Below are positions 1 through 61,854 of a DNA stretch of 61,854 nucleotides, in pieces. This DNA comes from Anaerolineae bacterium (GTDB lineage Bacteria; Chloroflexota; Anaerolineae; B4-G1). The stretch's first letter is position 1. Each line of letters begins with the position of its first letter. Below the pieces are notes generated by a model. That model had not been told where the DNA came from. It searched no databases and saw nothing but the letters and a program-made list of their open reading frames with translations. Both the position numbers and the translations under genes were made by a program. The stretch is from NCBI GenBank assembly GCA_034432855.1, contig DAOUBA010000147.1, positions 1 through 61,854 on the forward strand, read 5' to 3'.

Positions 1-16
1 ATTGGGCAAGGATTTT

Positions 17-90
17 GCCACAAAGGACACGACGGTCACACGAAGGACACAAAGGTATCCTTAGTGTCCTTTGTGTATCCTTTTTGTCCC
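17..90. repeat. AAGGACAC-unit phased repeat with inverted partner, 3' of the aminotransferase gene
   Basis: gccacaaaggacacgacggtcacacgaaggacacaaagg followed by gtgtcctttgtgtatcc. The 14-mer cacaaaggacacga (19-32) recurs at 54593-54606. Confidence 0.5.
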
Positions 91-121
91 TGGTGGTTTT
101 ATTGGTTCCGGCTTGTCCGGG

Positions 122-1390
122 TTAGGGATTAGGAAAGGATTGTTTGAAGATTGTGATCGCGGTTTCGATCTGCTCCTCCGTGACGATGAGGGGCGGCATC
201 CAGCGCACGACGTTATCATATGCGCCGCAGGTCAACAACAACAGGCGCCGCTCCAGACAGCGCCCGATCACCTCTTTGACGACGGCGGAAGCCGGCGTAC
301 GGTCGGCGGCGGTGAACTCGGTGGCGACCATCAGCCCCAGCCCACGCACGTCGCCGATGACCGGGAACTCACGTTGCAGTTCGCGCAGCCGTTCCAGCAA
401 GAGCGCGCCCTGGCGCTGCGCGTTCTCCAGCAGTCCCTCCTCGCGGATGACGCGCACGGTGGCGACCGCCGCAGCGCAGGCGACGGCGTTGCCGCCGTAG
501 GTGCCGCCGTGCGAGCCGGGCGTCCATCGCTCCATCAGCTCCCGCCGCGCCGCCACACACGAGAGCGGCAACCCGGAGGCCAGCCCCTTCGCCATCACCA
601 GAATATCCGGCGTGACGCCAAAGTGCTCTATGGCGAACCACCTGCCGGTGCGCCCGAATCCGCACTGAATCTCGTCGGCGATGAGCAGAATCCCGTGCTC
701 ATCGCAGATACGGCGCACGCCCTGCAGAAAGCCCGGCGGCGGCACGACGTAGCCCCCCTCGCCCAGCACCGGCTCGATCAGGATCGCCGCCGTCTCTGCG
801 GGCGCGGTCTGGGTCCTGAGCAGGAATTCCAATTCGCGCAGACAGAACGCCTCGGTCTGCTCGGGACTCCAGCCATAGCGGTAGGCGTACGGGTACGGCG
901 CGGTAAAGACGCCCGCCGGCAGGGGTTGATATCCGGCGCGGTAGATCGTCTTGGAGGTGGTCAATGCCATCGCCAACGCAGTGCGACCGTGGAAACTACC
1001 CTGGAAGACAATGACGTTGGGCCGTCCAGTCGCGTGACGGGCCAGTTTAATCGCGCCCTCGACCGCCTCTGCGCCGCTGTTGGAGAAGAAGAAGCAGTCA
1101 ATCGTCGGCGGCACGATCGTACGCAGTTCCCGCGCCAATTCCAGGAGCGGCCTGTGGTAGACGATGTTGACCTGCCCATGCAGGAGTCTGGTCGCCTGTT
1201 CCCGGATCGCCTGCACCACCCGGGGGTGGCAATGGCCGGTATTGGTCACGGCGATGCCACAGGTGAAATCCAGGTAGCGCGCGCCGTCTTCACCGTAGAT
1301 ATAAGCCCCCTCCGCCCGTTCCGCTACGATAGGGGTGTAGCGTTTCCAGACGGGAGAGATGAGAGATTCCGACGATAGTGATTTGCGCAT
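122..1390 (-). CDS. class-III PLP aminotransferase (4-aminobutyrate / omega-amino acid type)
   Basis: 422-aa ORF. Motifs: FSNSGAEAVEGAIKLAR, LIADEIQCGFGRTG, DILVMAKGLASG (PLP lysine), GGTYGGN. GGAGG RBS before the ATG at 1390. Confidence 0.85.
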   Translation of the reverse strand: MRKSLSSESLISPVWKRYTPIVAERAEGAYIYGEDGARYLDFTCGIAVTNTGHCHPRVVQAIREQATRLLHGQVNIVYHRPLLELARELRTIVPPTIDCFFFSNSGAEAVEGAIKLARHATGRPNVIVFQGSFHGRTALAMALTTSKTIYRAGYQPLPAGVFTAPYPYAYRYGWSPEQTEAFCLRELEFLLRTQTAPAETAAILIEPVLGEGGYVVPPPGFLQGVRRICDEHGILLIADEIQCGFGRTGRWFAIEHFGVTPDILVMAKGLASGLPLSCVAARRELMERWTPGSHGGTYGGNAVACAAAVATVRVIREEGLLENAQRQGALLLERLRELQREFPVIGDVRGLGLMVATEFTAADRTPASAVVKEVIGRCLERRLLLLTCGAYDNVVRWMPPLIVTEEQIETAITIFKQSFPNP

Positions 1391-1444
1391 AGAGCCTCCA
1401 CAGGTGATCGTTCAACGGGGTAGGGGCAGAGCGGCGCTCTACTC

Positions 1445-3253
1445 CTACCCCGTGTCCCACCCGCGCAGTTCGTAGTAGAGCGGCAGCAGCCGCTCCAGGT
1501 CGGGGAGGTTGCCGGCTGCGCCGCCGGAGGGCCGTGGCTCCGTCAGCAAGCGGCGGGGCAGCGTGTCGTCGGTGCGGGTGATGCCCAACCTCAGGTTGAT
1601 CTGCCGCTTCAGGTTGAACAGCCGCTCGCCGGTGCACAACAGGTCGTCGGCGCTCCAGTCCCAGCCGGTCGCCGCGTTGACCAGCGCCGCAGTCCGTGCC
1701 GGGGCCAGGCCGCCCTTGATCATGAATTTGCACAGCCCCAGCGGGTTGAAGACGCTCAGATAGTTCTGAAACGTGATCACCAGGCGCACGGTTTCCTCGT
1801 TAGAGGCCAGGCGGTCATAAGGGCCTTCCTGCCAGCCGGGCCACTCGATGCCATAGCCACGCCAGTAGGTGCCGCTCTCCAGGTGACAGGCGCCGCGGTT
1901 GGCGGTGGCATAGTTGAGTCCCATGTCCACAAAGGCGCGCGGGTCGTGATAGGCCACCTCCAGCCCTTTGACGTGGATGGCGAAGGATTCCGCTTCTGGC
2001 CCCAGCCGCGATGCCGCCGTGCGGACACCCTCGGCCAGTAACGCCCCCAGCCCTTCGCGGCGCGCGATCTGTTCGAGCAATGTCAGCACCGGCCCAGGCT
2101 CCCCCCACGCCAGGCGCAGACCACCCGCCTCTTCCGGCGCGATCAGGCCCCGCTCCATTGCCTCGGTGGCGAAGGCGATCACGCCGGAGGTGGAGATCGT
2201 ATCCAGCCCCAGGTCATTGCAGCGCGCGTTAATCGCCGCCAGCGCCTCCAGGTTATCAATCAACAGGTTGCTGCCAAAGCCGCACAGTGTCTCGTACTCC
2301 GGCCCCTCGCCCCAGGTTCCGGCGTAGGGGCCATCCTTGACTTCGATCACCTTGCCGCAGCCGAGCGGGCAGGCATGGCAAAAGGTATCCCGCACGCGCA
2401 GCTTCTCGCGGATGGACAGACCGGAGATGGCCTGCGCCCCGTCGGGCCAGGAGCCCTCCTGCCAGTTCTTGAGCGGCAGGCCGCCGAATTTCTCCGCGCC
2501 GGGGATACCGCCGGCCGTGCCTGTCAAAGACATCCCCTCGGAGCGCAAGCGGATGTAATTGTTGGCTTCCCTTACCAGGGCGCGGAGGCGCGCCGGGTCG
2601 GCATAGGTGGGACGCAGCGCTGCATCCTTACCTCCACCGTACACGACGATTGCCTTGAGGTTCTTCGACCCCAGCAATGCCCCCATCCCGCCGCGTCCCG
2701 CTGCCCGGTTATGCGCGTGACCGTCAACCATCACCCCGGCCAACGGGACGCCGTTCTCCCCTGCCGGGCCGATGCAGGCGGCGCGGGTGCCGGGAGCGGT
2801 ATCCTTTAACAGGCGCGCGTGCGTCTCGAACGTCCCGCGTCCCCACAGGTGACCAGCCTCCCGCACCTCGGCCTGCCCGTTGTGCACCCACAGATAGACC
2901 GGAACCGCTGCCCGCCCGGTGATCACCAGCCCATCCAGCCCGGCAAAGCGCAGTGCTGCTCCCCAGTGGCCGCCCACGTTCGACTCGTTCCAGATGCCGG
3001 TGAGGGGGGAACGCCCGCACCAGGACGTTCGCGCCGCGCCCGGGGCAAAGCTGCCGGTCAGCAGGCCGTTAAAGACGAGGAGAGGAGCCTCGGGGAGTGT
3101 GGGAGCCGGGAGGTGAGGGAGTTGAGAGAACAGGTGGGCTGCCAGACCACTGCCCAGCAACCATGTCGAGACATCCTCAGCAATGACCGGCTCCTGGGTG
3201 ACCGTCCCGCTGCTCAGGTCCACCCGCAGATACCACCCGGCGTGTACGCTCAT
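1445..3253 (-). CDS. aldehyde:ferredoxin oxidoreductase family (tungstopterin enzyme), copy 1
   Basis: 602-aa ORF. AOR-like N-terminus (YLRVDLSSGTV), GRGGMGALLGSKNLKAIVV and CHACPLGCG cluster motif. GAGGAGG RBS. Its start overlaps the stop of the upstream gene by 4 nt. Confidence 0.85.
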   Translation of the reverse strand: MSVHAGWYLRVDLSSGTVTQEPVIAEDVSTWLLGSGLAAHLFSQLPHLPAPTLPEAPLLVFNGLLTGSFAPGAARTSWCGRSPLTGIWNESNVGGHWGAALRFAGLDGLVITGRAAVPVYLWVHNGQAEVREAGHLWGRGTFETHARLLKDTAPGTRAACIGPAGENGVPLAGVMVDGHAHNRAAGRGGMGALLGSKNLKAIVVYGGGKDAALRPTYADPARLRALVREANNYIRLRSEGMSLTGTAGGIPGAEKFGGLPLKNWQEGSWPDGAQAISGLSIREKLRVRDTFCHACPLGCGKVIEVKDGPYAGTWGEGPEYETLCGFGSNLLIDNLEALAAINARCNDLGLDTISTSGVIAFATEAMERGLIAPEEAGGLRLAWGEPGPVLTLLEQIARREGLGALLAEGVRTAASRLGPEAESFAIHVKGLEVAYHDPRAFVDMGLNYATANRGACHLESGTYWRGYGIEWPGWQEGPYDRLASNEETVRLVITFQNYLSVFNPLGLCKFMIKGGLAPARTAALVNAATGWDWSADDLLCTGERLFNLKRQINLRLGITRTDDTLPRRLLTEPRPSGGAAGNLPDLERLLPLYYELRGWDTG

Positions 3254-3657
3254 GCCGCCTCCTCACTGACCTGCAGGCTCGCCGATTCATGTTCCTGCGC
3301 CAACCGCTGGAACAGCCGCGCCACCTCACGGATGGGCAGTCTGGCCGCCGCGTCGCGGTAGAAACGGGCCGCCGCCTCTTCCTGCTCCTGCGCCTGGGCC
3401 CGAAGCGCCGCCGCTTCGGCCTGGGGGTCGAGCGTCACGGCGTACGCGTTGCCATCCAGCCCGGTGATGGATTCCAGGATCATCTCGGCCACGCCCTCGC
3501 GGCGGGCCTGCTCCAGCCGCGCCAGCCGTTTACGGGCGGCCTGCTCCAGCTCCTGCAGGGAAGGCACAACCTCGCCCGCCGTCTCATAGAAAGCCGCGCT
3601 CTGTTCCTCCATCTGCATCGCAAAGCGCAAAATCGCGCCAAAAGTACCCAGCTCCAT
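3250..3657 (-). CDS. small ferritin/rubrerythrin-like helical protein (hypothetical)
   Basis: 135-aa ORF, two-fold A..ME..SAAFY / EE.AARFY helix pattern, translationally coupled to AOR copy 1. No metal-ligand ExxH motif was seen. Confidence 0.5.
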   Translation of the reverse strand: MELGTFGAILRFAMQMEEQSAAFYETAGEVVPSLQELEQAARKRLARLEQARREGVAEMILESITGLDGNAYAVTLDPQAEAAALRAQAQEQEEAAARFYRDAAARLPIREVARLFQRLAQEHESASLQVSEEAA

Positions 3658-3670
3658 ACCATACCCCCTC

Positions 3671-3756
3671 TGCGAATGTACGAATCTACGAATCCACGAA
3701 TATGCGAATGTGCCAGCGATGCGCCATTCGTCAGTTCGTCAATTCGCAAATTCGCT
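3671..3756. repeat. 8-nt-phased palindromic repeat (CGAAT arm / ATTCG arm)
   Basis: tgcgaatg tacgaatc tacgaatc cacgaata tgcgaatg, loop tgccagcgatgcg, then ccattcgt cagttcgt caattcgc aaattcgc. Lies between the mmsA stop and the ferritin-like gene start. Confidence 0.7.
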
Positions 3757-5209
3757 AGAACCACCGGCTGATGACCACTTTCCGGTCGGTGAAGAACTGG
3801 ATTGCATCGCGGCCCTGGCCGTGCAGATCGCCAAAGAAGGACTGCTTCATCCCGGCGAAGGGGAAAGTGGCGATGGGTGCGGCGACGCCGATGTTGACGC
3901 CGATATTGCCGCATTTGACCCGGTATTTGAACTCGCGCGCCCACTTTCCGCTGGAGGTGAAGATTGACGCTGCGTTGCCATAGGGAATGGCCTCGATGAT
4001 GGCGAGCGCCTCCTCGAAATCGGCCGCCGGGATGATACCCAGCACCGGGCCAAATATCTCGTCCTGTGCGATCGCCATCTCCAGGCGCACCCGGTCAAAG
4101 ATCGTCGGGCCGACAAAGTAGCCGTTGGGATTGCCGGCCACGGCGACTGTGCGCCCATCGAGCAACAACTCTGCGCCTTCCTGCACACCTTTTTCGATGT
4201 AACCCAACACGCGCTCCTTTGCCTTGCGCGAGACCACCGGCCCCATCTGCACGCTCTCGTCCAGCCCATCGCCGACCTTGATGCGCGCCGCCGCTTCTAC
4301 CAGGCGCTCCTTCAGCGGCTCATAGACCTTGCCGACGGCCAACACGAGCGCTCCGGCCAGGCAGCGCTGTCCGGCCGTACCGAAGGCCGAGGTGAGGATC
4401 GCCGCGACCGTCCCTTCCAGCGCAGCGTCGGGCATCACCACCAGCGCGTTCTTGGCTCCGGCCTGGCACTGCGCCCGTTTGCCGTTGGCCGCCGCCGTGG
4501 CGTAGATATACTTCCCCACCGGCGTCGAGCCGACAAAGGAGACGCCCGCCACGTCGGGGTGTGTGAGTAGCGCGTCCACCACGCCCTTTGCCCCATTGAC
4601 CAGGTTGATCACGCCAGGCGGGAATTCCGCCTCGTCCAGCAGTTCGAATATCTGGTTCTGGCTGACCGGGCAGACCTCGGAGGGCTTGACAATGTAGGTG
4701 TTGCCACAGGCGACAGCATAGGGCATGAACCAAAACGGCACCATTGCCGGGAAGTTGAAGGGCGCCACGCAGCAGAAAACACCGACCGGCTGGAGGACGC
4801 ACTCCTCGTCAATGCCGGCGGCGATGTCCTCGGCGTTGTAACCCATCATCAGCGAGGGAACGCCGGCCGCCACCTCGACGTTCTCGATGGCCCGGCGCAC
4901 CTCGCCCCGCGCCTCATCTATGATTTTGCCATGCTCGATAGTGATGGTGTGGGCCAGGTCCTCGAAATGCTCCTCCATCAACGCCTTGAGGCGGAACATA
5001 TAGCGCGAGCGCACCACGGCGGGCGTTTCGCGCCATTCCTGGAACGCCTCCTTCGCAGCGACTATGGCCCGATTAACCTCATCGGTCGTCGAAAGAGGGA
5101 CACGTGCGATCACTTCGTCGGTAGCAGGGTTGTGCACGTCCAGCAATTCACTCGAAGTCGAGGTTACCCATTCGCCGCCGATATAGTTCTTGAGTGTTCC
5201 GTAGCGCAT
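3755..5209 (-). CDS. mmsA: methylmalonate/malonate-semialdehyde dehydrogenase (CoA-acylating)
   Basis: Aldehyde dehydrogenase fold with MmsA-type motifs (GTLKNYIGGEW, FNFPAMVPFWFMPYAVACGNTYIVKPSE, QRCLA). ATG at 5209 follows a GGGAGGAAG RBS; the track ORF begins earlier at a TTG. Confidence 0.85.
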   Translation of the reverse strand: MRYGTLKNYIGGEWVTSTSSELLDVHNPATDEVIARVPLSTTDEVNRAIVAAKEAFQEWRETPAVVRSRYMFRLKALMEEHFEDLAHTITIEHGKIIDEARGEVRRAIENVEVAAGVPSLMMGYNAEDIAAGIDEECVLQPVGVFCCVAPFNFPAMVPFWFMPYAVACGNTYIVKPSEVCPVSQNQIFELLDEAEFPPGVINLVNGAKGVVDALLTHPDVAGVSFVGSTPVGKYIYATAAANGKRAQCQAGAKNALVVMPDAALEGTVAAILTSAFGTAGQRCLAGALVLAVGKVYEPLKERLVEAAARIKVGDGLDESVQMGPVVSRKAKERVLGYIEKGVQEGAELLLDGRTVAVAGNPNGYFVGPTIFDRVRLEMAIAQDEIFGPVLGIIPAADFEEALAIIEAIPYGNAASIFTSSGKWAREFKYRVKCGNIGVNIGVAAPIATFPFAGMKQSFFGDLHGQGRDAIQFFTDRKVVISRWF

Positions 5210-5517
5210 GACTTCCTCCCTTATTTCTGGTTCTCGGTACAAAACGCCGTAGGAGGGCTCCAGAGTCCGAAATCGGCGTCAGAGACGCCTCTTACCACAG
5301 TTTTGTACCGGAAACTATTTCTAAGCATTGGCGATGTCGGGCGCATATAAATCTTGGGGGGGACGAACGTTGGTTGAGCGCCGCCGTGTGCTCAAAGCAC
5401 ACGGCTGAGCCAAAAAGCCCTGTCGGGCTTATTTTCAGCCCCCGAAGGGGGCTTTTGCCTGTTCAGCCCGGTGCTTTAGCGCCGGGCACGAGACAGTCAG
5501 CACTTCCCCCCCAAGTG

Positions 5518-6843
5518 CTACATGCGCCCGGCGATGTCCGACAGCGCCCGCTCAATAATGTCAAGCCCCTCATCCAGTTGTGCCCGGTTGATGCACAACG
5601 GTGGGACGACGAAGAGCAAATGTCCGTTGATGAACGTAAACAGGCCATTCTCACGCAGGAACGCGCCGATTCGGTTCATCTCGGCGCTCTTGCCGCCCCA
5701 GGGGGCCAGTGGCTCTTTGGTGGCCCTATCCTTGACCAGTTCGATCACCGAGAACAGCCCGATGTAGCGCACGTCGCCCACCACGGCGTGGCGCGCCTTG
5801 ATCTCCTCCAGCCGCTGTCCCAGGACTTGCCCCAGCGTAGCGGCGTTCTCGATCAGGCCGTCCTCCTGGTAGACCTGCAACGTGGCAATGGCAGCGGCGC
5901 AGGCCAGCGGATGGCCGCTGTAGGTCAGCCCGCACCAGAACATTCTATCCTCGAAGAACTGTGCGATCGGTTCCGAGACGATCACCGCGCCAAGCGGCAC
6001 GTAGCCGGAGGTGAGGCCCTTGGCGCAGGTGATAATGTCGGGCACGACGCCCCAATGATCCACGGCAAACCACTTTCCCGTGCGCCCAAAGCCGCTCATC
6101 ACCTCGTCGGAGACGAGCAGGATGCCATACTTGTCGCACATCTCGCGCATGCGCGGCCAATAATCGTCGGGCGGGACGAGCAACCCGTTGGAGCCAGTCA
6201 CTCCTTCCAGGAAAATCGCCGCGATATTCTGCGCCCCCTCGAAGCGGATGACGTCCTCGACGTGGGTGATGCACTCGCGATGACAGGTCTCGCGCGTCCA
6301 GCCGAAATGGCAGCGGTAACAATACGGGTCGAAGACGTGCACGACGCCCGGGATGGCCGGCTCCGCTGGCCAGCGGCGCTGGTCGCCGGTGAGCGCCATC
6401 GCGCCGTGGGTGGCGCCGTGGTAGGAGCGGTAGCGGGCGATGATCTTGTGTCGCCCGGTATAAGCGCGGGCGATCTTGATCGCGTTCTCGTTCGCCTCCG
6501 CACCGCCCAGGCAGAAGAAGGTCTTCTTGAGATTGCCGGGAGCAAATTGCGCCAGTAACTCGCCCATCCGCCCGCGCGGCTCCGTCGCCAGCGCCGGCTG
6601 GACGAAGCAGAGTTGGGCAGCCTGCTCCTGAATGGCGCGCACCACCCTGGGATGCTGGTGGCCGATGTTCAGATTCATCAGTTGGGAGGAAAAGTCAAGG
6701 TAGCGTTTGCCATCGGCATCCCAGAAGTAGACGCCTTCACCGCGCACAGCGGCGATGGGGTTGACGGCAGACTGGACGGACCAGGAGAAGAATGTGTACT
6801 CCCGATTCAGGCGGACGATCTCCTGCGCACTCAGTGAAGTCAT
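5518..6843 (-). CDS. class-III PLP aminotransferase (omega-amino acid:pyruvate type)
   Basis: 441-aa ORF: CLGGAEANENAIKIAR, LVSDEVMSGFGRTG, DIITCAKGLTSGY. GAGGAG RBS. Confidence 0.85.
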   Translation of the reverse strand: MTSLSAQEIVRLNREYTFFSWSVQSAVNPIAAVRGEGVYFWDADGKRYLDFSSQLMNLNIGHQHPRVVRAIQEQAAQLCFVQPALATEPRGRMGELLAQFAPGNLKKTFFCLGGAEANENAIKIARAYTGRHKIIARYRSYHGATHGAMALTGDQRRWPAEPAIPGVVHVFDPYCYRCHFGWTRETCHRECITHVEDVIRFEGAQNIAAIFLEGVTGSNGLLVPPDDYWPRMREMCDKYGILLVSDEVMSGFGRTGKWFAVDHWGVVPDIITCAKGLTSGYVPLGAVIVSEPIAQFFEDRMFWCGLTYSGHPLACAAAIATLQVYQEDGLIENAATLGQVLGQRLEEIKARHAVVGDVRYIGLFSVIELVKDRATKEPLAPWGGKSAEMNRIGAFLRENGLFTFINGHLLFVVPPLCINRAQLDEGLDIIERALSDIAGRM

Positions 6844-6885
6844 CAGGCCGCTCCTCTCTGGAAATCCGCACGCCTGCCGGCGGTA

Positions 6886-8208
6886 TCAGCGTTTCACCGC
6901 CCGCACCACGTCCTCCATCACGTTGAGCGTCTCGTCCACAACGGCGTCGGAGTGGGAGTAGGACATGAACCACGGCTCACGCGGGTCATAGTCGGGCATG
7001 ACGCCACGTGCATAGGCGGCCTGGATCAGCCGCAGGTAGTAATCATGATCGCTGCGTGTCCAGCCCCGTTGGTCAGTCGGCTTTTCCGCAAGGCCGATGA
7101 CGAGCGAGAACATGGCCGGGTGGCCGCAGATGGTCGCCGGGATGCCGGCATCGTCGAAGATGCGCTTCAGTCCGGTCTGGAGGCGGCGTCCGCGTTCGGC
7201 GATGGTTTCCAGGATCGGCTGGTTCGCCAGCAGTTCCAGCGTCGCGGCCGCTGCAGTCACCCCCACGACGTTACCGGCGTAGGTGCCGCCGCAGGCCACC
7301 CCCACACCGACCACTTCCATGATCTCCCGTCTGCCGCCGAACGCCGCCACAGGATAGCCGTTGCCGAGGGCCTTCGCGTAGGTCGCCAGGTCGGGCAACA
7401 CGCCGTAGACCTCCTGCGCCCCGCCACGCGCGATGCGGAAGCCGGTCTTTACCTCGTCGAAGATGAGCACGATGCCATACTCGCTGCACTTTGCGCGCAA
7501 CAGTTCCAGCCAGCCCGGCAGCGGCTCGATGGCGGCGCAGTTGCCCAACATTGGCTCGACCAGGATCGCCGCCACCTCGTGCCACGTGCGGCGGACGGTC
7601 GCCTCGAGCACTTCAAAGTCGTTGAAAGGCAGCGTGATGATCAGGTCGTGCAGGACCCGGGGGATACCTGAGGTAGAGGGCACCGGGATAGGGCTGCGAC
7701 GGTTGCCGTACGATTTCGGATCGGTGTAGGTAGAGAAGAGGACATAGTCGCACATGCCATTGTACTGGCCCTCGAATTTGATGATCTTTTCGCGGCCGGT
7801 GTAGGCGCGGGCGACGCGCAACGCGTGCATCACCGCCTCGCTGCCGGTGTTGGTGAGGCGCACCATCTCAACCGCCGGGCACATCTCCACGATTTTCTCG
7901 GCGACGCTGACTTCCAGCGGCTGGGTGAAGGCGTAGACGACACCGTTCGCCAGCGCCTCCCGCACCCGGGTATCCACCTCGTCGTAGGCATGCCCCAGGA
8001 TGATCGGCCCGAAGCCCAGCCGGTAATCAATGAAACGATTGCCGTCTATGTCCCACAGGTAAGGCCCCTTTGCCCGTTCGACGAAGAGGGTATCCTCACT
8101 CCCCCAGTAGCGGAAGTTGGAACTGACGCCCAAGGGCATCACTTTAGCAGCGCGTGGCCACATGGCCCGGCTTTTTTCATGGTTAAAGTCCATGTCTGCC
8201 TCCCTCAA
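6886..8208 (-). CDS. class-III aminotransferase, glutamate-1-semialdehyde aminomutase-like
   Basis: 440-aa ORF: LTNTGSEAVMHALRVARAYTGR, LIFDEVKTGFR, DLATYAKALGNGYP. A 4-nt overlap couples it to the ferredoxin gene. Confidence 0.8.
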   Translation of the reverse strand: MREADMDFNHEKSRAMWPRAAKVMPLGVSSNFRYWGSEDTLFVERAKGPYLWDIDGNRFIDYRLGFGPIILGHAYDEVDTRVREALANGVVYAFTQPLEVSVAEKIVEMCPAVEMVRLTNTGSEAVMHALRVARAYTGREKIIKFEGQYNGMCDYVLFSTYTDPKSYGNRRSPIPVPSTSGIPRVLHDLIITLPFNDFEVLEATVRRTWHEVAAILVEPMLGNCAAIEPLPGWLELLRAKCSEYGIVLIFDEVKTGFRIARGGAQEVYGVLPDLATYAKALGNGYPVAAFGGRREIMEVVGVGVACGGTYAGNVVGVTAAAATLELLANQPILETIAERGRRLQTGLKRIFDDAGIPATICGHPAMFSLVIGLAEKPTDQRGWTRSDHDYYLRLIQAAYARGVMPDYDPREPWFMSYSHSDAVVDETLNVMEDVVRAVKR

Positions 8209-8630
8209 TCATTGCTCTCTGCCCCGGCCAGACTTACCGCCTGGGGATAACAATACTTTACACACTGCGGATCGCCACCACACAGGTCGCATGCCAGCGC
8301 CCGCTGAGTGGGTAGGTCAAAATACATTGCTCCATAGGGACAGGCCGGCACGCAGGCCGGGTCACCCCCACAGCCATCGCATTTCTGGAGGTCAATGGCC
8401 AGGGGTTGCCGCGCTCCGGCGCGTGAGATCGCCCCGCGCGGACAGGTCTCGATGCAGGGGGCCTTGGGGCACGAGAAGCAGGCCATCACCGCGCTCTTGC
8501 CCTCCAGCGGGTTGTTGGTGACGCGGATGCGCGCCCTGGTCGGGGCGAACTCGTCGAAATGCGTCGCTGAGCAGATCAATTCGCACAGACGGCAGCCAGT
8601 GCATAACTTGCTTGCAAACTTGAGTGGCAT
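8205..8630 (-). CDS. 4Fe-4S dicluster ferredoxin-domain protein
   Basis: Cys clusters CTGCRLCELIC, CFSCPKAPCIETCP, CDGCGGDPACVPACP, CDLCGGDPQCVKYC. ATG at 8630 follows GGGAGGAAG. Confidence 0.8.
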   Translation of the reverse strand: MPLKFASKLCTGCRLCELICSATHFDEFAPTRARIRVTNNPLEGKSAVMACFSCPKAPCIETCPRGAISRAGARQPLAIDLQKCDGCGGDPACVPACPYGAMYFDLPTQRALACDLCGGDPQCVKYCYPQAVSLAGAESND

Positions 8631-8642
8631 CGCTTCCTCCCT

Positions 8643-8677
8643 CACGTGCTACGCCTTACGTTTCACGTTTCACGCAT
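8643..8677. repeat. 7-nt-phased nACGnnn repeat (single arm)
   Basis: cacgtgc tacgcct tacgttt cacgttt cacgcat. Spans the last codons of AOR copy 2 and the ferredoxin 5' UTR, and resembles the right arms at 32320-32364 and 48940-48978. Confidence 0.5.
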
Positions 8678-10456
8678 CATATCGGCCAATCCCAACTCGG
8701 CCAACTTTTCCGGCGTCGGGACGCCATCCTCGTCCCAGCCGCGCAGCCGGTAGTATTCGCTCAGCACGGCATCGTATTCCTCGCGTGTGAAATTCTTACC
8801 CGCAGTAGCGCCTTCGGGCAACGGGCGGTCGAAGATGGCCGGCGGTGGGATGTCGTCCTTGCGATGAAAGCCCTCGCGCACATTGAAGATGCGGCCCAGG
8901 TTCCAGATACGCTCGCCGATCTTGTAGATATCGGCCTCGGTATAGGGCTGGCCGGTGCCGGCGGCAAGCAGTCGCGTGAGCGTAACTCCGTCTATGGCCC
9001 AAAAGTCGCAAAAGATACCGGTCCACTTGACGGAATTAAAGTTTTGCAGCGCCATGGTCATCTCGGCCCTGCCCTCCAGCGTGAAGGGGTCTGCGCCGGC
9101 GAAGGCATCGTTCGCCACAGTCCAGGCGCGCATGTGGCAGCCGCCCCGGTCGGAGGTACAGTAGGCCAGCGCCATGCCGTAGGAGCCGCGCGGATCGTAG
9201 GCCGGGAACTCCAGCCCTTTGTTTTCCATCACCAGATGGCCTGCGCCATACTTCTGAGCGATGTAGCGTGCTCCTCTGGAGAGTTCCTCCCCTACCCCAC
9301 GCCGGTAAGCGATGCTCTCGGTCGCTTCCAGGAATTCTTCCGCATCACCAAAGTGGACGCCGAAATCATGGATGCCCTCCTGCGCCATCAACATTGCCAG
9401 GCCCAGCACATTGCCGGTGGAGATGGTATCCAGGCCCAGGTTGTCGCAGAGCCGGTTGAAGGCCGTGACGGTGTCCAGGTCATCCATCGCGCAGTTCGAG
9501 CCACCCATGCCCAGCGTCTCGTACTCCGGCCCCTCCATGGGACCGGCGGCGCTATGGGTAAACTGGCCACAGGCCAGTGGGCAGGTCGCGCAGGCGCGGC
9601 TGGCGCGTTTGCGCTCCTGAAGCGCGTCTGAGTTGATCATCCCGGCCCTCTCGAAGACGCCCTGGCTAAAGCCGCGCGTGGGCAGCAGCCCCGCGCCCTG
9701 CGAGAGGCCGACGATCATTGGAGTGCCTGTGGCGTTGGCCCAAAGGTTGGCCTCGGTCAGCAGATTGGTGCGAAGTATTTCCTCATACAATGCCAGAAAC
9801 GCGCGCATATCCGGCACATGCACCGCTCCTGTGCCATGCACCCCGACGGCCTTGAGGTTCTTGCTGCCAAAGACCGCCCCAACCCCGCCACGCCCGGCCT
9901 GGCGATACGCCTCCGAGGTCAGGCAGGCGAAGGGCACCAGGTTCTCCCCGGCCGGCCCGATCGCGAGCGTGATGAGGTCATTATCACCGGCCTGCGCTTT
10001 CATCCATGCATCCGTCTCCCAGATACCCCGGCCCCACATCGCTGTGGCATCGCGCAGTTCCACCCGCTCGTCCTGGATCAGCAGCGCCGTTGGCTGCGGC
10101 GCCTTTCCGGTGATGATGACGCCGTCATAGCCGGCCAGTTTGAGCTGCAGTGCAAACGCTCCACCGACATAGGAATCGAGGATTGTGCCGGTGGCAGGGG
10201 AGCGGGTGCAGACGACCGTGCGGGCGGTGGTGGCCACGCACGTGCCTGCCAGCGCCCCCGTGAAGATGACGATGGCGTTGGCGGGAGAGAGGGGATCGGT
10301 GTGAGGAGGAAGCAGATCAAAAAGGTAGCGGAAACCCAGTCCTTTGCCGCCGATCAAGTCCCGCGTCCAGGTTTCGTTGAGCGGCTCGGTGAGGATCGTA
10401 CCATTGGCAAGGTCAACACGCAAGACCTTGCCGGCGTAGCAGGTTGTTTGTGTCAT
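8663..10456 (-). CDS. aldehyde:ferredoxin oxidoreductase family, copy 2
   Basis: 597-aa ORF, paralogous to 1445-3253 (YAGKVLRVDLANGT, GRGGVGAVFGSKNLKAVGV, CATCPLACG). GGAGG RBS. Confidence 0.85.
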   Translation of the reverse strand: MTQTTCYAGKVLRVDLANGTILTEPLNETWTRDLIGGKGLGFRYLFDLLPPHTDPLSPANAIVIFTGALAGTCVATTARTVVCTRSPATGTILDSYVGGAFALQLKLAGYDGVIITGKAPQPTALLIQDERVELRDATAMWGRGIWETDAWMKAQAGDNDLITLAIGPAGENLVPFACLTSEAYRQAGRGGVGAVFGSKNLKAVGVHGTGAVHVPDMRAFLALYEEILRTNLLTEANLWANATGTPMIVGLSQGAGLLPTRGFSQGVFERAGMINSDALQERKRASRACATCPLACGQFTHSAAGPMEGPEYETLGMGGSNCAMDDLDTVTAFNRLCDNLGLDTISTGNVLGLAMLMAQEGIHDFGVHFGDAEEFLEATESIAYRRGVGEELSRGARYIAQKYGAGHLVMENKGLEFPAYDPRGSYGMALAYCTSDRGGCHMRAWTVANDAFAGADPFTLEGRAEMTMALQNFNSVKWTGIFCDFWAIDGVTLTRLLAAGTGQPYTEADIYKIGERIWNLGRIFNVREGFHRKDDIPPPAIFDRPLPEGATAGKNFTREEYDAVLSEYYRLRGWDEDGVPTPEKLAELGLADMMRET

Positions 10457-10503
10457 ACGCGACCTCCATCTTGATTAGTGAATAGGGAGCAGTTTTCTTG
10501 CTC

Positions 10504-11325
10504 TCATACCCAGTCCGATACTTCGTTGTACCATCGCTTTTTGGGGCCCACTTTGGCCCGGCGTCTCCATTTCCCGGATTTGGGAGCGGTCTCGATGGCC
10601 TGAAACAGATGGTCGGCCTGGGTTATGATCCGCGCCCGCTGCTCGTCGCTCAGCGCTGCCACGCCGGTCAGCGCCGCCTTGACCCGCTCCAGGTTGGTCG
10701 TCGCGGTGTAGTAGAAACCCCAATCATCGGCCAGCAGTCCGGCGACGTACCCGGCATTGATCCCTGCGTCATCACTCATACCGATCGGGGCGGCCAGCAA
10801 CAAGAGCATCGTGTCTTTGAGGTCCTTGTCGTTGATGTGGACGATCTGCAGTTTTTGCAGCAGCAGGTCAGTCAGCGAGACGCAATGTGGGTGCAGTTCC
10901 AACCGTCCTTTGTAACTGATGCGGTGATTCATGTCGAGCTGATCGTAGAATACGTCAATCATAGGGATACGGTCGCCAAAGTAGATGTGACGGGTCTGCC
11001 CGAAGAGCATCATCATGCGCGGATCATAACTGTAGCCCTGAGCCTCGAAGAAAGCGACCAGTCTTCCCCTGTGCTTGCCGTACGCGGCATAGTCAATGTC
11101 GGTGAAGACGCGCTCGCCCAGCCGCTCCATGCGCCGGTATAGCTCCACATAGTTGGGGAAGTAGAAGTGGAGCGCGATCGGCCCCATCATCCGCAAGATC
11201 AGGCCCTGCTTCCACGCCTCGTCAATCAACCGACGCGCCTCTTCCAGGTAGGTTTCCGGGCTGGGGTATTCCTCCAGGGGAATGTCTTTTGGTAAACGGA
11301 ATTTTCTCTCAGCGACCATTTTCAC
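10504..11325 (-). CDS. hypothetical protein, possibly nucleotidyltransferase-fold
   Basis: 273-aa ORF with natural composition and a GTGA overlap with the upstream gene. FTDIDYAAYG resembles an NTase acidic motif (weak). Confidence 0.55.
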   Translation of the reverse strand: MKMVAERKFRLPKDIPLEEYPSPETYLEEARRLIDEAWKQGLILRMMGPIALHFYFPNYVELYRRMERLGERVFTDIDYAAYGKHRGRLVAFFEAQGYSYDPRMMMLFGQTRHIYFGDRIPMIDVFYDQLDMNHRISYKGRLELHPHCVSLTDLLLQKLQIVHINDKDLKDTMLLLLAAPIGMSDDAGINAGYVAGLLADDWGFYYTATTNLERVKAALTGVAALSDEQRARIITQADHLFQAIETAPKSGKWRRRAKVGPKKRWYNEVSDWV

Positions 11326-12251
11326 CCCGACGTGAAGATATAGTCCTTGAGTTTCCCCTTCTGCAGGATCAGCACCACACCTTTCAGGATGCCTTCGGAA
11401 TACTCGCTGCCGGGGTTGATGATCGTCGTGCGCCTGATCTTCTGTACTCCGCGCGACTCGTGGATGTGGCCGTGCAGCCCCAGGAGCGGCTGGTACTTCT
11501 CGATCATCTTCGCCACCGCGCGGCTGCCCACGTGGACGCGGCGGTCGGCTGCCTGCACCAGGTCCTTCGTCAACTCAGGCGCCAGGTCAAGCGCGTAGCC
11601 GTAGGGCGGGGCGTGAAAGTTGAAAATAGAAGTGGACACATTCTGGATTCGACCGATCAGCGACTCCAGCATCGGCTCAAGTTCCTCGTCCGGCTTCTCG
11701 CGCGGCGTCTCCCATGGCGTCGGGTTCGTCCAGGCGAACGTCGCCATCTCATGCTCACCGACCATCACCACCCGGTCATTGCAGTTGACGATCACATCTG
11801 AGCCTTCGATCACTTCGTCTACTTCGAGATGATCGTCGTTGCCAGGCGACATGTAGACCTTGTACGGGGTGCCGGCCAACCGTTCGTCGGCCAGGGCGAT
11901 CCATTCCCTCAGCCGGTCGAGCATCAATCGCTTGAACAGGGCCTCCTGAGCCGCCCGATCGGCCTTCAGTTCGGCGAACTGCTCAGGAGTCAGATGGGTC
12001 CAGTAGTACCCGATGTTCTCGATGGTTTTCTTGAGTCTTTCCAACTCCTCCGGGATGTCCACTATGACATGGCGCCCCATGAACGTGGTTTCCCATCCCT
12101 CACCCACCCGCTCCACCAGCGGGATCAGCATCTTGCCGGTCAAGTCGCCCAGCAGAATGCCGACGTCTACATTGTAGACTTTCAAGGCATTCAGGAATTT
12201 GCGGTAGCAGATGTTGGAGCCGTGGATATCGGTGACGAAAAAAATTCTCAT
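11322..12251 (-). CDS. metallophosphoesterase (calcineurin-like)
   Basis: MRIFFVTDIHGS, LLGDLTGK, SPGNDD, GLHGHIHES motifs. Confidence 0.75.
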   Translation of the reverse strand: MRIFFVTDIHGSNICYRKFLNALKVYNVDVGILLGDLTGKMLIPLVERVGEGWETTFMGRHVIVDIPEELERLKKTIENIGYYWTHLTPEQFAELKADRAAQEALFKRLMLDRLREWIALADERLAGTPYKVYMSPGNDDHLEVDEVIEGSDVIVNCNDRVVMVGEHEMATFAWTNPTPWETPREKPDEELEPMLESLIGRIQNVSTSIFNFHAPPYGYALDLAPELTKDLVQAADRRVHVGSRAVAKMIEKYQPLLGLHGHIHESRGVQKIRRTTIINPGSEYSEGILKGVVLILQKGKLKDYIFTSG

Positions 12252-12286
12252 CGCGACTCCCCCCTACTCTCCGCTCCCTGCTCCTC

Positions 12287-13900
12287 TTACTCAGGCGGCA
12301 ACTCACCGTAGGCCATGCTGACGTCAATACCGACCCGTTTATTCCGCGCGACCCAGAAGTAGTACCAGGCGATGCCCAGTCCCCAGATGATGACGTAAAA
12401 GATCAGGGAGGCAATGGTCAACTCCTCCAGGCCGGGCATGACGATGAAGAAATAGAACAGGATCGCCAGGTAGATCAGGTTGACAATCCCGCCGATGGTG
12501 ACAACCGGGATGTTCGCGATCTTCCAGTGGCTGTACGGCGAGGCCTCCCAGATATGGCGCGCTTTCTTCACGAATGGGAAGATGGTCGCGGCCAACGCGG
12601 TCACGCCGAACACAGAGACAATCTCCAGGCCGGTCACGGAGAGGCCGCTCATCTGCTCCTGCCACACCGCGTAGAGCGCGATACCGATCTCACCCAGGAT
12701 GAAACAGAGGATGTGGTTCTTGACCGGCGTGGCCCAGCGCGGATTAATATCGGTGAACCACTTGGGCCCGATGCGATCCATGCCCCAGGCGAAGAGGATG
12801 CGCGGGAATGCCAGATAGGAGAGCGCTACCCACCAAAAGTTGAATAAGACGAACGAAAGGGCCATCAGGAACAAGAGTATGGGACTGCGGGTGACGACGG
12901 CGGCCAGCCCGACGAAATGCGGTGCCCATGGCATGGTATATCCGGCCAACTCGCCGCCCAGCGTTTCGTCCACGAAGGCCGCCGCGCTGAGGAACTGGAA
13001 GCCGACCGTGCGGTACAGGACAATGGACAGCCAGAGCATAAAGAAAGCCGGCACGAGGATGGCGAACAGGTTGCCCAGGATGATGGATTTGTCGGGTCGC
13101 TTGACTTCACCGGCGATGAAGGTGATGCAGTAGCTGTAGGCAAACAGCCACGAACCGGCCACCATCACGCCCAGCGTATCGAACCAGTTCCAGGTGACCG
13201 GCAGCGTCTTGCCGGCTGCCTCCATCTCGGCCTGCGCGGCAACCAGGAATTGGTCGTAACTTAACGACCCATATTCAGCCGCCAGGTCGTTCCACGCCCG
13301 GACGAACGCTTCGCGCGAGGTGAAGGTGAAGACCAGCAGGATGACGAGCGCGCCCAGGATACCCAATGCCATAACGACTTTCTGGGCTTGGGCGAAAACC
13401 TTGATCCCGAAGACAAGGAAGAAGAGCGCGATCAGGTTCACCAGGCTGGCGATCAGGAACAGAGCCAACGGTTGGGAGAGGAAATCGGCGACTTGCGGCA
13501 TGCCGAGGAACTGGAATAACATCACCAGGCCCGGATCCACCGTCCAGGGGGCCAGGACGTAGATCCACATAATCCAGACGAAAGCATTGCCGAAACTTTC
13601 CGCAATGCCGATCAGGGGACTGAGAATACGGGAGTTATAGATGTACTCACCGCCGCTGCGGGGCATACTGCCGCCCAAGATACCCCACACCAGCGAGAAG
13701 CCAATGCCACACATAACAGCAGACAGAATGGTGGCGATGATCAGATTGCCACCGGTGTAGACCGAAAGCCCCAGGCTGATCATCACCCACATACTGGGCG
13801 TCAGGCCCTGGTTCATGAACCCGACCCCAAACGCATCGAGCAGCGAAAGGCCGCGCACCAGCCCGCTGGCCTTCCTGGCAAACACTTTTTCTTCGGCCAT
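12287..13900 (-). CDS. APC-superfamily amino acid/amine permease
   Basis: 537-aa ORF that is hydrophobic throughout (about 12 or more TM segments), N-terminal FARKASGLVR motif, AGGAGGAGG RBS. Confidence 0.8.
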   Translation of the reverse strand: MAEEKVFARKASGLVRGLSLLDAFGVGFMNQGLTPSMWVMISLGLSVYTGGNLIIATILSAVMCGIGFSLVWGILGGSMPRSGGEYIYNSRILSPLIGIAESFGNAFVWIMWIYVLAPWTVDPGLVMLFQFLGMPQVADFLSQPLALFLIASLVNLIALFFLVFGIKVFAQAQKVVMALGILGALVILLVFTFTSREAFVRAWNDLAAEYGSLSYDQFLVAAQAEMEAAGKTLPVTWNWFDTLGVMVAGSWLFAYSYCITFIAGEVKRPDKSIILGNLFAILVPAFFMLWLSIVLYRTVGFQFLSAAAFVDETLGGELAGYTMPWAPHFVGLAAVVTRSPILLFLMALSFVLFNFWWVALSYLAFPRILFAWGMDRIGPKWFTDINPRWATPVKNHILCFILGEIGIALYAVWQEQMSGLSVTGLEIVSVFGVTALAATIFPFVKKARHIWEASPYSHWKIANIPVVTIGGIVNLIYLAILFYFFIVMPGLEELTIASLIFYVIIWGLGIAWYYFWVARNKRVGIDVSMAYGELPPE

Positions 13901-13973
13901 TTTCCTCCTCCTATTTAGCTATACTTGGGCCATTGAGGGCTCGTGTCACACTGGCGAGGTTTATCAATCCATC

Positions 13974-14465
13974 TCATTCCTCCTCACTCTCCACAGCACA
14001 TACGGAACTGGGAATATCCCAGTCGTAAACGTCCTTCAGGATCAGCGGCACCAGGATCGTGCTTGTCTTCCTGACTCCCGGCACATTGCCGACGACTTCG
14101 GTCACGAAGTGGTAGAGTTCCTCGTTATCGCGGGCACAGACCTGGATGCTCAGGTCCCGATCGCCTGTTGAGCAGGCAACATAACTCACCTGTTCAAACT
14201 CGGCCATCTTGTGGGCCACTTCGAGCACATGCCCGGGCTCGATTTCCAGCCAGACATCGGCCGTAACGGGGAAACCGATGGCTTTGGGGTTCACGATGGC
14301 GCTGACGCGGATGACGCCGGACTGGATCAACCGGTCAATGCGCCGGCTGACAGCCCGTTCGGAGACGTTGCCTATACGTCGCGCGATCTCGGCGCCGGAC
14401 ATGCGGCCATCCTCGATCAGGAGATGCACAATCGCGCGATCAAGCGGGTCAATTCTGCGGCTCAT
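13974..14465 (-). CDS. Lrp/AsnC-family transcriptional regulator
   Basis: 163 aa; HTH segment LDRAIVHLLIEDGRMSGAEIARRIGNVSERAVSRRIDRL followed by a RAM-like C-terminal domain. Confidence 0.85.
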   Translation of the reverse strand: MSRRIDPLDRAIVHLLIEDGRMSGAEIARRIGNVSERAVSRRIDRLIQSGVIRVSAIVNPKAIGFPVTADVWLEIEPGHVLEVAHKMAEFEQVSYVACSTGDRDLSIQVCARDNEELYHFVTEVVGNVPGVRKTSTILVPLILKDVYDWDIPSSVCAVESEEE

Positions 14466-14772
14466 TGTACGGGGAAAGAAAAGTGTTACCCTTTTGTACA
14501 GTCATTATACGCAATATGTCCGAAAAAGTCAAGTTTTGTCAGATTACTGTCTATTTTGGACATAAGCCGCTCCATCGTGCCGGCACCTGGCATGGCAGAA
14601 GCGGGCTGAACGTGCTCTGGCGGGTTGAGTGTTGGGCTATTTGGTGTTATCATTGGACCGGCAGTGCCGTTGCCGGTGGAGGAGCGAGAGACGGAGGTCG
14701 TCACCGTTCTGGCCGATTGGCAGAATGTGGAAAGCGCTGCCTACGGCACTGGCGCTGCCCGCGCAACCTGCG

Positions 14773-15303
14773 ATGCACAGGAGTTCCTACGTGGCGCACT
14801 CCGTTGACCTGAACTATTGCCCCGTCTGCGGCCACCCGCTCGAGGACCGTGAGGCCTTCGGGCGGATGCGGCGCGCCTGCCCGGCCTGCAATCGCATCAT
14901 CTTCCGCGATCTCAAGGTCGCCGCTGGGGTGCTGGTCGAGCACGAAGGTAAGGTGCTCCTGGTGCGCCGGAGTGGGGGCTTGCGCCAGGGGCTGTGGAGT
15001 TTCCCCGCCGGCTTTGTCGAGTGCGACGAACATCCCGCCGAGACTGCCGTGCGCGAGTGCCGCGAGGAAACCGGACTGGAAGTGGAACTCACCGGCATCC
15101 TCGACGTCATCGGGCCGGAGCCGGAAGGCGTGGCCAACATCGTCATCGTCTATCGGGCGCGCATCGTGGGCGGCGCACTGCGGGCCGGCGACGACGCCGA
15201 CCAGGTAGCCTTCTTCGCGCCCGGGGAACTACCTCCGCTGGCCTTTCGCGCCACCGAGACCGCTCTCGGCAAGTGGCACGATTCCCAACTGCGCTATCTC
15301 TAG
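14773..15303 (+). CDS. NUDIX hydrolase with N-terminal zinc ribbon (NudC-like)
   Basis: CPVCGHPL...CPACN ribbon plus Nudix box GFVECDEHPAETAVRECREETGLEV. The track ORF starts at GTG 14629; ATG 14773 is more plausible. Confidence 0.75.
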   Translation: MHRSSYVAHSVDLNYCPVCGHPLEDREAFGRMRRACPACNRIIFRDLKVAAGVLVEHEGKVLLVRRSGGLRQGLWSFPAGFVECDEHPAETAVRECREETGLEVELTGILDVIGPEPEGVANIVIVYRARIVGGALRAGDDADQVAFFAPGELPPLAFRATETALGKWHDSQLRYL

Positions 15304-15924
15304 GCCCGCCGGCACGTCGTGCGCGTGAAATCCACAACCGCTGAGCCTGATCTCGCGCCCCAATTGCTCCCGCGAGTTATTGAACAGGATATGCAACAGA
15401 TTGGTCCCACCGAGGAAGGAGACGCCTATCAAGTCGGCCCGACCGCGCAGGACGAGGCCTTCGAACTCGGCCCAGCCGACAAAGACGGTGTTATGGATCA
15501 CGACGCGCCCGTCGTTCTGAATGCCCCGCCCGTGAAAGTCACCTTCAAAGATGCAATCCTCGATCAACAAGGAGGAATAGAAATAGGCCTGCGCAAAGTG
15601 AGCGGCGGCGATGCGACAGCCGACCAGTTCTATCATCTCATAGAACGTGCGCGCCTCCAGGTCAATCTCATCCAGAAGGCAATTGTGCAAGATGATCGGC
15701 TGGTAGATGCCGCGCATATCCTCGCCGCAAAGCCAGCGACCCATAACCAACGGGTCGAGATCGAGTAAGCCCTCTACCCGCGCGTCTTGAATTGGCTCAC
15801 CGATGCTCAGGTGTTCGAGCACCTGGGTAGGTGACATCACCTCGTACTGGTCTGCCCTTTCCATCTCCGGTAGAAGTATACAACAAGATGTGATTTCCGC
15901 ACGCGCCGCCTCCACCGGGCTCAT
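15229..15924 (-). CDS. hypothetical repeat-containing (beta-helix-like) protein
   Basis: More protein-like than the opposing + ORF. Start is uncertain (15924, 15864 or 15837). Its 3' end overlaps the NUDIX 3' end by 75 nt. Confidence 0.45.
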   Translation of the reverse strand: MSPVEAARAEITSCCILLPEMERADQYEVMSPTQVLEHLSIGEPIQDARVEGLLDLDPLVMGRWLCGEDMRGIYQPIILHNCLLDEIDLEARTFYEMIELVGCRIAAAHFAQAYFYSSLLIEDCIFEGDFHGRGIQNDGRVVIHNTVFVGWAEFEGLVLRGRADLIGVSFLGGTNLLHILFNNSREQLGREIRLSGCGFHAHDVPAGLEIAQLGIVPLAESGLGGAKGQRR

Positions 15925-16027
15925 AGGCCTGGCTGCCCACTTGACAGATCGCTCCACCTGGGGTATCCTTTTGCCCGCTATGCCCGCACGACCTCGTCTC
16001 TCTCCCCGTTCCACATCCGGGCTCGGG

Positions 16028-16888
16028 ATGACGCGGCAGGCACTTTGTGCGCCGATGCTGGCCGTCATCCTGAGCCTGCTTTTCGTTCGGCCAGTGTGGA
16101 GCGGGTGGGAGGTCCCTCAGACGGTCGAGCCGACCCCCAACCTTCACTCGTCGTCCAGGCAGTCGGCCGCTGCGAGCCCCACTCCCACGCCGGCAGCCCT
16201 GGAGGAGCAGGTGCGAGTGCCCATTCTGATGTACCACTACGTCTCCGAACTCCCGCCTGACCCTGACCGCTACCGCCGTGACCTCACCGTCTTGCCGGAG
16301 AATTTTGCCGCCCAACTCCGTTATCTGGATGACGCCGGCTACCACACCATCACCCTGGCCGACCTGTACCTGTATTGGACGCAGGGCTATCCCTTGCCGG
16401 AGAAACCGATCGTCCTCACCTTCGACGATGGCTACCGCGACGCCTACGAGATCGTGTTTCCCATGTTGCTCGAATATGGCTTCACCGGCACCTTCTTTGT
16501 GCTCGCCACTCCCGCCCACTTTGAGCAGCCGGAGTACCTGACCTGGGCGCAGATGAAGGAGATGTCGGATGCGGGGATGGACATCCAGGCTCACGGACGG
16601 GATCACGTGGACTTGCGTGAGCAGTCCTACGATTACCTCGTCTACCAGATCGTGGGCATCCAGGAAGCAATCCAGTACCACACCGGTCGGCTGCCGCGTT
16701 TCTTCTGCTACCCCTCGGGCCGGTACGATGCCAGCGCGATCGCCGTCCTCGAGGCGGCCGGCTACTGGGGCGCGGTGACGACCCGGTGGGGAAACAGCGA
16801 GACCTTCGCCGAGCGCTACGAGATGCCGCGCATCCGCATCCGGGGCAGCGACACGCTGCAGAGTTTCATCGAGAAGTTGGAGGATTAG
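16028..16888 (+). CDS. polysaccharide deacetylase (NodB-type), secreted or membrane-anchored
   Basis: VLTFDDGYRD, HGRDHVDL, FCYPSGRYD motifs. ATG 16028 gives an N-terminal hydrophobic anchor (MTRQALCAPMLAVILSLLFV). Confidence 0.8.
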   Translation: MTRQALCAPMLAVILSLLFVRPVWSGWEVPQTVEPTPNLHSSSRQSAAASPTPTPAALEEQVRVPILMYHYVSELPPDPDRYRRDLTVLPENFAAQLRYLDDAGYHTITLADLYLYWTQGYPLPEKPIVLTFDDGYRDAYEIVFPMLLEYGFTGTFFVLATPAHFEQPEYLTWAQMKEMSDAGMDIQAHGRDHVDLREQSYDYLVYQIVGIQEAIQYHTGRLPRFFCYPSGRYDASAIAVLEAAGYWGAVTTRWGNSETFAERYEMPRIRIRGSDTLQSFIEKLED

Positions 16889-16893
16889 CCGAT

Positions 16894-16921
16894 TTGACAT
16901 TCCTCTACGACGTGATAGAAT
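16894..16921 (+). promoter_or_regulatory. sigma70-type promoter candidate upstream of rpsA
   Basis: TTGACA-16 nt-TAGAAT. Would give a 5' UTR of about 220 nt. Confidence 0.4.
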
Positions 16922-17148
16922 ACACGTGTACGTACATTTTGGAGACACCGCCCCTTTCACCGTGCGGGCTGCGAAGCCGAACCGCCTTTGACAGACTGGC
17001 CTTTGCATGAGGTAGGCAGGGTAGGACAAGACGATTCGCCAATCCGTCCGATGTCAATACAGGTTGTGGACCGGCATTGCCCGCACCAGTGCAGGTGATG
17101 CCGGTTTCCTTGCCGGAGGGCGGTGTCCGACGAGGAGCAGCCTGGTTT

Positions 17149-18546
17149 ATGGATATGAACACCCCAACCGACCCAAGCCCGATCGAACAGACGCCTGCCG
17201 AGCCGGATCTGGGCGAATACCTGACTCAGCAGTATGGCTATCAGGCGCCACGTTACGGGGACATCCGCACGGGCGTCGTGGTAGAGATCAACGACCAGGG
17301 CGTCGTCATGGACGTTGGCTTCAAGCGCGAGGGCTTTGTCCCTGCCGAAGACCTGACCCACCTCGATGCGGCGACCTGTGCGCAGGTTCAGGTGGGCGCC
17401 GCGATCCCGGTGTTCGTAGTGCGTGCAGAGGACAGAGAGGGTCGGCCTGTCCTCTCGATCTACCAGGCTCACCTGTACGAAGATTGGCTCAAGGCCGAGG
17501 AGATGATGGCCAGCGGCGCACTGTACGAAGGTGAGATTGCCGGCTATAACCGCGGCGGCCTCATCGTCAAGTTCGGCAAGATCCGCGGTTTCGTCCCCGC
17601 CTCGCAGATCGTGGGGCTGCCCAGACGGATGAAGGAAGAGCAGCGTCAGCAACGGCTGGCAGCCATGGTCGGGCAGAAAACGGGGTTCAAGGTCATCGAA
17701 GTGGATCGCCAGCGTCGCCGCCTGATCTTTTCCCAGCGGCGGGCGCAGCGCGCCTGGCAGGAACTGCAACGCGAGCGCGTGATCGCCGGGCTGAACGAAG
17801 GCGAGATACGGCATGGCAGGGTGAGCAGCATCACCGATTTCGGCGCATTCGTGGATCTGGGCGGGGCCGATGGCCTGATCCACGTCTCGGAACTCTCGTG
17901 GGGGCGTGTGGATAACCCCCGGCAAGTGCTCAAGGTTGGCGATGAGGTGGATGCCTACGTCCTCAGCGTGGACCGGGAGCACAAGCGCATCGCACTCAGT
18001 CTCAAGAAACTACAGCCCGATCCCTGGACGTTGGTAGATGAACACTATCACGAAAACCAGTTGGTTGAAGGCCGCGTCACGCGTGTGCTTGATTTCGGCG
18101 CGTTCGTCGAACTGGACCTGGGGGTCGAGGGGTTGTTGCACGCCCGGGAGATGCTCGGCACGCCGGAACTCAGGCCTGCCGAGATCGTGCATCCCGGCGA
18201 GACGTTGCTGGTGAAGGTCGTCCGCATAGATAGCAAGAGGAAGCGGCTCGACCTGAGCGCCCGCCAGGTAAAGCAGGCTGAATGGGAGCGTTGGATGGCG
18301 GAACGCCAGGGACTGGTGCCTGTCGAGGCAGCACAGGTTGCCACGCCTGAACCCAAAGGGCCGCCCGTTGAGACAGAGCCAGTCGCTACGCTTGAGCCCG
18401 AAGCGGCATCCATCGAGACAGGACAGGACGTTGCGCCTGAGCCCGAAGAGCCGTCGGCCGAGACCGACACGACGGAAGCGGAAACACTGCCGTCTGCTGA
18501 TCTGCCTGTTGCTGCAGCGGTCGTCAAGGTGGAGGGCGCTTCCTGA
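17149..18546 (+). CDS. rpsA: 30S ribosomal protein S1
   Basis: Four S1-domain repeats (G.V..I..FGAFVDLG-type motifs) and an acidic P/E-rich tail. ATG at 17149. Confidence 0.9.
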   Translation: MDMNTPTDPSPIEQTPAEPDLGEYLTQQYGYQAPRYGDIRTGVVVEINDQGVVMDVGFKREGFVPAEDLTHLDAATCAQVQVGAAIPVFVVRAEDREGRPVLSIYQAHLYEDWLKAEEMMASGALYEGEIAGYNRGGLIVKFGKIRGFVPASQIVGLPRRMKEEQRQQRLAAMVGQKTGFKVIEVDRQRRRLIFSQRRAQRAWQELQRERVIAGLNEGEIRHGRVSSITDFGAFVDLGGADGLIHVSELSWGRVDNPRQVLKVGDEVDAYVLSVDREHKRIALSLKKLQPDPWTLVDEHYHENQLVEGRVTRVLDFGAFVELDLGVEGLLHAREMLGTPELRPAEIVHPGETLLVKVVRIDSKRKRLDLSARQVKQAEWERWMAERQGLVPVEAAQVATPEPKGPPVETEPVATLEPEAASIETGQDVAPEPEEPSAETDTTEAETLPSADLPVAAAVVKVEGAS

Positions 18547-18590
18547 TGCCAGCAGGGGCGTTGTGGCCGGCCTGAAGGGGAAGAGCACAG

Positions 18591-18836
18591 ATGGGTAAGA
18601 AAGAGGAAAAGATAGACGTCGAAGGTACGGTCGTCGAGGCGCTGCCGGGCACCCAGTTCCGCGTGCGGTTGGATAGCGGCCACGAGGTCCTGGCTTACCT
18701 CTCCGGCAAAATGCGCAAGTACTACATCCGCATCCTGCTCGGCGACCGGGTGCGGGTGGAACTTTCCCCTTACGATCTCTCTCGTGGGCGCATCGTCTAC
18801 CGGCACAAGCGGCCTAGTGAAGTTGAGGAGGAATGA
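18591..18836 (+). CDS. infA: translation initiation factor IF-1
   Basis: [71 protein letters not shown]. Confidence 0.95.
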
Positions 18837-18871
18837 TTCCAGAGCCCGTCTTTCCCCAGAAGACGGGCTCT

Positions 18872-19747
18872 TTACTGTGCCAGCCGGGCCAACAGACAGA
18901 CCCAATCTTCGATGCGCCGCTGCTCTGCCAGAGTTAGCCCTTCCCGCTCCAATGTCTCGATGACCTCTTTCTCCTGGCCGTCGAGGATGCCGGTGGCAAT
19001 CAGAGTGCCCCCAGGACGTACCCGCTTCGCCAGTCCTTCCCGTGCCATCTCCACGATAACCGCGGCCAGGATGTTGGCTGCCACCAGGTCGTAACTCCCT
19101 TCTGCTTCGGCGAGGGAACCGTGAATCACGCACACGGTCTCCTGAACGCCGTTGGCAACCACATTCTCTTGCGCCGTCTTGACCGCGATGGGGTCGTTAT
19201 CCACTGCCAGCACACGTCCGGCGCCCAGCCTGGCCGCCGCGATCGCCAGGATTCCGGAGCCGCTGCCCAGGTCAAGCACGTGCGTCCCCGGCTTCGCCAA
19301 CTCCTCCAGTACCATCAGGCACATCTGCGTCGTGGGGTGCAAGCCGGTGCCGAACGCCATGCCGGGGTCCAGCTGGATGACGATGTCGCCGGGCGCAGGG
19401 GCATATTCCAACCACGAGGGCCGGATAACGAGGTGTTGACCGATGTGCATCACGGTCAGTCGTTCCTTCCACGTCTCCGCCCAATCCTCCTCGGCGAGGG
19501 TGCGGAAGGCAGGGGCAGGGATAGGCCGGATCTGTCCCATGTGCCAGAGTGCTTCCTCGACTTGACGTTTCTTGGTCGGGAGATCGTCATCGGCCGGCAG
19601 GTAGGCACGCACGATAACCGGGCCCGCGTTCCATCCGTCAGGCCCGGCTTCGATGGCGATCCCGCGCGGGGCGTAGTACGAGAGCACTCCGGCTATTGCC
19701 TCGGCGATTTCACCTTCTACAGTGAGGCTGATTTCGAGCCACTCCAT
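18872..19747 (-). CDS. prmA: ribosomal protein L11 methyltransferase
   Basis: GMAFGTGLHPTTQMCL, VLDLGSGSGILAIAAARLGA, AVDNDPIAV. Confidence 0.9.
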   Translation of the reverse strand: MEWLEISLTVEGEIAEAIAGVLSYYAPRGIAIEAGPDGWNAGPVIVRAYLPADDDLPTKKRQVEEALWHMGQIRPIPAPAFRTLAEEDWAETWKERLTVMHIGQHLVIRPSWLEYAPAPGDIVIQLDPGMAFGTGLHPTTQMCLMVLEELAKPGTHVLDLGSGSGILAIAAARLGAGRVLAVDNDPIAVKTAQENVVANGVQETVCVIHGSLAEAEGSYDLVAANILAAVIVEMAREGLAKRVRPGGTLIATGILDGQEKEVIETLEREGLTLAEQRRIEDWVCLLARLAQ

Positions 19748-19752
19748 AGCCC

Positions 19753-20874
19753 CTACAGGCCGAACAACTCTCTCAATTCGTCCGCAAAACTGCGCTTCTC
19801 CTGCCAGACCGTCTCCGGCTCCAGCGTCTGGCCCAGTTCCTGGAGCAAGCGCTTCTGTTCGCGTGAGAGTTTGGTCGGAACGGCGACGCGTACCACCACC
19901 AGTTGGTCGCCGCGGCCGTTTCGCTGCAGGTGGGGCACTCCCTTGCCCTTGAGCCGCAATACGGTATCGCTTTGCGTCCCCGGAGGAATGGAGATGGTCT
20001 CTTCCCCCTCCAGAGTGGGCACCGTCACATCGGCTCCCAATGCTGCCTGAGCAACGTTGATCTGCAAGGCCACGAGGACATCGTCGCCGCGCCGCTCGAA
20101 GATGGGGTGTGGTTCGACGTCAAGGACGACGTACAGGTTGCCCGGCGAGCCACCCCGCTCGCCCATCTCCCCCTCGCCGCTCAAACGGATCTGCGTGCCG
20201 TGATCCACGCCGGGAGGGATGGTGACGGAAAGGCGACGGGTGGTATAGACCCGCCCCTCACCGCGACACTTTTTGCAGGGGATGGGGATCGTCTGCCCCT
20301 CGCCCCGGCAGGTGGGACAAGAGGTGACGCTGACGAAGGAGCCCAGGATCGAGCGTTGCACCCGCCGCACCTGGCCGGTGCCGTTGCACTCCGAGCAGCG
20401 TACCGGCGTGGTGCCCGGCTCGGCGCGGCTGCCCTTGCACTCCGGGCAGACCTCGTAGCGTGTGACCTCGATCTCTTTCTCGCAGCCAAAGACCGCTTCC
20501 TCGAAGGTCAGGCGCAGGTCGTAACGCAGGTCTGCCCCGCGCCTGGGGCCACGACGCGTCGAGGTGCGGAAGCCGAAACTCTGCCCAAAGACCTCCTCGA
20601 AGATCTCGAACGGGTCGCGGAAGCCAAAGTCGAAGCCAAAGCCCCCTACGCCTGGCCCGATGTGCCCGAAGCGATCGTATGTGGCTCGCTTGTCCGGATC
20701 GGAGAGTACTTCGTAAGCCTCGTTGATCTCCTTGAAGCGGGCTTCGGCGTCTGGCAGGTCGCTGACGTCAGGATGATACTGGCGCGCCAGTTTGCGGTAG
20801 GCCTTCTTGATCTCTTCCGGCGCTGCCGACCGGCTGACGCCTAGTACGTCATAGTAATCGCGTTTCGATGACAT
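19753..20874 (-). CDS. dnaJ: chaperone DnaJ
   Basis: J-domain (DYYDVLGV...HPD), G/F region and four CxxCxGxG zinc motifs. Confidence 0.95.
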
Positions 20875-20876
20875 AG

Positions 20877-20958
20877 CAGGAAGAAAGATGCAAGAGACAA
20901 GATGCAGGAAGCAAGATGCACGACACCAACGATTTTTGCATCTTGCCTCTTGCTTCCT
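20877..20958. repeat. GCAAGAT/GCAGGAA phased repeat forming a hairpin in the dnaK-dnaJ spacer
   Basis: gcaggaagaaagatgcaagagacaagatgcaggaagcaagatgca. Perfect 10-bp stem: gcaagatgca (20911-20920) with tgcatcttgc (20937-20946). Confidence 0.65.
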
Positions 20959-22848
20959 TTACGCTTCGTGGAACTCGCCTTCGACGACCTCTTCACCACC
21001 TGTGGGAGGCTCCTCCCCTGGAGGAGGCGGGGTGCCGGGGCCGGCCCCCTGGTACATCGCGGCCCCTACCTGCTGCAAGACCTGGCTCAACTCGTCCGTG
21101 CGGCGACGGATGGCGGCAACATCGCTCCCCTCCATCGCCCTCCTGAGCGCCTCGATCTTGGCACTCACTTCAGAGCGGAGGTGGCCCGGCACTTTATCTC
21201 CCTGCTCACGCAAAAGTTTCTCGGCGGCATAGACCGCGTTATCGGCGATGTTACGCGCCTCTACCTCCTCCTTCTTCTTCTGGTCTTGCTCGCGGAACTG
21301 CTCGGCTTCGCGCACCATGCGCTCGACCTCGTCTTCGGCGAGGCCGCTGGAGGGAATGATCTGCATGGATTGCTCGCGCCCGGTGGCTTTGTCCTTGGCC
21401 GAGACGTTGAGGATGCCGTTGGCGTCAATGTCGAAGGTGACCTCGATCTGCGGGACACCGCGCGGCGCGGGCGGGATGCCGTCGAGAATAAAACGCCCCA
21501 GACTCTTGTTGTCATAGGCCATGGGGCGCTCGCCCTGCACGACGTGGATCTCTACCTCCGTCTGGCCGTCGGTGGCGGTGGAAAAGATCTGGCTCTTGCG
21601 CGTCGGGATGGTGGTGTTGCGCTCGATGAGCGGGGTCGCCACATGGCCCAGCGTCTCGATGCTCAGCGTGAGCGGGGTCACGTCCAGGAGCAGGATGTCC
21701 TTGACCTCGCCTCCGAGGACGGCGGCCTGGATCGCTGCGCCCAGCCCCACGACTTCGTCGGGGTTGACGCCCTTGTGAGGCTCCTTACCGAAGAACTCGG
21801 CCACCTTCTTCTGAACGGCGGGCATCCGCGTCATGCCGCCCACCAGGATAACCTCATCAATCTCGGAGGGTTTGAGTTTGGCATCGGCCAGCGCCTGCCT
21901 GCAGGGCCCGATGGTGCGCTCGATCAGGTCCTCGGTCAGTTGCTCCAGTTTGGCGCGGGTGAGTCTCATCTGCAGGTGCTTGGGGCCAGAAGCGTCGGCA
22001 GTGATGAAAGGTAGGTTGATCTCGGTCTCCATCACGGTGGAGAGTTCGATCTTGGCCTTCTCGCAGGCCTCGCGCAGCCGCTGGAGCGCCTGACGGTCGT
22101 CGCGCAGGTCAATGCCCTGGTCCTTCTTGAACTCGTCGGCCACGTAGTCAATGATCCGGCGGTCCCAGTCATCGCCGCCCAGGAAAGTGTCGCCGTTGGT
22201 GGCGCGCACCTCAAAGACGCCCTCGCCGACGTCGAGGATGGAGATGTCGAACGTGCCGCCGCCCAGGTCGAAGACGGCGATGGTCTCATCCTTCTTTCTG
22301 TCGAGGCCGTAGGCCAGGCTGGAGGCCGTCGGCTCGTTGATGATGCGCAACACTTCGAGACCGGCGATGCGACCGGCGTCTTTGGTTGCCTGGCGCTGGC
22401 TGTCGTTGAAGTAGGCGGGGACGGTGATGACTGCCTGGGTGATCGGCTCGCCCAGGTAGGCCTCGGTGTCGGTCTTGATCTTTTGCAGGATCATGGCCGA
22501 GATCTCTGGCGGGCTGTATTCCTTGCCGCCCATCCAGACGCGCACATCACCGTTAGGCGCTGCGGTGACCTTGTAGGGGACGAGTTTGATCGCCCGCTGC
22601 ACCTCAGGATCGTCGAACTTGCGGCCCATGAAACGCTTGATCGAAAAGATGGTGTTCTCGGGGTTGACGACGGCCTGACGTTTGGCGACCTGCCCGACCA
22701 TGCGTTCTCCTGTGCTGGGGTTGATTGCCACGACCGAAGGCACCAATCGCCCGCCTTCGGCGCTGGGGATGACGGTGGGCTCGCCGCCCAACATGATCCC
22801 ACAGACAGAGTTCGTCGTACCCAAATCAATGCCGATGATTTTGCCCAT
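20959..22848 (-). CDS. dnaK: chaperone DnaK (Hsp70)
   Basis: [28 protein letters not shown] signatures. Confidence 0.97.
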
Positions 22849-22851
22849 TGT

Positions 22852-23451
22852 TTACTCCTTTGCGATACCTACCTCCGGGGCCTTGGCCACGCGCACCATC
22901 GCGGGGCGCAGCACCCGCTCGCCCATCATATACCCCCGCTGCACTTCGCTGATGATTTGGCCGTCCTCGTAGCCGGTGACTTCTTCGTACGTGACCGCTT
23001 CGTGATACAGCGGATCGAACGTTTTGCCGGCGGTCTCGATGGGCTTGACCCCCTCGGATTCCAGGACTGCATCCAGTTTATGCTTGATCAGCAGGATGCC
23101 CTCGCACCAACTGAGCCGGCTCAGGTTATCCGGCAGGGTGGCGATGGCCCGCTCAAAGTCGTCCATTACCGGCAGCAGTTTGCGCAGCAGGCCCATGCTG
23201 GCGAATTGCACCATCTGCGTGCGTTCGGCCTCTTGTCGCTTCCTGTAATTCGAGAACTCGGCCTGCGCCCGCTGCCAGCCATCGAGATACTCGGCGGCTT
23301 GGGCTTTCGCCTGCTCCAACTCCTTCTGTAGACGTTCCAATTCCTCTTTTTCCGCTTCTGCCTTTGCTTCTTCTGCCTTCGCTTGCTCTACTTGCTCCTC
23401 TTGTCGTTCTTCGATGCTCTCCGTAGTTGCGGTTTTCTTCTTCGGTGACAC
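22852..23451 (-). CDS. grpE: nucleotide exchange factor GrpE
   Basis: Charged coiled-coil N-terminus and GrpE core (DNFRKR-like NYRKRQEAE, FDPLYHEAV). GTG start after GAGGAGG. Confidence 0.9.
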   Translation of the reverse strand: MSPKKKTATTESIEERQEEQVEQAKAEEAKAEAEKEELERLQKELEQAKAQAAEYLDGWQRAQAEFSNYRKRQEAERTQMVQFASMGLLRKLLPVMDDFERAIATLPDNLSRLSWCEGILLIKHKLDAVLESEGVKPIETAGKTFDPLYHEAVTYEEVTGYEDGQIISEVQRGYMMGERVLRPAMVRVAKAPEVGIAKE

Positions 23452-23478
23452 CTCAACCTCCTCATCAAGCCACGTTGA

Positions 23479-24513
23479 TTATTCGGCGTACATTTCATAC
23501 ACCAGGTCCGAGAGCAACCCGGCGACGAAGCGCACGGTAGAGATGGCGCGGCCATAGAGCATGCGGGTGGGGCCCACCACGCCCAGCGCCCCGGTGACAT
23601 AGTCAGGGACGCCATAGCGCGCCAGCACCAGACTGCAGGCACGCAGTTCGTCCCAACGCCCTTCACCGCCGATGAGCACGCGCACGCTACCAATCTCTGG
23701 ACTGAGGGCATCGGCCAGCACCGCTTCGAGGAAACTGTGCTCTTCCATCACTCGCACCAGCCCCTGCGCCTTGTCTCCCTCGGCGAACTCGGGCTCTTGC
23801 AGTACTTCGCTCAATCCATCGCGGTAGACAGCCTCGGCCTGGCGCTCGTCGGCGCGGTTCATGATTTCGACCACGATGTGGGCAATATCGGCCTCGAACG
23901 ACGGCAGGCCGCCAATACGCGCCTCGATCTCGGCGGCGCTCAGCCCGGCGCATACCTGGTTGAGCCGGTCACTGGCCTCGCTCAATGCCGCCTGGTCGAG
24001 CGGCTGGGCCAGGGTCAGCACCTGCTGCTTGACCATGCCTCCAACCAGGACGAGGATCAGCAAGACCGTCCGGCCCTGGGTCGAGATGAGTTGCAGATGC
24101 TTGTAGTGCGATTGGTACGCCTGAGGGGCGGTGACCAGAGCGGCGCTGCGAGCCGTGCGCGCCAGGACGGAGGCCGCCAGCGGCATCCATTGTTCCATGT
24201 CCTGGCGTGCCTGATGGAACTGATGTGCAATAGTCAGGCGTTCCTGCACGGGCAGTTCCACTTCACCCAACAGCCGCTCGACGAAGTGGCGATAGCCTTT
24301 GTGGGTGGGCACACGCCCGGCCGAGGTATGCGGGTGGGTCAAGTAGCCCAATTCCTCCAGGCGAGCCAGTTCATTACGCACAGTGGCCGGACTCACCTGG
24401 AGGCCGTAGTGCTCGACCAGCGCGCGGGAGCCTACGGGAGCAGCGGACTTGACGTACTCCCGCATCACCAGGCTCAGGATCATCTGCTGGCGTGGCGTCA
24501 GTTCTTCTTCCAT
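23479..24513 (-). CDS. hrcA: heat-inducible transcription repressor HrcA
   Basis: LTPRQQMILSLVMREYVKSAAPVGSRAL, RNELARLEELGYLTHPHTSAGRVPT. Confidence 0.92.
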   Translation of the reverse strand: MEEELTPRQQMILSLVMREYVKSAAPVGSRALVEHYGLQVSPATVRNELARLEELGYLTHPHTSAGRVPTHKGYRHFVERLLGEVELPVQERLTIAHQFHQARQDMEQWMPLAASVLARTARSAALVTAPQAYQSHYKHLQLISTQGRTVLLILVLVGGMVKQQVLTLAQPLDQAALSEASDRLNQVCAGLSAAEIEARIGGLPSFEADIAHIVVEIMNRADERQAEAVYRDGLSEVLQEPEFAEGDKAQGLVRVMEEHSFLEAVLADALSPEIGSVRVLIGGEGRWDELRACSLVLARYGVPDYVTGALGVVGPTRMLYGRAISTVRFVAGLLSDLVYEMYAE

Positions 24514-24525
24514 CCCACCTGCCTC

Positions 24526-24552
24526 TTAGCACTCTCGCTTATCGAGTGCTAA
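24526..24552 (-). promoter_or_regulatory. CIRCE operator (HrcA binding site)
   Basis: TTAGCACTC-tcgcttatc-GAGTGCTAA: a perfect 9-N9-9 inverted repeat, 13 nt upstream of the hrcA start. Confidence 0.9.
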
Positions 24553-24565
24553 ATCACGGTCTAAA

Positions 24566-24594
24566 ATCATACCACAGGGCAAACGATCTGTCAA
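24566..24594 (-). promoter_or_regulatory. sigma70-type promoter of the hrcA-grpE-dnaK-dnaJ operon
   Basis: On the minus strand TTGACA-17 nt-TATGAT, immediately upstream of CIRCE. Confidence 0.55.
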
Positions 24595-24789
24595 ACAAGC
24601 CGCTGCTTGATCCAATTGCCGGGCCCAGTAGATGAAGAAAGCCGGCGATTACCCACATATTTTGCCCATTAACAATTTACCCCTTCACTCTCCACCCGCG
24701 GGATGGTTCTCCGAGAGACAAGAGCCAGGGCATACCCTATCCACGCTTGTCAAACATCGGCGTTTGGGGTATGCTTCGAGGGTGAAACG

Positions 24790-25293
24790 ATGTCGCCGAT
24801 TCCTGTGATCGCCTTTGTGGGCCGCTCGAAAAGCGGCAAGACCACGCTGCTGGAGAAATTGATCCGCGAACTTGCACGGCGCGGGTATCATGTCGCTGCC
24901 GTCAAGCACACCGCTCACCCCATTGAACCCGACGCGCCGGGGAAGGACACCTACCGCTTCGTACAGGCCGGCGCCGTTGAGGCCATCCTGGCTGCGCCGG
25001 AGATGACGCTGGAAGAAGCACTGGCCGGCGTGCGGGACGTTGACCTCGTGTTGGTCGAGGGCTACAAGCGGGCGGACGTGCCCAAGATCGAGGTGAGCAG
25101 GGGGCAGGAAGCAGGAAGCAAGATGCAAGATGCGGGAGGTTTGGTGTGCGCAGAAGATGAAAGATTGTTAGCCATAGTCTCTGACCGGCGGTTCGACGTG
25201 GATGTGCCGCAGTTTGATGTGCACGATGTGGTGCGGCTGGCCGATTGGATTGAGGAGCGGTTTTTGGGGCGAATCAGCAAGTTGGCGAAGTAG
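24790..25293 (+). CDS. mobB: molybdopterin-guanine dinucleotide biosynthesis adapter MobB
   Basis: VIAFVGRSKSGKTTLLEKLI P-loop, VAAVKHTAH, DLVLVEGYK. ATG at 24790. Confidence 0.85.
   Translation: MSPIPVIAFVGRSKSGKTTLLEKLIRELARRGYHVAAVKHTAHPIEPDAPGKDTYRFVQAGAVEAILAAPEMTLEEALAGVRDVDLVLVEGYKRADVPKIEVSRGQEAGSKMQDAGGLVCAEDERLLAIVSDRRFDVDVPQFDVHDVVRLADWIEERFLGRISKLAK
25104..25133. repeat. GCAGGAA/GCAAGAT phased repeat inside the mobB CDS
   Basis: gcaggaagcaggaagcaagatgcaagatgc. The 17-mer 25111-25127 is identical to 20904-20920. It encodes QEAGSKMQDA. Confidence 0.65.
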
Positions 25294-25328
25294 CGGGGCG
25301 GCAGGTCGGCAAATCAGAGGCGGATGGG

Positions 25329-26858
25329 ATGTGCATCAATCGCAAGGAATGGCGCTGGGTACTTTGGCTAACGCTGGCACTGGTGATCGCCAGTTGTGTG
25401 CCCTATCTCATCGCCTGGGCTGTGACGCCACAGGGCGCGCATTTCACCGGCATTCTCTTCAACCCGCAGGACGGCCATTCGTATCTCGCCAAGATGCGCC
25501 AGGGGCTTGCCGGATCGTGGTTGCTCCGCCTGCCCCATACGCCGGAGCCGCAGCGGGGCGCGCCGGTGTATCTCTTTTATCTGCTGCTGGGGCACATCGC
25601 GCGCTGGACGGGCTCATCGCTTATCCCGATGTACCACGCAGCGCGGGTGCTGGGCGGCGCGCTGATGCTGGTGACGCTCTACGCGTTAGCCTCACATCTG
25701 AGCACGGATGTCGGTGAGCGCCGGGCGATGTTCCTTCTGGCAGCGGTAGGGTCAGGTATGGGGTGGCTGGCAGGATCGTTGGGCCTGATGACAGCCGACT
25801 TGTGGGTGCCGGAAGCATTCCCCATCTATGCGCTGCTGGCAAATGCACACTTTCCGCTGGCGACCGGATTGATGGCTGGTATTGCGTATTGCGTATTGCG
25901 TGTTACGTATGGCGGTAGGCGTTCTGGGCTGTGGGGATTGGGCATAACCATCCTGGCCGCGACGTTGGGCGTGGTGCAGCCATTCGGGCTGGTCTCTGTG
26001 TTCGGCGGGGTAGGGGTGATGCTGGTAGCGCAGGCTGTGCGCGAGCGGCGAATGCCGTGGCGGGGGACTTTCTGGACTGTGACGGCCATAGCGGCGGCGC
26101 TTCCATATCCACTATACATGCAATGGGCGCTGAACCGCGATCCGGTGTTGGCGGTGTGGAATGCTCAGAATGTGACCCCCTCTCCGCCGCTGTGGGATTG
26201 GACGCTGAGTTACGGGCTGGTGCTGGTGCTGGCCGTGTTGGGAAGCGTCGTCGCAGCGCGGCGCGGCGCCGGCGGCTGGTTGCTCCTGGGCTGGGGCGCC
26301 GCGACGCTGGTGGGGATGTATCTGCCGTTGCCCTTGCAGCGCCGCCTGAGCCTGGGGTTGGGTGTGCCACTGGGATTGCTGGCGGGCCTGGGGTGGTGGC
26401 GGCTGCGCGCCCGACTCCGGCCACGTAGCAGAGGCCTGGCGCATGGGCTGGTGGTAGCCTTTTGTGCGCTGACGCCGCTCTTTCTCGTGCTGATGGCGGT
26501 GCTGGCTGCGTCCGGCGGCTCGTCGTGGTTCTACCTGAGCGGCGACGAATGGGCTGCGCTCGCCTGGCTACGTGAGGAGGGCCATCCTGACGCGGTTGTG
26601 TTGTGCGAACCGCGACTGGGGCTATTCGTGCCTGCGTGGGCCGGGCAGCCGGTCGTTTACGGCCACCCATTCGAGACGGTGAACGCGGCTCAGCGCAAGG
26701 CGCAGGTGGAGGCGTTCTTTCGTGGGGAGATGACCGGCGAGGAACAGGAGCGCTTTTTGCGGGAGAACGACGTTGGGTATGTGGTGGGAGACGGTGGGGT
26801 AGGAGTTTGGGGATTGGTGTTCAGGTCAGGGAGTGTGAGGGTGTATGAGGTGAGGTAG
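25329..26858 (+). CDS. polytopic membrane protein, putative GT-C-fold glycosyltransferase (paralog A)
   Basis: 509 aa with many TM segments. Shares SYLAKMRQG, NAQN.T.SPP and YLP..LQRRL with the next gene. Confidence 0.7.
   Translation: MCINRKEWRWVLWLTLALVIASCVPYLIAWAVTPQGAHFTGILFNPQDGHSYLAKMRQGLAGSWLLRLPHTPEPQRGAPVYLFYLLLGHIARWTGSSLIPMYHAARVLGGALMLVTLYALASHLSTDVGERRAMFLLAAVGSGMGWLAGSLGLMTADLWVPEAFPIYALLANAHFPLATGLMAGIAYCVLRVTYGGRRSGLWGLGITILAATLGVVQPFGLVSVFGGVGVMLVAQAVRERRMPWRGTFWTVTAIAAALPYPLYMQWALNRDPVLAVWNAQNVTPSPPLWDWTLSYGLVLVLAVLGSVVAARRGAGGWLLLGWGAATLVGMYLPLPLQRRLSLGLGVPLGLLAGLGWWRLRARLRPRSRGLAHGLVVAFCALTPLFLVLMAVLAASGGSSWFYLSGDEWAALAWLREEGHPDAVVLCEPRLGLFVPAWAGQPVVYGHPFETVNAAQRKAQVEAFFRGEMTGEEQERFLRENDVGYVVGDGGVGVWGLVFRSGSVRVYEVR
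25881..25910. repeat. ATTGCGT heptamer repeat inside a CDS
   Basis: attgcgt attgcgt attgcgt gttacgt at. Encodes IAYCVLRVTY. Confidence 0.6.
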
Positions 26859-26935
26859 GAGGGAGCAGGAGGCAGGAGGCAAGAGGCAGGGGGTGTTGAG
26901 GGATGGGGGATAGGCAATATGCGATATGCGAAAGA
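26855..26935. repeat. GCAGGAG(G) and ATATGCG phased repeats in an intergenic spacer
   Basis: ggagggagcaggaggcaggaggcaagaggcaggggg ... gataggcaatatgcgatatgcgaaagacg. Confidence 0.55.
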
Positions 26936-26950
26936 CGCGAGTGGGGTTTT

Positions 26951-28573
26951 ATGCTCGTATGGAGTGTGTTTGCTCTCGCCATCACGTCTGTCCCTTACGT
27001 TCTGGGCGCGATTTGGGCGACAGAGAACCGCGTCTTTGGCGGGTTTGTGTTTGCGCTGGAGGATTGCTACTCCTACTTAGCCAAGATGCGCCAGGGGGCC
27101 GAGGGGGCCTGGCTGTTTCACATTGCTTACACTGCTGAACCCCATATCGGCACACTGTTCTTCCCGTTCCATTTGCTGTTGGGGAAAATTGCAGCGCTTT
27201 TGCCGGGCAGAGATCTCACGCTGCGGCTGGTGTGGGTCTATCACATCGCGCGCTGGATTTTCGGGATGGGCCTGCTGCTGACCGTGTACCGCTTCCTGGC
27301 CGAATTCACGGCACGTGTGGCGGTGCGGCGGTTGGCCTGGCTGATGGTTACATTCGGCGGGGGACTCGGCTGGCTGTTGGTCACGCTGGGACAGCCCGGA
27401 TGGTTGGGCAGCCAGCCGCTCGACTTTATCCTCCCCGAAGGATTTACCTTTCTCGTCCTCTATGCTTTCCCCCACATCGCCCTTGCGCGGACCCTGCTCC
27501 TGTGGGGGGTGCTGTTTTTGCTTCGAGCCTGGGAATGCGATGACGGAATACGCAATACGCAATACGTATTTCGTATTCCGTGTTCCGTTTTGGCGGGTGT
27601 TGTATGGTTGCTGATGGGCTTCATCGTGCCGTTCTACATCGCCGTCGCGTGGGCAGTGACCGGCGCGGCGTGGATTGTGCTAGGGATCCGTAAACGGCGG
27701 GCGATGTGGCGCGAGGCGGCACAGGCAGGGATTGTGGCGCTCATCTCTTGTCCGATCGTGCTCTACAGCGCGTGGGTATTCAGAACTCAGCCGGTGTATA
27801 CGGTTTGGGCTGCGCAGAATACAATCCGGTCGCCGCACCCGTTGCACTACCTGGCGGCCTATGGCGTACCCCTGATGCTGGCCGTCTTTGCGTTGCGCGA
27901 CGCCTGGCACGAGAAGCGGCCCGTGTGGCTGGCGATCGCGTGGGTGGGCGTTGTGCCTCTCCTAGTCTACCTGCCGTTCAACCTGCAACGGCGGCTGGTG
28001 GAGGGCATGCAGGTACCGTTGAGCCTGCTGGCAGCGATGGGTCTCTGGAAGATCGCAGGTGAAGTCGGCAAGTTGAGCCCGCTATCCCGAATCTCGAATC
28101 TCAGGTCTGTACTGGTGATGATTGTTGGCATCGCCGTGTTGTTGCTGACGAACGTCATACTGGTCGCAGGGAACTGCCTGGCGTTGCGCGGATTGCCTGC
28201 GCCGGTCTACCGTGACGCCGGTGAGATCGCGGCGCTGGACTGGCTCGGCGGGCAGGTTGGGCCGACTGACGTCGTGCTCTCGGCTTACGAGACGGGGAAC
28301 TATCTTCCTGCGCGGATACGGGCGCGTTCGTTCCTGGGCCACGGGCCGGAGACCGTTTACTTTGCGGAGAAGAAACTGCTCGTGGCCCGCTTCTTCGATG
28401 AGGCGACAGGCGAAAGGTGGCGCTACGAGTTGCTGGACTATTATGGTGTGAACTATGTTTTTTGGGGCCCGGCGGAGCGGCGTCTGGGCAACTATGACCC
28501 GCACGTGTCGTCATATTACCTGTTGCCCGTCTACGAAGCAGGAGAATACTCCATTTTCAGGGTTGTGCAATAG
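26951..28573 (+). CDS. polytopic membrane protein, putative GT-C-fold glycosyltransferase (paralog B)
   Basis: Paralog of 25329-26858. ATG 26951 is preferred because the earlier ORF start (26903) lies in repeat DNA. Confidence 0.7.
   Translation: MLVWSVFALAITSVPYVLGAIWATENRVFGGFVFALEDCYSYLAKMRQGAEGAWLFHIAYTAEPHIGTLFFPFHLLLGKIAALLPGRDLTLRLVWVYHIARWIFGMGLLLTVYRFLAEFTARVAVRRLAWLMVTFGGGLGWLLVTLGQPGWLGSQPLDFILPEGFTFLVLYAFPHIALARTLLLWGVLFLLRAWECDDGIRNTQYVFRIPCSVLAGVVWLLMGFIVPFYIAVAWAVTGAAWIVLGIRKRRAMWREAAQAGIVALISCPIVLYSAWVFRTQPVYTVWAAQNTIRSPHPLHYLAAYGVPLMLAVFALRDAWHEKRPVWLAIAWVGVVPLLVYLPFNLQRRLVEGMQVPLSLLAAMGLWKIAGEVGKLSPLSRISNLRSVLVMIVGIAVLLLTNVILVAGNCLALRGLPAPVYRDAGEIAALDWLGGQVGPTDVVLSAYETGNYLPARIRARSFLGHGPETVYFAEKKLLVARFFDEATGERWRYELLDYYGVNYVFWGPAERRLGNYDPHVSSYYLLPVYEAGEYSIFRVVQ
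27545..27587. repeat. palindromic AATACGC-unit repeat inside a CDS
   Basis: ggaatacg caatacg caatacg tatttcg tattccg tgttccg. ggaatacg (27545-27552) pairs with cgtattcc (27572-27579). Encodes GIRNTQYVFRIPCSV. Confidence 0.65.
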
Positions 28574-28582
28574 GGGATGCGG

Positions 28583-28640
28583 CATTGGTAATTAGGGATT
28601 GGGGAACGGGTAAACTGCAAACTTGCAAACTTGCAAACTG
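28583..28640. repeat. ATTGGGGA-like and CTTGCAAA phased repeats
   Basis: cattggtaattagggattggggaacggg taaactgcaaacttgcaaacttgcaaactgg. Overlaps the annotated N-terminus of the YfhO-like ORF. Confidence 0.6.
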
Positions 28641-31140
28641 GCCGGCCGTTGCATGCTGCTCGTTGTTTGCCCTTTGCCTTTTGTGGCGGCCGCTTTTTGC
28701 CGGCGAAGCCTTCTATTGGGGCGCGCCGCTCTTGCAGTTTATCCCCTGGCAGCGTTTTGCCGCCGAAATGTGGCGATCGGGCCACGTGCCGTTGTGGAAT
28801 CCGCTGGTCGGATGTGGGGCCCCCCTGGCAGCCAACTACCAGTCAGCCGTGTTCTACCCGCTGAACGCGCTCTACCTGCTGCTCCCGGCCGAGATGGCAC
28901 TCGGTTGGACGGTCGCTCTGCACCTGGCGCTCGCCGGGGTGGGGATGTACGCCTGGGGGCGCGCGGTTGGCCTGGAGCGATTCCCGGCGCTCATTGCCGG
29001 GCTGGCGCTGGAAGGGAGCGGCTTTCTGGTGGCGCGCGCGGCGCTCTTCCCCAGCATCGCGCTCACCTTCCCCTGGGTCGCCGTCTGGCTATGGCGCGGC
29101 GAGATGCTCGTGCAGCGCTGTCGGCTTCAAGATGCGCTCTGGCTGGGATTGGCGCTGGGGATGGGGCTGCTGGCGGGGCATGCACAAACTGCCTTCTACG
29201 GTGGCTTGCTGTTGGCGGCATATTGCGTGTTTCGTGTTGCATGCTCCGTTTCCCGGAATTGGCGACCGTTCATTGTTCATTGTTCGTTGTTCATTGTCTC
29301 ATTGCTGATCGGCGTTGGTCTGGCAGCGGTGCAGTTGTTGCTTACTGCGGAGTTGATGTTGCAATCCCAACGTGCTAGTGGCGTGGATTATGACTTTGCG
29401 ATGACCTATTCGTTCTGGCCGTGGCGGCTGTTCACATTCCTCGCGCCGGATTTCTTCGGCAACCCTGGCCGGGGCGACTATTGGGGGTATGCCACATATT
29501 GGGAAGACGCGGGGTACGTAGGGGTGTTACCGTTGTTGCTGGCGGTGTGGGCAGTGGTGCGGAAGGGCAGGGGAGCAGGGGAGCGGAGGAGCAGGGGTGC
29601 AAGGGCGCAGGTTGGGTTTTGGGCAGGGTGTGTTGTGGCGGGGTTGGTGCTGGCGTTGGGCAAGAATACGCCGCTGTTCTCGTTCCTGTTCCGCCACATC
29701 CCTACCTTCGACCTGTTCCAGGCCCCGGCGCGCTGGCTGGCCGTGACGACCGTGGCGCTGGCGGCGCTGGCCGGGATTGGCGCGCAGGTGTGGCCTGTGG
29801 GACGAGCAGGTCAACGGCAGGGAACGTTATGGCTGGTTATCGGCGTGGCGCTGGCTGTCGGGGGGTGGGCCGCGCCACACCTGATCGCCGGGGAGCGACT
29901 GGCGACCTTTGGCGCGGCCACGCTGCGATTTGGCGTCACGTTGGCTGTGGCAGGCGCGCTCGTGCTATGGCGAACGAGTACCAGGCTTCAGCCCAATGCT
30001 ACTAACATTCCATCTGGGCAGTGCGTGGGACAGGCTTTCCAGCCTGTCGGCGTGGGAGAGGCTTTCCAGCCTGTCGGCAGCCTGGAAAGGCTGCCCCATA
30101 CCCGCTTTGCGCCCGTCGAAAAGCCTCCAACAAGGCAGCGAACGCGAAAAGCTAGTGCCATGGGGCTCCGGCCTGCTTGGGTACGTGTTGTTCTCCTATG
30201 GCAGGTCGCCGTCCTTATCTGCGTTGGGCTTGACCTGCTTTTGTTCGGCTGGCCGCTCGTGCCGTCGGTGGATCGCACACTGTACCAGGGTAATGCGCAC
30301 GCGGTTTTGAGCCAGTTGCGGAACGGGCGTATCTACTGGCCCACCGATCCGGCCCACCCCGGAAGCGAGTACGATGCTGAATACCGCCTCAAGTTCGGCT
30401 ATTTGACCTTTCGCAGTTTCGGGCCGCGTGATGTGGCGTATTGGCGCGGCATGCGCGAGATGCTTATCCCCAATATCGGCATGCTCGACGGCATTGCAAC
30501 CGCCAACGATTTTGATCCTCTGCTGGTGAGCCGTTACGCCGAGATGATGGCAGCAATCCCTGCTTCGCCGAATCTCCTGCGTGTGATGGGCGTGACGCAC
30601 ATCGCCAGCGACCGAACCCGGCCAACCGGGGAGCCGGTCTATACGAGTACCGACATCACACTCTACCATCTTTCCAACGCTCTGGGCCGCGCCTGGATCG
30701 TCCCTGCCGCGCGCCAGGTTCCTGCCGACCAGATGCTCGCTGCCCTTACCAGCCCCACCTTCGACCCTGCCACCCACGTGCTGATCGAGGCTTCACCCCC
30801 TTACCCCAATCCCTATTCCCTAATCCCTAATCCCTATACCCTCTCCTTGCACGATACCCCCAACGGCGTTACAATACGCGCCGCACTGGATGCGCCTGGC
30901 TACCTGGTGTTGGCCGATACCTGGTACCCAGGCTGGCAGGCAAAAGTAGACGGCAAACCTGTCGAGATCCTGCGCGCGAATCATGCCTTTCGAGCGGTGT
31001 ATCTGGACGCCGGAGGGCATACGGTGGAAATGGTCTATCGGCCCTGGTCATTCATTGCTGGGATGGGTGTGTCGGGCATGATGGGGGCTGGTTGGTTGGT
31101 TAGTTGGTTAGTTGGTAGGCTGAGGAGACGAGGTGCATAA
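28585..31140 (+). CDS. YfhO-family membrane glycosyltransferase-like protein
   Basis: 851 aa. YfhO-like N-terminal motif (LLQFIPWQRFAAEMWRSGHVPLWNPLVGCGAPLAANYQSAVFYPLN), many TM segments and a C-terminal extracytoplasmic domain. The start (TTG 28585) is uncertain. Confidence 0.7.
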   Translation: MVIRDWGTGKLQTCKLANWPAVACCSLFALCLLWRPLFAGEAFYWGAPLLQFIPWQRFAAEMWRSGHVPLWNPLVGCGAPLAANYQSAVFYPLNALYLLLPAEMALGWTVALHLALAGVGMYAWGRAVGLERFPALIAGLALEGSGFLVARAALFPSIALTFPWVAVWLWRGEMLVQRCRLQDALWLGLALGMGLLAGHAQTAFYGGLLLAAYCVFRVACSVSRNWRPFIVHCSLFIVSLLIGVGLAAVQLLLTAELMLQSQRASGVDYDFAMTYSFWPWRLFTFLAPDFFGNPGRGDYWGYATYWEDAGYVGVLPLLLAVWAVVRKGRGAGERRSRGARAQVGFWAGCVVAGLVLALGKNTPLFSFLFRHIPTFDLFQAPARWLAVTTVALAALAGIGAQVWPVGRAGQRQGTLWLVIGVALAVGGWAAPHLIAGERLATFGAATLRFGVTLAVAGALVLWRTSTRLQPNATNIPSGQCVGQAFQPVGVGEAFQPVGSLERLPHTRFAPVEKPPTRQRTRKASAMGLRPAWVRVVLLWQVAVLICVGLDLLLFGWPLVPSVDRTLYQGNAHAVLSQLRNGRIYWPTDPAHPGSEYDAEYRLKFGYLTFRSFGPRDVAYWRGMREMLIPNIGMLDGIATANDFDPLLVSRYAEMMAAIPASPNLLRVMGVTHIASDRTRPTGEPVYTSTDITLYHLSNALGRAWIVPAARQVPADQMLAALTSPTFDPATHVLIEASPPYPNPYSLIPNPYTLSLHDTPNGVTIRAALDAPGYLVLADTWYPGWQAKVDGKPVEILRANHAFRAVYLDAGGHTVEMVYRPWSFIAGMGVSGMMGAGWLVSWLVGRLRRRGA
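29221..29305. repeat. phased TTCGTGT / CATTGTT repeats inside a CDS
   Basis: tattgcgtgtttcgtgttgcatgctccg ... ttcattgttcattgttcgttgttcattgtctcattgc. Encodes YCVFRVACSV...FIVHCSLFIVSLLI. Confidence 0.55.
29566..29610. repeat. GCAGGGGA purine-rich phased repeat inside a CDS
   Basis: ggcaggggagcaggggagcggaggagcaggggtgcaagggcgcag. Positions 29574-29597 match 31639-31662 at 22/24. Confidence 0.65.
30033..30095. repeat. 27-nt-period direct repeat plus inverted copy inside a CDS
   Basis: ggctttccagcctgtcggc at 30033-30051 and 30060-30078, then agcctggaaaggctgcc. Encodes GQAFQPVGV GEAFQPVGS. Confidence 0.7.
30796..30843. repeat. AATCCCT phased repeat inside a CDS
   Basis: ccccttaccccaatccctattccctaatccctaatccctataccc. 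30804-30815 is the exact reverse complement of 28593-28604. Confidence 0.65.
31089..31118. repeat. GTTGGTTA 8-mer repeat at the CDS 3' end
   Basis: tggttggttggttagttggttagttggtag. Encodes GWLVSWLVGR. Confidence 0.6.
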
Positions 31141-32281
31141 CCGCCATTGGTTTCGCCCCTGGGTCGTCGTGTTGGCGCTGGCGTTGAGCTATGTGGCGCT
31201 GACCCTGGTTCGCTATGATGGCGACCCGATGATGTTCGTCCTCGCGGGCACACGCTATAGCCGGGGTGAACCTGAGGGCACACCGGGCTATGACGGCCAG
31301 TTCGCCTATTTTATCGCGCGCGATCCGTTGAACGGTTGGCGGTATTGTGATGCGCCATCCTACCGTTATCAGCGCATCCTCTATCCCATCCTGGCGTGGG
31401 CGGTGGCGTTGGGACGGCCCGGTGTTGTGCCCTGGACGCTGATCGTGATCAACATAGCGGCACTTGCCGGGGGAACGTACTTTACCGAGCGCCTGCTCGC
31501 TGAGCACCGCGTGAGCCGCTGGTATGCGCTGGCCTACGGTCTCTACGGCGGCCTGGTCGCCGGTCTGCGCCTCGACCTGACCGAGCCGTTGGCGTATGGG
31601 TTGGTGCAGACGGGGCTATGGGCGTGGGGGCGGAGGGAAGCAGGGGAGCGGAGAAGCGGGGGAGCGGAGGGGCGACACGCAATATGCAATACGGAATACG
31701 TCTTACTGGCCCTTGCCGCACTCGCAAAAGAGACTGCACTACTCGCCACGTTCGGCCTGCTCCTGTACCTGGTGCTGGCGCGGCGCTGGCGCGAGGCTCT
31801 GACCTTGGGCTTGATCGTTGGGCTTCCCTTTGTCGCCTGGCAAGTGATCCTGCGTGTCTGGCTGGGCGAATGGGGTATCGGTTCCGGCGGCGATATGGCA
31901 ACTCGCTTCGAGGTCATCCCTTTCGCGGGATTGTGGCGCGTGGCGACGACCAGCCTGCCGGCATTTTGGCTCCTGTTCGTTATTGAGGGACCGTTGTTCA
32001 TGCTGCCTACCCTCTGGGCGCTCTATGCCTCGATCCGAGATCTGATGAGGGGGCAAGGGCATCCTTGGGTTGCGGTGTTGTTTGTTCAAGCCGCTGCGTT
32101 GCCCTTTTTGCCCTTTTCGACTTGGCGGGAGCCGCTGGCGATGGCCCGGTTGGCCGTGGGCCTGGTTGCTGCAACCCTGCTGTATGGTGCACAGAGACGC
32201 TCACGACGAGTGCTGAACTATAGCCTGCTGTGGCTGGTAACCCTGGCACTGCTCGTCAACGAAAGCACGTTGCCCATCTAG
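31133..32281 (+). CDS. polytopic membrane protein, putative surface-glycopolymer glycosyltransferase (GT-C-like)
   Basis: 382 aa, about 9-10 TM segments, GYDGQFAYFIARDP motif. GTG start overlaps the stop of the preceding gene. Confidence 0.65.
   Translation: MHNRHWFRPWVVVLALALSYVALTLVRYDGDPMMFVLAGTRYSRGEPEGTPGYDGQFAYFIARDPLNGWRYCDAPSYRYQRILYPILAWAVALGRPGVVPWTLIVINIAALAGGTYFTERLLAEHRVSRWYALAYGLYGGLVAGLRLDLTEPLAYGLVQTGLWAWGRREAGERRSGGAEGRHAICNTEYVLLALAALAKETALLATFGLLLYLVLARRWREALTLGLIVGLPFVAWQVILRVWLGEWGIGSGGDMATRFEVIPFAGLWRVATTSLPAFWLLFVIEGPLFMLPTLWALYASIRDLMRGQGHPWVAVLFVQAAALPFLPFSTWREPLAMARLAVGLVAATLLYGAQRRSRRVLNYSLLWLVTLALLVNESTLPI
31625..31705. repeat. composite purine-rich plus AATACG phased repeat inside a CDS
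   Basis: gggggcggagggaagcaggggagcggagaagcgggggagcggagggg then cacgcaatatgcaatacggaatacg. Encodes GRREAGERRSGGAEGRHAICNTEY. Confidence 0.65.
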
Positions 32282-32282
32282 A

Positions 32283-32364
32283 ACGTAATGCGTAACACGT
32301 AAGGTGTAATCACGTTTTACGTCTTGCGCTTTACGTTTTACGTGTTACGCCTTACGCCTCACGG
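32283..32364. repeat. CGTAA/TTACG phased palindromic element
   Basis: acgtaatgcgtaacacgtaaggtgtaat / cacgttttacgtcttgcgctttacgttttacgtgttacgccttacgcctcacg. Homologous to 48903-48978. Confidence 0.7.
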
Positions 32365-32373
32365 AGGTCATCC

Positions 32374-33093
32374 TTGCAAGTCACCATCATCATCCCCACT
32401 TATAATGAGAAAGACAACATCGAGACTCTGGTCGCTCAGCTGCTTGCTCTACCGCTGGGAGCCCACGTCATCGTCGTAGATGACAACTCGCCCGATGGCA
32501 CCGGCGCCATTGCCGACCGCCTGGCGACCGAGAGCGATGGACGTGTGGGCGTCATCCATCGCCCTGGGAAACTGGGGCTTGGCACGGCCTACATCGCCGG
32601 TTTCAAAAAGGCGCTGGCCGAAGGCGCAGATCTCATCTGCACGATGGACGCCGACTTTTCCCATAATCCCTCTTACGTCCCGGCCCTCGTGTCCAAGATC
32701 CAGGAAGGGTACGACCTCGTCATCGGCTCCCGTTACGTGAGGGGCGGCGGCTCCAATCAGACGCTGGATCGCAAAGTGTTGAGTTGGGGCGCTAACACTA
32801 TCACGCGCCTCCTTCTGGGGTTGCACATACACGATACGACGGCGGGCTTTCGCTGTTATCGTCGCCAGGTTCTGGAAAGTCTGGACCTGGATGCGATCCG
32901 CTCGAGCGGCTATTCTTTCCTGTTCGAGATGCTCTTCCGGGTTGAGCGGCATGGATGGAAGGCAGGAGAGGTGCCAATCTGTTTCCAGGATCGGCGTCTT
33001 GGTGCTTCCAAGGTTTCCAAGAACGAAATTGTCCGGGCGCTAAAGACGGCTGCCCGATTGGCCTGGAAACGTCTGCTGAGGAAGCCGGTTTGA
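32374..33093 (+). CDS. polyprenyl-phosphate mannose synthase (GT2, Dpm1/Ppm1-like)
   Basis: IIIPTYNEKDNI, VVDDNSPDGT, MDADFSHNP, GSRY. TTG start 6 nt after GGAGG. Confidence 0.85.
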   Translation: MQVTIIIPTYNEKDNIETLVAQLLALPLGAHVIVVDDNSPDGTGAIADRLATESDGRVGVIHRPGKLGLGTAYIAGFKKALAEGADLICTMDADFSHNPSYVPALVSKIQEGYDLVIGSRYVRGGGSNQTLDRKVLSWGANTITRLLLGLHIHDTTAGFRCYRRQVLESLDLDAIRSSGYSFLFEMLFRVERHGWKAGEVPICFQDRRLGASKVSKNEIVRALKTAARLAWKRLLRKPV

Positions 33094-34007
33094 TGGAGAA
33101 GGTGCGCTGCAATCTGTGCGGTGCCGATGATGTCGCTGTGTTATATCCATCCACCGTAACCGATGGGCATACCAGCGACTGGTCAGCCTATGCCTGCACA
33201 CACGCTGGTTATGGGCGACATTACACCATCGCGCGATGTCAGAGGTGCGGGCTGGTCTATACCAACCCACGTCTCGACCGCCAAGACATCGCAAACACAT
33301 ACGAGGCCGTGCAGGATCCCCTCTACCTGGAAGAACGCGAGGGGCGTGTGCTGACCTTTGAGCATCACCTGAAACCGTTAGAACGTATCACCGGACCCCC
33401 TAACGGCCGCCCGTTGTTGGATGTGGGGTGCTATACGGGAATATTCGTCGAAATCGCCGTGCGCCACGGCTGGGATGCCTGGGGGCTGGAGCCCTCTCAT
33501 TGGGCGGTCGAGGAAGCGCGAAAACGGGGCCTGCACGTAGTGCAGGGGACGTTGGACACAGCGGACTTGCCGGAATCGTTCTTTGACGTGATCACGTTGT
33601 GGGACGTGATTGAGCACCTGACCGACCCGCGCAGTGCCCTGCGCCATGCATATCGCCTGCTCAAACCAGACGGGCTGCTGGTGGTGCACACCATTGACAT
33701 CGAGAGCCTCTTTGCCCGACTGATGGGGGCATACTGGCCGTGGCTGATGGAGATGCACATCTACTACTTCTCACGGCGTACGCTGAGGGCCATGCTGCAG
33801 GACTGTGGCTTTCGCGTGCTCAGTGACCGGCCACAGGGCCGATACCTGCGGCTCGGCTATCTGATGAATCGGGTGGGAGCGTTGATGCCCTGGGTAGGGC
33901 GACCAGCCGAGCGGCTGGTGACAAGACTGGGGCTACGAGGTGTGGCCGTGCCGGTCAATCTGGGCGACCTGTTCACGGCGTATGCGCGTAAAGTTAGGAC
34001 GGATTAG
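33093..34007 (+). CDS. class I SAM-dependent methyltransferase with N-terminal Cys4 ribbon
   Basis: CNLCG...CQRCG ribbon, LLDVGCYTGIF SAM motif, LLKPDGLLVV. ATG overlaps the upstream TGA (TGATG). Confidence 0.8.
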   Translation: MEKVRCNLCGADDVAVLYPSTVTDGHTSDWSAYACTHAGYGRHYTIARCQRCGLVYTNPRLDRQDIANTYEAVQDPLYLEEREGRVLTFEHHLKPLERITGPPNGRPLLDVGCYTGIFVEIAVRHGWDAWGLEPSHWAVEEARKRGLHVVQGTLDTADLPESFFDVITLWDVIEHLTDPRSALRHAYRLLKPDGLLVVHTIDIESLFARLMGAYWPWLMEMHIYYFSRRTLRAMLQDCGFRVLSDRPQGRYLRLGYLMNRVGALMPWVGRPAERLVTRLGLRGVAVPVNLGDLFTAYARKVRTD

Positions 34008-34015
34008 CAATCGTT

Positions 34016-35245
34016 CTACTCACTCCTCACAATCCCTCCTCGCACTTCCCATAGCGCCGCGTGCTCGCGGAATCCGGCGTCGAACATCTCCAGATCCGTC
34101 GCGGTGAGCAGCGCCTGTTCGACGTTGTCCACCTGCGCCAGTAGATAACGCCGTCGCACCGCATCCAGTTCGGCCAGCACTTCGTCGAGCAGAAGCACCG
34201 GCGTCTCGCGGGTATGCTCCTTCATCCATTCCAGTTCCGCGAGTTTGAGCGCCAGCACTGCCGTGCGCTGCTGTCCCCGTGAACCATAATCGCCCAGGTC
34301 CACCTCGTGCGTGCCCTGGGCCGGGGAGCCGGCGATGAAACGCACCTCGTCGCGGTGGGGCCCTAAGAGCGTCATCCCTCGTGCGATCTCCTCTCCCCGT
34401 CCACTTATGAGTGCCTGCCGCAGGGCTTCCACCAATTCCTCTTGACCGACCTCCGGTGGCGGGCCTTCGTAGCGCAGGCTCAACCCCATCTGATACTTGA
34501 GCATAGGCGGGGCTGCCGGGTCGAGGTTGGGGCGGTACTCTAACCGCAGCCACTCGGCGCTGCCGGTAAGCCGCTGGTGAATGTGGCCGGCGTGCTGTGA
34601 GAGCGCTGCCACCAATTCACGGCGCTTCCGGGCAATGACGACTCCCTCGCAGGCCAATACTTCTTCGAAGGGCGCCAGTTGGGCGGGATCACCGCCTTCG
34701 TCGCGCAGGTAGCGCAGCGCGGCGTTACGCTGGCGTAGTGCCTCCTCGTAGCGTTCCAGCGCCGTACAATAGTTCTTGTCCACCTGCGAGAGCGTATCGT
34801 CGAGATAGCGACGCCGTCCGGCCGGCGGCCCTGACACTAACTCCACGTCCTGCGGCATGAAGAGTACCACGTTCAGGTGTCCGGCCAGATCGGCGCGGCG
34901 TTTGCGGACGCGGTCAATACGGATCGTCTTTTGCAGCCGCTCTGTCCCGTTCTCCAGGGGTTGCTTCTCCAGAACGATTTCCACTTCCCGGACACGCTCG
35001 CGGCGCACGATTTCGGCCCACACGCGCGCGTAAGGCAACCCCTCCACTTCGGCATCCCACTTGACGAGTTGGCGGTCAACGGACGTGATCGGCGAGGAAG
35101 CCGTAGCGAGCAGGTAGATCGCTTCCAGAAGGCTGGTCTTGCCCTGGGCATTTGCGCCGTAGAGCAAGAGCGGCCGCTCTGGCAACGCCAGTTCCAGGCG
35201 GGCATAGTTGCGAAAGTTAGTCAGGCTTAGGTACCGGATGCGCAT
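34016..35245 (-). CDS. recF: DNA replication and repair protein RecF
   Basis: LSLTNFRNY, YGANAQGKTSLLEAI Walker A, LLLDEVLAELD Walker B. Confidence 0.92.
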   Translation of the reverse strand: MRIRYLSLTNFRNYARLELALPERPLLLYGANAQGKTSLLEAIYLLATASSPITSVDRQLVKWDAEVEGLPYARVWAEIVRRERVREVEIVLEKQPLENGTERLQKTIRIDRVRKRRADLAGHLNVVLFMPQDVELVSGPPAGRRRYLDDTLSQVDKNYCTALERYEEALRQRNAALRYLRDEGGDPAQLAPFEEVLACEGVVIARKRRELVAALSQHAGHIHQRLTGSAEWLRLEYRPNLDPAAPPMLKYQMGLSLRYEGPPPEVGQEELVEALRQALISGRGEEIARGMTLLGPHRDEVRFIAGSPAQGTHEVDLGDYGSRGQQRTAVLALKLAELEWMKEHTRETPVLLLDEVLAELDAVRRRYLLAQVDNVEQALLTATDLEMFDAGFREHAALWEVRGGIVRSE

Positions 35246-35492
35246 GCCCCCCCTTTGCTCAAAGCGAATGGCAATCTGGCGGGGTCTTGATCTCCACTCG
35301 ATAACGGCTCTTCCGCGTTACCCAGATCAGGTCAATATCCACGCGCCGAGACTTGGCGTCGCCCTCGACGTTCCGCACGCTCACCGTCTGCTCCAGCCCG
35401 CGCAACCAGGCTTCAATGTCCGCTGCGGCTTGGTAACGGAGACGCCGTCTTCCATCGTGATCGTCCGCGTCATCGTTCGCTCATAGCGTGTC

Positions 35493-35849
35493 TTAAAATT
35501 GATCGGCGATAGACTTCCGAAGTCTTGATGAGCACCTGACCTGGCTAGACGCCCATCGAAAGCACCACAATGTACTGCCCGGAACCACTCTGCCAGACTT
35601 CGGAAGTCTGCCCCTGTATTTTTCAGACACGCTCTCAGACTGCGCGAGTTCTGCGGGCAATGGGACGCGCACCTGTGCCAGCCGCGCCCGGGTGACCGTG
35701 ATCTCGTACAGCCGCCTCACCGTGGCCTCATCCCACGGCAACGCCGCCACACCGTAGAGGGCATCGGTGGGGAAGGCGACCGGGCCGCCGGCCCGCAGCG
35801 CCTCGACGGCGCGGGCGATGTCAGCATGGTCAGCGGGTAGAATCTCAGT
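35493..35849 (-). pseudogene. remnant of a YrdC/Sua5 (TsaC)-family gene
   Basis: The frame reads TEILPADHADIARAVEALRAGGPVAFPTDALYGVAALPWDEATVRRLYEI (YrdC-type N-terminal motif). There is no in-frame start upstream, and the downstream part loses similarity and is interrupted by two 15-nt palindromes. Confidence 0.4.
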
Positions 35850-36345
35850 CCTTCGTCGGTAACCAGGCAGCGGAGATCGGCCTTTCCACGCACGCGAAAT
35901 CCGCCAGTGACCAGGAGGGAATGTGATGCCGCCACCTCAACTTGCATGCTATGCTGTACGAGAGCATTCGGTGATTCATTGCTGCGCGGCCCCGCCGTGC
36001 GCTGGAAGCGCACGGCTGAACCAGGTGCAAGCCCGCAGGGCCTTTGCCTGCTGAGCCGGGCGATTTTTGCACTTTGACAAATTGTTCTGCCAATAACACT
36101 GCTCTCATCTTTTGCCCTTCTCCCCCGCTGCGGGGAAAAATAGGGGAAAGGGGTTTGGGGCGGAAAAGCCCCAGAACGAACCGCCCCGTTGAGGGCGGCC
36201 TATTGGCGGGATAATTTGTTAAGATGCAATGATCGCCCGGCGGCTGGCGGGCTATAGCTATCCCCAGTTCAGACAGGCGGCTACACGCCAAATACCGAAT
36301 GGTCTCTGTACGCCAATAATATAACACGATTGAAGGGGTGTCAAC

Positions 36346-36374
36346 TTGCCAATCTGCCCGCTTTCTGGTACGAT
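36346..36374 (+). promoter_or_regulatory. sigma70-type promoter of the PBP1A gene
   Basis: TTGCCA-17 nt-TACGAT, followed by a GGAGGTGAGG RBS and ATG 36397. Confidence 0.5.
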
Positions 36375-36396
36375 GTATTTCCGGAGGTGAGGAACG

Positions 36397-39300
36397 ATGG
36401 TACCCGAGCGAATCGTACGGCATGTCGTCGTGCAGACTCGTCAGCGTCGCCGCACCTATGAGCGTAGCGGGGCGCGCAAGGTGCTGCGCATCGCCGGCGT
36501 TCTACTGCTGGCAATGGTATTGGTGAACGTCAGCGTCATCGTCGGCGGGGTCAGCGGCATCATCAGCGCCTATGCCTACTTCACCCGCGACCTGCCTGAG
36601 CCGGAAGCCATCGAGGCTGCCAACGAGAATTTCGAGACGACCAAAATCTACGATCGCACCGGCCAGGTGTTGCTCTATGAAGTGATCGATCCCACCGGCG
36701 GCGACCGCACCTGGGTTACGCTGGATCAGATGCCAGAGCACCTCATCTGCGCGACCGTCGCATTGGAGGATCGTACCTTCTGGACTAACCCCGGCTTTAA
36801 CCCGCGTGGCATGGCGCGCGCTTTCTGGGGCAACCTGCGCGGCCAACGGATCCAGGGCGGTTCCTCGATCACTCAGCAGTTGATCAAGAACATCGTCATC
36901 GAACGCGGTCGGCGTTACGTGAGCGCCGAAGGTCCCCAGTGGAAGGACTATGAACGCAAGATCACCGAGGTGCTTCTGGCCTATCGGATCACGCAAAAGT
37001 ACAGCAAGACACAGATTCTGGAGTGGTATTTGAATACCAACTTCTACGGCAACCTGGCCTACGGGATCGAAGCGGCAGCGCGGGTATACTTTGGCAAGAG
37101 TGCCCACGACCTGACGTTGAGCGAAGCAGCCACACTGGCTGCTATCCCGCAGTTCCCAATGATGAATCCTTTCGATAACCCGGAGGCCGCCCGCGAGCGT
37201 CAGGCCCTGGTGCTCGACGCAATGGTACATCAGGGTTGCATTACCGCCGAGGAGGCTGGGAGAGCCAAGGTCGAGCCCTGGAACCTGGCGCGCTTTACCG
37301 AACGTTACGACATACTTGCTCCCCATTTTTCGATCTATGTGCGCAAGCAACTGGAACAGATGTTCAACCCTGAGATGGTGTACCGCGGTGGTCTGCGGGT
37401 CTATACCACGCTCGATCTCGATCTCCAGAAGCAGGCCGAGTGTGTCCTGCAGGCACAGGTGCGCCGGCTCTCCGGCGCCGGGGATGCCGCGGTAATCCAG
37501 GAAGCAGTTGCCAATGGCTGCACAGCGGCGCAATTCATGCCGGCGCTGCGCGCTAGCGTTGTGGGAGTAGACCAACATGTGAGCAATGGTGCCGTCATTG
37601 CCATCCGCCCCGCAACCGGCGAGATCCTGGCTATGGTCGGTAGCCTCGACTACTGGAACGAGAAGATTGACGGTCAGTTCAACGTGGCCGTAGACGGGCC
37701 CGGCCGCCAGCCCGGCTCCTCGTTCAAGCCGTTCACCTACCTCACGCTGCTCGCGCAGGGCCACAACGCCGCCGAGATGTTCCTCGACGTGCGTACCGCC
37801 TTCGAACAGCCCAACGGCGTTCCCTATGTGCCGGAGAACTATGACCGCAAGTACCATGGGCCGCAGCGCATGCGCCTGGCGCTGGCCCGCTCGCTCAACA
37901 TCCCCGCCGTCGCTGCGCTGCAGGAGGCCGGGGTGGATAACGTCCTGCGCACCGCCCACGCGATGGGCATCAACACACTCGACCGTGGGCTGGATTATTA
38001 TGGCCTCAGCCTGACGCTGGGCGGCGGCGAAGTACACCTGCTCGACATGGTCTATGCCTTCAGCGTCTTTGCCAACGGCGGGGTGATGAACGGCGCGCCG
38101 GTGCCGGCCGATCGGCGGCGCGAGGGCTTTCGCGAACTCGACCCGGTCGCCATCCTGCGCGTCGAGGACCGTAATGGCCGCGTGCTCTACCAGTACGATC
38201 ACCCCGAAAGCCGCGTCATCATCTCGCCGCAACTGGCCTATCTGATGAACAGCATCCTCGCCGACCGGCAGGCGCGCTGGGCGATCTTTGGCCGCCCCAA
38301 CTCGCTGGAACTGGAGAACGACCGACCCGCAGCAGCCAAGACCGGCACTACCAACAACTACAAGGACGCCTGGACGCTCGGTTACACGCCCCAACTGGCT
38401 GTCGGTGTCTGGCTGGGCAACACGGATAACAGCGACATGCTCTCTACCGCCGGGCTCATCGGCGCGGCGCCGATATGGAAGGCGATCATGGAGTATGGGT
38501 TGCAGGACGAGCCCATCGTCCCCTTCGAGCGGCCGGATGGCCTAGTCGAACGGGCCGTCTGTGCCGTTTCGGGCGACCGGCCCGGGCCGCACTGTCCCAC
38601 AGCGACCGAACTGTTCATCCCTGGCACCGAGCCGACCGAAACCTGTACCACGCATCAACTCTATCGCGTCAACCGCGAGACCGGCAAACTGTGCACCGTC
38701 TATACGCCGCCGGAACTGTGCGAGGAGCGCGTCTTTGAGGTCTACCCGCCGCAGGCCGCCGACTGGATCGCCAGCCTGCCGGAAGAGAAGCGCCCGCCCA
38801 TCCCGCCCATCGAGTACGATACCATCTACGGCCCCACGCGCGCCGACGCCGAGGTTGCTATCATTGACCCTGCTCCCTACTCCTACGTCCGCGGTGTCGT
38901 GCAGATCATCGGCAATGCCAGGGGCGGCGATTTCAACTTCTACCGCGTGCTCTTTGGTCAGGGACTCAATCCTACCTCGTGGATGCAGATCGGCCCCGAT
39001 CACGGCAACCAGGTGGACCGCAACGTCCTGGAATTCTGGGACACGACGGGGCTGGATGGCCTCTACAGCCTGCGCCTGAGCGTGGTAGATCACTCGATGG
39101 CATTGCGCGAGGCGACCATCCAGGTGACCGTGGACAACATCTCTCCCACACTCAACCTGACCTATCCGGAAGATGGCGCGGAATACCAACTGGGCTACGA
39201 CGAGTGGGCCAACGTCAACGCCGAGGTGCGGGATTATTCCATCGCGCGGGTGGAATACTACGTCTATCCAGGCAGAAAGGATACCGAGCCGCCACCGGAC

Positions 39301-39480
39301 TTGCAGCCGTTCAAAGTGCGCACTGTCCCACCCTTTAACGTCAATTGGACGATTTCGCGTGACCTGGCGCTGGGGCAATACACCTTCTACATCATCGCCG
39401 TGGACGCGGCAGGCAACATCAGCGTCAGCGACCGGGTGACGATCAGACTCGTGCCGCGCCGGCCGACGCCCACGCCGTAA
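36397..39480 (+). CDS. bifunctional class A penicillin-binding protein (transglycosylase/transpeptidase) with long C-terminal extension
   Basis: GT51 motifs (EDRTFWTNPGFNPRG, GGSSITQQLIKN), transpeptidase SSFKP, KTGTTN, N-terminal TM anchor. Confidence 0.9.
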   Translation: MVPERIVRHVVVQTRQRRRTYERSGARKVLRIAGVLLLAMVLVNVSVIVGGVSGIISAYAYFTRDLPEPEAIEAANENFETTKIYDRTGQVLLYEVIDPTGGDRTWVTLDQMPEHLICATVALEDRTFWTNPGFNPRGMARAFWGNLRGQRIQGGSSITQQLIKNIVIERGRRYVSAEGPQWKDYERKITEVLLAYRITQKYSKTQILEWYLNTNFYGNLAYGIEAAARVYFGKSAHDLTLSEAATLAAIPQFPMMNPFDNPEAARERQALVLDAMVHQGCITAEEAGRAKVEPWNLARFTERYDILAPHFSIYVRKQLEQMFNPEMVYRGGLRVYTTLDLDLQKQAECVLQAQVRRLSGAGDAAVIQEAVANGCTAAQFMPALRASVVGVDQHVSNGAVIAIRPATGEILAMVGSLDYWNEKIDGQFNVAVDGPGRQPGSSFKPFTYLTLLAQGHNAAEMFLDVRTAFEQPNGVPYVPENYDRKYHGPQRMRLALARSLNIPAVAALQEAGVDNVLRTAHAMGINTLDRGLDYYGLSLTLGGGEVHLLDMVYAFSVFANGGVMNGAPVPADRRREGFRELDPVAILRVEDRNGRVLYQYDHPESRVIISPQLAYLMNSILADRQARWAIFGRPNSLELENDRPAAAKTGTTNNYKDAWTLGYTPQLAVGVWLGNTDNSDMLSTAGLIGAAPIWKAIMEYGLQDEPIVPFERPDGLVERAVCAVSGDRPGPHCPTATELFIPGTEPTETCTTHQLYRVNRETGKLCTVYTPPELCEERVFEVYPPQAADWIASLPEEKRPPIPPIEYDTIYGPTRADAEVAIIDPAPYSYVRGVVQIIGNARGGDFNFYRVLFGQGLNPTSWMQIGPDHGNQVDRNVLEFWDTTGLDGLYSLRLSVVDHSMALREATIQVTVDNISPTLNLTYPEDGAEYQLGYDEWANVNAEVRDYSIARVEYYVYPGRKDTEPPPDLQPFKVRTVPPFNVNWTISRDLALGQYTFYIIAVDAAGNISVSDRVTIRLVPRRPTPTP

Positions 39481-39564
39481 TCATAAGAACCATCCGACCC
39501 TGCACAGGAATCTTGCTGTACGCGAGGCCATCACCAATGACCCTGACCGGTGAATACCCACTTG

Positions 39565-39593
39565 TTGACAGGATGGATGTTTCGAGGTATAAG
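39565..39593 (+). promoter_or_regulatory. sigma70-type promoter candidate
   Basis: TTGACA-17 nt-TATAAG, then a ccttgcgg...ccgcaagg hairpin and an AGGAGG RBS. Confidence 0.4.
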
Positions 39594-39634
39594 TGACCTT
39601 GCGGTACGATATGGTGCCCGCAAGGAGGCGAGAG

Positions 39635-39868
39635 ATGGCAGTGGGGCCGCAGCAGACAAGCAGATCATTATGCAAGCCCTTCCGGCCCTGTTGCAGCAGG
39701 ATCGGGAGATACAAGAGTTCATCCTGCGGCTTTCAGGGAGAGGTATTTGGCCGCCCTGACCAGGTGGAATTGGACGTGCTCATCAAGGACGGTATGCTGA
39801 TCCTGTGCGAGATCAGATCCCCGATTTGGGGATTGAGGTTTACTCCTACGCAGAGGAGGTGCCGTTGA
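39635..39868 (+). pseudogene. frameshifted/truncated PD-(D/E)XK-like small gene remnant
   Basis: One frame gives MQALPALLQQDREIQEFILRLSGR. The next frame gives RPDQVELDVLIKDGMLILCEIRS (a D...E.K nuclease-like core) and then stops early. Confidence 0.35.
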
Positions 39869-39976
39869 CAGGAGATATTGAGGAGAGAGCATCTGCCTGA
39901 GCGGTTTAGCGAGGGTCAAGCGTTATGGAGGCGCAGTTGAAAACTGCGCCTTTTTGTTTCTGCGGCAGCGTGGAGA

Positions 39977-40702
39977 CTACGAGCAGGTACAGATCCCTTC
40001 ACCCGCGAACTCGCGCGCGCCGGTGTCCACGTAGCCGGTCGTCTCCGCCAAAGCAATGCTGGCTGCATTCCCCTCGTCGGCCACGTAGAGCGGCTGACGG
40101 GCCGAGCGCACGACCCATAGCGTGCAGGCCGTCAGCACCGCCCGTCCCCAGCCGCGTCGCTGGGCCTCCGGCACGGTGCGCACGAATACCTCGGCGAAAT
40201 GAGACGAGGCCCAATTGAGCCCCGCCTCGGCAGCGAGTTCCCCCTGCGAGCGGATGACGAAACGCGGCAGGTCCCCCAACCCCGGCTCGGCCACGACCAG
40301 CACGTTGATGCTGATCTGGAAGCGGGAAAGGTCGAGACGGTAGATGCGGTTGACCTCCGGCTGCTCGATGGATACGACCTCGGTGACGGCTTGGCGCAGG
40401 TCCGGCGTGGTGACCAGGTAGTAGGGGCGGCCTGGGGCGAGCGCCTGGCGCAGCAGTTCGACGGCCACGTGATCGTCTGCCGCACGTAGCACGACCGTCG
40501 GCGCGAACAGCCGTTGCCCGGTATGGCAGACGGCGACAAAGCCGTCGGCGTAGCCAGTGGCATCCTGGTGGACGTACAGGGCGGTGCGCTGGGGATCGTG
40601 GTAGAGTGCATAATAGACGGCCAGCGCGTCGGCCGGCTCGGTCAGGCGCAGCAGCGGGCGCACCTGCAGGCGCAGGCTCTCCAGGTCTTGTTCAATCGCC
40701 AT
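39977..40702 (-). CDS. GNAT-family N-acetyltransferase
   Basis: C-terminal acetyl-CoA motif RRGWGRAVLTACTLWV, NAASIALAETTGY. ATG at 40702. Confidence 0.7.
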   Translation of the reverse strand: MAIEQDLESLRLQVRPLLRLTEPADALAVYYALYHDPQRTALYVHQDATGYADGFVAVCHTGQRLFAPTVVLRAADDHVAVELLRQALAPGRPYYLVTTPDLRQAVTEVVSIEQPEVNRIYRLDLSRFQISINVLVVAEPGLGDLPRFVIRSQGELAAEAGLNWASSHFAEVFVRTVPEAQRRGWGRAVLTACTLWVVRSARQPLYVADEGNAASIALAETTGYVDTGAREFAGEGICTCS

Positions 40703-42692
40703 CGTTCTCTTTCGTCCCTTCCGCGTTATTCGTCCCTTTCGCGTTATGACCGGCCCAGTCCTTGAAGATGGGAAACAGCAAGATACGCCAGGGGACAATG
40801 GCCTCTACCGGCGTACCCATTGTAGGGCTGGATAATTCGGCGGCGCGCACCCCGTATGCCGCGTTGACCACACATGTGCCCGGCAATGAATGTTCCACCG
40901 TGACCTCCAGCGTCGCTGTCATCGTCGCCTGGCTCGCCAAACTCGCCGCCGTCCAGGTGATCACCCCATCCGCGTAGGTATAGTCGCCGCTGGCCCAGGC
41001 GAAGGTCGTGCTCAGGGGAATCGTGTCGGTCAGGACGATCTGGGTGAGGGTGAAGGCAGTCGTGTTCGTGACCCGGATCGTATAGACGAGCCGTCGCGCC
41101 GGCAGGCCCCGCGGGAAGGTCGCCTGCTTGGTGATCGCCGGCCCCGGGTTGGCTGCCCTCACCGCTGCCAGCGCGTCCACCATGCCCCAGCCGTAGGTGT
41201 TGTTGGGTTGCCCGCTTGGTGCGCCGCCGCAACTGGTATCCACACGCGGTCGGGCTGTCGTTGCAATGATCTGCTCGGTCGTGTCCACATCGCCAATGAG
41301 CGCGGGCTGCGCCGACCAAAGGAGCGCGATCGTTCCGGCGACGTGCGGCCCGGCCATTGAGGTGCCGTTCATAGAGCCGTATCTACCATCGGGGAGGCTG
41401 GAGCGCACTCCCACCCCGGGCGCGCTCACGTCCGGCTTGAGCCGCCTGGAACCATCTACCATCACCGGCCCGCGGCTGCTGAAAGAGGCGATATTGTCGT
41501 TGCTATTGGTCGCGCCTACGGAGAAGGCCGCATCGTAGAGCGCGATCGGTTCGGCCACCGTGCTGCAGGCGGGGCCGTCGTTGCCCGCCGAGGCGACGAT
41601 GGCGATTCCCGCCGCACGTACGTTCTCGACGATCATCTGCAACGTGTTCCAGTCGCACCCCTCCTCGATGGGGCAGGTCCACGAGTTGTTGATCACGTGC
41701 GGGGCCAGGTCGGGCACGCCGTCGGTGAACGGATCGCCGCCGATCGGATAGGGGGCCAGAAAGAACTCGAAGCACTCGGCGTAGGAGGCGGGCGTGCCCC
41801 AGCCCTGCTCCATGTTACGGCAGCCGATCCAGCGCGCGCCAGGGGCCACGCCGATCTGATTGCCCGCGCCGTCGCCGCCGACGATGGTGCCCATCGTGTG
41901 CGTGCCATGGCCGTGGTCGTCGCAGGGGACGGGGGAATCGAAGCCACAGGGATTCCCCGCCGGGGTGTGGGGATCATCTTCGTGGATCGCGTCGTGCCAG
42001 TTATAGTCGTGGGTGGGGTGACCCGGCGGGTCGCCCGTACTGATGCCGTTATAGCCCCGGTACTGGCGCACGAGCGCGGGATGAGTCCAGTCGTAGCCAG
42101 TATCCTGTCCGGCGACGACGATGCCCTGACCGGTGTATCCCAGCGCCCACACGTCGTCGGCGTTGATGCGCGCCACGTTCCATTCGATGCCTTGGGGAGT
42201 GAGCAGTCCCGCGCCGGCAGAGAATGGGCGATCCGCCGGATCGCCCGTACTCTTCGGCAACGCTTGGCGGACATGCGGGTTGGCGACGATGCGGGCCACG
42301 TCGGGCCGCGCTGCCAGGCGCAGGGCGAGTGCGCGGTCCCCTTTCACCGCCAGCATATTGACGATGTAGAATGGGCGGTACTTCACGCCGCGCTCGTCTA
42401 GTTCGGCGCGCAGGCCCGCCCGGGTACGTAGCGCCGTCTCGCGCAGGGCATCGTAGACGGCGTGCAGGCGTGCCGCGCGGTCCGGTAGGATCGCTGCTCC
42501 ACTCAGGTCAGCCTGCTCGGCGAGCACCACCAGGAACTCGGTGTTGCCTGTCATCGTGGTTTCCCACACCTGCGGCGCGACGTTGGCGGGGCATGCGGCA
42601 GAGTCGGCGTGGGTGGCAGCGAGCAAGATCGCGAATAAGAGGCCAGCCAGGCCCGATGCCAGCGCGACGCGCAAGATACAGTGATCGTTCAT
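40692..42692 (-). CDS. secreted subtilisin-like (S8) serine protease with propeptide and C-terminal domain
   Basis: Signal peptide and the Asp/His/Ser triad motifs VAGQDTGYD, HGHGTHTMGTIVG, NGTSMAGPHVAG. Confidence 0.85.
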   Translation of the reverse strand: MNDHCILRVALASGLAGLLFAILLAATHADSAACPANVAPQVWETTMTGNTEFLVVLAEQADLSGAAILPDRAARLHAVYDALRETALRTRAGLRAELDERGVKYRPFYIVNMLAVKGDRALALRLAARPDVARIVANPHVRQALPKSTGDPADRPFSAGAGLLTPQGIEWNVARINADDVWALGYTGQGIVVAGQDTGYDWTHPALVRQYRGYNGISTGDPPGHPTHDYNWHDAIHEDDPHTPAGNPCGFDSPVPCDDHGHGTHTMGTIVGGDGAGNQIGVAPGARWIGCRNMEQGWGTPASYAECFEFFLAPYPIGGDPFTDGVPDLAPHVINNSWTCPIEEGCDWNTLQMIVENVRAAGIAIVASAGNDGPACSTVAEPIALYDAAFSVGATNSNDNIASFSSRGPVMVDGSRRLKPDVSAPGVGVRSSLPDGRYGSMNGTSMAGPHVAGTIALLWSAQPALIGDVDTTEQIIATTARPRVDTSCGGAPSGQPNNTYGWGMVDALAAVRAANPGPAITKQATFPRGLPARRLVYTIRVTNTTAFTLTQIVLTDTIPLSTTFAWASGDYTYADGVITWTAASLASQATMTATLEVTVEHSLPGTCVVNAAYGVRAAELSSPTMGTPVEAIVPWRILLFPIFKDWAGHNAKGTNNAEGTKENDGD
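40711..40746. repeat. 18-nt tandem direct repeat (2 units, 17/18 identical)
   Basis: ttcgtcccttccgcgtta ttcgtccctttcgcgtta. Encodes NAKGTN/NAEGTK at the protease C-terminus, just upstream of the GNAT start. Confidence 0.7.
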
Positions 42693-42739
42693 CGTGGAGG
42701 ATTATAGCAGATTTCAGGCCCGGAATCCAGTTCCGGGTC

Positions 42740-42767
42740 TTGACAAAAGTCCCTTCGCGGATATAAT
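42740..42767 (+). promoter_or_regulatory. consensus sigma70-type promoter of trxA
   Basis: TTGACA-16 nt-TATAAT. AAGGAGG RBS before ATG 42800. Confidence 0.55.
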
Positions 42768-42799
42768 CCAGGCCGTCATCACCCAAGGAGGCAAGACGA

Positions 42800-43126
42800 A
42801 TGGCGAACGTGCTCGAAGTGACCGACGAGACATTCGAGAGCAAGGTGCTCAAGGCCGCGCAACCGACGCTGGTGGATTTCTGGGCCGCATGGTGTGGGCC
42901 GTGCCGTATGGTCGCGCCGGTGGTCGAGGAGGTCGCCAGGGAGTACGGCGACCGGATGCAGGTGCTCAAGATGGACGTGGATGCCAATCCCAATACCCCG
43001 CAGAGTTTTGGCATCATGGGCATACCCACGCTGATCCTGTTCAAGAATGGAGCAGAGGCCACCCGCGTCGTTGGCTATCGTCCGAAAGAGGCATTGGTGG
43101 AAGAGTTGCTCCCCCACCTCGAATGA
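42800..43126 (+). CDS. trxA: thioredoxin
   Basis: 108 aa; WCGPC active site (DFWAAWCGPCRMVAP). Confidence 0.95.
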   Translation: MANVLEVTDETFESKVLKAAQPTLVDFWAAWCGPCRMVAPVVEEVAREYGDRMQVLKMDVDANPNTPQSFGIMGIPTLILFKNGAEATRVVGYRPKEALVEELLPHLE

Positions 43127-43127
43127 C

Positions 43128-43156
43128 TTGACGCCGCAGCCTCTGTGTGATATACT
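43128..43156 (+). promoter_or_regulatory. sigma70-type promoter of the T-box leader
   Basis: TTGACG-17 nt-TATACT. Confidence 0.55.
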
Positions 43157-43183
43157 GTAAACACAATCTGGAATTGAAAGACC

Positions 43184-43588
43184 GCGATTGGGAAGAGTAG
43201 GCCCCGAAGCGAGGTTCAGAGAGTCGGGCCGCAGGCTGAGTCAATCGTAGCCGCGGGTGTAAGCCCGATACCGGCGCCGGTGCCAAATGGGCCCAGGAGT
43301 CGCCCGCCGAAAGAACAACGGATCACAGGACAGCAGCGGATTGTTCGAGTAGTCCGGGCCGGAGCCGCCACCGTTATCCAGGCGGAGGGTATCATCCTGA
43401 ACCTGTCGAGGGATCGTACCCACAACGAGTGAGGCTGGCACTTCACACTCCACGCGCCGTCATCGGCGCGTTTTTCGTTCCGCTGAAGGACCGCCTAACC
43501 GGGGTGGCACCACGGGCATCGTCACGACGCTCGTCCCCGATAGGGCGAATGGACCATTCGCCCTGTTGGGACGGGCGTCTTTTGTTTC
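43184..43588 (+). promoter_or_regulatory. T-box riboswitch leader (Trp specifier inferred)
   Basis: S-turn AGAGTA 43194-43199; AG bulge AGAGAG 43218-43223; distal-loop GGTGTAA 43256-43262; specifier context AAA-TGG-G 43285-43291; F-box CCGTTA 43371-43376; T-box GGGGTGGCACCACGGG 43501-43516; terminator with T-tract. Confidence 0.75.
43526..43588 (+). terminator. intrinsic terminator of the T-box leader
   Basis: gacgctcgtccc (43526-43537) pairs with gggacgggcgtc (43568-43579), with an inner agggcgaat/attcgccct helix and then TTTTGTTT. Confidence 0.7.
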
Positions 43589-43604
43589 ACGGTGGAGGTG
43601 TGCG

Positions 43605-44321
43605 ATGCACCTGCTCAAGGTGAGAATCCTGAGCGAGAACTATCCCAACTCTCGCTACTATCCGTTCAACATCCCGGTACTCCGCGCGACGCCGGAACTG
43701 GTCTTCAGGAGGCCCATCGCCTTCTTTGTGGGCGAGAATGGTTCCGGCAAGTCCACGCTGTTGGAGGCAATCTCGCGCAGGTGTGGCGTCTATGTTTGGG
43801 ACAGACCCCGACGGCACCTGGCTCACAACAACCCTTACGAGGACCGGCTGGCGGACTATATCCGCGTGACGTGGGCCAACGGCCGTGCGCCGGGCTCGAT
43901 CTTCCGCGCCGAGACGTTCCGCGACCTGGCCGATTTTCTCGACGACGTGGCGCTGTGCGATCCGGGCCGGCTCAAGTATCACGGCGGGCGTGTGCTCAAT
44001 ACGCTCTCGCACGGCGAGGGCATCTTGAGTTATTTCAGCACCCGTTATCGTCTCAAGGGTATCTATTTCCTCGACGAGCCCGAATCTGCGCTTTCGCCCG
44101 CCAGCCAGATCGAGTTCCTGAAGATCCTGCAGCAGGCCGAAGCGGCCGGCCACGCCCAGTTCATCATCGCCACTCACTCGCCGATCCTTCTGGCCTATCC
44201 CGGCGCGCAGATTCTCAGTTTCGACGGCGATCGCATCGAGGAGGTCTCGTACGAAGAGACCGCGCACTACAAGATTTACCGGCAATTCCTGACCGACCGG
44301 AGCGCATTTTTTGAGACTTGA
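43605..44321 (+). CDS. stand-alone ABC/SMC-like P-loop ATPase (COG3910-like), function unknown
   Basis: Walker A GENGSGKSTLLEAI, signature-like LSHGEG, Walker B IYFLDEPESALSP, H-loop ATHSP. ATG 43605 follows a GGTGGAGG RBS. Confidence 0.8.
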   Translation: MHLLKVRILSENYPNSRYYPFNIPVLRATPELVFRRPIAFFVGENGSGKSTLLEAISRRCGVYVWDRPRRHLAHNNPYEDRLADYIRVTWANGRAPGSIFRAETFRDLADFLDDVALCDPGRLKYHGGRVLNTLSHGEGILSYFSTRYRLKGIYFLDEPESALSPASQIEFLKILQQAEAAGHAQFIIATHSPILLAYPGAQILSFDGDRIEEVSYEETAHYKIYRQFLTDRSAFFET

Positions 44322-44405
44322 GGCTGCAAGGAGGTATGGTATCGAGGAAGACAGAAGAATATCCCATCCATCATTTGAGAATCTAATTCACAGGAGGAAC
44401 TGGAA

Positions 44406-45770
44406 ATGACGCAGTACAAGTACATCTTGCAAGAGAAGGACATGCCCACACATTGGTACAACATCATCGCGGACATGAAGACGCCGCCACCCCCCTACCG
44501 CCACCCGGCGACGCTGGAGGTGATGGGCCCCGATGACCTGAAGCCGGTCTTTCCCTGGGAGTTGATCCTGCAGGAGGCCAGCCAGGAGCGGTGGATCGAG
44601 ATCCCCGACGAGGTGCTGGACGTGCTCAAACGCTGGCGGCCCTCGCCTCTCATCCGCGCCCATCGCTGGGAGAAGGCGCTGGATACGCCTGCCCGCATCT
44701 ACTACAAGTGGGAAGGCGTGAGCCCCGTGGGTAGTCACAAGGCCAACACCGCCGTCGCACAGTGTTACTATGGCAAGAAGGAGGGCCTGGAGGGCTTTGC
44801 CACCGAGACCGGTGCTGGTCAATGGGGCAGTGCGTTGTGCTTCGCAACCCAGCAGTTCGGCCTCAAGTGCAAGGTCTTTATGGTCGCCGCCAGTTTCCAG
44901 CAAAAGCCCTACCGGCGCATCGCTATGGAAACGTGGGGCGGCACCGTCGTGCCCAGCCCCAGTTCGGAGACCAATGCCGGGCGGAACGTCCTGGCTTCCG
45001 ATCCCGAATGTCCCGGCAGTCTGGGCATCGCCATCAGCGAGGCCATCGAGTACGCCGTGACCCATCCCGGCTACAAGTACTCGTTGGGCAGCGTGGTCAA
45101 CTTTGTGCTTATGCATCAGACCATCATCGGATTGGAAGCGCGCAAGCAGATGGAGATGGCGGGCGATTATCCTGACATCCTGATCGGCTGCGCGGGCGGT
45201 GGCAGCAACGCTGCTGGCCTGATCTATCCTTTCCTGAAGGACAAGTTGACCGGCGAAAAGCCCAACCTGCGCGCCATGTTCGTCGAATCCGCCGCCTGTC
45301 CCAGCATGACACGCGGCCCGTATGCCTACGACTGGGGCGATACGGCCAAGACCGGCCCGATCGCGATGATGCACACCCTGGGCCACGGCTTCATCCCCGC
45401 GCCCGTCCACGCCGGCGGCCTGCGCTACCACGGCATGGCGCCCACCGTCTCGCGGCTGATCGAGGACAAGTTCGCCGAGGCCCGCGCCTATCAGCAGAAC
45501 GCGGTCTTTGAGGCTGCCGAGAGTTTCATCCGCGCCGAGGGTATCATCATCGCCCCCGAAACCGCCCACGCCGTGCGCGCTGCCTACGACGAGGCGCTGG
45601 CCTGCAAAGAGTCGGGTGAGGCCAGGGTCATCCTCTTCAACTGCAGCGGCCACGGTCACTTTGACCTTGCGGCCTATGACGCCTACCATCGCAAGGAACT
45701 GCCGGATTACGAACTCGACGACGCGCAGATCAAGAAGGCACTGGAGGAATTGCCCCAAGTCGCGGCCTGA
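44406..45770 (+). CDS. trpB2: TrpB2-type tryptophan synthase beta-like PLP enzyme
   Basis: 454 aa (long form). PLP lysine context VGSHKANTA, GAGQWGSAL, GCAGGGSNAAG. The N-terminal extension is typical of TrpB2. Confidence 0.88.
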   Translation: MTQYKYILQEKDMPTHWYNIIADMKTPPPPYRHPATLEVMGPDDLKPVFPWELILQEASQERWIEIPDEVLDVLKRWRPSPLIRAHRWEKALDTPARIYYKWEGVSPVGSHKANTAVAQCYYGKKEGLEGFATETGAGQWGSALCFATQQFGLKCKVFMVAASFQQKPYRRIAMETWGGTVVPSPSSETNAGRNVLASDPECPGSLGIAISEAIEYAVTHPGYKYSLGSVVNFVLMHQTIIGLEARKQMEMAGDYPDILIGCAGGGSNAAGLIYPFLKDKLTGEKPNLRAMFVESAACPSMTRGPYAYDWGDTAKTGPIAMMHTLGHGFIPAPVHAGGLRYHGMAPTVSRLIEDKFAEARAYQQNAVFEAAESFIRAEGIIIAPETAHAVRAAYDEALACKESGEARVILFNCSGHGHFDLAAYDAYHRKELPDYELDDAQIKKALEELPQVAA

Positions 45771-45790
45771 ATCAAAGTAGCGAGTAGACA

Positions 45791-45828
45791 AGTAGACAAG
45801 GGGCGAATGACCCCTTGTCTACTTTTTA
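45791..45828 (+). terminator. intrinsic terminator built from GTAGACA phased repeat
   Basis: Perfect 13-bp stem agtagacaagggg / ccccttgtctact, 7-nt loop, T-tract. The flanks repeat gtagaca / tgtctac units (45776-45848). Confidence 0.75.
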
Positions 45829-45867
45829 CTTGTCTACTTACCTACTTCCGGGTACAATCTAGGCGGC

Positions 45868-46056
45868 ATGAAGATCATCTACCGCGACCAGGAGTGGGAG
45901 TTGCACGGGCAGCGTCGGGTGCGCGAGGCGATCCAGGAGGTCGGGCTGAACCCGCACACTGTTCTGGCCGTGCGCGAGGGCCGGCTGCTCACCGAGGACG
46001 TGATGCTGGAGGAGGATGACGAGGTCAAACTCGTCGCCGTGATCTCGGGCGGGTGA
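45868..46056 (+). CDS. ThiS/MoaD-family ubiquitin-like sulfur carrier (TtuB-like)
   Basis: 62 aa ending in VISGG, the C-terminal Gly-Gly of sulfur-carrier proteins. Confidence 0.75.
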   Translation: MKIIYRDQEWELHGQRRVREAIQEVGLNPHTVLAVREGRLLTEDVMLEEDDEVKLVAVISGG

Positions 46057-46068
46057 TGGAGGTGCGCG

Positions 46069-46644
46069 ATGCCGACACAGGCCTGGGCCGTGCTGTTGGG
46101 CGCTTACCTGTTGGGCTCGATCCCCTCTGCCTACCTGGTGGCCCGTCTCGTCGCCGGGGTGGACATCCGGCGCGTGGGCGACGGCAACATGGGGGCCAAG
46201 AACACCTTCGAGTCGGTGGGGCGGCTGGCGGGCGTCGTCGTCGGTGCTGCCGACATCGGCAAGGGAGCACTGGCCGTGGCGATGGCGCGCTACTTTGACC
46301 TGTCGGAGAACCTCGTCCTGTGGGCGGGCTTTCTCGTCGTGCTGGGCCACGATTTTCCGCTCTTTCTCCGTTTTCGCGGTGGGCAGGGGATGGCGGCGAT
46401 GGTCGGCGTTTTTGGCGTACTCTTCCCGTATGAGATGGGGATCGTACTCTTGACGCTGGCCGTCGCTCTGGCGCTCACCCACAACTGGGACCTCAGTTGC
46501 GGGATCGCCTTCGGGATGCTGCCTGTCTTGTTGATCCTCTTCGGCCATCCGACCAGGCAGGTGCTCTATCCGGTGCTGATGCTGCCCACCATCGGGGCCA
46601 AGAAACTGTTGGCGGTCTGGCAGGCGCGGCATGCGGCGGTGTGA
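46069..46644 (+). CDS. plsY: glycerol-3-phosphate acyltransferase PlsY
   Basis: YLLGSIPSAYLV, GDGNMGAKN, DIGKGALAV, LGHDFPLFLRFRGGQG. Confidence 0.9.
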   Translation: MPTQAWAVLLGAYLLGSIPSAYLVARLVAGVDIRRVGDGNMGAKNTFESVGRLAGVVVGAADIGKGALAVAMARYFDLSENLVLWAGFLVVLGHDFPLFLRFRGGQGMAAMVGVFGVLFPYEMGIVLLTLAVALALTHNWDLSCGIAFGMLPVLLILFGHPTRQVLYPVLMLPTIGAKKLLAVWQARHAAV

Positions 46645-47018
46645 TGGAGCAAGGTGAAATGGCGAAAGACACTCAGTCTACCTGTTATTGGTGGCCGATT
46701 ACAGAGACCAGGATTCGCCAGGCTGTCCAGAAGATCGCCGATGCGGTACAGCCCGAAAAAATCATCCTGTTTGGCTCCTTCGCCTATGGTCAACCGGGAC
46801 CGGATAGCGATGTAGATCTGCTAGTGATCATGGAAAGCGAGAAAAGCATTCACGCCCGCTCGGTACAGATCTCGGAGATTCTCTACCCCCGCCCATTTCC
46901 GGTGGACATCATCGTGCGCACGCCGGCAGAAGTGGCGGAACGTATTGCACTGGGCGATACTTTCTTCCGCGAGGTTATGGCGAAAGGCAAGGTGCTCTAT
47001 GAACGCCAGGGTGATTGA
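46644..47018 (+). CDS. minimal nucleotidyltransferase (MNT) of an MNT-HEPN pair
   Basis: ILFGSFAYGQPGPDSDVDLLV (GS-x10-DxD). ATG overlaps the plsY TGA. Confidence 0.8.
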   Translation: MEQGEMAKDTQSTCYWWPITETRIRQAVQKIADAVQPEKIILFGSFAYGQPGPDSDVDLLVIMESEKSIHARSVQISEILYPRPFPVDIIVRTPAEVAERIALGDTFFREVMAKGKVLYERQGD

Positions 47019-47391
47019 GGAATGGGTCAAAGAGGCAGAAGACAATTACCTCAGTGCCCTTACCCTGGCGCGTCGGCGTCGCAGGCCTGTGCCGGATGTC
47101 GTCTGCAATCAATGCCAGCAATGCGCCGAGAAGTATTTGAAAGCGTTGCTGGTCCGGCATCAGTTGGATTTTCCGAAGGTGCACGATCTGGTGCAACTCG
47201 AAGAGTTGGTCGCGCAGGCGGAGCCAGATATTCGGCTGATCCATGCAGATCTGGCGATGCTCAATCCGTATGGGATTGACATCCGCTATCCGGGCCTCGA
47301 GGCCACACTCGAAGAAGCGCGAGAAGCCATACGGGCAGTCAAACAAGTTCGCCGATTCGTGCGCGCCAGGCTGGGATTGGGTGCGAGATGA
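46999..47391 (+). CDS. HEPN-domain protein
   Basis: About 130 aa, helical, with an R-x4-6-H-type motif context (LLVRHQLDFPKVHDL). Overlaps the MNT gene by 20 nt, and its stop overlaps the ttuA ATG. Confidence 0.75.
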   Translation: MNARVIEEWVKEAEDNYLSALTLARRRRRPVPDVVCNQCQQCAEKYLKALLVRHQLDFPKVHDLVQLEELVAQAEPDIRLIHADLAMLNPYGIDIRYPGLEATLEEAREAIRAVKQVRRFVRARLGLGAR

Positions 47392-48293
47392 AATGTCGTC
47401 ACTGTGCTCGCCCTGCCGTGCTCAACATGCGCCAGCACAGGCTGGCGCTCTGCGAAATCCACTACCCCGAGTGGTTCGTCGCCCGCACCCAGCGCACTAT
47501 CCAGAAATACGCCATGTTCGGCTACGAGGAGCGCGTGCTGGTGGCGGTCTCCGGCGGCAAAGATAGCCTCAGCCTGTGGGATGTGCTCCTGCGCCTGGGC
47601 CACCGTGCCGACGGCCTCTACATTGACCTGGGGATCACCGACTATTCCGCCATCTCGCGCCAGAAGGTCGAGCAGTTTGCAGCGCAGCGTGCCGGGGCGG
47701 GCCTCACCATCGTAGACCTCAAAGCTGAGTATGGCGAGACGCTGCCGGAGACAACACGGCGGATACGGCATGGGCGCGAGAGGCCCTGTTCCGTCTGTGG
47801 CACGATCAAACGGCACGTGATGAATCGTGTGGCCCGTGACGGGGGGTATACGACACTGGCCACCGGCCACAATCTGGACGACGAGGCGGCGGTGCTTTTC
47901 GGCAACGTCCTCCATTGGCAGACGGGCTATATTGCCCGTCAGGCGCCGGTGTTGCCTGCCGAACATGAGGGATTCGTCCGCAAGGTCAAGCCTTTTTGCC
48001 GCCTGTACGAGCGCGAGACCGCCGCATACGCCCTCATCACCGGCATTGACTACATCTACGACGAGTGCCCCTACGCCGTCGGCGCTTCCAGCATCTATTA
48101 CAAGGGTATCCTCGACCGGATGGAGGAGGAAGCGCCGGGTACCAAGTTACAGTTCTACCTGGGCTTTCTGCGGGCGCGGGAAGCGGGGTTTTTCCGCCAG
48201 GAGGTCGAACAGGTGGAACTGCACCCCTGCACCAACTGCGGCCAGCCGACGAGCGCGCCGGGGCTGTGCGCGTTCTGCCGGCTGTGGGTATGA
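47388..48293 (+). CDS. ttuA: PP-loop tRNA 2-thiolation enzyme, TtuA-like (tRNA-5-methyluridine54 2-sulfurtransferase)
   Basis: N-terminal CxxC...C..H and C-terminal CTNCG...CAFC zinc fingers, PP-loop VAVSGGKDS, ATGHNLDDEAAVLFGN. Confidence 0.78.
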   Translation: MKCRHCARPAVLNMRQHRLALCEIHYPEWFVARTQRTIQKYAMFGYEERVLVAVSGGKDSLSLWDVLLRLGHRADGLYIDLGITDYSAISRQKVEQFAAQRAGAGLTIVDLKAEYGETLPETTRRIRHGRERPCSVCGTIKRHVMNRVARDGGYTTLATGHNLDDEAAVLFGNVLHWQTGYIARQAPVLPAEHEGFVRKVKPFCRLYERETAAYALITGIDYIYDECPYAVGASSIYYKGILDRMEEEAPGTKLQFYLGFLRAREAGFFRQEVEQVELHPCTNCGQPTSAPGLCAFCRLWV

Positions 48294-48367
48294 AGTATCT
48301 ACTCGGTCTGCATCTGCCTCGCTTCCCGTCGGATCACAATCCGGCGGACGAGATAATCTCAAACGCG

Positions 48368-48835
48368 TTACTCTCTCCCCCTGCTCTCGAATATCCTGAG
48401 CCACTCTTCGACTTCGCGCGGCGAAAGGTCTTCGTCAGGCTTGGGCGCGACCGCCGGGGGCGGCGCGCTCAACTGCGCGGCGAACTCTTCCGACCGCACC
48501 ACGCGCGCCCCGCGCGCCCGCGCCTCCGCCCCAATCGCCTGGTCGGAGGTGACCACGATCAGCCCGCGTGGGTCACGCGCCCGGCGGATGCGCTCGCGCA
48601 GGATGCCGTCGGCGCTGCGCCCGGTTGGGGCAAAGACGACTTCTACACCGCCGCCGGAGAGTTCCCGCGAGCGCCCGCCGGGCAGCCCCTGGTCGAAGAC
48701 GACGGTGAGGCAGCGTCCGGTGCGCGCGGCAAAAGTGCGTAGCCGCGCCACCAACTTGGCCTCGTCTTCGGGGTCGCCCAGGTGTAGGTCGGCCATCCGG
48801 CCAATGAGATTGTGACCGTCTATCAGCAGAGGCAT
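48368..48835 (-). CDS. NYN/PIN-like YacP (Rae1)-family RNA-binding/nuclease protein
   Basis: MPLLIDGHNLIG, VVFD, VVTSD motifs typical of YacP-like NYN domains. Confidence 0.7.
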   Translation of the reverse strand: MPLLIDGHNLIGRMADLHLGDPEDEAKLVARLRTFAARTGRCLTVVFDQGLPGGRSRELSGGGVEVVFAPTGRSADGILRERIRRARDPRGLIVVTSDQAIGAEARARGARVVRSEEFAAQLSAPPPAVAPKPDEDLSPREVEEWLRIFESRGRE

Positions 48836-48854
48836 GGCGGATTATGAATGCCGG

Positions 48855-48883
48855 TTGACTAATTGGGTGAATCGGGTTATGAT
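48855..48883 (+). promoter_or_regulatory. sigma70-type promoter candidate upstream of tRNA-Sec
   Basis: TTGACT-17 nt-TATGAT, about 100 nt upstream of the tRNA. Confidence 0.45.
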
Positions 48884-48902
48884 GTAAACCGTACTTGAGC
48901 AA

Positions 48903-48978
48903 AAGCGTAATGCGTAAAACGTAAGGCGTGACCGGCGACTACGTTTTACGAGTTACGCTTTACGAGTTACGTTTTACT
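48903..48978. repeat. CGTAA/TTACG phased palindromic element
   Basis: aagcgtaatgcgtaaaacgtaaggcgtg / ctacgttttacgagttacgctttacgagttacgttttac. 48906-48929 matches 32284-32307 at 22/24. Confidence 0.7.
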
Positions 48979-48982
48979 CCCC

Positions 48983-49081
48983 GGGGGTGGTTGGGGCCCG
49001 GTGGCCTCCTCGGTCTTCAAAACCGCTGGCGGGCCGCGCCGAGCGGGCCGCGGTGGGTTCGACTCCCATCCACTCCCGCCA
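48983..49081 (+). tRNA. selC: tRNA-Sec (anticodon TCA)
   Basis: 99 nt. 8-bp acceptor stem (GGGGGTGG/CCACTCCC), 6-bp D-stem with CGGT loop, anticodon loop CTTCAAA, long variable arm, 5-bp T-stem with GGTTCGACTCC, discriminator G and an encoded CCA. The anticodon stem has only 4 clean pairs. Confidence 0.78.
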
Positions 49082-49083
49082 AA

Positions 49084-49111
49084 GTAAGGGCGTTCAATTG
49101 AACGCCCTTAC
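49084..49111. terminator. bidirectional hairpin between selC and prsW
   Basis: Perfect 28-nt palindrome gtaagggcgttcaattgaacgcccttac. No strong T-tract. Confidence 0.5.
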
Positions 49112-49115
49112 CCGC

Positions 49116-50117
49116 TTATAGCCGCTGTGCCAACGCTACCACCTGCCCGCGCAGCCGCACGATGCGTGCCTGCGTATCTTGCTCGTGAGGGAACCGGGTC
49201 AGGCGGCGTTTCTCGAAAGCCAGTTCGGTGGCTTGTTGATAGAACCGGCCCAACTCCCACCAGCGTCTGAAATCCCCCGTGAACAGCACACCCCAGCGCG
49301 CCGCCACCCGTCTCCAGTAGGAGCACACAGTCTCGTACTGCTCCTGGCTCAAACTGCCCTGTTGGACCTCGTCGGCCAGGAAGCGGACGATCCATTGGCG
49401 TTCGCGCAACGAGGCCCAGATAATGGCGCCGAACATGAACAGCACGCCGCTATAATCGGAAATAACCGTGAGCAGGCAGGGCCAGTATAACTCGGCGGCA
49501 AACATCACGGTGCCATTGTGGATGGCATGGGCGATGATCCCTGCCGCAAGGCCCACGATGGGTGCGCCGATCTTGATCAGCCAGTTAGGCGATGTGCGCG
49601 CCAGTGCGATCCCCAGCCCGGTCAGGCCAGTGAACAGCGCGTGGTTGAGGCCGAAGACGAAAGCGCGCAATATTGCCAGGAAGACGACGCCCCCCAGGCC
49701 CCCTTCTAACAGGGCATTGGCGAAATACAGCACGTTCTCGACGGCAGCGAAACCGAATCCCACCAGCCCTCCATAGATGATGCCGTCGAGCAGGCTATCA
49801 ATCTCTCTGCGGAACAGTAGCAGCAATAGCACTAACGCTCCTGCCTTGATACCTTCCTCCACAACCGGCGCGACCACCGCTGCCCCGATCAGGCTGGCAG
49901 TAGCCGGCTCGACGAAGTAGGAGATGGGGATATCCAGTAAAAGTTCGACGATGATGGCAAAGATGATCGCCGGCACCGCGCCCCACAGGAAGGCAGCGAT
50001 CACCAACCCGACCGGCTCTTTCTCGTAGCGGTCGAACCACCACAGAATAAGCGCGTAGACGATCATCGGCACGAGGCCGAAAACGAGTGCGGCCAGGATA
50101 CCCAGTAGAATGACCAT
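49116..50117 (-). CDS. PrsW-family intramembrane metalloprotease
   Basis: WWFDRYEKEP, VEEGIKAG, GFGFAAVEN, HALFTG motifs. ATG 50117 follows AAGGAAGGA. Confidence 0.8.
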   Translation of the reverse strand: MVILLGILAALVFGLVPMIVYALILWWFDRYEKEPVGLVIAAFLWGAVPAIIFAIIVELLLDIPISYFVEPATASLIGAAVVAPVVEEGIKAGALVLLLLLFRREIDSLLDGIIYGGLVGFGFAAVENVLYFANALLEGGLGGVVFLAILRAFVFGLNHALFTGLTGLGIALARTSPNWLIKIGAPIVGLAAGIIAHAIHNGTVMFAAELYWPCLLTVISDYSGVLFMFGAIIWASLRERQWIVRFLADEVQQGSLSQEQYETVCSYWRRVAARWGVLFTGDFRRWWELGRFYQQATELAFEKRRLTRFPHEQDTQARIVRLRGQVVALAQRL

Positions 50118-50121
50118 AGAT

Positions 50122-50742
50122 TTATCCTTCCTTGAATCCCCTGCATACCAGGAACACCTCCCGGCTCTCCTGGCGCGTCGCTCGGGGGCAATGTGGTTTG
50201 ACGATCGCAAAATGCTGCCGCAGGCGAGCAAGCAACTGCGGCACGTCTTCTCCTTCGAACACCTTGGCGACGAAAACCCCGCCCGGTTTCAGCAAACGTC
50301 GCGCCACGTCGAATGCTGCGCCTACCAATTCGACCGAGAGCGCGTGATCGCGCTCGCGGACGCCCGACGTGTTCGGCGCGGCATCGCTCAGCACCACGTC
50401 TGCCAGACCACCGGCTACGCTGACGATGCGTTCCTGTACGTCCGGCGCGGTGATATCGCCCTGAAGGGCCATCACGCCGGGGATCGGCTCGATGGGCTGC
50501 AGGTCCACGGCGATCACCCGACCTGCACTGCCCACGATCCCGGCGGCGACCTGCGACCAACTGCCTGGGGCAGCGCCCAGGTCCACGACCACCTGTCCTT
50601 TGTGCAGGATGTCGAATTTCTCCTGGATTTGCAGCAACTTGTACGCCGAACGGGCGCGATACGCTTCGGCTTTGGCCTGCTGAAAGTAACGGTCCCGGCT
50701 CTGGCGTTTGCGCCAGTGCGTTTCGCCTTTTCGTTTCGTCAC
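50122..50742 (-). CDS. rlmE: 23S rRNA (uridine-2'-O)-methyltransferase RlmE/FtsJ
   Basis: RSAYKLLQIQEKF, VVDLGAAPGSWSQV, VLSDAAPN, FVAKVFEG. GTG start. Confidence 0.9.
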   Translation of the reverse strand: MTKRKGETHWRKRQSRDRYFQQAKAEAYRARSAYKLLQIQEKFDILHKGQVVVDLGAAPGSWSQVAAGIVGSAGRVIAVDLQPIEPIPGVMALQGDITAPDVQERIVSVAGGLADVVLSDAAPNTSGVRERDHALSVELVGAAFDVARRLLKPGGVFVAKVFEGEDVPQLLARLRQHFAIVKPHCPRATRQESREVFLVCRGFKEG

Positions 50743-50963
50743 GACGACCGTCCCTCAAATTCCGGCTGGACGTTCCATACCTCGGTAGCCTCGTCGTAGG
50801 CCAGGGTGAAGCGACGACCATCGCTCGCGCGCACGCGGAAGGCCGGGCCGGACGGCGTGCGCCACTCTCGCTCGATCTCGACCACCTCCAGCCGCTCCCC
50901 TTCCCACAGAAACGCCCGTGGGCGTTCGGGGTGGCGAAAGCCGGCGTAACACTCTACCATCAA
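50739..50963 (-). CDS. small hypothetical protein
   Basis: 74 aa, with a GTGA overlap coupling it to rlmE. No recognisable motif. Confidence 0.45.
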   Translation of the reverse strand: MMVECYAGFRHPERPRAFLWEGERLEVVEIEREWRTPSGPAFRVRASDGRRFTLAYDEATEVWNVQPEFEGRSS

Positions 50964-50970
50964 ATGCCCC

Positions 50971-51831
50971 TCACAATTCCAGCGAGCGCAGATAAGCGAT
51001 CAACTCGTCGCGCATGTCCGGCCGTCGCAGGCTGGCGGCGATGCATGCTTTCAGTTGGCGCAGCGGATCGCCGGCTGCCATCCATTGGCCTTCGATGGGC
51101 TGGGCGATCACGGTCGCACGGGCCGCCAATCGCGTGACCGCATCGGCCAGCCACAGTTCGCCGCCCCTTCCCGGTTCCAGTGTGTCGAGCACGTCGAATA
51201 TCTCTGGCGTGAAGACAAAGTGGCCGATCTGTACCCAGTTGGAAGGGGCCGTACCCGGCGCGGGCTTTTCAGCGATGCCGGCCATCTCGTGGTCGGAGCC
51301 GGGCTTGAATCTGACGCAGCCGTACAGGTGCGTCTCCTCGTCCGCCACACGCTGCACGGCGACGACGGCCGCCGGCCTGAGCCGGTCGAAGGCATTGAGC
51401 AATTGCCGTGACACTGGCAGGTCGCCGATCACGATGTCGTCGCCGAAGACGTAGTAGAACGGTTCGCCGGGAGTGAGCCAGGGACGGGCCGCCAGCGCAG
51501 GCGAGGCGTTGCCATAAGGCAGGGATTCGGGCTGGCGCACAAAGATGATGTTGGCAAGCCCGGAGATACGGCGCACTTCTTCGAGCAGCGCCGTCTTTCC
51601 CTGCGCCGCCAGGTGCTCCTCCAGTTCGGGGACGGGCGCAAAGTGACGCTGGATCACGCCGCTGCCGCCGCGCACGACGATGATGATTTCGGTGATCCCG
51701 CCCGCTACCAGATTTTCCACGTGGTACTGGATCAGTGGGACACCGGCAATGGGAAAGAGTTCTTTGGGGATGGCTTTGGAGGCCGGCAGGAAGCGCGTGC
51801 CATAGCCGGCGATGGTGATGATGCCTTTCAT
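50971..51831 (-). CDS. UTP-glucose-1-phosphate uridylyltransferase-like sugar nucleotidyltransferase
   Basis: IAGYGTRFLPASKAIPKELFPI N-terminal signature. Confidence 0.8.
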   Translation of the reverse strand: MKGIITIAGYGTRFLPASKAIPKELFPIAGVPLIQYHVENLVAGGITEIIIVVRGGSGVIQRHFAPVPELEEHLAAQGKTALLEEVRRISGLANIIFVRQPESLPYGNASPALAARPWLTPGEPFYYVFGDDIVIGDLPVSRQLLNAFDRLRPAAVVAVQRVADEETHLYGCVRFKPGSDHEMAGIAEKPAPGTAPSNWVQIGHFVFTPEIFDVLDTLEPGRGGELWLADAVTRLAARATVIAQPIEGQWMAAGDPLRQLKACIAASLRRPDMRDELIAYLRSLEL

Positions 51832-51897
51832 TCAGTCAATGCTCCGTGTGGGGTGAATGGCGTGATACGTGAGACGCGGTGCACAAGCATACTTTGC

Positions 51898-52530
51898 TCA
51901 TAGCAATTCCTTTATCAATCGTTTTACTTCGCACTCAAAGAACTGCTTGATCTCGGCCCAATCGAAGGGGACGAGCATCGAGGGCGTCGGATCCGCCTCG
52001 GCGTCTGTGAAGTAGGCCAACGAGCGCAGCAGATGATACGAAGGGTACGTGACTTGGGGGAATTTTTCCGGCATTCGTGACAGGAGGTCATGCAGTGCAT
52101 ACCCGCTGTGGCAAATATGATACAGGTCTACAAAGTCTCGCTTCCGTCCGCGTTGGCCGATGGCAGCCAGTTTCATCAGGGCCAGGTCTGGCAGTCCGGC
52201 TACCTGGACTTCCCATAGGGTATGTAGTGCTTCCAGCAACGGGTATGGATAAACGAAGAAACTGACGTGCGTATCCTCTAGCGTCGCGTTCAGCGTTCCT
52301 GGGTCTTGCTGGCGGACGACCAGGTGCCCCACACTTTGCAGGTCTCGGAGCAGTGATTGCGCCTCATAGTCATCCTGCGCGGTGAAAAAGTCCAGATCGA
52401 CCGAGATACGATGACCGAGGTGGAGGGCCACGGCGCTACCGCCGGCCAGGTAGAACGACGCGACGTTGGGAAGCCTGCCCAACCGCTTCAAAAGATGCCG
52501 GACGTGCTCCGGCAGCGCTTCGAGAAACAC
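51898..52530 (-). CDS. AbiEii/AbiGii-family nucleotidyltransferase (type IV toxin-like)
   Basis: YLAGGSAVALHLGHRISVDLDFF, KLAAIGQRGRKRDFVDLY. GTG start. Confidence 0.78.
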   Translation of the reverse strand: MFLEALPEHVRHLLKRLGRLPNVASFYLAGGSAVALHLGHRISVDLDFFTAQDDYEAQSLLRDLQSVGHLVVRQQDPGTLNATLEDTHVSFFVYPYPLLEALHTLWEVQVAGLPDLALMKLAAIGQRGRKRDFVDLYHICHSGYALHDLLSRMPEKFPQVTYPSYHLLRSLAYFTDAEADPTPSMLVPFDWAEIKQFFECEVKRLIKELL

Positions 52531-52826
52531 TGCACCTCCTCATCGGGGATGTCCAGCACTAATACCCAGAGGTTAGCCGTGTTCGGGGAGAGGGCCCGGC
52601 TCTGTCGGACAACGTCGGCGATGGTGTTGGGGCCGAAGGTGCGCCACAGCCAGCGGATGGCCGCATCGTCTCCGAATTCCAGCACCCGCTCGACGATGTA
52701 CCGCTCATGCCCGGCCACTTCCAACCGGTCAAAGTCTGTGTCCCAGAAGATGGGGCGGAGAAATTCCGGTAATCTTGTGGATGGTTCCAAAGTCCTCCTT
52801 ACAGTCCGGGCTTCCACGTGTGCCAC
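52488..52826 (-). CDS. small partner protein of the AbiEii-like gene (putative antitoxin)
   Basis: 112-aa ORF with [27 protein letters not shown]. Overlaps the toxin start by 43 nt. The start is uncertain: GTG 52826 overlaps the gatA end; TTG 52790 sits only 3 nt after GGAGG. Confidence 0.5.
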
Positions 52827-54262
52827 TCCGTCGCCTGCTCGTAGGCGTAGGCCACACGCAGCACCTGCTCCTCGCCCAGCGGCGGGCCCATAATCTGCAT
52901 GCCGATGGGCAAGCCGTTGCCGTCAAAGCCGCAAGGCAGGCTCAGGCCGCAATTGCCTGCCAGGTTCATCGAGAGCGTAAAGACGTCGGAGAGGTACATC
53001 TTGAGCGGATCGTCCACTTTCTCGCCGATGCGGAAGGCAGTGGTCGGGCTGGTGGGGGCGACGATCACGTCCACCTGCGCGAACGCGGCGTCGAAATCGG
53101 CCTTGATCAGCGTGCGCACTTTTTGCGCCTTGAGATAGTAGGCGTCGTAGTAGCCGGCGGAGAGCGCGTAGCTGCCGAGCATGATGCGCCGTTTGACCTC
53201 TGCCCCGAACCCTTGTCCCCGCGTAGCCTTGTACATCTCGATCATTCCGCCGCCCTCGTCCACGCGCAGACCGTAGCGCACGCCGTCGTAGCGGGCCAAA
53301 TTGGCGCTGGCCTCTGCTGGCGCGATCAGGTAGTAGACCGGCAAAGCATAGTCGGTATGCGGTAGGCTCACCTCGCGCACCTCTGCGCCCAGGTCGGCGA
53401 GCGTGTCCACCGCCGCGCGCACTGCTGCCTCCACCTCCGGCTGCATGCCCTCGATGAAGTATTCCTTCGGCACGCCGACCCGTATCCCATGTATGTGGGC
53501 CGGGTTGCCAATCCGCCCCACGTAATCCGGGAACAGCGTGTCGAGCGAGGTCGAGTCACGCGGGTCGTGCCCGGCGATAGCCTGGAGCAGAATGGCGGCG
53601 TCAGTCACATCCTTCGCCAACACGCCGACCTGATCGAGCGAGGAGGCATAGGCGACGAGGCCATAGCGGCTCACCAGCCCGTAGGTGGGTTTGAGGCCGA
53701 CGACGCCGCACAGCGCCGCCGGCTGGCGCACGCTCCCACCGGTATCGGTGCCCAGCGCGCCCAGGCATCCGTCGGCGGCGAGAGCAGCGGCGCTCCCGCC
53801 GCTGGAGCCCCCTGGCACGCGCGTGAGGTCCCAGGGGTTGTGCGTGGGGAAGAAGGCCGAGTTCTCGGTGCTCGAGCCCATGGCGAACTCGTCGGTGTTG
53901 GTCTTGCCCAGCAGGATGGCACCCGCAGCCTTCAGCCGCGCTACAGCGGTGGCATCGTAGGGGGGGATGAAATCTTCCAGGATGCGGGAGCCACAGGTGG
54001 TAGGAACGCCCCTGGTGCAGAGCACGTCCTTGATCGCCAGGGGGATGCCCAAGAGCGGCCCTCGTTCGCCGGCAGCGTAGCGTGCGTCCACCTGACGGGC
54101 CTGTTCCAGTGCATCTTCCGGCGTCAGTGTCAGATAAGCCTTGACCTCGTTATCTACTGCCAGGATGCGCTTCAGCACCGCCTCGGTCAGTTCGGTCGCC
54201 GTGATTTCCCCGGAGCCCAGTTTTTCGCTTGCTTCGTGGATGGTCAGTTCGTACAGGTTCAC
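52799..54262 (-). CDS. gatA: Glu-tRNA(Gln)/Asp-tRNA(Asn) amidotransferase subunit A
   Basis: Amidase signature [13 protein letters not shown] and KDV.CT. GTG 54262 lies 7 nt after the gatC stop. Confidence 0.93.
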
Positions 54263-54269
54263 GGCACAC

Positions 54270-54560
54270 CTATTCTTCGAGCACGGCGGGGACACGAAAG
54301 CACCCCTCCTCGGCAGCGGGAGCGTTGGCGAGAAGGTCCTCACGCGGGAAAGGGGCCTTGACCTCGTCGGCGCGCATCACGCTGGAGAGCGGCAGCACGC
54401 TGGCCGTGGGAGGAATCGCCTCGGTGTCCAACTGCCGTAGTCGCTCGAAGTATTCCAGGATCGCGGATAGTTGCTCCTGGTAGAGCGCCTTTTCCTCTTC
54501 GGTCAGCGCCAGGCGGGCCAGTTCGGCGATGTGTTCGACCTGTTCTCGGCTCAGTTTCAT
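54270..54560 (-). CDS. gatC: amidotransferase subunit C
   Basis: [26 protein letters not shown] at 54560. Confidence 0.9.
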
Positions 54561-54580
54561 CGCACGCTCCTCAAGGATTT

Positions 54581-54720
54581 TACCACGACGGACACAAAGG
54601 ACACGAAGTGATCTGAAGGACGCAGATGCCACAACCCTTTCGGTCACTCGTTCCAGTTTTACCTGACTCTGCGTCTCTTCAATACCTTCAACCTTTGTGT
54701 CCTTCGTGTCCTTTGTGGTA
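54581..54720. repeat. AAGGACAC-family inverted repeat pair upstream of gatC
   Basis: Left arm taccacgacggacacaaaggacacgaag; right arm acctttgtgtccttcgtgtcctttgtggta, about 80 nt apart. Same family as 17-90. Confidence 0.65.
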
Positions 54721-54840
54721 GAAAAACAATCTGACCGGATAGCACGATTATAGCATCATCGGGACAGAGGGGCAACTATGTTCGCCCCTTTCTGCCAACC
54801 ATGTTATAATGAGTATCCAACTCACCACGCGAAGGCAACT

Positions 54841-55476
54841 ATGACGAATCTGTTCGATCCCGATTGGCTGATTACGATGGGCATTCTGTTCCTGACCAGC
54901 ATGCCCATTCACGAATGGGCGCATGCCTGGGTCGCCTACCGGCTGGGCGATGACACGGCGGCCCTGCACGGGCGGTTGACGCTCAATCCGCTGGCCCACC
55001 TTGATCCCATCGGCGTCATCACGCTGGTGTTGTTTGGCTACGGCTGGGGAAAGCCCGTGCCGGTCAGCCCCTACCGGCTGCGGGGGAACATGCGCGCCAG
55101 CCGGGCGCTGGTCAGTGCCGCCGGCCCGTTCTCGAACCTGGTGCTGGCCATGCTCGCCGCGATCCCGTTTCGGATGGGATGGCTGGATTTTTCTACAAGA
55201 GGCGGTTCTATCAGCCTGCCGAACATTTTGAGCACCTTCATTCTGATCAACCTGAGCCTGATGATCTTCAATCTGATCCCTTTCCCCCCGCTCGACGGCT
55301 CGCGCATCCTATCCTGGCTGCTGCCGCGGCGCTGGGCCGAGACGATGGATCAGTTCGAGCGCTATGGCGGGTTGGGACTAATGCTGACCCTGTTCCTGCT
55401 CTCGCGGTCGGGCATCCTCAGCCGGGTCATTTACCCGGCGATGCTGTTCATGCTCCGCCTGTTGTTGTTCTACTGA
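54841..55476 (+). CDS. M50-family (site-2 protease-like) membrane metalloprotease
   Basis: HEWAHAWVAY (HExxH) and NLIPFPPLDGSRIL motifs. Confidence 0.8.
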   Translation: MTNLFDPDWLITMGILFLTSMPIHEWAHAWVAYRLGDDTAALHGRLTLNPLAHLDPIGVITLVLFGYGWGKPVPVSPYRLRGNMRASRALVSAAGPFSNLVLAMLAAIPFRMGWLDFSTRGGSISLPNILSTFILINLSLMIFNLIPFPPLDGSRILSWLLPRRWAETMDQFERYGGLGLMLTLFLLSRSGILSRVIYPAMLFMLRLLLFY

Positions 55477-55482
55477 AACGCG

Positions 55483-56004
55483 ATGGTGGGTACAATCTGC
55501 TATCGCGCCGGGCAGTTCTTTCGGGCGCTGACCGCGCGAGTGTCGGAAGAGGAGATCGTACGGACGATGGGCATCCTGACGCCGGAAGCGCAGGTGCTCT
55601 TTCGCCGTCAATCTGCTCAGGATCAGCACCACGCGCTGACGGTGTATCGTGTGCTGAACGCGGGCGGCCACACGAACCAGCACCTGCTGGCGGCGGCGCT
55701 TCTACACGATGTGGGCAAGGCGGCCGCCCGGCTCTCGGTATGGCATCGTGTGGTCATCGTGCTCCTGGGACGCCTCGCGCCGCGCATGTTGGAGCGGTTG
55801 GGGCAAGGAGAGGAGGGTGGGTGGCGTCAACCGTTCGTCGTTCACGCCCGGCACGCCGAAACCGGTGCGCGTTGGGCCGAGGAGGCTGGCTGCACCTTGC
55901 TCACCGTTGCTCTCATCCGGCGGCATCATGAGCGGCCAGCGGCCTGTTCGACTGAGGCAGATCGCCTGTTGCTCGCCCTGCAAACAGCGGACAACCAGAA
56001 CTAG
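55483..56004 (+). CDS. HD-domain phosphohydrolase-like protein
   Basis: H...HD pattern (HHALTV...ALLHDVGK) and a distal RRHHE. Confidence 0.65.
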   Translation: MVGTICYRAGQFFRALTARVSEEEIVRTMGILTPEAQVLFRRQSAQDQHHALTVYRVLNAGGHTNQHLLAAALLHDVGKAAARLSVWHRVVIVLLGRLAPRMLERLGQGEEGGWRQPFVVHARHAETGARWAEEAGCTLLTVALIRRHHERPAACSTEADRLLLALQTADNQN

Positions 56005-56043
56005 CCACGAGATGGTTCATAATCGGTTTCAGGAGGTCGCACT

Positions 56044-57060
56044 ATGGGGTTCAAACGGGTCGCCATCATCGGCGCTAATCGTATCAGCGTCTCTCTTGCC
56101 CTGGCGTTGAAGGCGCAAACCGAGCCGCCCGAGATCGTCGGCAGCGATGCTGACGTTGCGCTGGCACGCAAAGCGCATGGCATGGGTGCCTTCGACCGGC
56201 AGGAGCACCGGGCTGACCGGGTGTGCCGGGACGCGGACCTGGTCATCGTCTCCACGCCGCTCTCCGCGGTCCGCGAAACCTTCGCGGCGATCTCGCCGTA
56301 CCTCCAACCCGGCTGCCTGGTCACCGACACGGCGCCCCTCAAGACCCCGGTACTGCGCTGGGCCGCGGAACTGCTGCCGGCGAACGTCCCCTTCGTCGGC
56401 GGGCATGTCATTCCCAACCCGGCTATCGTCGGCTTCGATCAGCCGGAAGGGCTGGACGACGCCAGTGCCGGGCTGCTGAAGAACGCGCTCTATTGCCTTA
56501 CCACCTCGCCCCAGACCTCCGGCGCAGCGGTGAATCGGCTCGTCGCGCTGGCCGGGATGCTCGAGGCCCAGCCGCTTCTTATAGATGCCACCGAGCATGA
56601 CGGCCTGCAGGCCGGGGTCGAAGGGCTGCCCGAACTGCTGGCTGTTGCGCTCCTGCGGGCGACTGTGGATACGCCGGGCTGGCGGGAGATGCGCAAATTC
56701 GCCGATCTCCGCTTTGCCGTCGCCACCCACAACGCCGCCGACGCTTACGAGCGCTACGGCGACCTTTATCTCAACCGCGAGAACGTGCTCCTGCGCCTCG
56801 ACGGTCTCCTCAACGAGTTGATCCGCCTGCGCAATCTGCTGGCCGATGGGGATGAGGAGGCACTGGCGGGCATGTTTACCGCTGCTGCCGAGGGGCGGGT
56901 GCGCTGGATTGCGGAGCGCGAGCAGGGAATGTGGGTCAAGGAACTCGGAATCGCCGACACGAGCCGCCTCCCTTCTCCGGGCGATCGCTTCCTGCAGATG
57001 CTCTTTGGCGGCACAGCCGGCCGGCGGGACAGAAAGTCGGGACGCTCGCCTGACAAATAG
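56044..57060 (+). CDS. prephenate/arogenate dehydrogenase-family protein (divergent)
   Basis: DLVIVSTPL, VTDTAPLK, FVGGHVIP, ATEHD resemble TyrA. The N-terminal dinucleotide motif reads IIGANRIS rather than GxGxxG. Confidence 0.55.
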   Translation: MGFKRVAIIGANRISVSLALALKAQTEPPEIVGSDADVALARKAHGMGAFDRQEHRADRVCRDADLVIVSTPLSAVRETFAAISPYLQPGCLVTDTAPLKTPVLRWAAELLPANVPFVGGHVIPNPAIVGFDQPEGLDDASAGLLKNALYCLTTSPQTSGAAVNRLVALAGMLEAQPLLIDATEHDGLQAGVEGLPELLAVALLRATVDTPGWREMRKFADLRFAVATHNAADAYERYGDLYLNRENVLLRLDGLLNELIRLRNLLADGDEEALAGMFTAAAEGRVRWIAEREQGMWVKELGIADTSRLPSPGDRFLQMLFGGTAGRRDRKSGRSPDK

Positions 57061-57094
57061 CCCGAGAACTTATCATAATCCCCGAGTTTTGAGC

Positions 57095-58333
57095 GTGTCG
57101 CACGAAACCCTGCGTATCCTGATGATCGTTCCCAGTTCGTTCTTCTCCGACTACGGCGCTCATGTGCGCGTCGTTGAGGAGGTGCGGGCGCTGCAAAAAC
57201 TGGGCCAGCGCGTGACCATCATTACCTACTACCTGGGACGCGACCTGCCGGATATGGAGATTATCCGCACCCGGCCCACGCCATGGCGCGCCGATTACGA
57301 GATCGGCTCCTCACGGCACAAGTTTGCCTTCGACATCTTCCTGGGCTGGACCGGGTTGAAGGTCGCGCTGACCCGTCGCTTCGACATCATTCACGGCCAC
57401 CTGCACGAAGGTGCGCTCATTGGCTACTTTTTGAGCCGCATCCAGCGCGTGCCGCTCATAGCCGACTATCAGGGCAGCATGACCAGCGAAATGGTGGATC
57501 ACAAGTTTCTCGATCCCAACGGGCCGTGGTACTATTGGGCGCGGCGGCTTGAAATGCGCATCAACACCCTTCCCGATCTGATCCTGACCAGCACGAATCA
57601 GGCCGCGATAGTTATGGTGAAAGAGTTTGGCTCTGATCCCGCCCGCGTCCGCCCGCTGCCCGATAGCGTCAACGTACGCTTCTTCAACCCTGCTGTACTC
57701 TCTCCCGCCGAGCGGGCGGCCCGGCGAGCTGCTTTGGGCATCCCCGACAGCCGGCCTGTCATCGTCTACCTGGGACTGCTGACTGACTACCAGGGCATTC
57801 CTCAACTGCTTGAAGCGACACGCATCCTCAAGGAGCGCGGCAAAACGTTTCACGTGCTGATCGGCGGCTTCCCCACGCCGCGTTATGAGAAGATGGCGGC
57901 AGAGTTAGGCGTGAGCGACCGGGTGACTTTTCGCGGCAAAATCCCGCTGGAGGAGGCGCCGGCCCACTTGGCGCTGGGCGATATTGCCGTGGCGCCCAAA
58001 CTCTCCGCCACCGAGGGCTGCGGCAAGATCCTGGATTACATGGCGATGGGCCTGCCCACCGTGGCGTTCGATACGCCGCAGAGCCGGGAATACATGGGGG
58101 CGCTGGGTTCGTACGCGGGCAAGGCCGGGGACCCGCTTGCACTGGCGGATGCCCTCGCTGTATTCCTGGACGATCCTCAAAAGCGAGCCGAGGCGGGTCA
58201 GCGCCTGCGCGAGCGGGCCGAACATCATTTCTCCTGGGAACGCACCGGACGGCAGTTGCTCCAAATCTACCGCGCCGTCCTTGCGTCCAGAGATCCTCGG
58301 GGGTTACATGGCGATCCTGAAACATCTGCGTGA
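57095..58333 (+). CDS. GT4-family (GT-B) glycosyltransferase
   Basis: RILMIVPS N-terminus; C-terminal E-x7-E region (GKILDYMAMGLPTVAFD). GTG 57095 or ATG 57122. Confidence 0.78.
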   Translation: MSHETLRILMIVPSSFFSDYGAHVRVVEEVRALQKLGQRVTIITYYLGRDLPDMEIIRTRPTPWRADYEIGSSRHKFAFDIFLGWTGLKVALTRRFDIIHGHLHEGALIGYFLSRIQRVPLIADYQGSMTSEMVDHKFLDPNGPWYYWARRLEMRINTLPDLILTSTNQAAIVMVKEFGSDPARVRPLPDSVNVRFFNPAVLSPAERAARRAALGIPDSRPVIVYLGLLTDYQGIPQLLEATRILKERGKTFHVLIGGFPTPRYEKMAAELGVSDRVTFRGKIPLEEAPAHLALGDIAVAPKLSATEGCGKILDYMAMGLPTVAFDTPQSREYMGALGSYAGKAGDPLALADALAVFLDDPQKRAEAGQRLRERAEHHFSWERTGRQLLQIYRAVLASRDPRGLHGDPETSA

Positions 58334-59123
58334 GTTCTGGCAATACCGTGAGTTGTTGCGCAATCTAGTCGTGCGCGACGTCAAGGTGCGCTATAAGAAT
58401 TCGATCCTGGGCGTCGCTTGGTCGTGGCTCAACCCGTTGCTGATGATGATCGTCTATACCATATTCTTCACGATTCTGATGCGCAACACTAACTTTCCTC
58501 ACTACCCCGTCTTCCTCCTGAGCGGGCTTTTGCCCTGGAACTTCTTCAGCGAATCGGTCACGTCGGCCACCGGCGCCATCGTCAACAATGCTCATCTCAT
58601 CAAAAAGGTCTACTTCCCCCGCGAGATCCTGCCCATCTCCATCGTGTTTTCGGGGCTGATCAACTTCATCATCGCTTTGCCGGTTCTTTTTGCTATGACG
58701 CTCATCTTCGGTGTACACCTGACGCCGTGGGTGTTGCTGCTACCGATCACTATCCTGATTCAGGTGATCTTTACCATCGGATTGACGCTGGTCCTCTCGA
58801 CGCTGAACGTCTTTTACCGCGATACCCAATTCATCCTCAGCGTGCTCATGTTGGCGTGGTTCTTCCTGACGCCTGTGTTCTATCCCATCGAGACGGTGCC
58901 GCAAAGCGCCACCCTATTGGGCGTCACGTTCAATGCCCGTCTATGGCTGTACCGGCTGAACCCGATGGCCTCCATCATCGCCTCGTACCGCGATCTGCTT
59001 TATTGGGGCGCGCCGACAGGGTGGGATTTCCTGTTGCGTACCGCCGTTACGTCCCTATTCGTGCTCGTCGTAGGTTGTACCGTGTTCCTGCACTATGGCC
59101 CGCGCTTTGGCGAGGAGGTATAA
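58308..59123 (+). CDS. ABC-2 type (Wzm/TagG-like) polysaccharide export permease
   Basis: RELLRNLVVRDVKVRYKNSILGVAWSWLNPLLMM signature and six TM segments. Overlaps the GT4 gene by 26 nt. Confidence 0.8.
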   Translation: MAILKHLREFWQYRELLRNLVVRDVKVRYKNSILGVAWSWLNPLLMMIVYTIFFTILMRNTNFPHYPVFLLSGLLPWNFFSESVTSATGAIVNNAHLIKKVYFPREILPISIVFSGLINFIIALPVLFAMTLIFGVHLTPWVLLLPITILIQVIFTIGLTLVLSTLNVFYRDTQFILSVLMLAWFFLTPVFYPIETVPQSATLLGVTFNARLWLYRLNPMASIIASYRDLLYWGAPTGWDFLLRTAVTSLFVLVVGCTVFLHYGPRFGEEV

Positions 59124-59126
59124 CCC

Positions 59127-59189
59127 TCCTAACCCCTCCCCCTTTATCCCCCTCCCCTTCCCCCCGCTATGCGAGGGGAAGGGGAGGGG
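59127..59189. repeat. C-rich/G-rich hairpin element (TCCTAACCCCTCCC family)
   Basis: tcctaacccctccc then a perfect 15-bp stem cccctccccttcccc (59149-59163) / ggggaaggggagggg (59175-59189). Confidence 0.75.
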
Positions 59190-59214
59190 GCAGGGGGTGA
59201 GGTTGGGGGTACCG

Positions 59215-61719
59215 ATGACCGACCAACCGTTTGCTGAAATCGCGGTCCTGGCGCCAGGCGTGGAAATGCCGGCCTTTACCTACGAGGTGCCCCCGGCGCT
59301 GCAGGGCCGCCTGAAGGAGGGTTCACTCGTCATCGTTCCCTTCGGCCCGCGGCGGCTCTATGGCGTCGTCCTCACGCTCGCGTCTGTATCCCCCGTCGCC
59401 GGGACGCGCCCGGTCGAGTCGCTGGTGGACCCCGAGCCGGTGCTGCTGCCGGCGCAGATCGCGCTGGCGCGCTGGTTGAGCCGCGAATACCTCGCGCCAC
59501 TCCACGAGTGTCTTGCCCTGATGCTGCCGCCGGGGGTGGTGGGTTACGCCGACGTCGTGCTCTCGCTGGCAGGCGAGATGCCCGCGAGGGTAACACCCGC
59601 CCAGCGCCGGTTGATTGCCCTGCTCCAGGAGCGCGGCCCGCTGCGCGGCGCCCAACTCGACGGACTTTTGTGCGGCGTGGACTGGCGCACGGCTGCCGGG
59701 CAACTCGTGCGCCGCGGCGTTATTGCCCGCGAGTCCTTCCTCGCCCCACCGCGCGCTCGCCCCAGACAGGTGCGCACTGTGCAATTCGTCCCCCTCGCTG
59801 ACGTGGAGGCGGCGCTGAAAGGACTCCGCAGCGAGGTCTATCGGGACATTATCGGTTTCTTGCAGGCGGAGGACGGCCCGGTGGACGTCAGTTGGGTCTA
59901 TGCCGAGACCGGCTGTGAGCGCCGTCACCTCGATACATTGGCCGAGCGCGGCCTGGTCGCCTTCGATACCGAAGCGGCCTGGCGCGATCCTCTGGCCGGG
60001 CAGGTCTTTATCCCCACCACGCCGCCGCCCCTCACAGCCGACCAACAGGCTGCCTGGACCCCCATAGAATCCGCAATCTGCAATCTGCAATCTGCAATCT
60101 TCTTACTCCACGGCGTCACCGGCTCTGGCAAGACCGAGATCTATTTGCGCGCGGTGGCAGAGGTGTTGAGGCAAGGCCGGCGTGCGTTCGTCCTTGTCCC
60201 CGAGATCTCGCTCACCCCGCAGACGGTTGCCCGTTTTGCCGCGCGCTTCCCCGGCCGCGTCGCCGTCCTCCACAGTGCGCTCACCGAGGGCGAGCGGTAC
60301 GACGTCTGGCGGCGCGCCCGTGCCGGGCTGGTGGACGTCGTCGTAGGGCCGCGCTCGGCGCTCTTTGCGCCGCTGATGCCGCTGGGGTTGATCGTGCTGG
60401 ACGAGGAACACGACGAGAGTTACAAGCAGGAGGCCCCGCGCCCGCGTTACCGCGCCCGCGACGCCGCAGTGGAACTGGCCCGCCTGACCGGAGCGACACT
60501 CATCCTCGGTTCCGCCACGCCCAGCCTGGAATCGTACCTGCGGGCGCAGCGCGGCGAATTCACCCTGCTGGAGATGCCCCATCGCATCATGGGCCACGCC
60601 CGCCGCCTGCGCGACCTTCAGGCCCACTACCGCGTCTCCGGCAGCGGCTACCACACGCTACGCGACGGCCCCGCCGAAGCGCGTTACCGGCCCCTGCCGC
60701 CGGTGCAAGTGGTGGACCTGCGCGCCGAACTGCGCGCGGGCAACGTCTCCATCTTTAGCCGTGCCCTCCAGCAGGCGCTGGACGAGGCGCTGGGACGTGG
60801 CGAGCAGGCGATCCTTTTTCTCAACCGACGCGGGACGGCCACCTTTGTCCTCTGCCGGGATTGCGGCCACGTCCTCCGTTGCCCGCATTGCGATACCCCT
60901 CTGACTTATCACGGCCCGCGCGCCCACCTGGTCTGCCATCACTGCAATCACCGTGAACCGCAAACCGACGAATGCCCCCGCTGCGGCAGCCAGCGCATCC
61001 GCTACTTTGGCCTGGGCACCGAACGGGTCGAGCAGGCGGTACGGGAGCGCTGGCCGGACGCGCGTCTCCTGCGCTGGGATCGCGACACCGCCCGCCCGCA
61101 CGAGGCCCACGCGGGCATCCTCCAGCGCTTCGCCGATGGCAAGGCCGACATCCTCATTGGCACGCAGATGATCGCCAAAGGGCTGGACCTGCCACTGGTG
61201 ACCGTTGTCGGCGTGATCTCGGCCGATACCGCGCTCAACCTACCCGACTTTCGCGCCGCCGAGCGCACCTTCCAGTTGCTCGCTCAGGTGGCCGGGCGCG
61301 CCGGACGGGGGCTGTTGGGCGGACGGGTCATTCTTCAGACCTACCACCCCGACCACTATGCCATTGTGGCCGCCGCCGCCCACGATTACGCCGGCTTCAC
61401 CCTGCGGGAACTATCCTTCCGCCGTGAGCAGGGCTATCCGCCCTATTGTCGCCTGACTAGACTGGTCTATGAAGACGCCAGTCCCTCCCGCGCCCAACGG
61501 GAGGCCGAAGTGTTGGCCGGGACCCTGCGCGATGCGCTGGCGCGGCGCGAGTTGCCGCCAACCGACCTGATCGGCCCGGCTCCGGCCTTCTTCAGCCGGC
61601 TGCGCGACCGTTACCGCTGGCAACTGCTCCTGCGCCATCCCGACCCTGCCGAATTCCTGCGCGCTGTCCAAGTTCCTGCCGGCTGGCGGGTGGATATAGA
61701 CCCGGTTAGCGTGTTGTAG
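59215..61719 (+). CDS. priA: primosomal protein N' (replication restart helicase PriA)
   Basis: Walker A GVTGSGKTE, DEEHD, Cys-rich zinc region CRDCGHVLRCPHCD...CHHCN...CPRCGS. ATG at 59215. Confidence 0.92.
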   Translation: MTDQPFAEIAVLAPGVEMPAFTYEVPPALQGRLKEGSLVIVPFGPRRLYGVVLTLASVSPVAGTRPVESLVDPEPVLLPAQIALARWLSREYLAPLHECLALMLPPGVVGYADVVLSLAGEMPARVTPAQRRLIALLQERGPLRGAQLDGLLCGVDWRTAAGQLVRRGVIARESFLAPPRARPRQVRTVQFVPLADVEAALKGLRSEVYRDIIGFLQAEDGPVDVSWVYAETGCERRHLDTLAERGLVAFDTEAAWRDPLAGQVFIPTTPPPLTADQQAAWTPIESAICNLQSAIFLLHGVTGSGKTEIYLRAVAEVLRQGRRAFVLVPEISLTPQTVARFAARFPGRVAVLHSALTEGERYDVWRRARAGLVDVVVGPRSALFAPLMPLGLIVLDEEHDESYKQEAPRPRYRARDAAVELARLTGATLILGSATPSLESYLRAQRGEFTLLEMPHRIMGHARRLRDLQAHYRVSGSGYHTLRDGPAEARYRPLPPVQVVDLRAELRAGNVSIFSRALQQALDEALGRGEQAILFLNRRGTATFVLCRDCGHVLRCPHCDTPLTYHGPRAHLVCHHCNHREPQTDECPRCGSQRIRYFGLGTERVEQAVRERWPDARLLRWDRDTARPHEAHAGILQRFADGKADILIGTQMIAKGLDLPLVTVVGVISADTALNLPDFRAAERTFQLLAQVAGRAGRGLLGGRVILQTYHPDHYAIVAAAAHDYAGFTLRELSFRREQGYPPYCRLTRLVYEDASPSRAQREAEVLAGTLRDALARRELPPTDLIGPAPAFFSRLRDRYRWQLLLRHPDPAEFLRAVQVPAGWRVDIDPVSVL
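60073..60100. repeat. GCAATCT heptamer x4 inside priA
   Basis: gcaatct gcaatct gcaatct gcaatct. Encodes AICNLQSAI, four codons upstream of the Walker A motif. Confidence 0.8.
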
Positions 61720-61793
61720 GAGGTGACTCCACCGCGAAGATTTTGCTCTTGGCCGCACCGGCCTGAAAGAGTCGGCGCTGGCGGGGTGACCTC

Positions 61794-61851
61794 TCCTAAC
61801 CCCTCCCGCACCCTCCCCTTCCCTCTCCGCAACGGAGAGGGAAGGGGAGGG
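61794..61851. repeat. C-rich/G-rich hairpin element (TCCTAACCCCTCCC family)
   Basis: tcctaacccctccc (identical to 59127-59140) then a perfect 19-bp stem ccctccccttccctctccg / cggagagggaaggggaggg with a 3-nt loop. Confidence 0.75.
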
Positions 61852-61854
61852 CTG

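Follow-up and report, generated by a model that had tools for sequence, protein, structure and literature searches.

Known pathways of amine breakdown and aldehyde oxidation

In Pseudomonas, beta-alanine is catabolised by BauA and BauC, an omega-aminotransferase and a CoA-acylating malonate-semialdehyde dehydrogenase. The aminotransferase pathway of polyamine degradation is described for E. coli (PatA/YgjG, PatD/YdcW, GabT, and GabD) and P. aeruginosa (SpuC, KauB, GabT, and GabD, with SpdH), and comprises two rounds of class-III transamination with aldehyde oxidation after each; the Streptomyces polyamine cluster SCO5655-5658 also contains an Lrp gene (PMC9397018). Aldehyde:ferredoxin oxidoreductases (AORs) such as A. 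aromaticum AorABC (8C0Z), the 9MQX complex, Wor1LS, and P. furiosus WOR5 consist of an AFOR_N/AFOR_C subunit and a polyferredoxin of about 150 aa with 16 cysteines encoded by an adjacent gene (PMC12096430). P. furiosus FOR, active on glutarate semialdehyde, was proposed to act on the glutarate semi- or dialdehyde derived from basic amino acids, a precedent for AOR-family enzymes acting on amino-acid or amine semialdehydes (PMC12096430). No linkage of FOR to an aminotransferase was found described in the literature, nor was a paper found that describes a cluster like the one below.

The stretch of DNA analysed here (the window, 61,854 nt) is an entire contig of an uncultured anaerobic Chloroflexota bacterium of the class Anaerolineae. 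A conserved gene cluster in it most likely serves the import and degradation of polyamine-type amines. The pathway interpretation draws on comparative genomics only, and the reading considered probable is that of a gene island for the breakdown of imported amines, most likely polyamines or diamines together with the omega-amino acids they give rise to, in which AORs would carry out two of three aldehyde oxidations. The predicted pathway shares with the known aminotransferase pathway both transamination rounds, a GabT-like second aminotransferase, and a beta-alanine branch to acetyl-CoA, and related clusters contain an Lrp/AsnC regulator and ABC transporters of the polyamine type. In contrast, two aldehyde oxidations are assigned to ferredoxin-linked AOR-family enzymes and not to NAD(P) aldehyde dehydrogenases (ALDHs), the first aminotransferase belongs to the GSA-aminomutase-like lineage instead of the PatA/SpuC type, a saccharopine-dehydrogenase-family (SacDH) enzyme stands in the place of SpdH or an amine oxidase, and the host is an anaerobe. 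If this reading is true, ferredoxin-linked AORs replace the usual NAD-dependent dehydrogenases in amine breakdown.

Layout and extent of the cluster

The initial annotation had reported twelve co-directional genes with short or overlapping junctions at 122-14465. All twelve open reading frames were confirmed on the minus strand, and their products were assigned with Pfam and NCBIfam models. The features are as follows, in the direction of transcription.

14504..14532, minus strand: sigma-70-like promoter candidate, TTGACT-17-TATAAT (11/12 matches; consensus match only)
13974..14465, minus strand: Lrp/AsnC-family regulator, 163 aa (HTH_AsnC-type and AsnC_trans_reg)
12287..13900, minus strand: divergent APC-superfamily permease, 537 aa (AA_permease_2, 45 bits)
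11322..12251, minus strand: calcineurin-type metallophosphoesterase, 309 aa (Pfam)
10504..11325, minus strand: NTase-fold protein, 273 aa (AF2 model and Foldseek)
8663..10456, minus strand: AOR1, catalytic subunit of a two-subunit AOR, 597 aa (AFOR_N and AFOR_C)
8205..8645, minus strand: AorA-type polyferredoxin, 146 aa, 16 Cys for four [4Fe-4S] sites, predicted electron-transfer partner of AOR1
6886..8208, minus strand: GSA-aminomutase-like ("GntE-like") class-III aminotransferase (NF041362, 611 bits; cut-off 525)
5518..6843, minus strand: omega-aminotransferase, 441 aa (PRK06062, 595 bits; cut-off 472)
5210..5517, minus strand: hairpin-rich spacer before mmsA, boundary not conserved
3755..5242, minus strand: CoA-acylating (methyl)malonate-semialdehyde dehydrogenase-type ALDH, MmsA (TIGR01722, 564 bits; cut-off 448)
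3250..3657, minus strand: 135-aa helical protein, weakly ferritin/erythrin-like
1445..3253, minus strand: AOR2, proposed semialdehyde oxidoreductase, 602 aa (AFOR_N and AFOR_C)
122..1390, minus strand: GabT-like class-III aminotransferase, 422 aa (PRK08117, 576 bits; cut-off 574)
1..95, no strand: exact 95-nt overlap, the first of the window being the last of contig C111
C111:27247-25688: SSF (sodium:solute symporter) gene, continuation across the contig join
C111:25565-24363: SacDH-family gene, continuation beyond the SSF gene
24703-25293, plus strand: mobB (PF03205)

Most junctions measure -4 to 76 nt. The two longer gaps lie between mmsA and the 135-aa frame (97-100 nt) and between the omega-aminotransferase gene and mmsA (278-308 nt). 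The latter spacer could be the site of an internal promoter or terminator; Rfam gave no match in it, and the spacer 5' of mmsA measures 278 nt in the window, 209 nt in L091, and about 0 nt in L086, two relatives with roughly 90% identity. The sigma-70-like candidate, 39 nt upstream of the Lrp start, is the best such match in the region.

The 95-nt overlap sequence has no further copy anywhere in the genome, and the cluster therefore runs on into C111; in L091, the SSF symporter and SacDH-family genes stand in matching order. The mobB gene, which had been pointed out as a pterin cofactor gene 10 kb away, is real but irrelevant to the cluster. The gene is on the plus strand, opposite to the cluster and on the far side of hrcA-dnaK-dnaJ-prmA, and the pterin cofactor of AOR carries no nucleotide in the P. 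furiosus AOR structure.

Aminotransferases and the MmsA branch

The GSA-aminomutase-like aminotransferase scores 376 against the hemL model, below its cut-off of 527, and retains the PLP lysine motif YAK-x-LGNG. Its likely start is ATG 8193 (435 aa), preceded by GAGGGAGG and located 11 nt past the ferredoxin stop. The enzyme is proposed to convert a diamine or polyamine to an aminoaldehyde. Like GntE, the transaminase of guanitoxin biosynthesis, it passes the NF041362 cut-off, and both would use an aldehyde/primary-amine pair, but the guanitoxin gene context is absent from the cluster. Thousands of homologs stand in catabolic neighbourhoods in Chloroflexota and other phyla; judged by these contexts, the model evidently covers a family wider than GntE.

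Among solved structures, the omega-aminotransferase is most similar to taurine:2-oxoglutarate aminotransferase (6jix, 392 bits). As in the BauA/BauC system, the gene adjoins a TIGR01722-type dehydrogenase gene, and the pairing with an MmsA-type gene is conserved in relatives (L006-L012, L182, L185-L192, and others). A beta-alanine-type step supplying MmsA is proposed. The likely MmsA start is ATG 5209, with GGGAGG ahead. The adjoining 135-aa protein, previously called ferritin-like, has no Pfam match and resembles the erythrin domain of MbfA only weakly (E = 4e-4); its frame is always found 3' of mmsA in relatives (L086, L091, L096, L098, L158, L160, and L171).

The GabT-like aminotransferase scores 420 against the GABA-aminotransferase equivalog TIGR00700, below the cut-off of 507, and among solved structures it comes closest to PuuE and GabT (about 330 bits). 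For none of the three aminotransferases does an equivalog model of a defined amine substrate score above its cut-off.

The two aldehyde oxidoreductases

Both AORs are nearest to AOR sensu stricto (400-457 bits, compared to 226-315 bits for FOR), and not to FOR, GAPOR, WOR5, or BamB. The best solved relatives of AOR1 are 9mqx_D (457 bits), 1aor (414), and 8c0z AorB (392), and that of AOR2 is 1aor (400 bits). The CxxCxxxC...C cysteines are retained in AOR1, as are the counterparts of P. furiosus AOR Glu313 and His448; AOR2 likewise retains the cluster cysteines and both equivalents. Action on unrelated substrates such as formaldehyde or glyceraldehyde-3-phosphate is ruled out by sequence affinity only. 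The metal in the term "tungsten-type" is a predicted one. The host genome encodes eight AOR paralogs, four [NiFe] hydrogenase large subunits, and MoaA, MoaC, and MoCF-domain genes; a WtpA-type tungstate transporter and MoeA_N were looked for in it and not detected.

The polyferredoxin, with its 16 cysteines conserved, is most similar among solved structures to small subunits of AOR complexes (9mqx_E, 8c0z_C AorA, and WOR5 6x6u_B). Compared to AorA, it lacks the C-terminal helix and ends just before the aminotransferase gene, and in contrast to AorABC, the cluster contains neither an FAD/NAD subunit (AorC) nor a HydABC-like module. In eight database relatives (66-79% identity), polyferredoxin, linker, and aminotransferase form one protein, and the fusion was confirmed as a single open reading frame on four contigs from different samples. 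Since the polyferredoxin is the partner of AOR1, its fusion to the aminotransferase implies, as predicted from sequence, a physical aminotransferase-AOR complex. AOR2 has no ferredoxin partner gene and adjoins the GabT-like gene in L096-L098, L119, L122, L123, L125, and L127.

AORs were present in 61/61 genomes of the order, usually 5-10 each (range 1-12). Such abundance could mean that they are general aldehyde detoxifiers, located near aminotransferases through frequent rearrangement in AOR-rich genomes; characterised AORs do have a broad range (PMC12096430), and among 40 AOR genes taken systematically from 60 genomes of the order, 28 had no aminotransferase nearby. Nevertheless, a class-III aminotransferase lay within about 5 kb of the other 12, roughly 20-fold above a chance expectation of about 1-2%, as calculated from five such genes in the 3.9-Mb host genome. 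Moreover, four well-supported AOR clades abut class-III aminotransferases of three types in Anaerolineae, and the recruitment of different clades to one neighbourhood, like the fusions, would hardly be expected if no functional link existed. General detoxification is therefore extremely unlikely, and the transaminase-AOR pairing claimed at first holds beyond this locus.

The uptake-type module

The permease matched none of the NCBIfam models and no characterised polyamine importer. It co-travels with the metallophosphoesterase and NTase-like genes in 56/80 loci, and the latter two adjoin each other in 69/80, in bacteria and archaea. An Lrp gene stands beside the GSA-aminomutase-like aminotransferase in 25/80 related loci and beside the permease in 17/80.

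The 273-aa protein has no Pfam match. Its AF2 model (mean pLDDT 94) gave Pol-beta-type nucleotidyltransferases (ANT(2'')-Ia, MenT, JHP933, and LnuA) as all top PDB matches in Foldseek, at weak values (E from 8e-4, TM 0.3-0.5). D76 and D78 are present in all 80 homologs compared, and the family comprises 1768 representative clusters. The permease triad also occurs without the catabolic genes in Thermoleophilia and Bathyarchaeia. By these gene associations, Lrp, permease, phosphoesterase, and NTase form a separate, widely conserved module of predicted uptake function, and the phosphoesterase and NTase-like genes go with the permease and not with the catabolic enzymes.

Conservation of the neighbourhood

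All relatives compared are metagenome-assembled genomes, and related genomes are not independent counts. The full gene order is kept in L086 and L091, and AOR1-ferredoxin-aminotransferase at 72-76% identity in other families of the order (L088, L089, L169, and L173). The genes first described as one 12-gene cluster form a mosaic of separable modules that extends past the window and not an invariant operon. L175 and L176 have only Lrp-APC-phosphoesterase-NTase-AOR-ferredoxin~aminotransferase, and L125 and L127 each have an isolated AOR2-GabT-like pair. L006-L012 retain Lrp-aminotransferase-omega-aminotransferase-ALDH with no AOR within 10 kb, and AOR is thus dispensable in some lineages.

These separations would also fit independent modules (the uptake-type module, AOR1-ferredoxin-aminotransferase, omega-aminotransferase-MmsA, AOR2-GabT-like, and SSF-SacDH), each acting on a different non-polyamine substrate, e.g., taurine or hypotaurine, pyrimidine-derived beta-alanine, lysine- or ornithine-derived amines, or guanidino compounds. 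There would then be no single pathway, and aminotransferase-AOR coupling would still be valid inside the modules. The taurine aminotransferase similarity and the ornithine-cyclodeaminase-family and MttB-like genes beside the aminotransferase in some loci point in this direction. However, one set of families is reassembled in differing orders across many lineages, which is typical of a single pathway and not of chance, and in the window the omega-amino acid products of one module would be natural substrates of the next. In addition, unbiased clustering of the neighbours in 80 loci around the GSA-aminomutase-like aminotransferase gave PotABCD-like genes (23), SacDH-family (23), ALDH (25), Lrp (25), AOR (17), and FAD amine oxidoreductase (16). 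Of the further neighbours, PotABCD-like polyamine transporter genes, SacDH-family genes, and FAD amine oxidoreductases are the most frequent; PotABCD-like genes are the commonest transporter, with the PotA subfamily model above cut-off. Independent modules are hence regarded as unlikely, and the comparison supports the polyamine, beta-alanine, and GABA-type module suggested at the outset. The window itself lacks both a Pot transporter and an FAD amine oxidoreductase.

Proposed pathway and its direction

The catabolic pathway would follow the known aminotransferase logic, amine to aldehyde to acid in two rounds, under the control of Lrp. Substrates would enter through the SSF symporter and through the APC permease, the latter accompanied by the phosphoesterase and the NTase-like protein. 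The SacDH-family enzyme may cleave secondary amines, e.g., spermidine to a diamine and an aminoaldehyde; in relative P0124, such a domain is fused to the aminotransferase. The GSA-aminomutase-like aminotransferase would turn a primary amine into an aminoaldehyde and hand it straight to AOR1. Translational coupling links the AOR1 polyferredoxin subunit to the aminotransferase in this cluster, and in relatives the two are fused, so that the reactive aminoaldehyde would stay unreleased. The GabT-like aminotransferase and AOR2 may perform the second round on an omega-amino acid, e.g., taking GABA through succinate semialdehyde to succinate. Tungsten-type AORs would catalyse two of the pathway's three aldehyde oxidations. 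The third, in a beta-alanine-type branch through the omega-aminotransferase to acetyl-CoA, would require MmsA, which AOR could not replace because decarboxylation and CoA are needed. Comparative genomics supports this division of aldehydes, as originally suggested. Electrons would exit as reduced iron-sulfur protein or ferredoxin, probably to a [NiFe] hydrogenase of the genome.

The same enzymes could run in reverse, with AORs reducing acids to aldehydes by means of reduced ferredoxin and aminotransferases forming amines or polyamines, similar to carboxylic-acid-reductase/transaminase cascades or to the amination of aldehydes by GntE, CrmG, and MxcL in natural-product biosynthesis. Acid reduction by AORs, which work in both directions, is known from acetogens and A. 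aromaticum (PMC12096430, PMC10816221), the named model that comes closest to the aminotransferase describes an aldehyde-aminating enzyme (bioRxiv 10.1101/2023.03.21.533663), and the SacDH family includes the biosynthetic carboxynorspermidine synthase. This direction is nonetheless very unlikely, as the genes are accompanied by uptake systems (APC, SSF, and PotABCD-like), the Lrp regulator, an irreversible decarboxylating MmsA-type enzyme, and several ALDHs, and a carboxy(nor)spermidine decarboxylase gene is absent. The order in L030 is Lrp-PotABCD-ALDH-FAD oxidoreductase-GabT-like-GSA-like aminotransferase-AOR-SacDH-ALDH. Neomarinimicrobiota L044 shares this layout with three aminotransferases, three ALDHs, and no AOR; in Neomarinimicrobiota loci, NAD-type ALDHs, effectively irreversible oxidants, occupy the places where AORs stand elsewhere.

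Gene content and boundaries of the cluster

The window is a complete 61.9-kb contig (C147) of a 3.88-Mb metagenome-assembled genome (MAG) that is 96% complete. Its closest public loci come exclusively from Anaerolineae/Anaerolineales MAGs. Positions 122-14465 of the reverse strand hold twelve head-to-tail ORFs, in the order Lrp, permease, phosphoesterase, NTase-like protein, AOR1, ferredoxin (Fd), GSA-aminomutase-like ('GSA-like') aminotransferase, omega-aminotransferase, MmsA, a 135-aa protein, AOR2, and a GabT-like aminotransferase. The gene labels of the initial annotation were nearly all borne out by profile searches, and its observation was confirmed.

Genes of the cluster recognized by profile searches (all on the reverse strand)
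Lrp/AsnC regulator, APC-type permease, and calcineurin-type phosphoesterase
Two AOR-family proteins, both full-length, plus a small 16-Cys Fe-S protein
Three class-III aminotransferases

The MmsA-type ALDH passes the curated cut-off of TIGR01722, the CoA-acylating (methyl)malonate-semialdehyde dehydrogenase (563.8 bits; cut-off 448.5). The 273-aa NTase-like and 135-aa proteins have no Pfam match. The latter shows a weak ferritin/erythrin likeness (E = 4e-4), and its gene is invariably located downstream of mmsA in the relatives examined.

Intergenic distances range from -4 to 76 nt, except around mmsA, where they reach 278-308 nt on the upstream side and 97-100 nt on the downstream side. Of the promoter-like sites in the region, the best sits just upstream of the Lrp gene. 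The spacer between the omega-aminotransferase gene and mmsA (window 5210-5517) measures 278 nt in the window, 209 nt in the related locus L091, and about 0 nt in L086. Since its length varies this much in relatives that are ~90% identical, it was not treated as a conserved operon boundary. The NTase-AOR1 spacer has 50 nt in the window vs. 253 nt in L091, and the AOR1-Fd spacer 20 nt vs. 161 nt in L086. The differences (window 5210-5517 and 3658-3754; L086 and L091) fit inserted small hairpin or repeat elements rather than conserved regulatory DNA. An Rfam scan of positions 1-15000 at E <= 1 returned nothing relevant; the long spacer before mmsA therefore matches no known riboswitch. The terminator scan was uninformative, with 9 sites vs. 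9.5 expected, all intragenic. There is no compositional sign of recent horizontal transfer, the G+C content of the cluster (0.58-0.66) being even and similar to that elsewhere on the contig.

The first 95 nt of the contig are an exact match to the last 95 nt of contig C111 of the same genome (G000:C111:27294-27388) and are found nowhere else in it. The cluster runs on across this join, where the GabT-like gene is followed on the same strand by a sodium:solute symporter (SSF) gene and a saccharopine-dehydrogenase (SacDH) family gene. The sole NCBIfam match of the latter is a distant one, to carboxynorspermidine synthase (~200 bits, cut-off 800). In L091, which is 93% identical, the same continuation lies on a single contig. 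The GabT-like-SSF spacer in the join, about 167 nt long, contains the inverted repeat CACAAAGG...CCTTTGTG. In L091, the SacDH-family gene is followed by an MFS transporter fragment and an MfnA-like PLP decarboxylase (15333-17928), neither of which has a close counterpart in the window's genome.

AOR1, AOR2, and the polyferredoxin

The AFOR_N and AFOR_C profiles match both AORs over nearly their whole length (242 and 385 bits for AOR1, 215 and 406 bits for AOR2), and both proteins are full-length. Among solved structures, AORs are the closest to both proteins (400-457 bits), followed at a distance by FOR (226-315), WOR5 (about 200), and the benzoyl-CoA reductase subunit BamB (166-196). The archaeal GAPOR model gives 27-37 bits at a cut-off of 1300. 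Judged by sequence affinity alone, neither groups with a formaldehyde or glyceraldehyde-3-phosphate enzyme, the alternative that the initial annotation had set against its own reading. When aligned to the AOR of P. furiosus (1aor), both keep the CxxCxxxC...C ligands of the [4Fe-4S] cluster, including the fourth Cys, and the equivalents of Glu313 (YE of GPEYE) and His448 (CH of RGGCH). Tyr427 is aligned in AOR1 and offset by one residue in AOR2. Glu313 and His448 (second-shell) and the cluster ligands are listed as universally conserved (PMC12096430). AOR1 and AOR2 are predicted members of the tungsten-type AOR sensu stricto group.

The 146-aa Fe-S protein encoded downstream of AOR1 has 9mqx_E, AorA of 8C0Z (8c0z_C), and the WOR5 subunit 6x6u_B as its best solved relatives. 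Its 16 cysteines form four CxxCxxC...C sets, corresponding to four [4Fe-4S] sites, and AOR1 and Fd are a predicted AorAB-type pair. No gene for an FAD/NAD-binding AorC subunit is present among the twelve cluster genes and the two on C111, and AOR2 is without a polyferredoxin partner gene. Contig C81 of the same genome encodes another AOR (28661-30535) with its own polyferredoxin (about 28127-28501).

The genome holds eight AOR paralogs, MoaA, MoaC, and MoCF-domain genes, and four [NiFe] hydrogenase large subunits. In this 96%-complete genome, no [FeFe] hydrogenase, WtpA, or MoeA_N was detected. The low-potential electron outlet suggested earlier for the cluster is plausible. A [NiFe] hydrogenase large subunit is encoded on C81 (16517-17785). 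The same contig carries a 441-aa MoCF-domain ORF (about 3825-4322) that has no match to the MoeA_N model and may be MoeA.

The gene mobB was considered as a cofactor link to the AORs. It is real but irrelevant to them, as it lies on the opposite strand, beyond the heat-shock genes, and the AOR cofactor carries no nucleotide.

Heat-shock genes and mobB (window 18872-25293)
18872-19747, reverse strand, prmA
19753-20874, reverse strand, dnaJ
20959-22848, reverse strand, dnaK
23479-24513, reverse strand, hrcA
24703-25293, forward strand, mobB, next to the heat-shock row

Conservation and association of AORs with aminotransferases

Neighbourhoods of 20 kb were fetched for relatives of the central (GSA-like) aminotransferase, AOR1, and AOR2, and all cluster proteins were mapped onto them. 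The neighbourhood proved to be conserved. The full order occurs in two ~90%-identical relatives (L086/L171 and L087/L091), and AOR1-Fd-aminotransferase is retained at 72-76% identity (L088, L089), also in two genomes from a different family of the order. Locus L169 has the arrangement Lrp-APC-phosphoesterase-NTase-AOR1-Fd-aminotransferase-omega-aminotransferase-GabT-like, and L173 has the same gene set with Lrp at the far end. The GabT-like gene follows AOR2 in eight further loci.

A tree of 70 AOR sequences from the fetched loci and the window's genome resolved four well-supported clades, each abutting class-III aminotransferases. Representatives of clades 3 and 4 are also nearest to AOR sensu stricto. 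In L025, L051, and L058, the GSA-like aminotransferase lies between two AORs.

AOR clades and their aminotransferase neighbours
Clade 1 (AOR1 type, with Fd): upstream of the GSA-like aminotransferase
Clade 2 (AOR2 type): upstream of GabT-like, omega-aminotransferase, or GSA-like genes
Clade 3: directly downstream of the GSA-like aminotransferase, in at least 8 loci
Clade 4: upstream of the GSA-like aminotransferase

For a less biased estimate of co-occurrence, AFOR_C matches were listed in 60 genomes of the order, about every third was taken, and 40 regions were fetched. AORs were present in all 60 genomes (1-12 each). A class-III aminotransferase lay within ~5 kb of the AOR in 12 of the 40 regions, a ratio that is indicative and not a statistical test since the sampled genomes are related. 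Chance adjacency is estimated at ~1-2%, based on the five class-III aminotransferases of the window's 3.9-Mb genome.

Substrates and pathway

All ORFs of 127 fetched loci were clustered, and recurrence was scored around the GSA-like aminotransferase (80 loci).

Families recurring around the GSA-like aminotransferase (loci out of 80)
ALDH: 25/80
Lrp: 25/80
PotA-like ATPase: 23/80
SacDH family: 23/80
AOR: 17/80
PotD-like binding protein: 16/80
FAD amine oxidoreductase (nearest models pipecolate oxidase and aminophosphonate oxidoreductase): 16/80
SSF symporter: 9/80

The transporter components of these related loci have spermidine/putrescine PotA, B, C, and D as best NCBIfam matches, the PotA subfamily model alone passing its cut-off. 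The window's own transporters are the divergent APC permease and the SSF symporter. In L030, one strand carries Lrp-PotABCD-ALDH-FAD amine oxidoreductase-GabT-like-GSA-like aminotransferase-AOR-SacDH-ALDH. Taken together, the neighbour families suggest that polyamines/diamines are broken down in the manner of the aminotransferase pathway.

That pathway comprises PatA/SpuC, PatD/KauB, GabT, and GabD, along with spermidine cleavage and the conversion of beta-alanine to acetyl-CoA, and the Streptomyces polyamine cluster includes an Lrp/AsnC gene (PMC9397018). In contrast to the PatA-PatD-GabT-GabD pathway, the cluster is without NAD(P)-dependent aminoaldehyde and succinate-semialdehyde dehydrogenases. 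AORs stand at the corresponding positions, and the MmsA-type enzyme is the only ALDH present. Loci of Neomarinimicrobiota (L035-L045) have a tight array of GSA-like aminotransferase-FAD amine oxidoreductase-SSF-ALDH-aminotransferase-ALDH-aminotransferase-ALDH and no AOR. NAD-type dehydrogenases in one phylum and AORs in the other thus occupy the same pathway scaffold, and no other comparative evidence speaks as strongly for an oxidation of the transaminase products by the AORs.

All aminotransferases of the cluster stay below the equivalog cut-offs for putrescine and GABA (420 vs. 507 for TIGR00700), and the nearest solved relative of the omega-aminotransferase is taurine:2-oxoglutarate aminotransferase. 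Many homologs of the GSA-like aminotransferase are named GSA aminomutase in source databases. The protein nevertheless scores 375.7 bits against TIGR00713, the model of HemL (glutamate-1-semialdehyde 2,1-aminomutase), below the cut-off of 527.3. The GntE model NF041362 was passed (611 vs. 525), but no guanitoxin gene is found among the neighbours, and the protein should not be classed as GntE. The assignment of specific amines to individual enzymes is tentative and, in our view, somewhat less likely than not to be right.

Two side observations were made on these loci. The 841-aa protein P0124 consists of a GSA-like aminotransferase (57% identical) fused to SacDH domains; it occurs on one 4.7-kb contig only and may result from faulty gene calling or assembly. 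Genes of the non-pyrrolysine MttB (trimethylamine methyltransferase) family adjoin GSA-like aminotransferases in L014, L019, and L065, which hints at a link to quaternary-amine catabolism.

The permease-phosphoesterase-NTase triad

The structural model of the 273-aa protein has a pLDDT of 94. All its top Foldseek matches are Pol-beta-type nucleotidyltransferases, with weak scores (E from 8e-4, TM 0.3-0.5), and D76 and D78 of a DxD motif are invariant in 80 homologs. The label 'NTase-like' thus holds at fold level.

Eighty genomic loci with homologs (L179-L258) were scanned from a 9-sequence alignment. The phosphoesterase is found alongside in 69 loci and an APC-type permease in 56, their order and orientation being variable, vs. 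an AOR nearby in only about 9. The hosts include Chloroflexota, Thermoleophilia, Bathyarchaeia, Thermoplasmatota, Asgard archaea (Thor-/Promethearchaeota), and others. Two copies in opposite orientation are present in L200 and L240. A role of the phosphoesterase and the NTase-like protein as AOR maturation factors was considered and rejected, because they travel with the permease and so rarely with an AOR. Both genes therefore belong to the transporter. As the modules also occur apart, the 14-gene array formed by the window and C111 is a mosaic. The amine/AOR reading proposed initially is supported, with the correction that the cluster can come apart into modules and is not an invariant operon.

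Fusion of the polyferredoxin to the aminotransferase

Eight of the 120 top-scoring database homologs of the GSA-like aminotransferase (window 6886-8208) are 535-593 aa long and have 4Fe-4S dicluster domains ahead of the aminotransferase domain. In the alignment, the N-terminal part is 78% identical to the window's polyferredoxin and has all 16 cysteines. It is followed by a Pro/Ala-rich linker of 15-25 residues and an aminotransferase 78% identical to that of the window. The fused gene is a single ORF on four contigs from different samples.

Contigs with the fused ORF
L173: NCBI MAG, 592 aa
L174: ENA contig
L175 and L176: one contig each from JGI and ENA

In L175 and L176, the fused gene immediately follows an AOR gene, and the module Lrp-permease-phosphoesterase-NTase-AOR-fused Fd-aminotransferase stands alone amid unrelated genes. 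In a tree of the aminotransferase part, fusions occur only within a supported 34-member clade that includes the window protein, and the fused and split states require at least three changes. The two genes are split in the window. The Fd stop codon (TGA) is located at 8207-8205, and the aminotransferase most likely starts at the ATG at 8193, behind GAGGGAGG, giving 435 aa as in split homologs. A search for longer proteins yielded no AOR-Fd-aminotransferase triple fusions.

In solved complexes, small subunits of this polyferredoxin type bind the catalytic subunit of the AOR (PMC12096430). The fusions consequently suggest that aminotransferase and AOR are physically linked. We consider it a reasonable possibility, if one somewhat short of even, that the catalytic subunit of AOR1 is joined in one complex by the 16-Cys polyferredoxin and the GSA-like aminotransferase, as the core of a so far undescribed polyamine catabolism that is independent of oxygen and ferredoxin-yielding, and, separately, that the permease, phosphoesterase, and NTase-like protein form a new three-part uptake system common to bacteria and archaea. 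Within such a complex, the aminoaldehyde formed by the PLP enzyme would reach the tungsten site of AOR1 directly. Aminoaldehydes are reactive and cyclise or eliminate, which is a plausible reason for the attachment. Neighbour families, conservation, adjacency, and fusions together support, with the corrections described, the earlier interpretation of transaminases feeding ferredoxin-linked AORs and MmsA, and the general mechanism of the cluster is probably right.

No paper linking AOR-family enzymes with omega-aminotransferase, aminobutyrate, semialdehyde, putrescine, or polyamine clusters was found in open-access full texts, and none on a ferredoxin-aminotransferase fusion. The cluster would represent the aminotransferase pathway with its ALDHs replaced by tungsten-type AORs, together with a probable aminotransferase-AOR complex.

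Polyamines are abundant and nitrogen-rich compounds present in sediments, sludge, and guts. To our knowledge, their described bacterial breakdown is that of aerobes and facultative organisms, using NAD(P) dehydrogenases or oxidases. The acid/aldehyde couple lies near -580 mV. If the aldehyde steps fall to AORs, electrons of very low potential could become available to fermentative anaerobes as reduced ferredoxin, usable for hydrogen production or energy conservation. Such a route would be widespread in uncultured anaerobes (Chloroflexota and others). We know of a role for very few AORs, and the pathway would provide physiological substrates for some of the orphan paralogs, of which genomes of the order have 1-12. 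The complex would be the first assembly of a PLP enzyme and a tungstoenzyme. The fusions predict substrate channelling from the former to the latter and are a natural template for amine/acid biocatalytic cascades.

An alternative partner of the AOR1-type module was observed in L181 and L187. There, an AOR1-like gene and a polyferredoxin are followed, after a 21-nt gap, by a separate ORF for a different aminotransferase type, 34% identical to the omega-aminotransferase, and then by a GabT-like gene.

Follow-up and report, generated by a model that had tools for sequence, protein, structure and literature searches.

Inverted arrays of short tandem units fill an intercistronic spacer in an Anaerolineae genome and belong to a class of short-period repeat arrays found in many bacterial phyla

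The spacer between an mmsA-type gene and its downstream neighbour in an Anaerolineae genome is occupied by two facing arrays of octamers, five N-R-CGAAT-N units followed, after a 13-nt loop, by four inverse units. The hairpins of the window (the whole stretch of DNA analysed here, 61,854 nt) belong to a class of arrays with periods of 7–9 nt, which evolve fast and occur in many bacterial phyla. Our preferred reading, to which we give a probability of roughly 0.55, takes the focal element to be two inverted arrays of the LSSR(5–11)/STRR type that arose, and have since been altered, through slippage or template switching. Class statistics were drawn from the window and up to 280 fetched loci (~2.7 Mb), depending on the test.

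As the first-pass annotation of this DNA had noticed, five CGAAT units and four ATTCG units lie in 8-nt phase; they can be read directly at 3671–3755 (Table 1). Its description of the spacer as almost entirely one element is also accurate: the 97 nt that separate the mmsA stop codon from the ribosome-binding site of the downstream gene are taken up by the arrays and their loop. The first array base on the transcribed strand is the G of the mmsA stop codon TAG (3755–3757), and the other array end abuts GAGGGGG (3664–3670), 6 nt ahead of the ATG at 3655–3657. Read on the sense strand, the element starts with (TA)GCGAAT and ends with ATTCGCAG. When the nine units are phased as N-R-CGAAT-N, deviations are found in 1 of 45 core cells and in 10 of 18 flanking cells (Fisher p = 3e-6, for a test picked post hoc on data already seen). 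This pattern of an invariant core with free spacer positions is specific to the focal element and is not a general rule, as invariant columns in 206 arrays are slightly fewer than a uniform model predicts. The invariant core and the two free positions per unit are left unaccounted for by simple slippage. An exact-match search with a focal arm gave 0 matches in the GTDB representative genomes, among which the source species is not included.

Table 1 Coordinates of the focal element, its flanking genes and the other arrays of the window.
Feature	Position	Strand	Units or sequence	Remarks
Hairpin, period ~9	18–96		AAGGACACR units	Downstream of aminotransferase gene 122–1390 (−); paralogous to 54581–54720
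Downstream gene	3250–3657	−		135 aa; weak match to MbfA ferritin-like part, E = 4e-4
Focal units, + strand	3671–3710	+	tgCGAATg / taCGAATc / taCGAATc / caCGAATa / tgCGAATg
Focal loop, + strand	3711–3723	+	tgccagcgatgcg	13 nt
Focal inverse units, + strand	3724–3755	+	ccATTCGt / caGTTCGt / caATTCGc / aaATTCGc
5′ arm, transcribed strand	3724–3755	−	GCGAATTT GCGAATTG ACGAACTG ACGAATGG	Four 8-nt units
Loop, sense strand	3711–3723	−	CGCATCGCTGGCA	13 nt; partly paired in predicted folds
3′ arm, transcribed strand	3671–3710	−	CATTCGCA TATTCGTG GATTCGTA GATTCGTA CATTCGCA	Five ATTCG-core octamers
Upstream gene, mmsA-type CoA-acylating methylmalonate-semialdehyde dehydrogenase	3755–5242	−		TIGR01722, 563.8 bits (cutoff 448.5); Pfam Aldedh
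Further array	8650–8679
Hairpin, period 7	20877–20959	−	AGGAAGC/AAGAGGC/AAGATGC	Fills dnaK–dnaJ spacer
Eleven more 7/8-nt arrays	25097–31700	+		At 25097, 25879, 26852–26931 (gene boundary), 28605, 29268, 29567, 30797, 31086, 31620, 31672; mostly in genes, mostly without inverse partner
Palindromic heptamer array	27543–27588	+	ACGSAAT / ATTSCGT	Within membrane-protein gene 26903–28573
Hairpin, period 7	32283–32363	+	ACGTAAN / NNTTACG	Fills spacer between gene 31133–32281 and GT2 gene 32374–33093; paralogous to 48902–48977
Hairpin, period 8	45775–45847	+	AGTAGACA	GGGG...CCCC core; between PLP-enzyme gene and ThiS-like gene
Hairpin, period 7	48902–48977		GCGTAAN	5 nt upstream of tRNA-Sec (48983–49077, +)
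Hairpin, period ~9	54581–54720		GGACACRAM	Divergent gatA / M50-peptidase spacer; 84-nt loop insert with its own hairpin
Further array	60068–60100			Within priA

The nearest protein matches of mmsA are in MAGs of Anaerolineae (Chloroflexota), with 92–94% identity. The neighbour that the first-pass annotation called a ferritin-like gene has weak support for that name (Table 1). On its 3′ side follow an aldehyde:ferredoxin oxidoreductase gene and then an aminotransferase gene, and the focal element is therefore intercistronic.

Both strands of the focal element fold far better than shuffled sequence, with −38.0 kcal/mol for the sense (minus) strand and −30.9 kcal/mol for the antisense strand (z = −4.6 each, with none of 200 shuffles doing as well). 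When the arms of the + strand pair in register, the fold consists of 5–6-bp helices with 2–3-nt internal loops between them. At their spacer positions, the two arms lack complementarity in this register. In the sense RNA, a shifted register and G·U pairs at spacer positions give a nearly continuous 15-bp outer stem, and its fold is favoured by ~7 kcal/mol over that of the antisense. The mismatches every 8 nt that had been expected of the stem are thus seen in the in-register fold of the + strand. Judging from these predicted folds, the transcript of the mmsA operon would carry an imperfect hairpin of ~85 nt and ~−38 kcal/mol.

Arrays of this kind are abundant in the window, at a density of ~3 per 10 kb. 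There are 12 arrays of period 7 and 7 of period 8, against 0.1 each expected from Markov-1 shuffles, an excess of ~100-fold over chance; TRF also detects them, with scores of 47–54. Eight inverted pairs are present (18–96, 3671–3755, 20877–20959, 27543–27588, 32283–32363, 45775–45847, 48902–48977 and 54581–54720), and strong structure is predicted for every pair that was folded (z −3.4 to −8.5). The first-pass annotation had listed six sites besides the focal one as having the same architecture with different unit sequences. Real inverted arrays are present at every one of them, but the period is 7 nt at 20877, 32283 and 48903, 8 nt at 45776 and ~9 nt at 17–90 and 54581. Because the periods range from 7 to 9 nt, an 8-nt phase is not the common property. 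Nor do the units differ at every site: the hairpins at 32283 and 48903 are paralogous, aligning over their full length with 81% column identity, ‘variable’ positions included, and those at 17–90 and 54581 have their units and the flank CAAGGATTTTRCCAC in common. Paralogous copies at unlinked sites are left unaccounted for by simple slippage. The elements are not restricted to intergenic sequence: about half of the window arrays lie within genes. No Rfam family was found for the array hairpins, the only window match above the gathering threshold being tRNA-Sec at 48983–49077.

Looking beyond the window, four CGAAT cores in 8-nt phase are found at a minimum of 120 loci of GTDB representative genomes, where ~1 is expected by chance, and several of these have an inverse arm. 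Among the matches listed, the phyla are Bacteroidota, Kiritimatiellota, Verrucomicrobiota, Latescibacterota, Chloroflexota, cyanobacteria, Acidobacteriota, Actinomycetota and others; thus, the class is not peculiar to the source genome. In IMG/VR, CGAAT cores in 8-nt phase are present in 71 viral contigs, and controls with periods of 6, 7 and 9 gave at least 120 matches each, which shows no more than that a period of 8 is not privileged there. Within Chloroflexota, array density is patchy, with many genomes having none and a few reaching ~5 per 10 kb, which hints at a lineage-specific factor. Among 294 arrays collected without a seed, most units are unique, and, in 81% of cases, the arrays are 10 points AT-richer than their own locus. 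Two heptamer families, ACGCAAT and ACGCATC, recur across Anaerolineae genomes.

Arrays of period 7 or 8 are enriched ~13-fold in intergenic sequence (1.37 Mb of related and seeded loci), which makes up 15% of the total and contains ~70% of the arrays. Their density by spacer type is 1.7 per kb in co-directional, 1.2 in convergent and 0.7 in divergent spacers. For about 20%, a reverse-complement partner lies no more than 150 nt away (86, compared with 12 in a complement-only control), and ~80% are without an inverse partner. A gapped search gave 135 array hairpins, with a median span of 86 nt, 73% Watson–Crick pairs and a folding energy of ~−36 kcal/mol. Those located in co-directional spacers start a median of 7 nt past the stop codon and end a median of 21 nt before the next start. 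A role of the units as ribosome stops in all frames was considered and rejected: 32 of 62 5′ arms contain two or more stop triplets, compared with 30 for their reverse complements.

The spacer between mmsA and the ferritin-like gene was compared across related loci (L numbers). It contains six GTCCGANG units and an inverse arm in L002, six to nine CACGTTNN units in L006, L288 and L297, 18 GGCAAGTY units in L285 and three ATTGGTC units in L003 and L286. L064 and L295 have ACGSAAT arrays, and L013, L306 and L287 have heptamer hairpins. In L001, which is among the closest relatives (92%), the spacer contains a hairpin of unrelated sequence; in L039, L282–284, L298 and L357, it is 10–40 nt long and has no array. 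Most units in these mmsA spacers contain ACG or CGT, which suggests descent with rapid remodelling in place and not repeated insertion. A scan of JGI metagenomes (flanks and loop fixed, arms variable) found no strain-level length variants of the focal spacer.

The dnaK–dnaJ spacer provides a second series. One heptamer family is present in the window and in L202, L204 and L205, in which DnaK is 86–90% identical, with 3, 8, 5 and 5 units, respectively, in the 5′ arm and 6, 4, 3 and 2 in the 3′ arm. The variation in unit number that the first-pass annotation had proposed to look for between relatives is therefore real at the species level. The same spacer is 6 nt long in L206, and in more distant genomes it is occupied by unrelated arrays or ordinary hairpins. 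Overall, arrays are kept at the same spacer or coding loop in genomes that are 60–90% identical in the flanking protein. This persistence at a fixed spacer or loop could mean selection and not a self-renewing repeat.

The arrays that lie within genes of the window are mostly found in a cluster of large membrane-protein genes (25329–32281), one of which matches Pfam YfhO. The heptamer array at 27543–27588 encodes a hypervariable loop, DDGIRNTQYVFRIPCS, of a 556-aa membrane protein. In 39 homologues of this protein (60–76% identical), the helices flanking the loop are conserved, while the loop itself varies in length and sequence and shows 7-residue periodicities. The loop DNA of three orthologues again consists of heptamer arrays made of other units, namely an ACGC/GCGT hairpin, CACGNNT direct repeats and four AAATCTC units. 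An adjacent paralogue (36% identity) has an array of the ACGCAAT family at the same alignment position. As arrays also occupy a tolerant coding loop, spacers are not the only setting of the process, which persists wherever it is tolerated.

A feature of the array hairpins as a class is their polarity. The 5′ arm is the purine-rich one in 95 hairpins and the 3′ arm in 37 (p = 5e-7; 135 hairpins), with G exceeding C in the 5′ arm by 95:30 (p = 5e-9) and A exceeding T by 84:45; all eight window hairpins are A-first. As a palindrome reads alike on both strands, this polarity is not an effect of the gene strand. We had initially expressed it as an A/G-rich arm coming first relative to transcription, a description that was dropped because the palindrome is symmetric; a retest that ignored the gene strand retained the polarity. 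By context, the ratio is 46:12 in co-directional spacers, 24:6 within genes, 14:4 in convergent spacers and, on few cases, 4:4 in divergent spacers. Ordinary intergenic hairpins have no such polarity (106:120), and in solo arrays neither G nor C is favoured on the sense strand (52:49). An origin in the avoidance of false ribosome-binding sites is weakened by the convergent and in-gene ratios, and an origin in the avoidance of Rho loading is weakened by the solo arrays. An origin in stop codons likewise fails, on the stop-triplet counts given above. The order of synthesis and a directional fold-back mechanism remain as candidates. Simple slippage does not predict a purine-first polarity of 95:37.

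Tandem repeats with short units have been described in other bacteria. Repeats of 7–8 nt have been known in cyanobacteria since 1990, when Mazel reportedly described the STRR heptamers, and heptamers have been known as the commonest long bacterial repeats since 2007. For the LSSR(5–11), as relayed in a later article, units of 7 nt occur most often, and slippage has been put forward as their cause (Mrazek, Guo & Shah 2007, via PMC4679880). Repeats of GGGAATC occur in Xanthomonas and Nostoc (PMC4692102) and repeats of TAACTGA in Beggiatoaceae (PMC4679880), and (GATAGRA)n has been reported in Chloroflexus (PMC6749651). In relatives within Xanthomonas, repeat length and sequence vary at conserved intergenic sites (PMC4692102); the function of the Nostoc repeats is unsettled (bioRxiv 10.1101/2022.06.06.494920). 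The arrays presented here resemble these sets in their tandem units of 7–8 nt, their intergenic bias, their location often near the 3′ end of the upstream gene, the many units per genome, the variation between relatives at conserved sites and their hosts, which are large-genome environmental and filamentous bacteria. Tandem iteration, a preference for non-coding sequence (the unit not being a multiple of 3) and copy-number variation at a locus, by which membership of LSSR(5–11)/STRR is judged, are all found here. The difference is that the arrays here form facing inverse pairs that make a hairpin of ~85 nt, extend from stop codon to ribosome-binding site and have a purine-rich 5′ arm. The articles consulted describe direct repeats, with one inverted case among 170 sets (PMC4679880) and, for Chloroflexota, no example beyond the (GATAGRA)n of Chloroflexus, and a literature search of incomplete coverage found no description of inverted arrays of this kind. 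What the window adds is a high array density in Anaerolineae, the one-fifth of arrays that are facing inverse pairs bridging a stop codon and the next ribosome-binding site, a strand-symmetric purine-first polarity, and a long occupancy of sites, a protein loop included, despite changes of unit and copy number. These findings are concrete constraints on any mechanism.

Under the LSSR/STRR-type reading, each arm would be a tandem array that gains and loses units and drifts in sequence through slipped-strand mispairing. The complementarity of the RCGAAT cores between the arms would derive from a common palindromic seed, and possibly also from intrastrand template switching between the arms. Expansion of the arrays would then fill a spacer that is otherwise dispensable, from the mmsA stop codon to the next ribosome-binding site, and the resulting hairpin could incidentally slow 3′ exonucleases or shift the expression ratio of the flanking genes. 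We saw no evidence that the focal sequence is selected for a role in mRNA.

A selected RNA function would fit this placement. In this alternative, which we regard as possible though rather doubtful, the element is a functional intercistronic hairpin comparable to REP or BIME, selected for its fold and not its sequence, that protects against 3′ exonucleases, forms a processing site or tunes translational coupling. The median location in co-directional spacers, from 7 nt past the stop codon to 21 nt short of the next start, the very stable folds (z −3.4 to −8.5; median −36 kcal/mol), the retention of position while sequence turns over and the higher density of arrays where a 3′ end is present (1.7, 1.2 and 0.7 per kb, as above) all argue for it, as do operons with plausible differential expression (dnaK–dnaJ and mmsA–ferritin-like–AOR) and the 7 kcal/mol advantage of the focal sense RNA, with its G·U pairs at spacer positions. 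Against it, the 62–63 co-directional hairpins show no sense-strand bias towards G·U (191 G·U versus 238 A·C; 28:28 per hairpin) and no difference between sense and antisense folding energy (28:33, p = 0.47), the spacer positions of the focal arms are non-complementary in register, close relatives lack any spacer, and arrays are found in coding regions as well and as solo arrays that are unable to form a hairpin, ~80% of all arrays having no inverse partner. A REP-like stabilising or processing role would fit the stop-to-ribosome-binding-site placement and the persistence of sites, but the strand tests give no support to it. The focal element shares with an intrinsic terminator a stable stem-loop directly 3′ of a stop codon, and this speaks for its being the ordinary Rho-independent terminator of mmsA, a reading we consider barely credible. 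The stem has periodic internal loops and no U-tract, and a co-oriented, co-transcribed gene lies 12 nt away, with its ribosome-binding site and start codon directly following the element; a scan of 3200–4200 found no terminator-like site. Across the class, a T-tract past either end is present in 7 of 135 array hairpins, and an internal terminator-like site likewise in 7 of 135, compared with 5–13 in shuffles and 100 of 615 other spacers. The first-pass annotation had already doubted a simple terminator, and by its sequence the focal element is not one.

The paralogous copies raise the question of mobility. REP sequences form one or a few families of tens to hundreds of copies, with a GTAG or CGTC tag and a link to RAYT, and a REPIN is a hairpin of ~100 nt made of two inverted units; a stabilising role of REP in mRNA was reportedly described by Newbury and colleagues in 1987. 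Like REP, BIME and REPIN, the array hairpins are imperfect extragenic palindromes at intercistronic or 3′ sites without a U-tract, and their consequences for mRNA are plausibly similar. Unlike REP and REPIN, they have arms that are tandem arrays and comprise dozens of unrelated units, each in 1–3 copies, and the window has at least 12 unrelated units, with at most 2–3 copies per family within 62 kb; inspection by eye found no GTAG or CGTC tag at the palindrome ends of any of the eight window hairpins. A non-autonomous mobile element resembling MITEs or REPINs, copied to new sites by an enzyme whose gene lies elsewhere in the genome and with tandem units as a property of the family, is in our view decidedly unlikely. 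Such an origin is suggested by the copies at 32283/48903 and 17–90/54581, which have variable positions and even flanks in common, by the second hairpin nested in the loop of the 54581 copy, by similar TACGAATN hairpins in unrelated gene contexts (L104, L159, L167 and L178) and by the recurring ACGCAAT and ACGCATC families. It is contradicted by unit diversity, as there are very many units with few copies each and no single family in hundreds of copies, and by remodelling in place, seen in the changing unit number of the orthologous dnaK–dnaJ arrays and suggested by the ACG/CGT theme of the mmsA spacers. Pfam and NCBIfam searches of ~50 of the 53 called ORFs of the 62-kb window found no transposase (Y1_Tnp included), RAYT or reverse transcriptase; a RAYT gene could lie elsewhere in the genome. 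With respect to MITEs, the whole element is an inverted repeat, the ‘empty’ short spacers of relatives have imprecise boundaries, and no target-site duplications or conserved termini were seen. The polarity, being strand-symmetric and specific to array hairpins, and the missing RNA-strand signature speak for an element acting at the DNA level. It might be a series of sites bound by a protein that recognises periodic shape or a single strand (of the nucleoid or cold-shock type), or it might be a scar of directional repair, in which G-rich 3′ ends at a break would be extended by reiterative or snap-back synthesis and joined head to head. We rate such a DNA-level element as very unlikely. The arrangement of G-rich units followed by C-rich units would correspond to two telomere-like arrays fused at their tips, and the patchy occurrence among genomes suggests an enzyme confined to certain lineages. 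However, no candidate protein or enzyme was identified and all of the mechanism is conjectural, the extreme diversity of units argues against a sequence-specific reader, and the absence of polarity in divergent spacers (4:4, a small number) points to transcription and not repair. A broader proposal, which we hold to be unlikely, is that array hairpins are a distinct cross-phylum class with an intrinsic direction, in which the purine- and G-rich array invariably precedes its inverse; they would be long-lived at fixed sites, in operon spacers as well as in a loop of a conserved membrane protein, and continually rewritten in sequence by a dedicated process. If so, the candidates would be reiterative or snap-back DNA synthesis that runs in one direction where breaks or stalls recur, or selection through the order of arm synthesis, both of them unlike plain replication slippage; were snap-back synthesis the cause, each hairpin would be a repair scar similar to a telomere fusion.

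On a practical level, array-bearing spacers break assemblies, mislead gene callers through read-through and may pass for terminators or regulatory RNAs. The arrays also resemble the simple sequence repeats of contingency loci and the tandem repeats of Borgs (PMC9879509) in the instability of repeat number and in that in-gene arrays give rise to a hypervariable loop. They differ from both in that units here are degenerate and intergenic copies, outside promoters and reading frames, lie between a stop codon and a ribosome-binding site; frameshift variants of the on/off type were not observed. The genes that contain these arrays are envelope-related and neighbour glycosyltransferase genes.

Array hairpins, in which two inverse arrays of 7–9-nt units face each other, have a strong polarity. 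Among the 135 gathered from the window and from the comparison loci fetched from other genomes (L001–L281), the 5′ arm is purine-rich in a ratio of 95:37 and carries more G than C in a ratio of 95:30. This polarity is identical on either strand; ordinary hairpins show no purine-first polarity (106:120). The two near-perfect hairpins of 19–20 bp that flank the priA ORF have the reverse polarity to array hairpins, with C/T-rich and then G/A-rich runs that are 5-nt-periodic (CCCCTCCCCTTCCCC.../...GGGGAAGGGGAGGGG). The priA reading frame itself contains a heptamer array, located in the long stretch that leads from the 3′-DNA-binding domain to the helicase core.

Arrays are also found within membrane-protein genes. 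In the gene at 26903–28573, heptamer arrays encode a single loop of a conserved membrane protein, and comparison of 39 homologues reveals that this loop is hypervariable in both length and sequence. At the same site, the units differ in all three fetched orthologues (L362, L363 and L364), and the adjacent paralogue (25329–26858) has an array at the equivalent alignment position. Directly 5′ of this gene's ATG (26903) is a run of heptamers that resemble Shine–Dalgarno sequences (GCAGGAG/GCAAGAG); another array, of GATATGC units, begins the inner side of this boundary, just within the coding sequence. A further membrane-protein gene (28585–31140) holds a 27-nt tandem repeat, each copy of which contains a palindrome.

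Features of the window, with coordinates
Feature	Position	Strand	Details
CIRCE operator	24526–24552		TTAGCACTC-N9-GAGTGCTAA; upstream of hrcA-grpE-dnaK-dnaJ
Paralogue array	25879–25945		
Gene-start arrays	26852–26931		
Loop-encoding arrays	27543–27588		
27-nt tandem repeat	30023–30098		×2.1, 96% match
Region without convincing ORF	35487–36396		910 nt
Array hairpin	48902–48977		
tRNA-Sec gene	48983–49077	+	Rfam RF01852, 66 bits
Perfect hairpin	49084–49111		28 nt
AbiEii-type toxin and DUF6922 genes	51898–52826		
priA-flanking hairpins	59148–59190; 61811–61851		
priA array	60068–60100		(AATCTGC) ×4.7

One array hairpin ends 5 nt before the tRNA-Sec gene, which is followed by a perfect hairpin. 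The CIRCE operator is also kept in the dnaK loci of relatives. Nested long inverted repeats occur in the region without a convincing ORF (for example, 36055–36095 versus 36201–36241, 80% complementary), for which there is no Rfam match at gathering score. The AbiEii-type nucleotidyltransferase toxin gene adjoins the DUF6922 gene, and the two are likely to form a toxin–antitoxin pair. Finally, in L117, a locus from an Anaerolineae MAG, about eight different successive arrays of 7–8 nt patch together one intergenic region (approximately 100–420).

Follow-up and report, generated by a model that had tools for sequence, protein, structure and literature searches.

The origin and role of heptamer arrays have been in question since their discovery in cyanobacteria. 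The cyanobacterial STRR (short tandemly repeated repetitive) sequences are 7-bp tandem units which occur in several families per genome, are dispersed, and often form hairpins between the genes of operons (PMC2670836). In Nostoc, the unit GACCAAT/TTGGTCA (bioRxiv 10.1101/2022.06.06.494920) and a GGGGA(C/T)T repeat (PMC4692102) are used. The filamentous marine Beggiatoaceae have one favoured unit, TAACTGA, whose arrays are almost always intergenic and hardly ever inverted, with 169 direct sets and 1 indirect set; inside ORFs, arrays in the stop-free orientation give the 7-aa repeat LSVISYQ (MacGregor 2015, PMC4679880). Long simple sequence repeats (LSSRs; Mrazek, Guo and Shah 2007), as summarised in PMC4679880 and PMC4692102, are a statistical excess of tandem units of 5-11 nt, above all of 7 nt, in non-pathogens with large genomes rich in G+C; heptanucleotides are the commonest class in many genomes (PMC4679880), slippage is proposed as the origin, and units that are multiples of three are likeliest in coding DNA. 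REPs inside ORFs and the RPEs of Rickettsia are also described (PMC3733652).

Here we analyse a stretch of DNA of 61,854 nt (the window; 62 kb of the genome) from an uncultured Anaerolineales bacterium. An initial annotation had pointed to 7-8-nt repeats in frame inside four consecutive genes (P1, P2, a YfhO-family gene and P4, together P1-P4, 25329-32281). These repeats are real, the ORFs are intact, and all peptides quoted at that time are found in the ORF translations. The combination had not been recognised as described; each ingredient is known from other phyla, namely heptanucleotide LSSRs, STRR hairpins, heptamer arrays that ORFs read as 7-aa repeats (PMC4679880) and intragenic REPs (PMC3733652). 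Among the known analogues that had been named, STRR fits the 7/8-nt arrays, while RPE fits only the element at 30023-30163. Our literature search found no report of heptamer repeats in Chloroflexi or Anaerolineae, and a search for STRR unit sequences gave irrelevant matches only.

The arrays are a gene-invading example of heptamer repeats in Anaerolineales and resemble the cyanobacterial ones. The GGGGATT unit at 28593 matches the Nostoc repeat, and GACCAAT/TTGGTCA forms 7 arrays in 5 related loci and none in the window. Like the cyanobacterial hosts, the present one is presumably filamentous, as Anaerolineae grow in this way. In contrast to cyanobacterial STRR, the host here belongs to Chloroflexota, unit types are many more and octamers are common. 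By rough gene calls, 226 of the 279 arrays across all loci are coding, whereas cyanobacterial and Xanthomonas repeats are biased to non-coding DNA (PMC4692102). Whereas the LSSR survey, as summarised in the two papers, links coding DNA to multiples of three, genes here often contain units of 7 or 8 nt, and their changes come in steps of three units. The difference from the Beggiatoaceae lies in the many units, the many coding copies and the frequent inverted composites.

Arrays in and around the four genes

Between 25.9 and 31.7 kb, TRF identifies 12-13 arrays of period 7 or 8, where shuffles predict ~0.3. Over the whole window, 18 period-7 rows and 10 period-8 rows are found, compared with 1.35 and 1.95 in dinucleotide shuffles. 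They are formed by 2.3-5.6 head-to-tail copies with 70-100% matches, and most tracts are short and imperfect (3-5.6 copies, 78-95% matches). The arrays spread from 3.7 kb to 60 kb of the window. Its intergenic DNA is also rich in them, and coding copies are also found in mobB (Table 1) and priA. The ACGCAAT family occupies four sites. An Rfam scan of the window identified tRNA-Sec only, with no known RNA family over the arrays. CRISPR-like arrays, inteins and programmed frameshifting find no support in the array anatomy.

Table 1. Genes, arrays and other repeat features at P1-P4 and their flanks.
Coordinates	Strand	Feature	Encoded peptide	Remarks
25096..25133		(AGCAGGA)x3.6 + (GCAAGAT)x2.3, adjacent pair	SRGQEAGSKMQDA	in mobB-like gene (24703-25293)
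25329..26858	+	P1, polytopic membrane protein, 509 aa		no Pfam match; P2 paralog, ~31-33% identity
25879..25914		(GTATTGC)x5.1	GIAYCVLRVTYGG	P1, variable loop; ACGCAAT family in reverse complement
26865..26890		(GCAGGAG)x3.7		intergenic, P1-P2
26903..28573	+	P2, polytopic membrane protein, 556 aa
26909..26931		(GATATGC)x3.3	DRQYAICE	right behind P2 start codon
27543..27588		inverted composite (AATACGC)n then (GTATTYC)n	DGIRNTQYVFRIPCSV	P2, hypervariable loop
28084..28102		(ATCTCGA)x2.7	LSRISNL	P2
28585..31140	+	YfhO-family (PF09586) membrane glycosyltransferase-like gene, 851 aa
28593..28639		ATTAGGG/ATTGGGG (2 units) then (AAACTTGC)x3.6	KLQTCKLANW	YfhO N-terminus
29268..29304		(GTTCATT)x5.1	PFIVHCSLFIVSL	YfhO gene
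29551..29611		(GCAGGGGA)x5.6, purine-rich	RKGRGAGERRSRGARA	YfhO, short loop
30023..30163	+	in-frame copy of dispersed REP-containing element, 141 nt		47 codons, in YfhO gene
30798..30836		(CCCTAAT)x4.7	PPYPNPYSLIPNPY	YfhO gene
31089..31116		(TGGTTAGT)x3.5	AGWLVSWLVG	YfhO, C-terminal hydrophobic tail
31133..32281	+	P4, membrane protein, 382 aa		NCBIfam AZOBR_p60025 cell-surface glycopolymer formation family
31622..31700		(GCGGGGGA)x5.5 then (ACGCAAT)x3.4	AWGRREAGERRSGGAEGRHAICNTEYV	P4
32283..32363		heptamer hairpin (ACGTAAN)n then (TTACGNN)n		intergenic, P4-GT2 gene; z = -5.9

Several features consist of separate TRF rows. The P2 composite is scored as 27543-27566 (ACGCAAT x3.4) and 27565-27588 (CGTATTC x3.4), the octamer tract at the YfhO N-terminus as 28612-28639, and the P4 arrays as 31622-31669 and 31677-31700. 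The TRF arrays at 26909-26931 and 28084-28102 were absent from the initial list. Two segments of that list are weaker than presented: the one at 28583 has 2 units only, and the one at 29221 is a degenerate run without a TRF score in the window, overlying conserved YfhO sequence (YxxFR, with R217 invariant). Self-complementarity had been ascribed to several segments and is true for two only, the hairpins at 27543-27588 and 30026-30098. The 12-mers at 28593-28604 (TAGGGATTGGGG) and 30804-30815 (CCCCAATCCCTA) are, as was claimed, exact reverse complements, because one unit family (GGGATTR/CCCTAAT) is used in both orientations; the ATTAGGG/ATTGGGG units at 28593 are the reverse complement of the array at 30798.

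The placement in loops, as proposed earlier, relies on a crude hydropathy scan, by which most arrays lie between TM-like segments. The peptide of the 29268 array is hydrophobic and overlaps a TM-like segment; its GTTCATT unit is also found in 8 related genomes. The P2 loop at 28084 carries ISNLKSQ-type arrays in other genomes, and the array at 30798 is common to relatives down to ~70% identity. A YfhO model that AlphaFold2 built from 26 aligned sequences (mean pLDDT 45.7, pTM 0.28) was of insufficient quality to locate the segments. The segments had also been called inserted. This applies to 31622..31700, a net insertion of ~20 aa relative to array-free orthologs, and is too strong a word for several others (25879, 29268 and 30798), which take up pre-existing variable segments with no gain in length.

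Distribution among relatives and changes in length

In 347 kb of array-bearing loci, 221 period-7 arrays are found against 12 expected and 72 period-8 arrays against 11, so that the periodicity exceeds what composition predicts, as in the window. Periods 14 and 21 are also enriched (44 versus 2.3 and 24 versus 0.3). Only 6 arrays of period 7 turn up in 143 kb from array-poor relatives. Arrays recur in ~20 related Anaerolineales MAG loci while sister lineages are array-poor, and array-rich and array-poor clades alternate in the tree. P1-P4 orthologs hold 1.37 arrays per kb and intergenic DNA 1.26, while the remaining coding DNA has 0.44; chance would give ~0.05. The arrays are lineage-wide and not, as first thought, a peculiarity of four consecutive genes: they pervade intergenic DNA, other genes of the window and the related genomes. 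Synteny of P1-P4 is observed in ~30 other genomes; these independent assemblies, together with the intact ORFs, rule out an assembly artefact or pseudogenes.

Residues encoded by arrays are 15% identical to array-free orthologs, compared with 58% elsewhere (p = 2e-35), and the segments are lineage-specific, as had been suspected. In the orthologs, arrays lie in poorly conserved loops and termini. In a given loop the units differ between genomes, and array-free relatives have short plain loops. The P1/P2 duplication is found in all relatives, and the arrays are far younger than it, in agreement with the order of events proposed before.

Length differences concentrate in the arrays. Among orthologs at least 72% identical, 229 of 326 indels touch arrays, which make up ~5% of residues. 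Between the window and its relative L048 (84.6% nucleotide identity), three of the largest indels are in arrays; the other indels listed are smaller, and two lie at alignment ends. L048 has 21 nt (3 units) more in the 26909 array and ~125 nt more in the counterpart of the intergenic 26865 array, which reaches ~21 units in total. The third difference is at 29551..29611, where the window is 24 nt longer than both L048 and L049. The 28593..28639 array is 24 nt (3 octamers) longer in L049. Against this relative, arrays in coding DNA step by 21, 24 and 24 nt, and those in intergenic DNA irregularly. In multiple alignments, the 7- and 8-aa peaks of the indel-length histogram are weak, since gaps fragment in low-complexity columns. 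The argument from three-unit steps therefore rests on pairwise comparison of the DNA with L048 and L049, where the alignments are clean. With dozens of syntenic loci, the same loops bearing different units, array-poor sister controls and unit-wise changes visible in alignments, this clade is a good comparative system.

Origin of the arrays

The segments are probably STRR/LSSR-type short-unit arrays with a restricted repertoire, which change length by whole units and survive where frame and function tolerate them. Units of 7-8 nt would seed arrays genome-wide in the Anaerolineales lineage, and these would lengthen and shorten by whole units, presumably through replication slippage. MutS-type mismatch repair usually fails to correct loops of 7-8 nt, and such an escape may be part of the cause. 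Intergenic arrays would survive at any length, many of them in the form of (unit)n-(reverse-complement unit)n hairpins. In genes, arrays would survive only if they lack stop codons and their net length is divisible by 3, which would explain why the clean pairwise coding changes are 21 or 24 nt. Permissive sites in genes would be inter-helix loops, N- and C-termini, and hydrophobic stretches if the unit encodes hydrophobic residues. Such sites are abundant in polytopic envelope-glycan proteins, and this would account for arrays at intergenic-like density in their genes. The predicted array peptides may then be low-complexity linkers, a by-product rather than a purpose, and presumably neutral.

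It is unlikely that the arrays are instead functional nucleic-acid elements (transcript-stabilising or terminator hairpins, G-quadruplexes or heptad-protein sites) with coding copies kept for their RNA or DNA role. Intergenic composites do fold far better than shuffles (z -3.6 to -6.5). The hairpin in the P4-GT2 spacer stands just upstream of a Shine-Dalgarno sequence, and this spacer holds heptamer hairpins in L003, L009, L019 and L049 as well, five genomes in all, from different clades; however, L004 and L005 have unrelated elements at this place, and L024 and L027 have almost no spacer. The P2 composite is predicted to form an RNA hairpin (z = -4.7), which is retained in L048 through compensatory unit changes. 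This hints at selection or template switching, but the orthologous loops in L049, L008 and L032 show no fold. Most coding arrays are plain, unstructured direct repeats (z ~0 for 25870-25925 and 31615-31710), an inverted partner array accompanies 19 of the 226 coding arrays versus 9 in a reversed-unit control, and units turn over fast at each site. The G-runs of GGGGATT and GCAGGGGA resemble G4-forming repeats of Nostoc and Xanthomonas (PMC4692102), and a part in regulation has been suggested for the heptamers of cyanobacteria and Beggiatoaceae (PMC2670836, PMC4679880, bioRxiv 10.1101/2022.06.06.494920). Within the window, almost every intergenic array is an inverted hairpin; across all loci, a strict test gives 8 of 53.

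Arrays acting as contingency loci, at which slippage would switch envelope-glycan genes on and off (phase variation), for example under phage pressure, are very unlikely in our judgement. The likeness to such loci consists of unit lengths that are not multiples of 3 in genes for cell-surface glycopolymers (YfhO, the AZOBR_p60025 family, the adjoining GT2), sometimes at the 5' end of the gene. In addition, the L027 YfhO ortholog changes frame exactly within a heptamer array, (CGCTTAT)n, and one unit less would restore the frame and the ON state. Yet this is the only gene out of frame among ~110 orthologous genes, and the array-linked coding changes versus L048 and L049 are three-unit steps. Unlike known switches, the tracts are short (3-5 units), imperfect (78-95%) and nearly always in frame. 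Arrays are equally dense in intergenic DNA, and the housekeeping genes priA and mobB are also hit.

We give a similarly low probability to miniature mobile elements, which a unit-specific activity would copy in the way that RAYT transposases copy REPs, and of which in-frame copies would survive in genes. The unit repertoire is indeed restricted and partly genome-specific: with one mismatch allowed, two arrays have a common unit in 11% of pairs within a locus and in 6.5% of pairs from different genomes, compared with 1.8% for random heptamers, and in some genomes a single unit recurs in 4-6 arrays that are not adjacent. Near-identical ACGCAAT hairpins occupy non-homologous sites in different genomes, a coding loop in the window and an intergenic spacer in L019, and the window hairpins at 32283 and 48905 have the identical order of variant units. 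Non-random units, shared hairpins and shared variant order point to site-to-site copying, or to an activity specific to certain units, beyond plain slippage. Small elements that are truly dispersed do occur in the window: one is the REP element at 30023-30163, another has 9-mer TIRs. On the other side, the 279 arrays comprise 151 different canonical units, which argues against a single sequence-specific element; arrays of one unit have no common flanks, and length differences are whole units within existing arrays, which fits local slippage. Highly improbable is a dedicated period-specific, partly unit-specific array-writing activity in some Anaerolineales, with envelope-glycan loops as frequent targets. 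It might be shared or exchanged with heterocystous cyanobacteria and Beggiatoaceae, because identical units (GACCAAT, GGGGATT) recur in other filamentous bacteria. The restricted repertoire, the near-identical hairpins, the compensatory hairpin and the frameshifted ortholog are compatible with such an activity and none demands it. If it were true, it would be a built-in way to diversify the loops of envelope-glycan proteins or to switch genes.

With short-unit arrays that vary by whole units as the probable origin, the unusual low-complexity stretches (FTFHVSR, IRNTQYA, ISNLKSQ and purine-rich RGxGE runs) seen in membrane proteins of Anaerolineae would be footprints of DNA repeats rather than motifs with a function. 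Where a MAG shows a frameshift inside such an array, true slippage may be the reason, and not an assembly error.

A REP-containing element within the YfhO gene

The segment 30023-30163 probably has a separate origin, as a copy of a REP-containing mobile element which landed in frame. A GTGG-tagged hairpin, GTGGGA-CAGGCTTTCCAGCCTG-TC, occurs twice in tandem (30023-30050 and 30050-30077), which TRF scores as a 27-nt unit x2.1 at 30023-30078. It is followed by the inverted hairpin GGCAGCCTGGAAAGGCTGCC at 30075-30098 and by a tail of ~65 nt. This is the single cluster of the element in the window. A second, intergenic copy with ~90% identity and the same inverted dimer is found in L127, a locus from the same sample as L048. 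The tag is GTGG in the window and GTAG in copy 1 of L048, and in nearly all of 148 metagenome matches to the hairpin, GT[AG]G lies on its 5' side at a distance of two bases. We estimate that this number of matches to a 16-mer is about that given by chance in a collection of such size, and it is meaningless alone. What identifies a REP family is the conservation of the GT[AG]G tag, together with the pairing of hairpins in inverted orientation.

As judged from its sequence, the element combines a REP dimer, tagged by GT[AG]G, with a tail and is distinct from the 7/8-nt arrays. Its tagged palindromic hairpin, its inverted dimer and its occurrence at a second locus are features in common with GTAG-tagged REPs and REPINs; the GTGG tag of the window and the tail set it apart. 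Like an RPE, it is a palindromic insert in frame within a conserved protein. It is not an RPE member, given its tag and its Chloroflexota host, whereas RPEs are CGTC-tagged and Rickettsia-specific (PMC3733652). It would represent a clear Chloroflexota case of a REP-type element in frame within a gene. The other dispersed small element of the window, with the 9-mer TIRs, is located at 10-96 and 54575-54720.

Distribution of the repeat arrays

Four plus-strand genes lie in a row at 25329-32281, and all of them encode polytopic membrane proteins. The order P1-P2-YfhO-P4-GT2 is shared by about 30 loci from MAGs with the label Anaerolineales or Anaerolineae, and the protein homologs are annotated as Anaerolineae or Chloroflexota. 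In one locus (L006:3828-4206) the P4 ortholog is cut down to a pair of short matches in different reading frames, lacks residues ~62-225 and is probably a deleted remnant. The initial annotation had described phased mini-repeats, in frame, inside the four window genes. This observation is confirmed, and its interpretation is right in part. Tandem Repeats Finder (TRF) recovers the claimed segments in 25.9-31.7 kb plus a few unlisted ones, their sequences are as described and the quoted peptides are present in the ORFs. Two of the sites are weak: 28583, with two units only, and 29221, which is degenerate and lies over a conserved YxxFR motif. The 12-mer at 28593-28604 is indeed the exact reverse complement of 30804-30815, because the GGGATTR/CCCTAAT unit family is used in both orientations. 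The arrays are not peculiar to the four genes, as they also occur in mobB, priA, most longer spacers and related loci.

Features of the window associated with the repeat arrays
Feature	Position	Strand	Description
P1		+	509 aa; no Pfam match
P2		+	556 aa; no Pfam match; distant paralog of P1
Third gene		+	851 aa; YfhO family, PF09586
P4		+	382 aa; NCBIfam AZOBR_p60025 'cell surface glycopolymer formation' family
GT2 glycosyltransferase gene			downstream of P4
Methyltransferase gene			downstream of P4
Array inside mobB	25096-25133
priA	59095-61719
Purine-rich inverted repeat	59148-59190		close to priA 5' end
Array inside priA	60068-60100		(AATCTGC)x4.7; encodes ESAICNLQSAIF; near start of DEAD domain, PriA helicase
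Intergenic arrays	3669-3754, 20884-20959, 26865-26890, 32283-32363, 45775-45839, 48902-48977		most of the longer spacers
Heptamer hairpin	48902-48977		(AAAACGT)n then (ACGTTTT)n; ends six bases before tRNA-Sec gene
tRNA-Sec gene	48983-49081		anticodon TCA

TRF returns 18 rows of period 7 and 10 of period 8 in the window, where dinucleotide-preserving shuffles predict 1.35 and 1.95. At these rates about 0.3 arrays are therefore expected in the 5.8-kb stretch, and 12-13 are present. In 347 kb from 21 related loci, the observed numbers are 221 for period 7 (12 expected), 72 for period 8 (11), 44 for period 14 (2.3) and 24 for period 21 (0.3), while eight loci of array-poor Chloroflexota (143 kb) hold only six period-7 arrays. 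Array-rich and array-poor clades are interleaved in a neighbour-joining tree of YfhO orthologs. With our rough gene calls, the density is 1.37 arrays per kb in P1-P4 orthologs, 0.44 in other coding DNA and 1.26 in intergenic DNA, so P1-P4 and non-coding DNA tolerate arrays to about the same degree, and P1-P4 are not their sole carriers. The spacer arrays of the window usually consist of (unit)n followed by (reverse-complement unit)n, with folding z of -3.6 to -6.5 against shuffles. Heptamer arrays of 4-5 copies (e.g. AATTCAT, TATACTT) are also seen within the match range of YfhO-homolog tblastn hits in low-G+C Gammaproteobacteria and Patescibacteria MAGs (L033:10567-10602, L036:2570-2785, L037:2125-2157, L041:5940-5972); at such G+C, chance matches are likelier.

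Position and length change of the coding arrays

Ortholog alignments place the array-coded segments in indel-rich loops, at N- or C-termini, or in hydrophobic stretches (GTTCATT and TGGTTAGT). In a hydropathy scan most arrays fall between TM-like segments; the quality of an AlphaFold2 model was too low to refine this placement. The same loops carry arrays of other units in other genomes: one P2 loop reads IRNTQYVFRIP in the window and FTFHVSR, ISNLKSQ or HASRITQ elsewhere. Array-poor relatives have short ordinary loops. Identity to array-free orthologs is 15% for the array-coded residues of the window versus 58% for all other residues (Mann-Whitney p = 2e-35). Insertion, as originally proposed, fits the P4 loop, which has ~30 aa in the window and ~9 aa in array-poor relatives, but not the arrays at 25879, 29268 and 30798, where sequence of similar length is replaced with no net insertion. 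The purine-rich octamer arrays at 29567-29611 (YfhO) and 31637-31669 (P4) have a common 24-nt higher-order unit, AGCAGGGGAGCGGAGRAGCRGGGG, ~22/24 identical as judged by eye; the reading frame is the same for the two arrays, giving AGERRS, and each has G-runs with the potential to form G-quadruplexes in the coding strand.

The window and L048, a related locus, align at 84.6% nucleotide identity, with differences of +21 nt in the P2 N-terminal heptamer array and +24 nt in the YfhO octamer array. The largest copy-number difference seen is that of the GCAGGAG array in the P1-P2 spacer (26865-26890; L048:189-330), with 3.7 units in the window and ~21 in L048 (~+125 nt). The alignment also shows several indels of 1-12 nt and one of 27 nt at its end. 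Compared with a further locus, L049, the coding arrays differ by steps of 21, 24 and 24 nt and the intergenic ones by irregular steps. Ortholog pairs with an identity of 72% or more differ by 326 indels, and 229 of these touch arrays, which make up ~5% of the residues. The sole frame-changed case among ~110 orthologous genes is a YfhO ortholog (L027:10541-10640), in which the frame changes exactly within (CGCTTAT)n and one unit fewer would restore it; either genuine slippage, with an OFF state or a pseudogene as its outcome, or faulty assembly could account for it. Together, the steps, the indel count and the L027 case show length change by whole units with a filter on reading frame.

Proposed mechanism and known repeat systems

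In the mechanism that we consider the most likely, and probably correct, arrays from a favoured unit repertoire would change length unit-wise by slippage, and reading frame and protein tolerance would filter the products. Phase variation could accommodate the L027 ortholog as an OFF state; the pairwise steps, the indels and the singularity of this case argue against frequent on/off switching, and we regard this explanation as improbable.

Plain slippage does not explain the restricted repertoire and the hairpin likenesses. With at most one mismatch allowed in any rotation or strand, units are shared in 11% of same-locus pairs and 6.5% of between-genome pairs, versus 1.8% for random heptamers, and some genomes have 4-6 separate arrays with one unit. 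The units are thus drawn from a restricted repertoire. The arms of the window's ACGCAAT hairpin in the coding loop of P2 are nearly identical to those of an intergenic hairpin in L019, and the window hairpins at 32283-32363 and 48902-48977 use variant units in the same order. Furthermore, the two arms of the P2 hairpin have changed in concert: AATACGC/GTATTYC in the window corresponds to AACACGC/GTGTTCC in L048, and the folding z of either version is near -4.7. These findings leave room for inter-site copying, template switching at hairpins or structural selection. Against these weigh the 151 canonical units among 279 arrays, the lack of shared flanks between arrays, and the coding arrays, most of which are without structure. 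That the arrays are functional RNA or DNA elements, with which the co-changed arms would agree, is unlikely given so many unstructured copies; that they are mobile mini-elements, with which the restricted repertoire would agree, is improbable given the unshared flanks. Unit-wise slippage under a filter remains our preferred explanation.

In many prokaryotes, heptanucleotide repeats are cited as the most common class of long SSR, with slippage as the proposed origin (Mrazek et al. 2007, via PMC4679880, PMC4692102). The cyanobacterial STRRs have a 7-bp unit and often form intergenic hairpins (PMC2670836). In Beggiatoaceae and some cyanobacteria, TAACTGA arrays are occasionally located within ORFs and read as a 7-aa repeat (PMC4679880), and G-rich heptamers of the GGGNATC type are enriched in Xanthomonas and Nostoc with a non-coding bias (PMC4692102). 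Of the units known from elsewhere, GACCAAT and GGGGATT are found again in the window or related loci. Our arrays differ from the known systems by degree: they are mostly coding (by rough gene calls), their units are many, octamers are common, and envelope-protein genes carry them as densely as spacers. A literature search of incomplete coverage found no paper on heptamer arrays in Chloroflexota. The finding is a lineage-level new instance of a known repeat class, plus one in-frame REP element; it offers a comparative system for an old question on heptamer arrays and bears on annotation practice, and is not a new kind of biology.

An in-frame REP element and other small elements

At 30023-30078, the 27-nt repeat represents the tandem duplication of a hairpin, GTGGGA-CAGGCTTTCCAGCCTG-TC, and an inverted hairpin comes next at 30075-30098. 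In a metagenome scan with a 16-nt core, GT[AG]G stands two bases upstream in nearly all contigs listed, and many of these contigs hold inverted pairs. The tag and the inverted pairs are characteristic of the GTAG-tagged REP superfamily, which is reported in Chloroflexi, sometimes within ORFs (PMC3733652). The same dimer with a ~65-nt tail occurs at ~90% identity between genes in L127, a contig from the sample of L048 (L127:120-250, minus strand); therefore, 30023-30163 (141 nt, 47 codons) is an in-frame copy of a dispersed element. This in-frame element is found in YfhO of the window and L048 only (L048:3470-3610). The suggested likeness to Rickettsia palindromic elements applies to 30023-30163 and fails for the remaining segments. 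The same YfhO loop in L049 (L049:5730-5800, ~30000-30180 of the window) carries a short insert of another kind, which encodes PFDDAQGRLRALL and contains a small AGGCT-GCG-AGCCT hairpin.

The P4-GT2 spacer, which immediately precedes the GT2 ribosome-binding site, appears to be a hotspot for small hairpin elements that are unrelated to one another. Heptamer hairpins with different units are found there in five genomes (window 32282-32373, L003:9041-9105, L009:4029-4086, L019:13327-13409, L049:7876-7959), a REP-like hairpin in L004:8878-8939 and another tandem element in L005:13479-13572; the spacer is nearly missing in L024 and L027. Elsewhere in the window, two copies of an element that looks MITE-like in arrangement are present at 10-96 and 54575-54720, with terminal inverted repeats of 9-mer units (GGATTTTRCCACRAMGGACAC... 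/ ...GTGTCCTTTGTGG); the copies differ in that one is short and the other has a ~70-nt internal segment.
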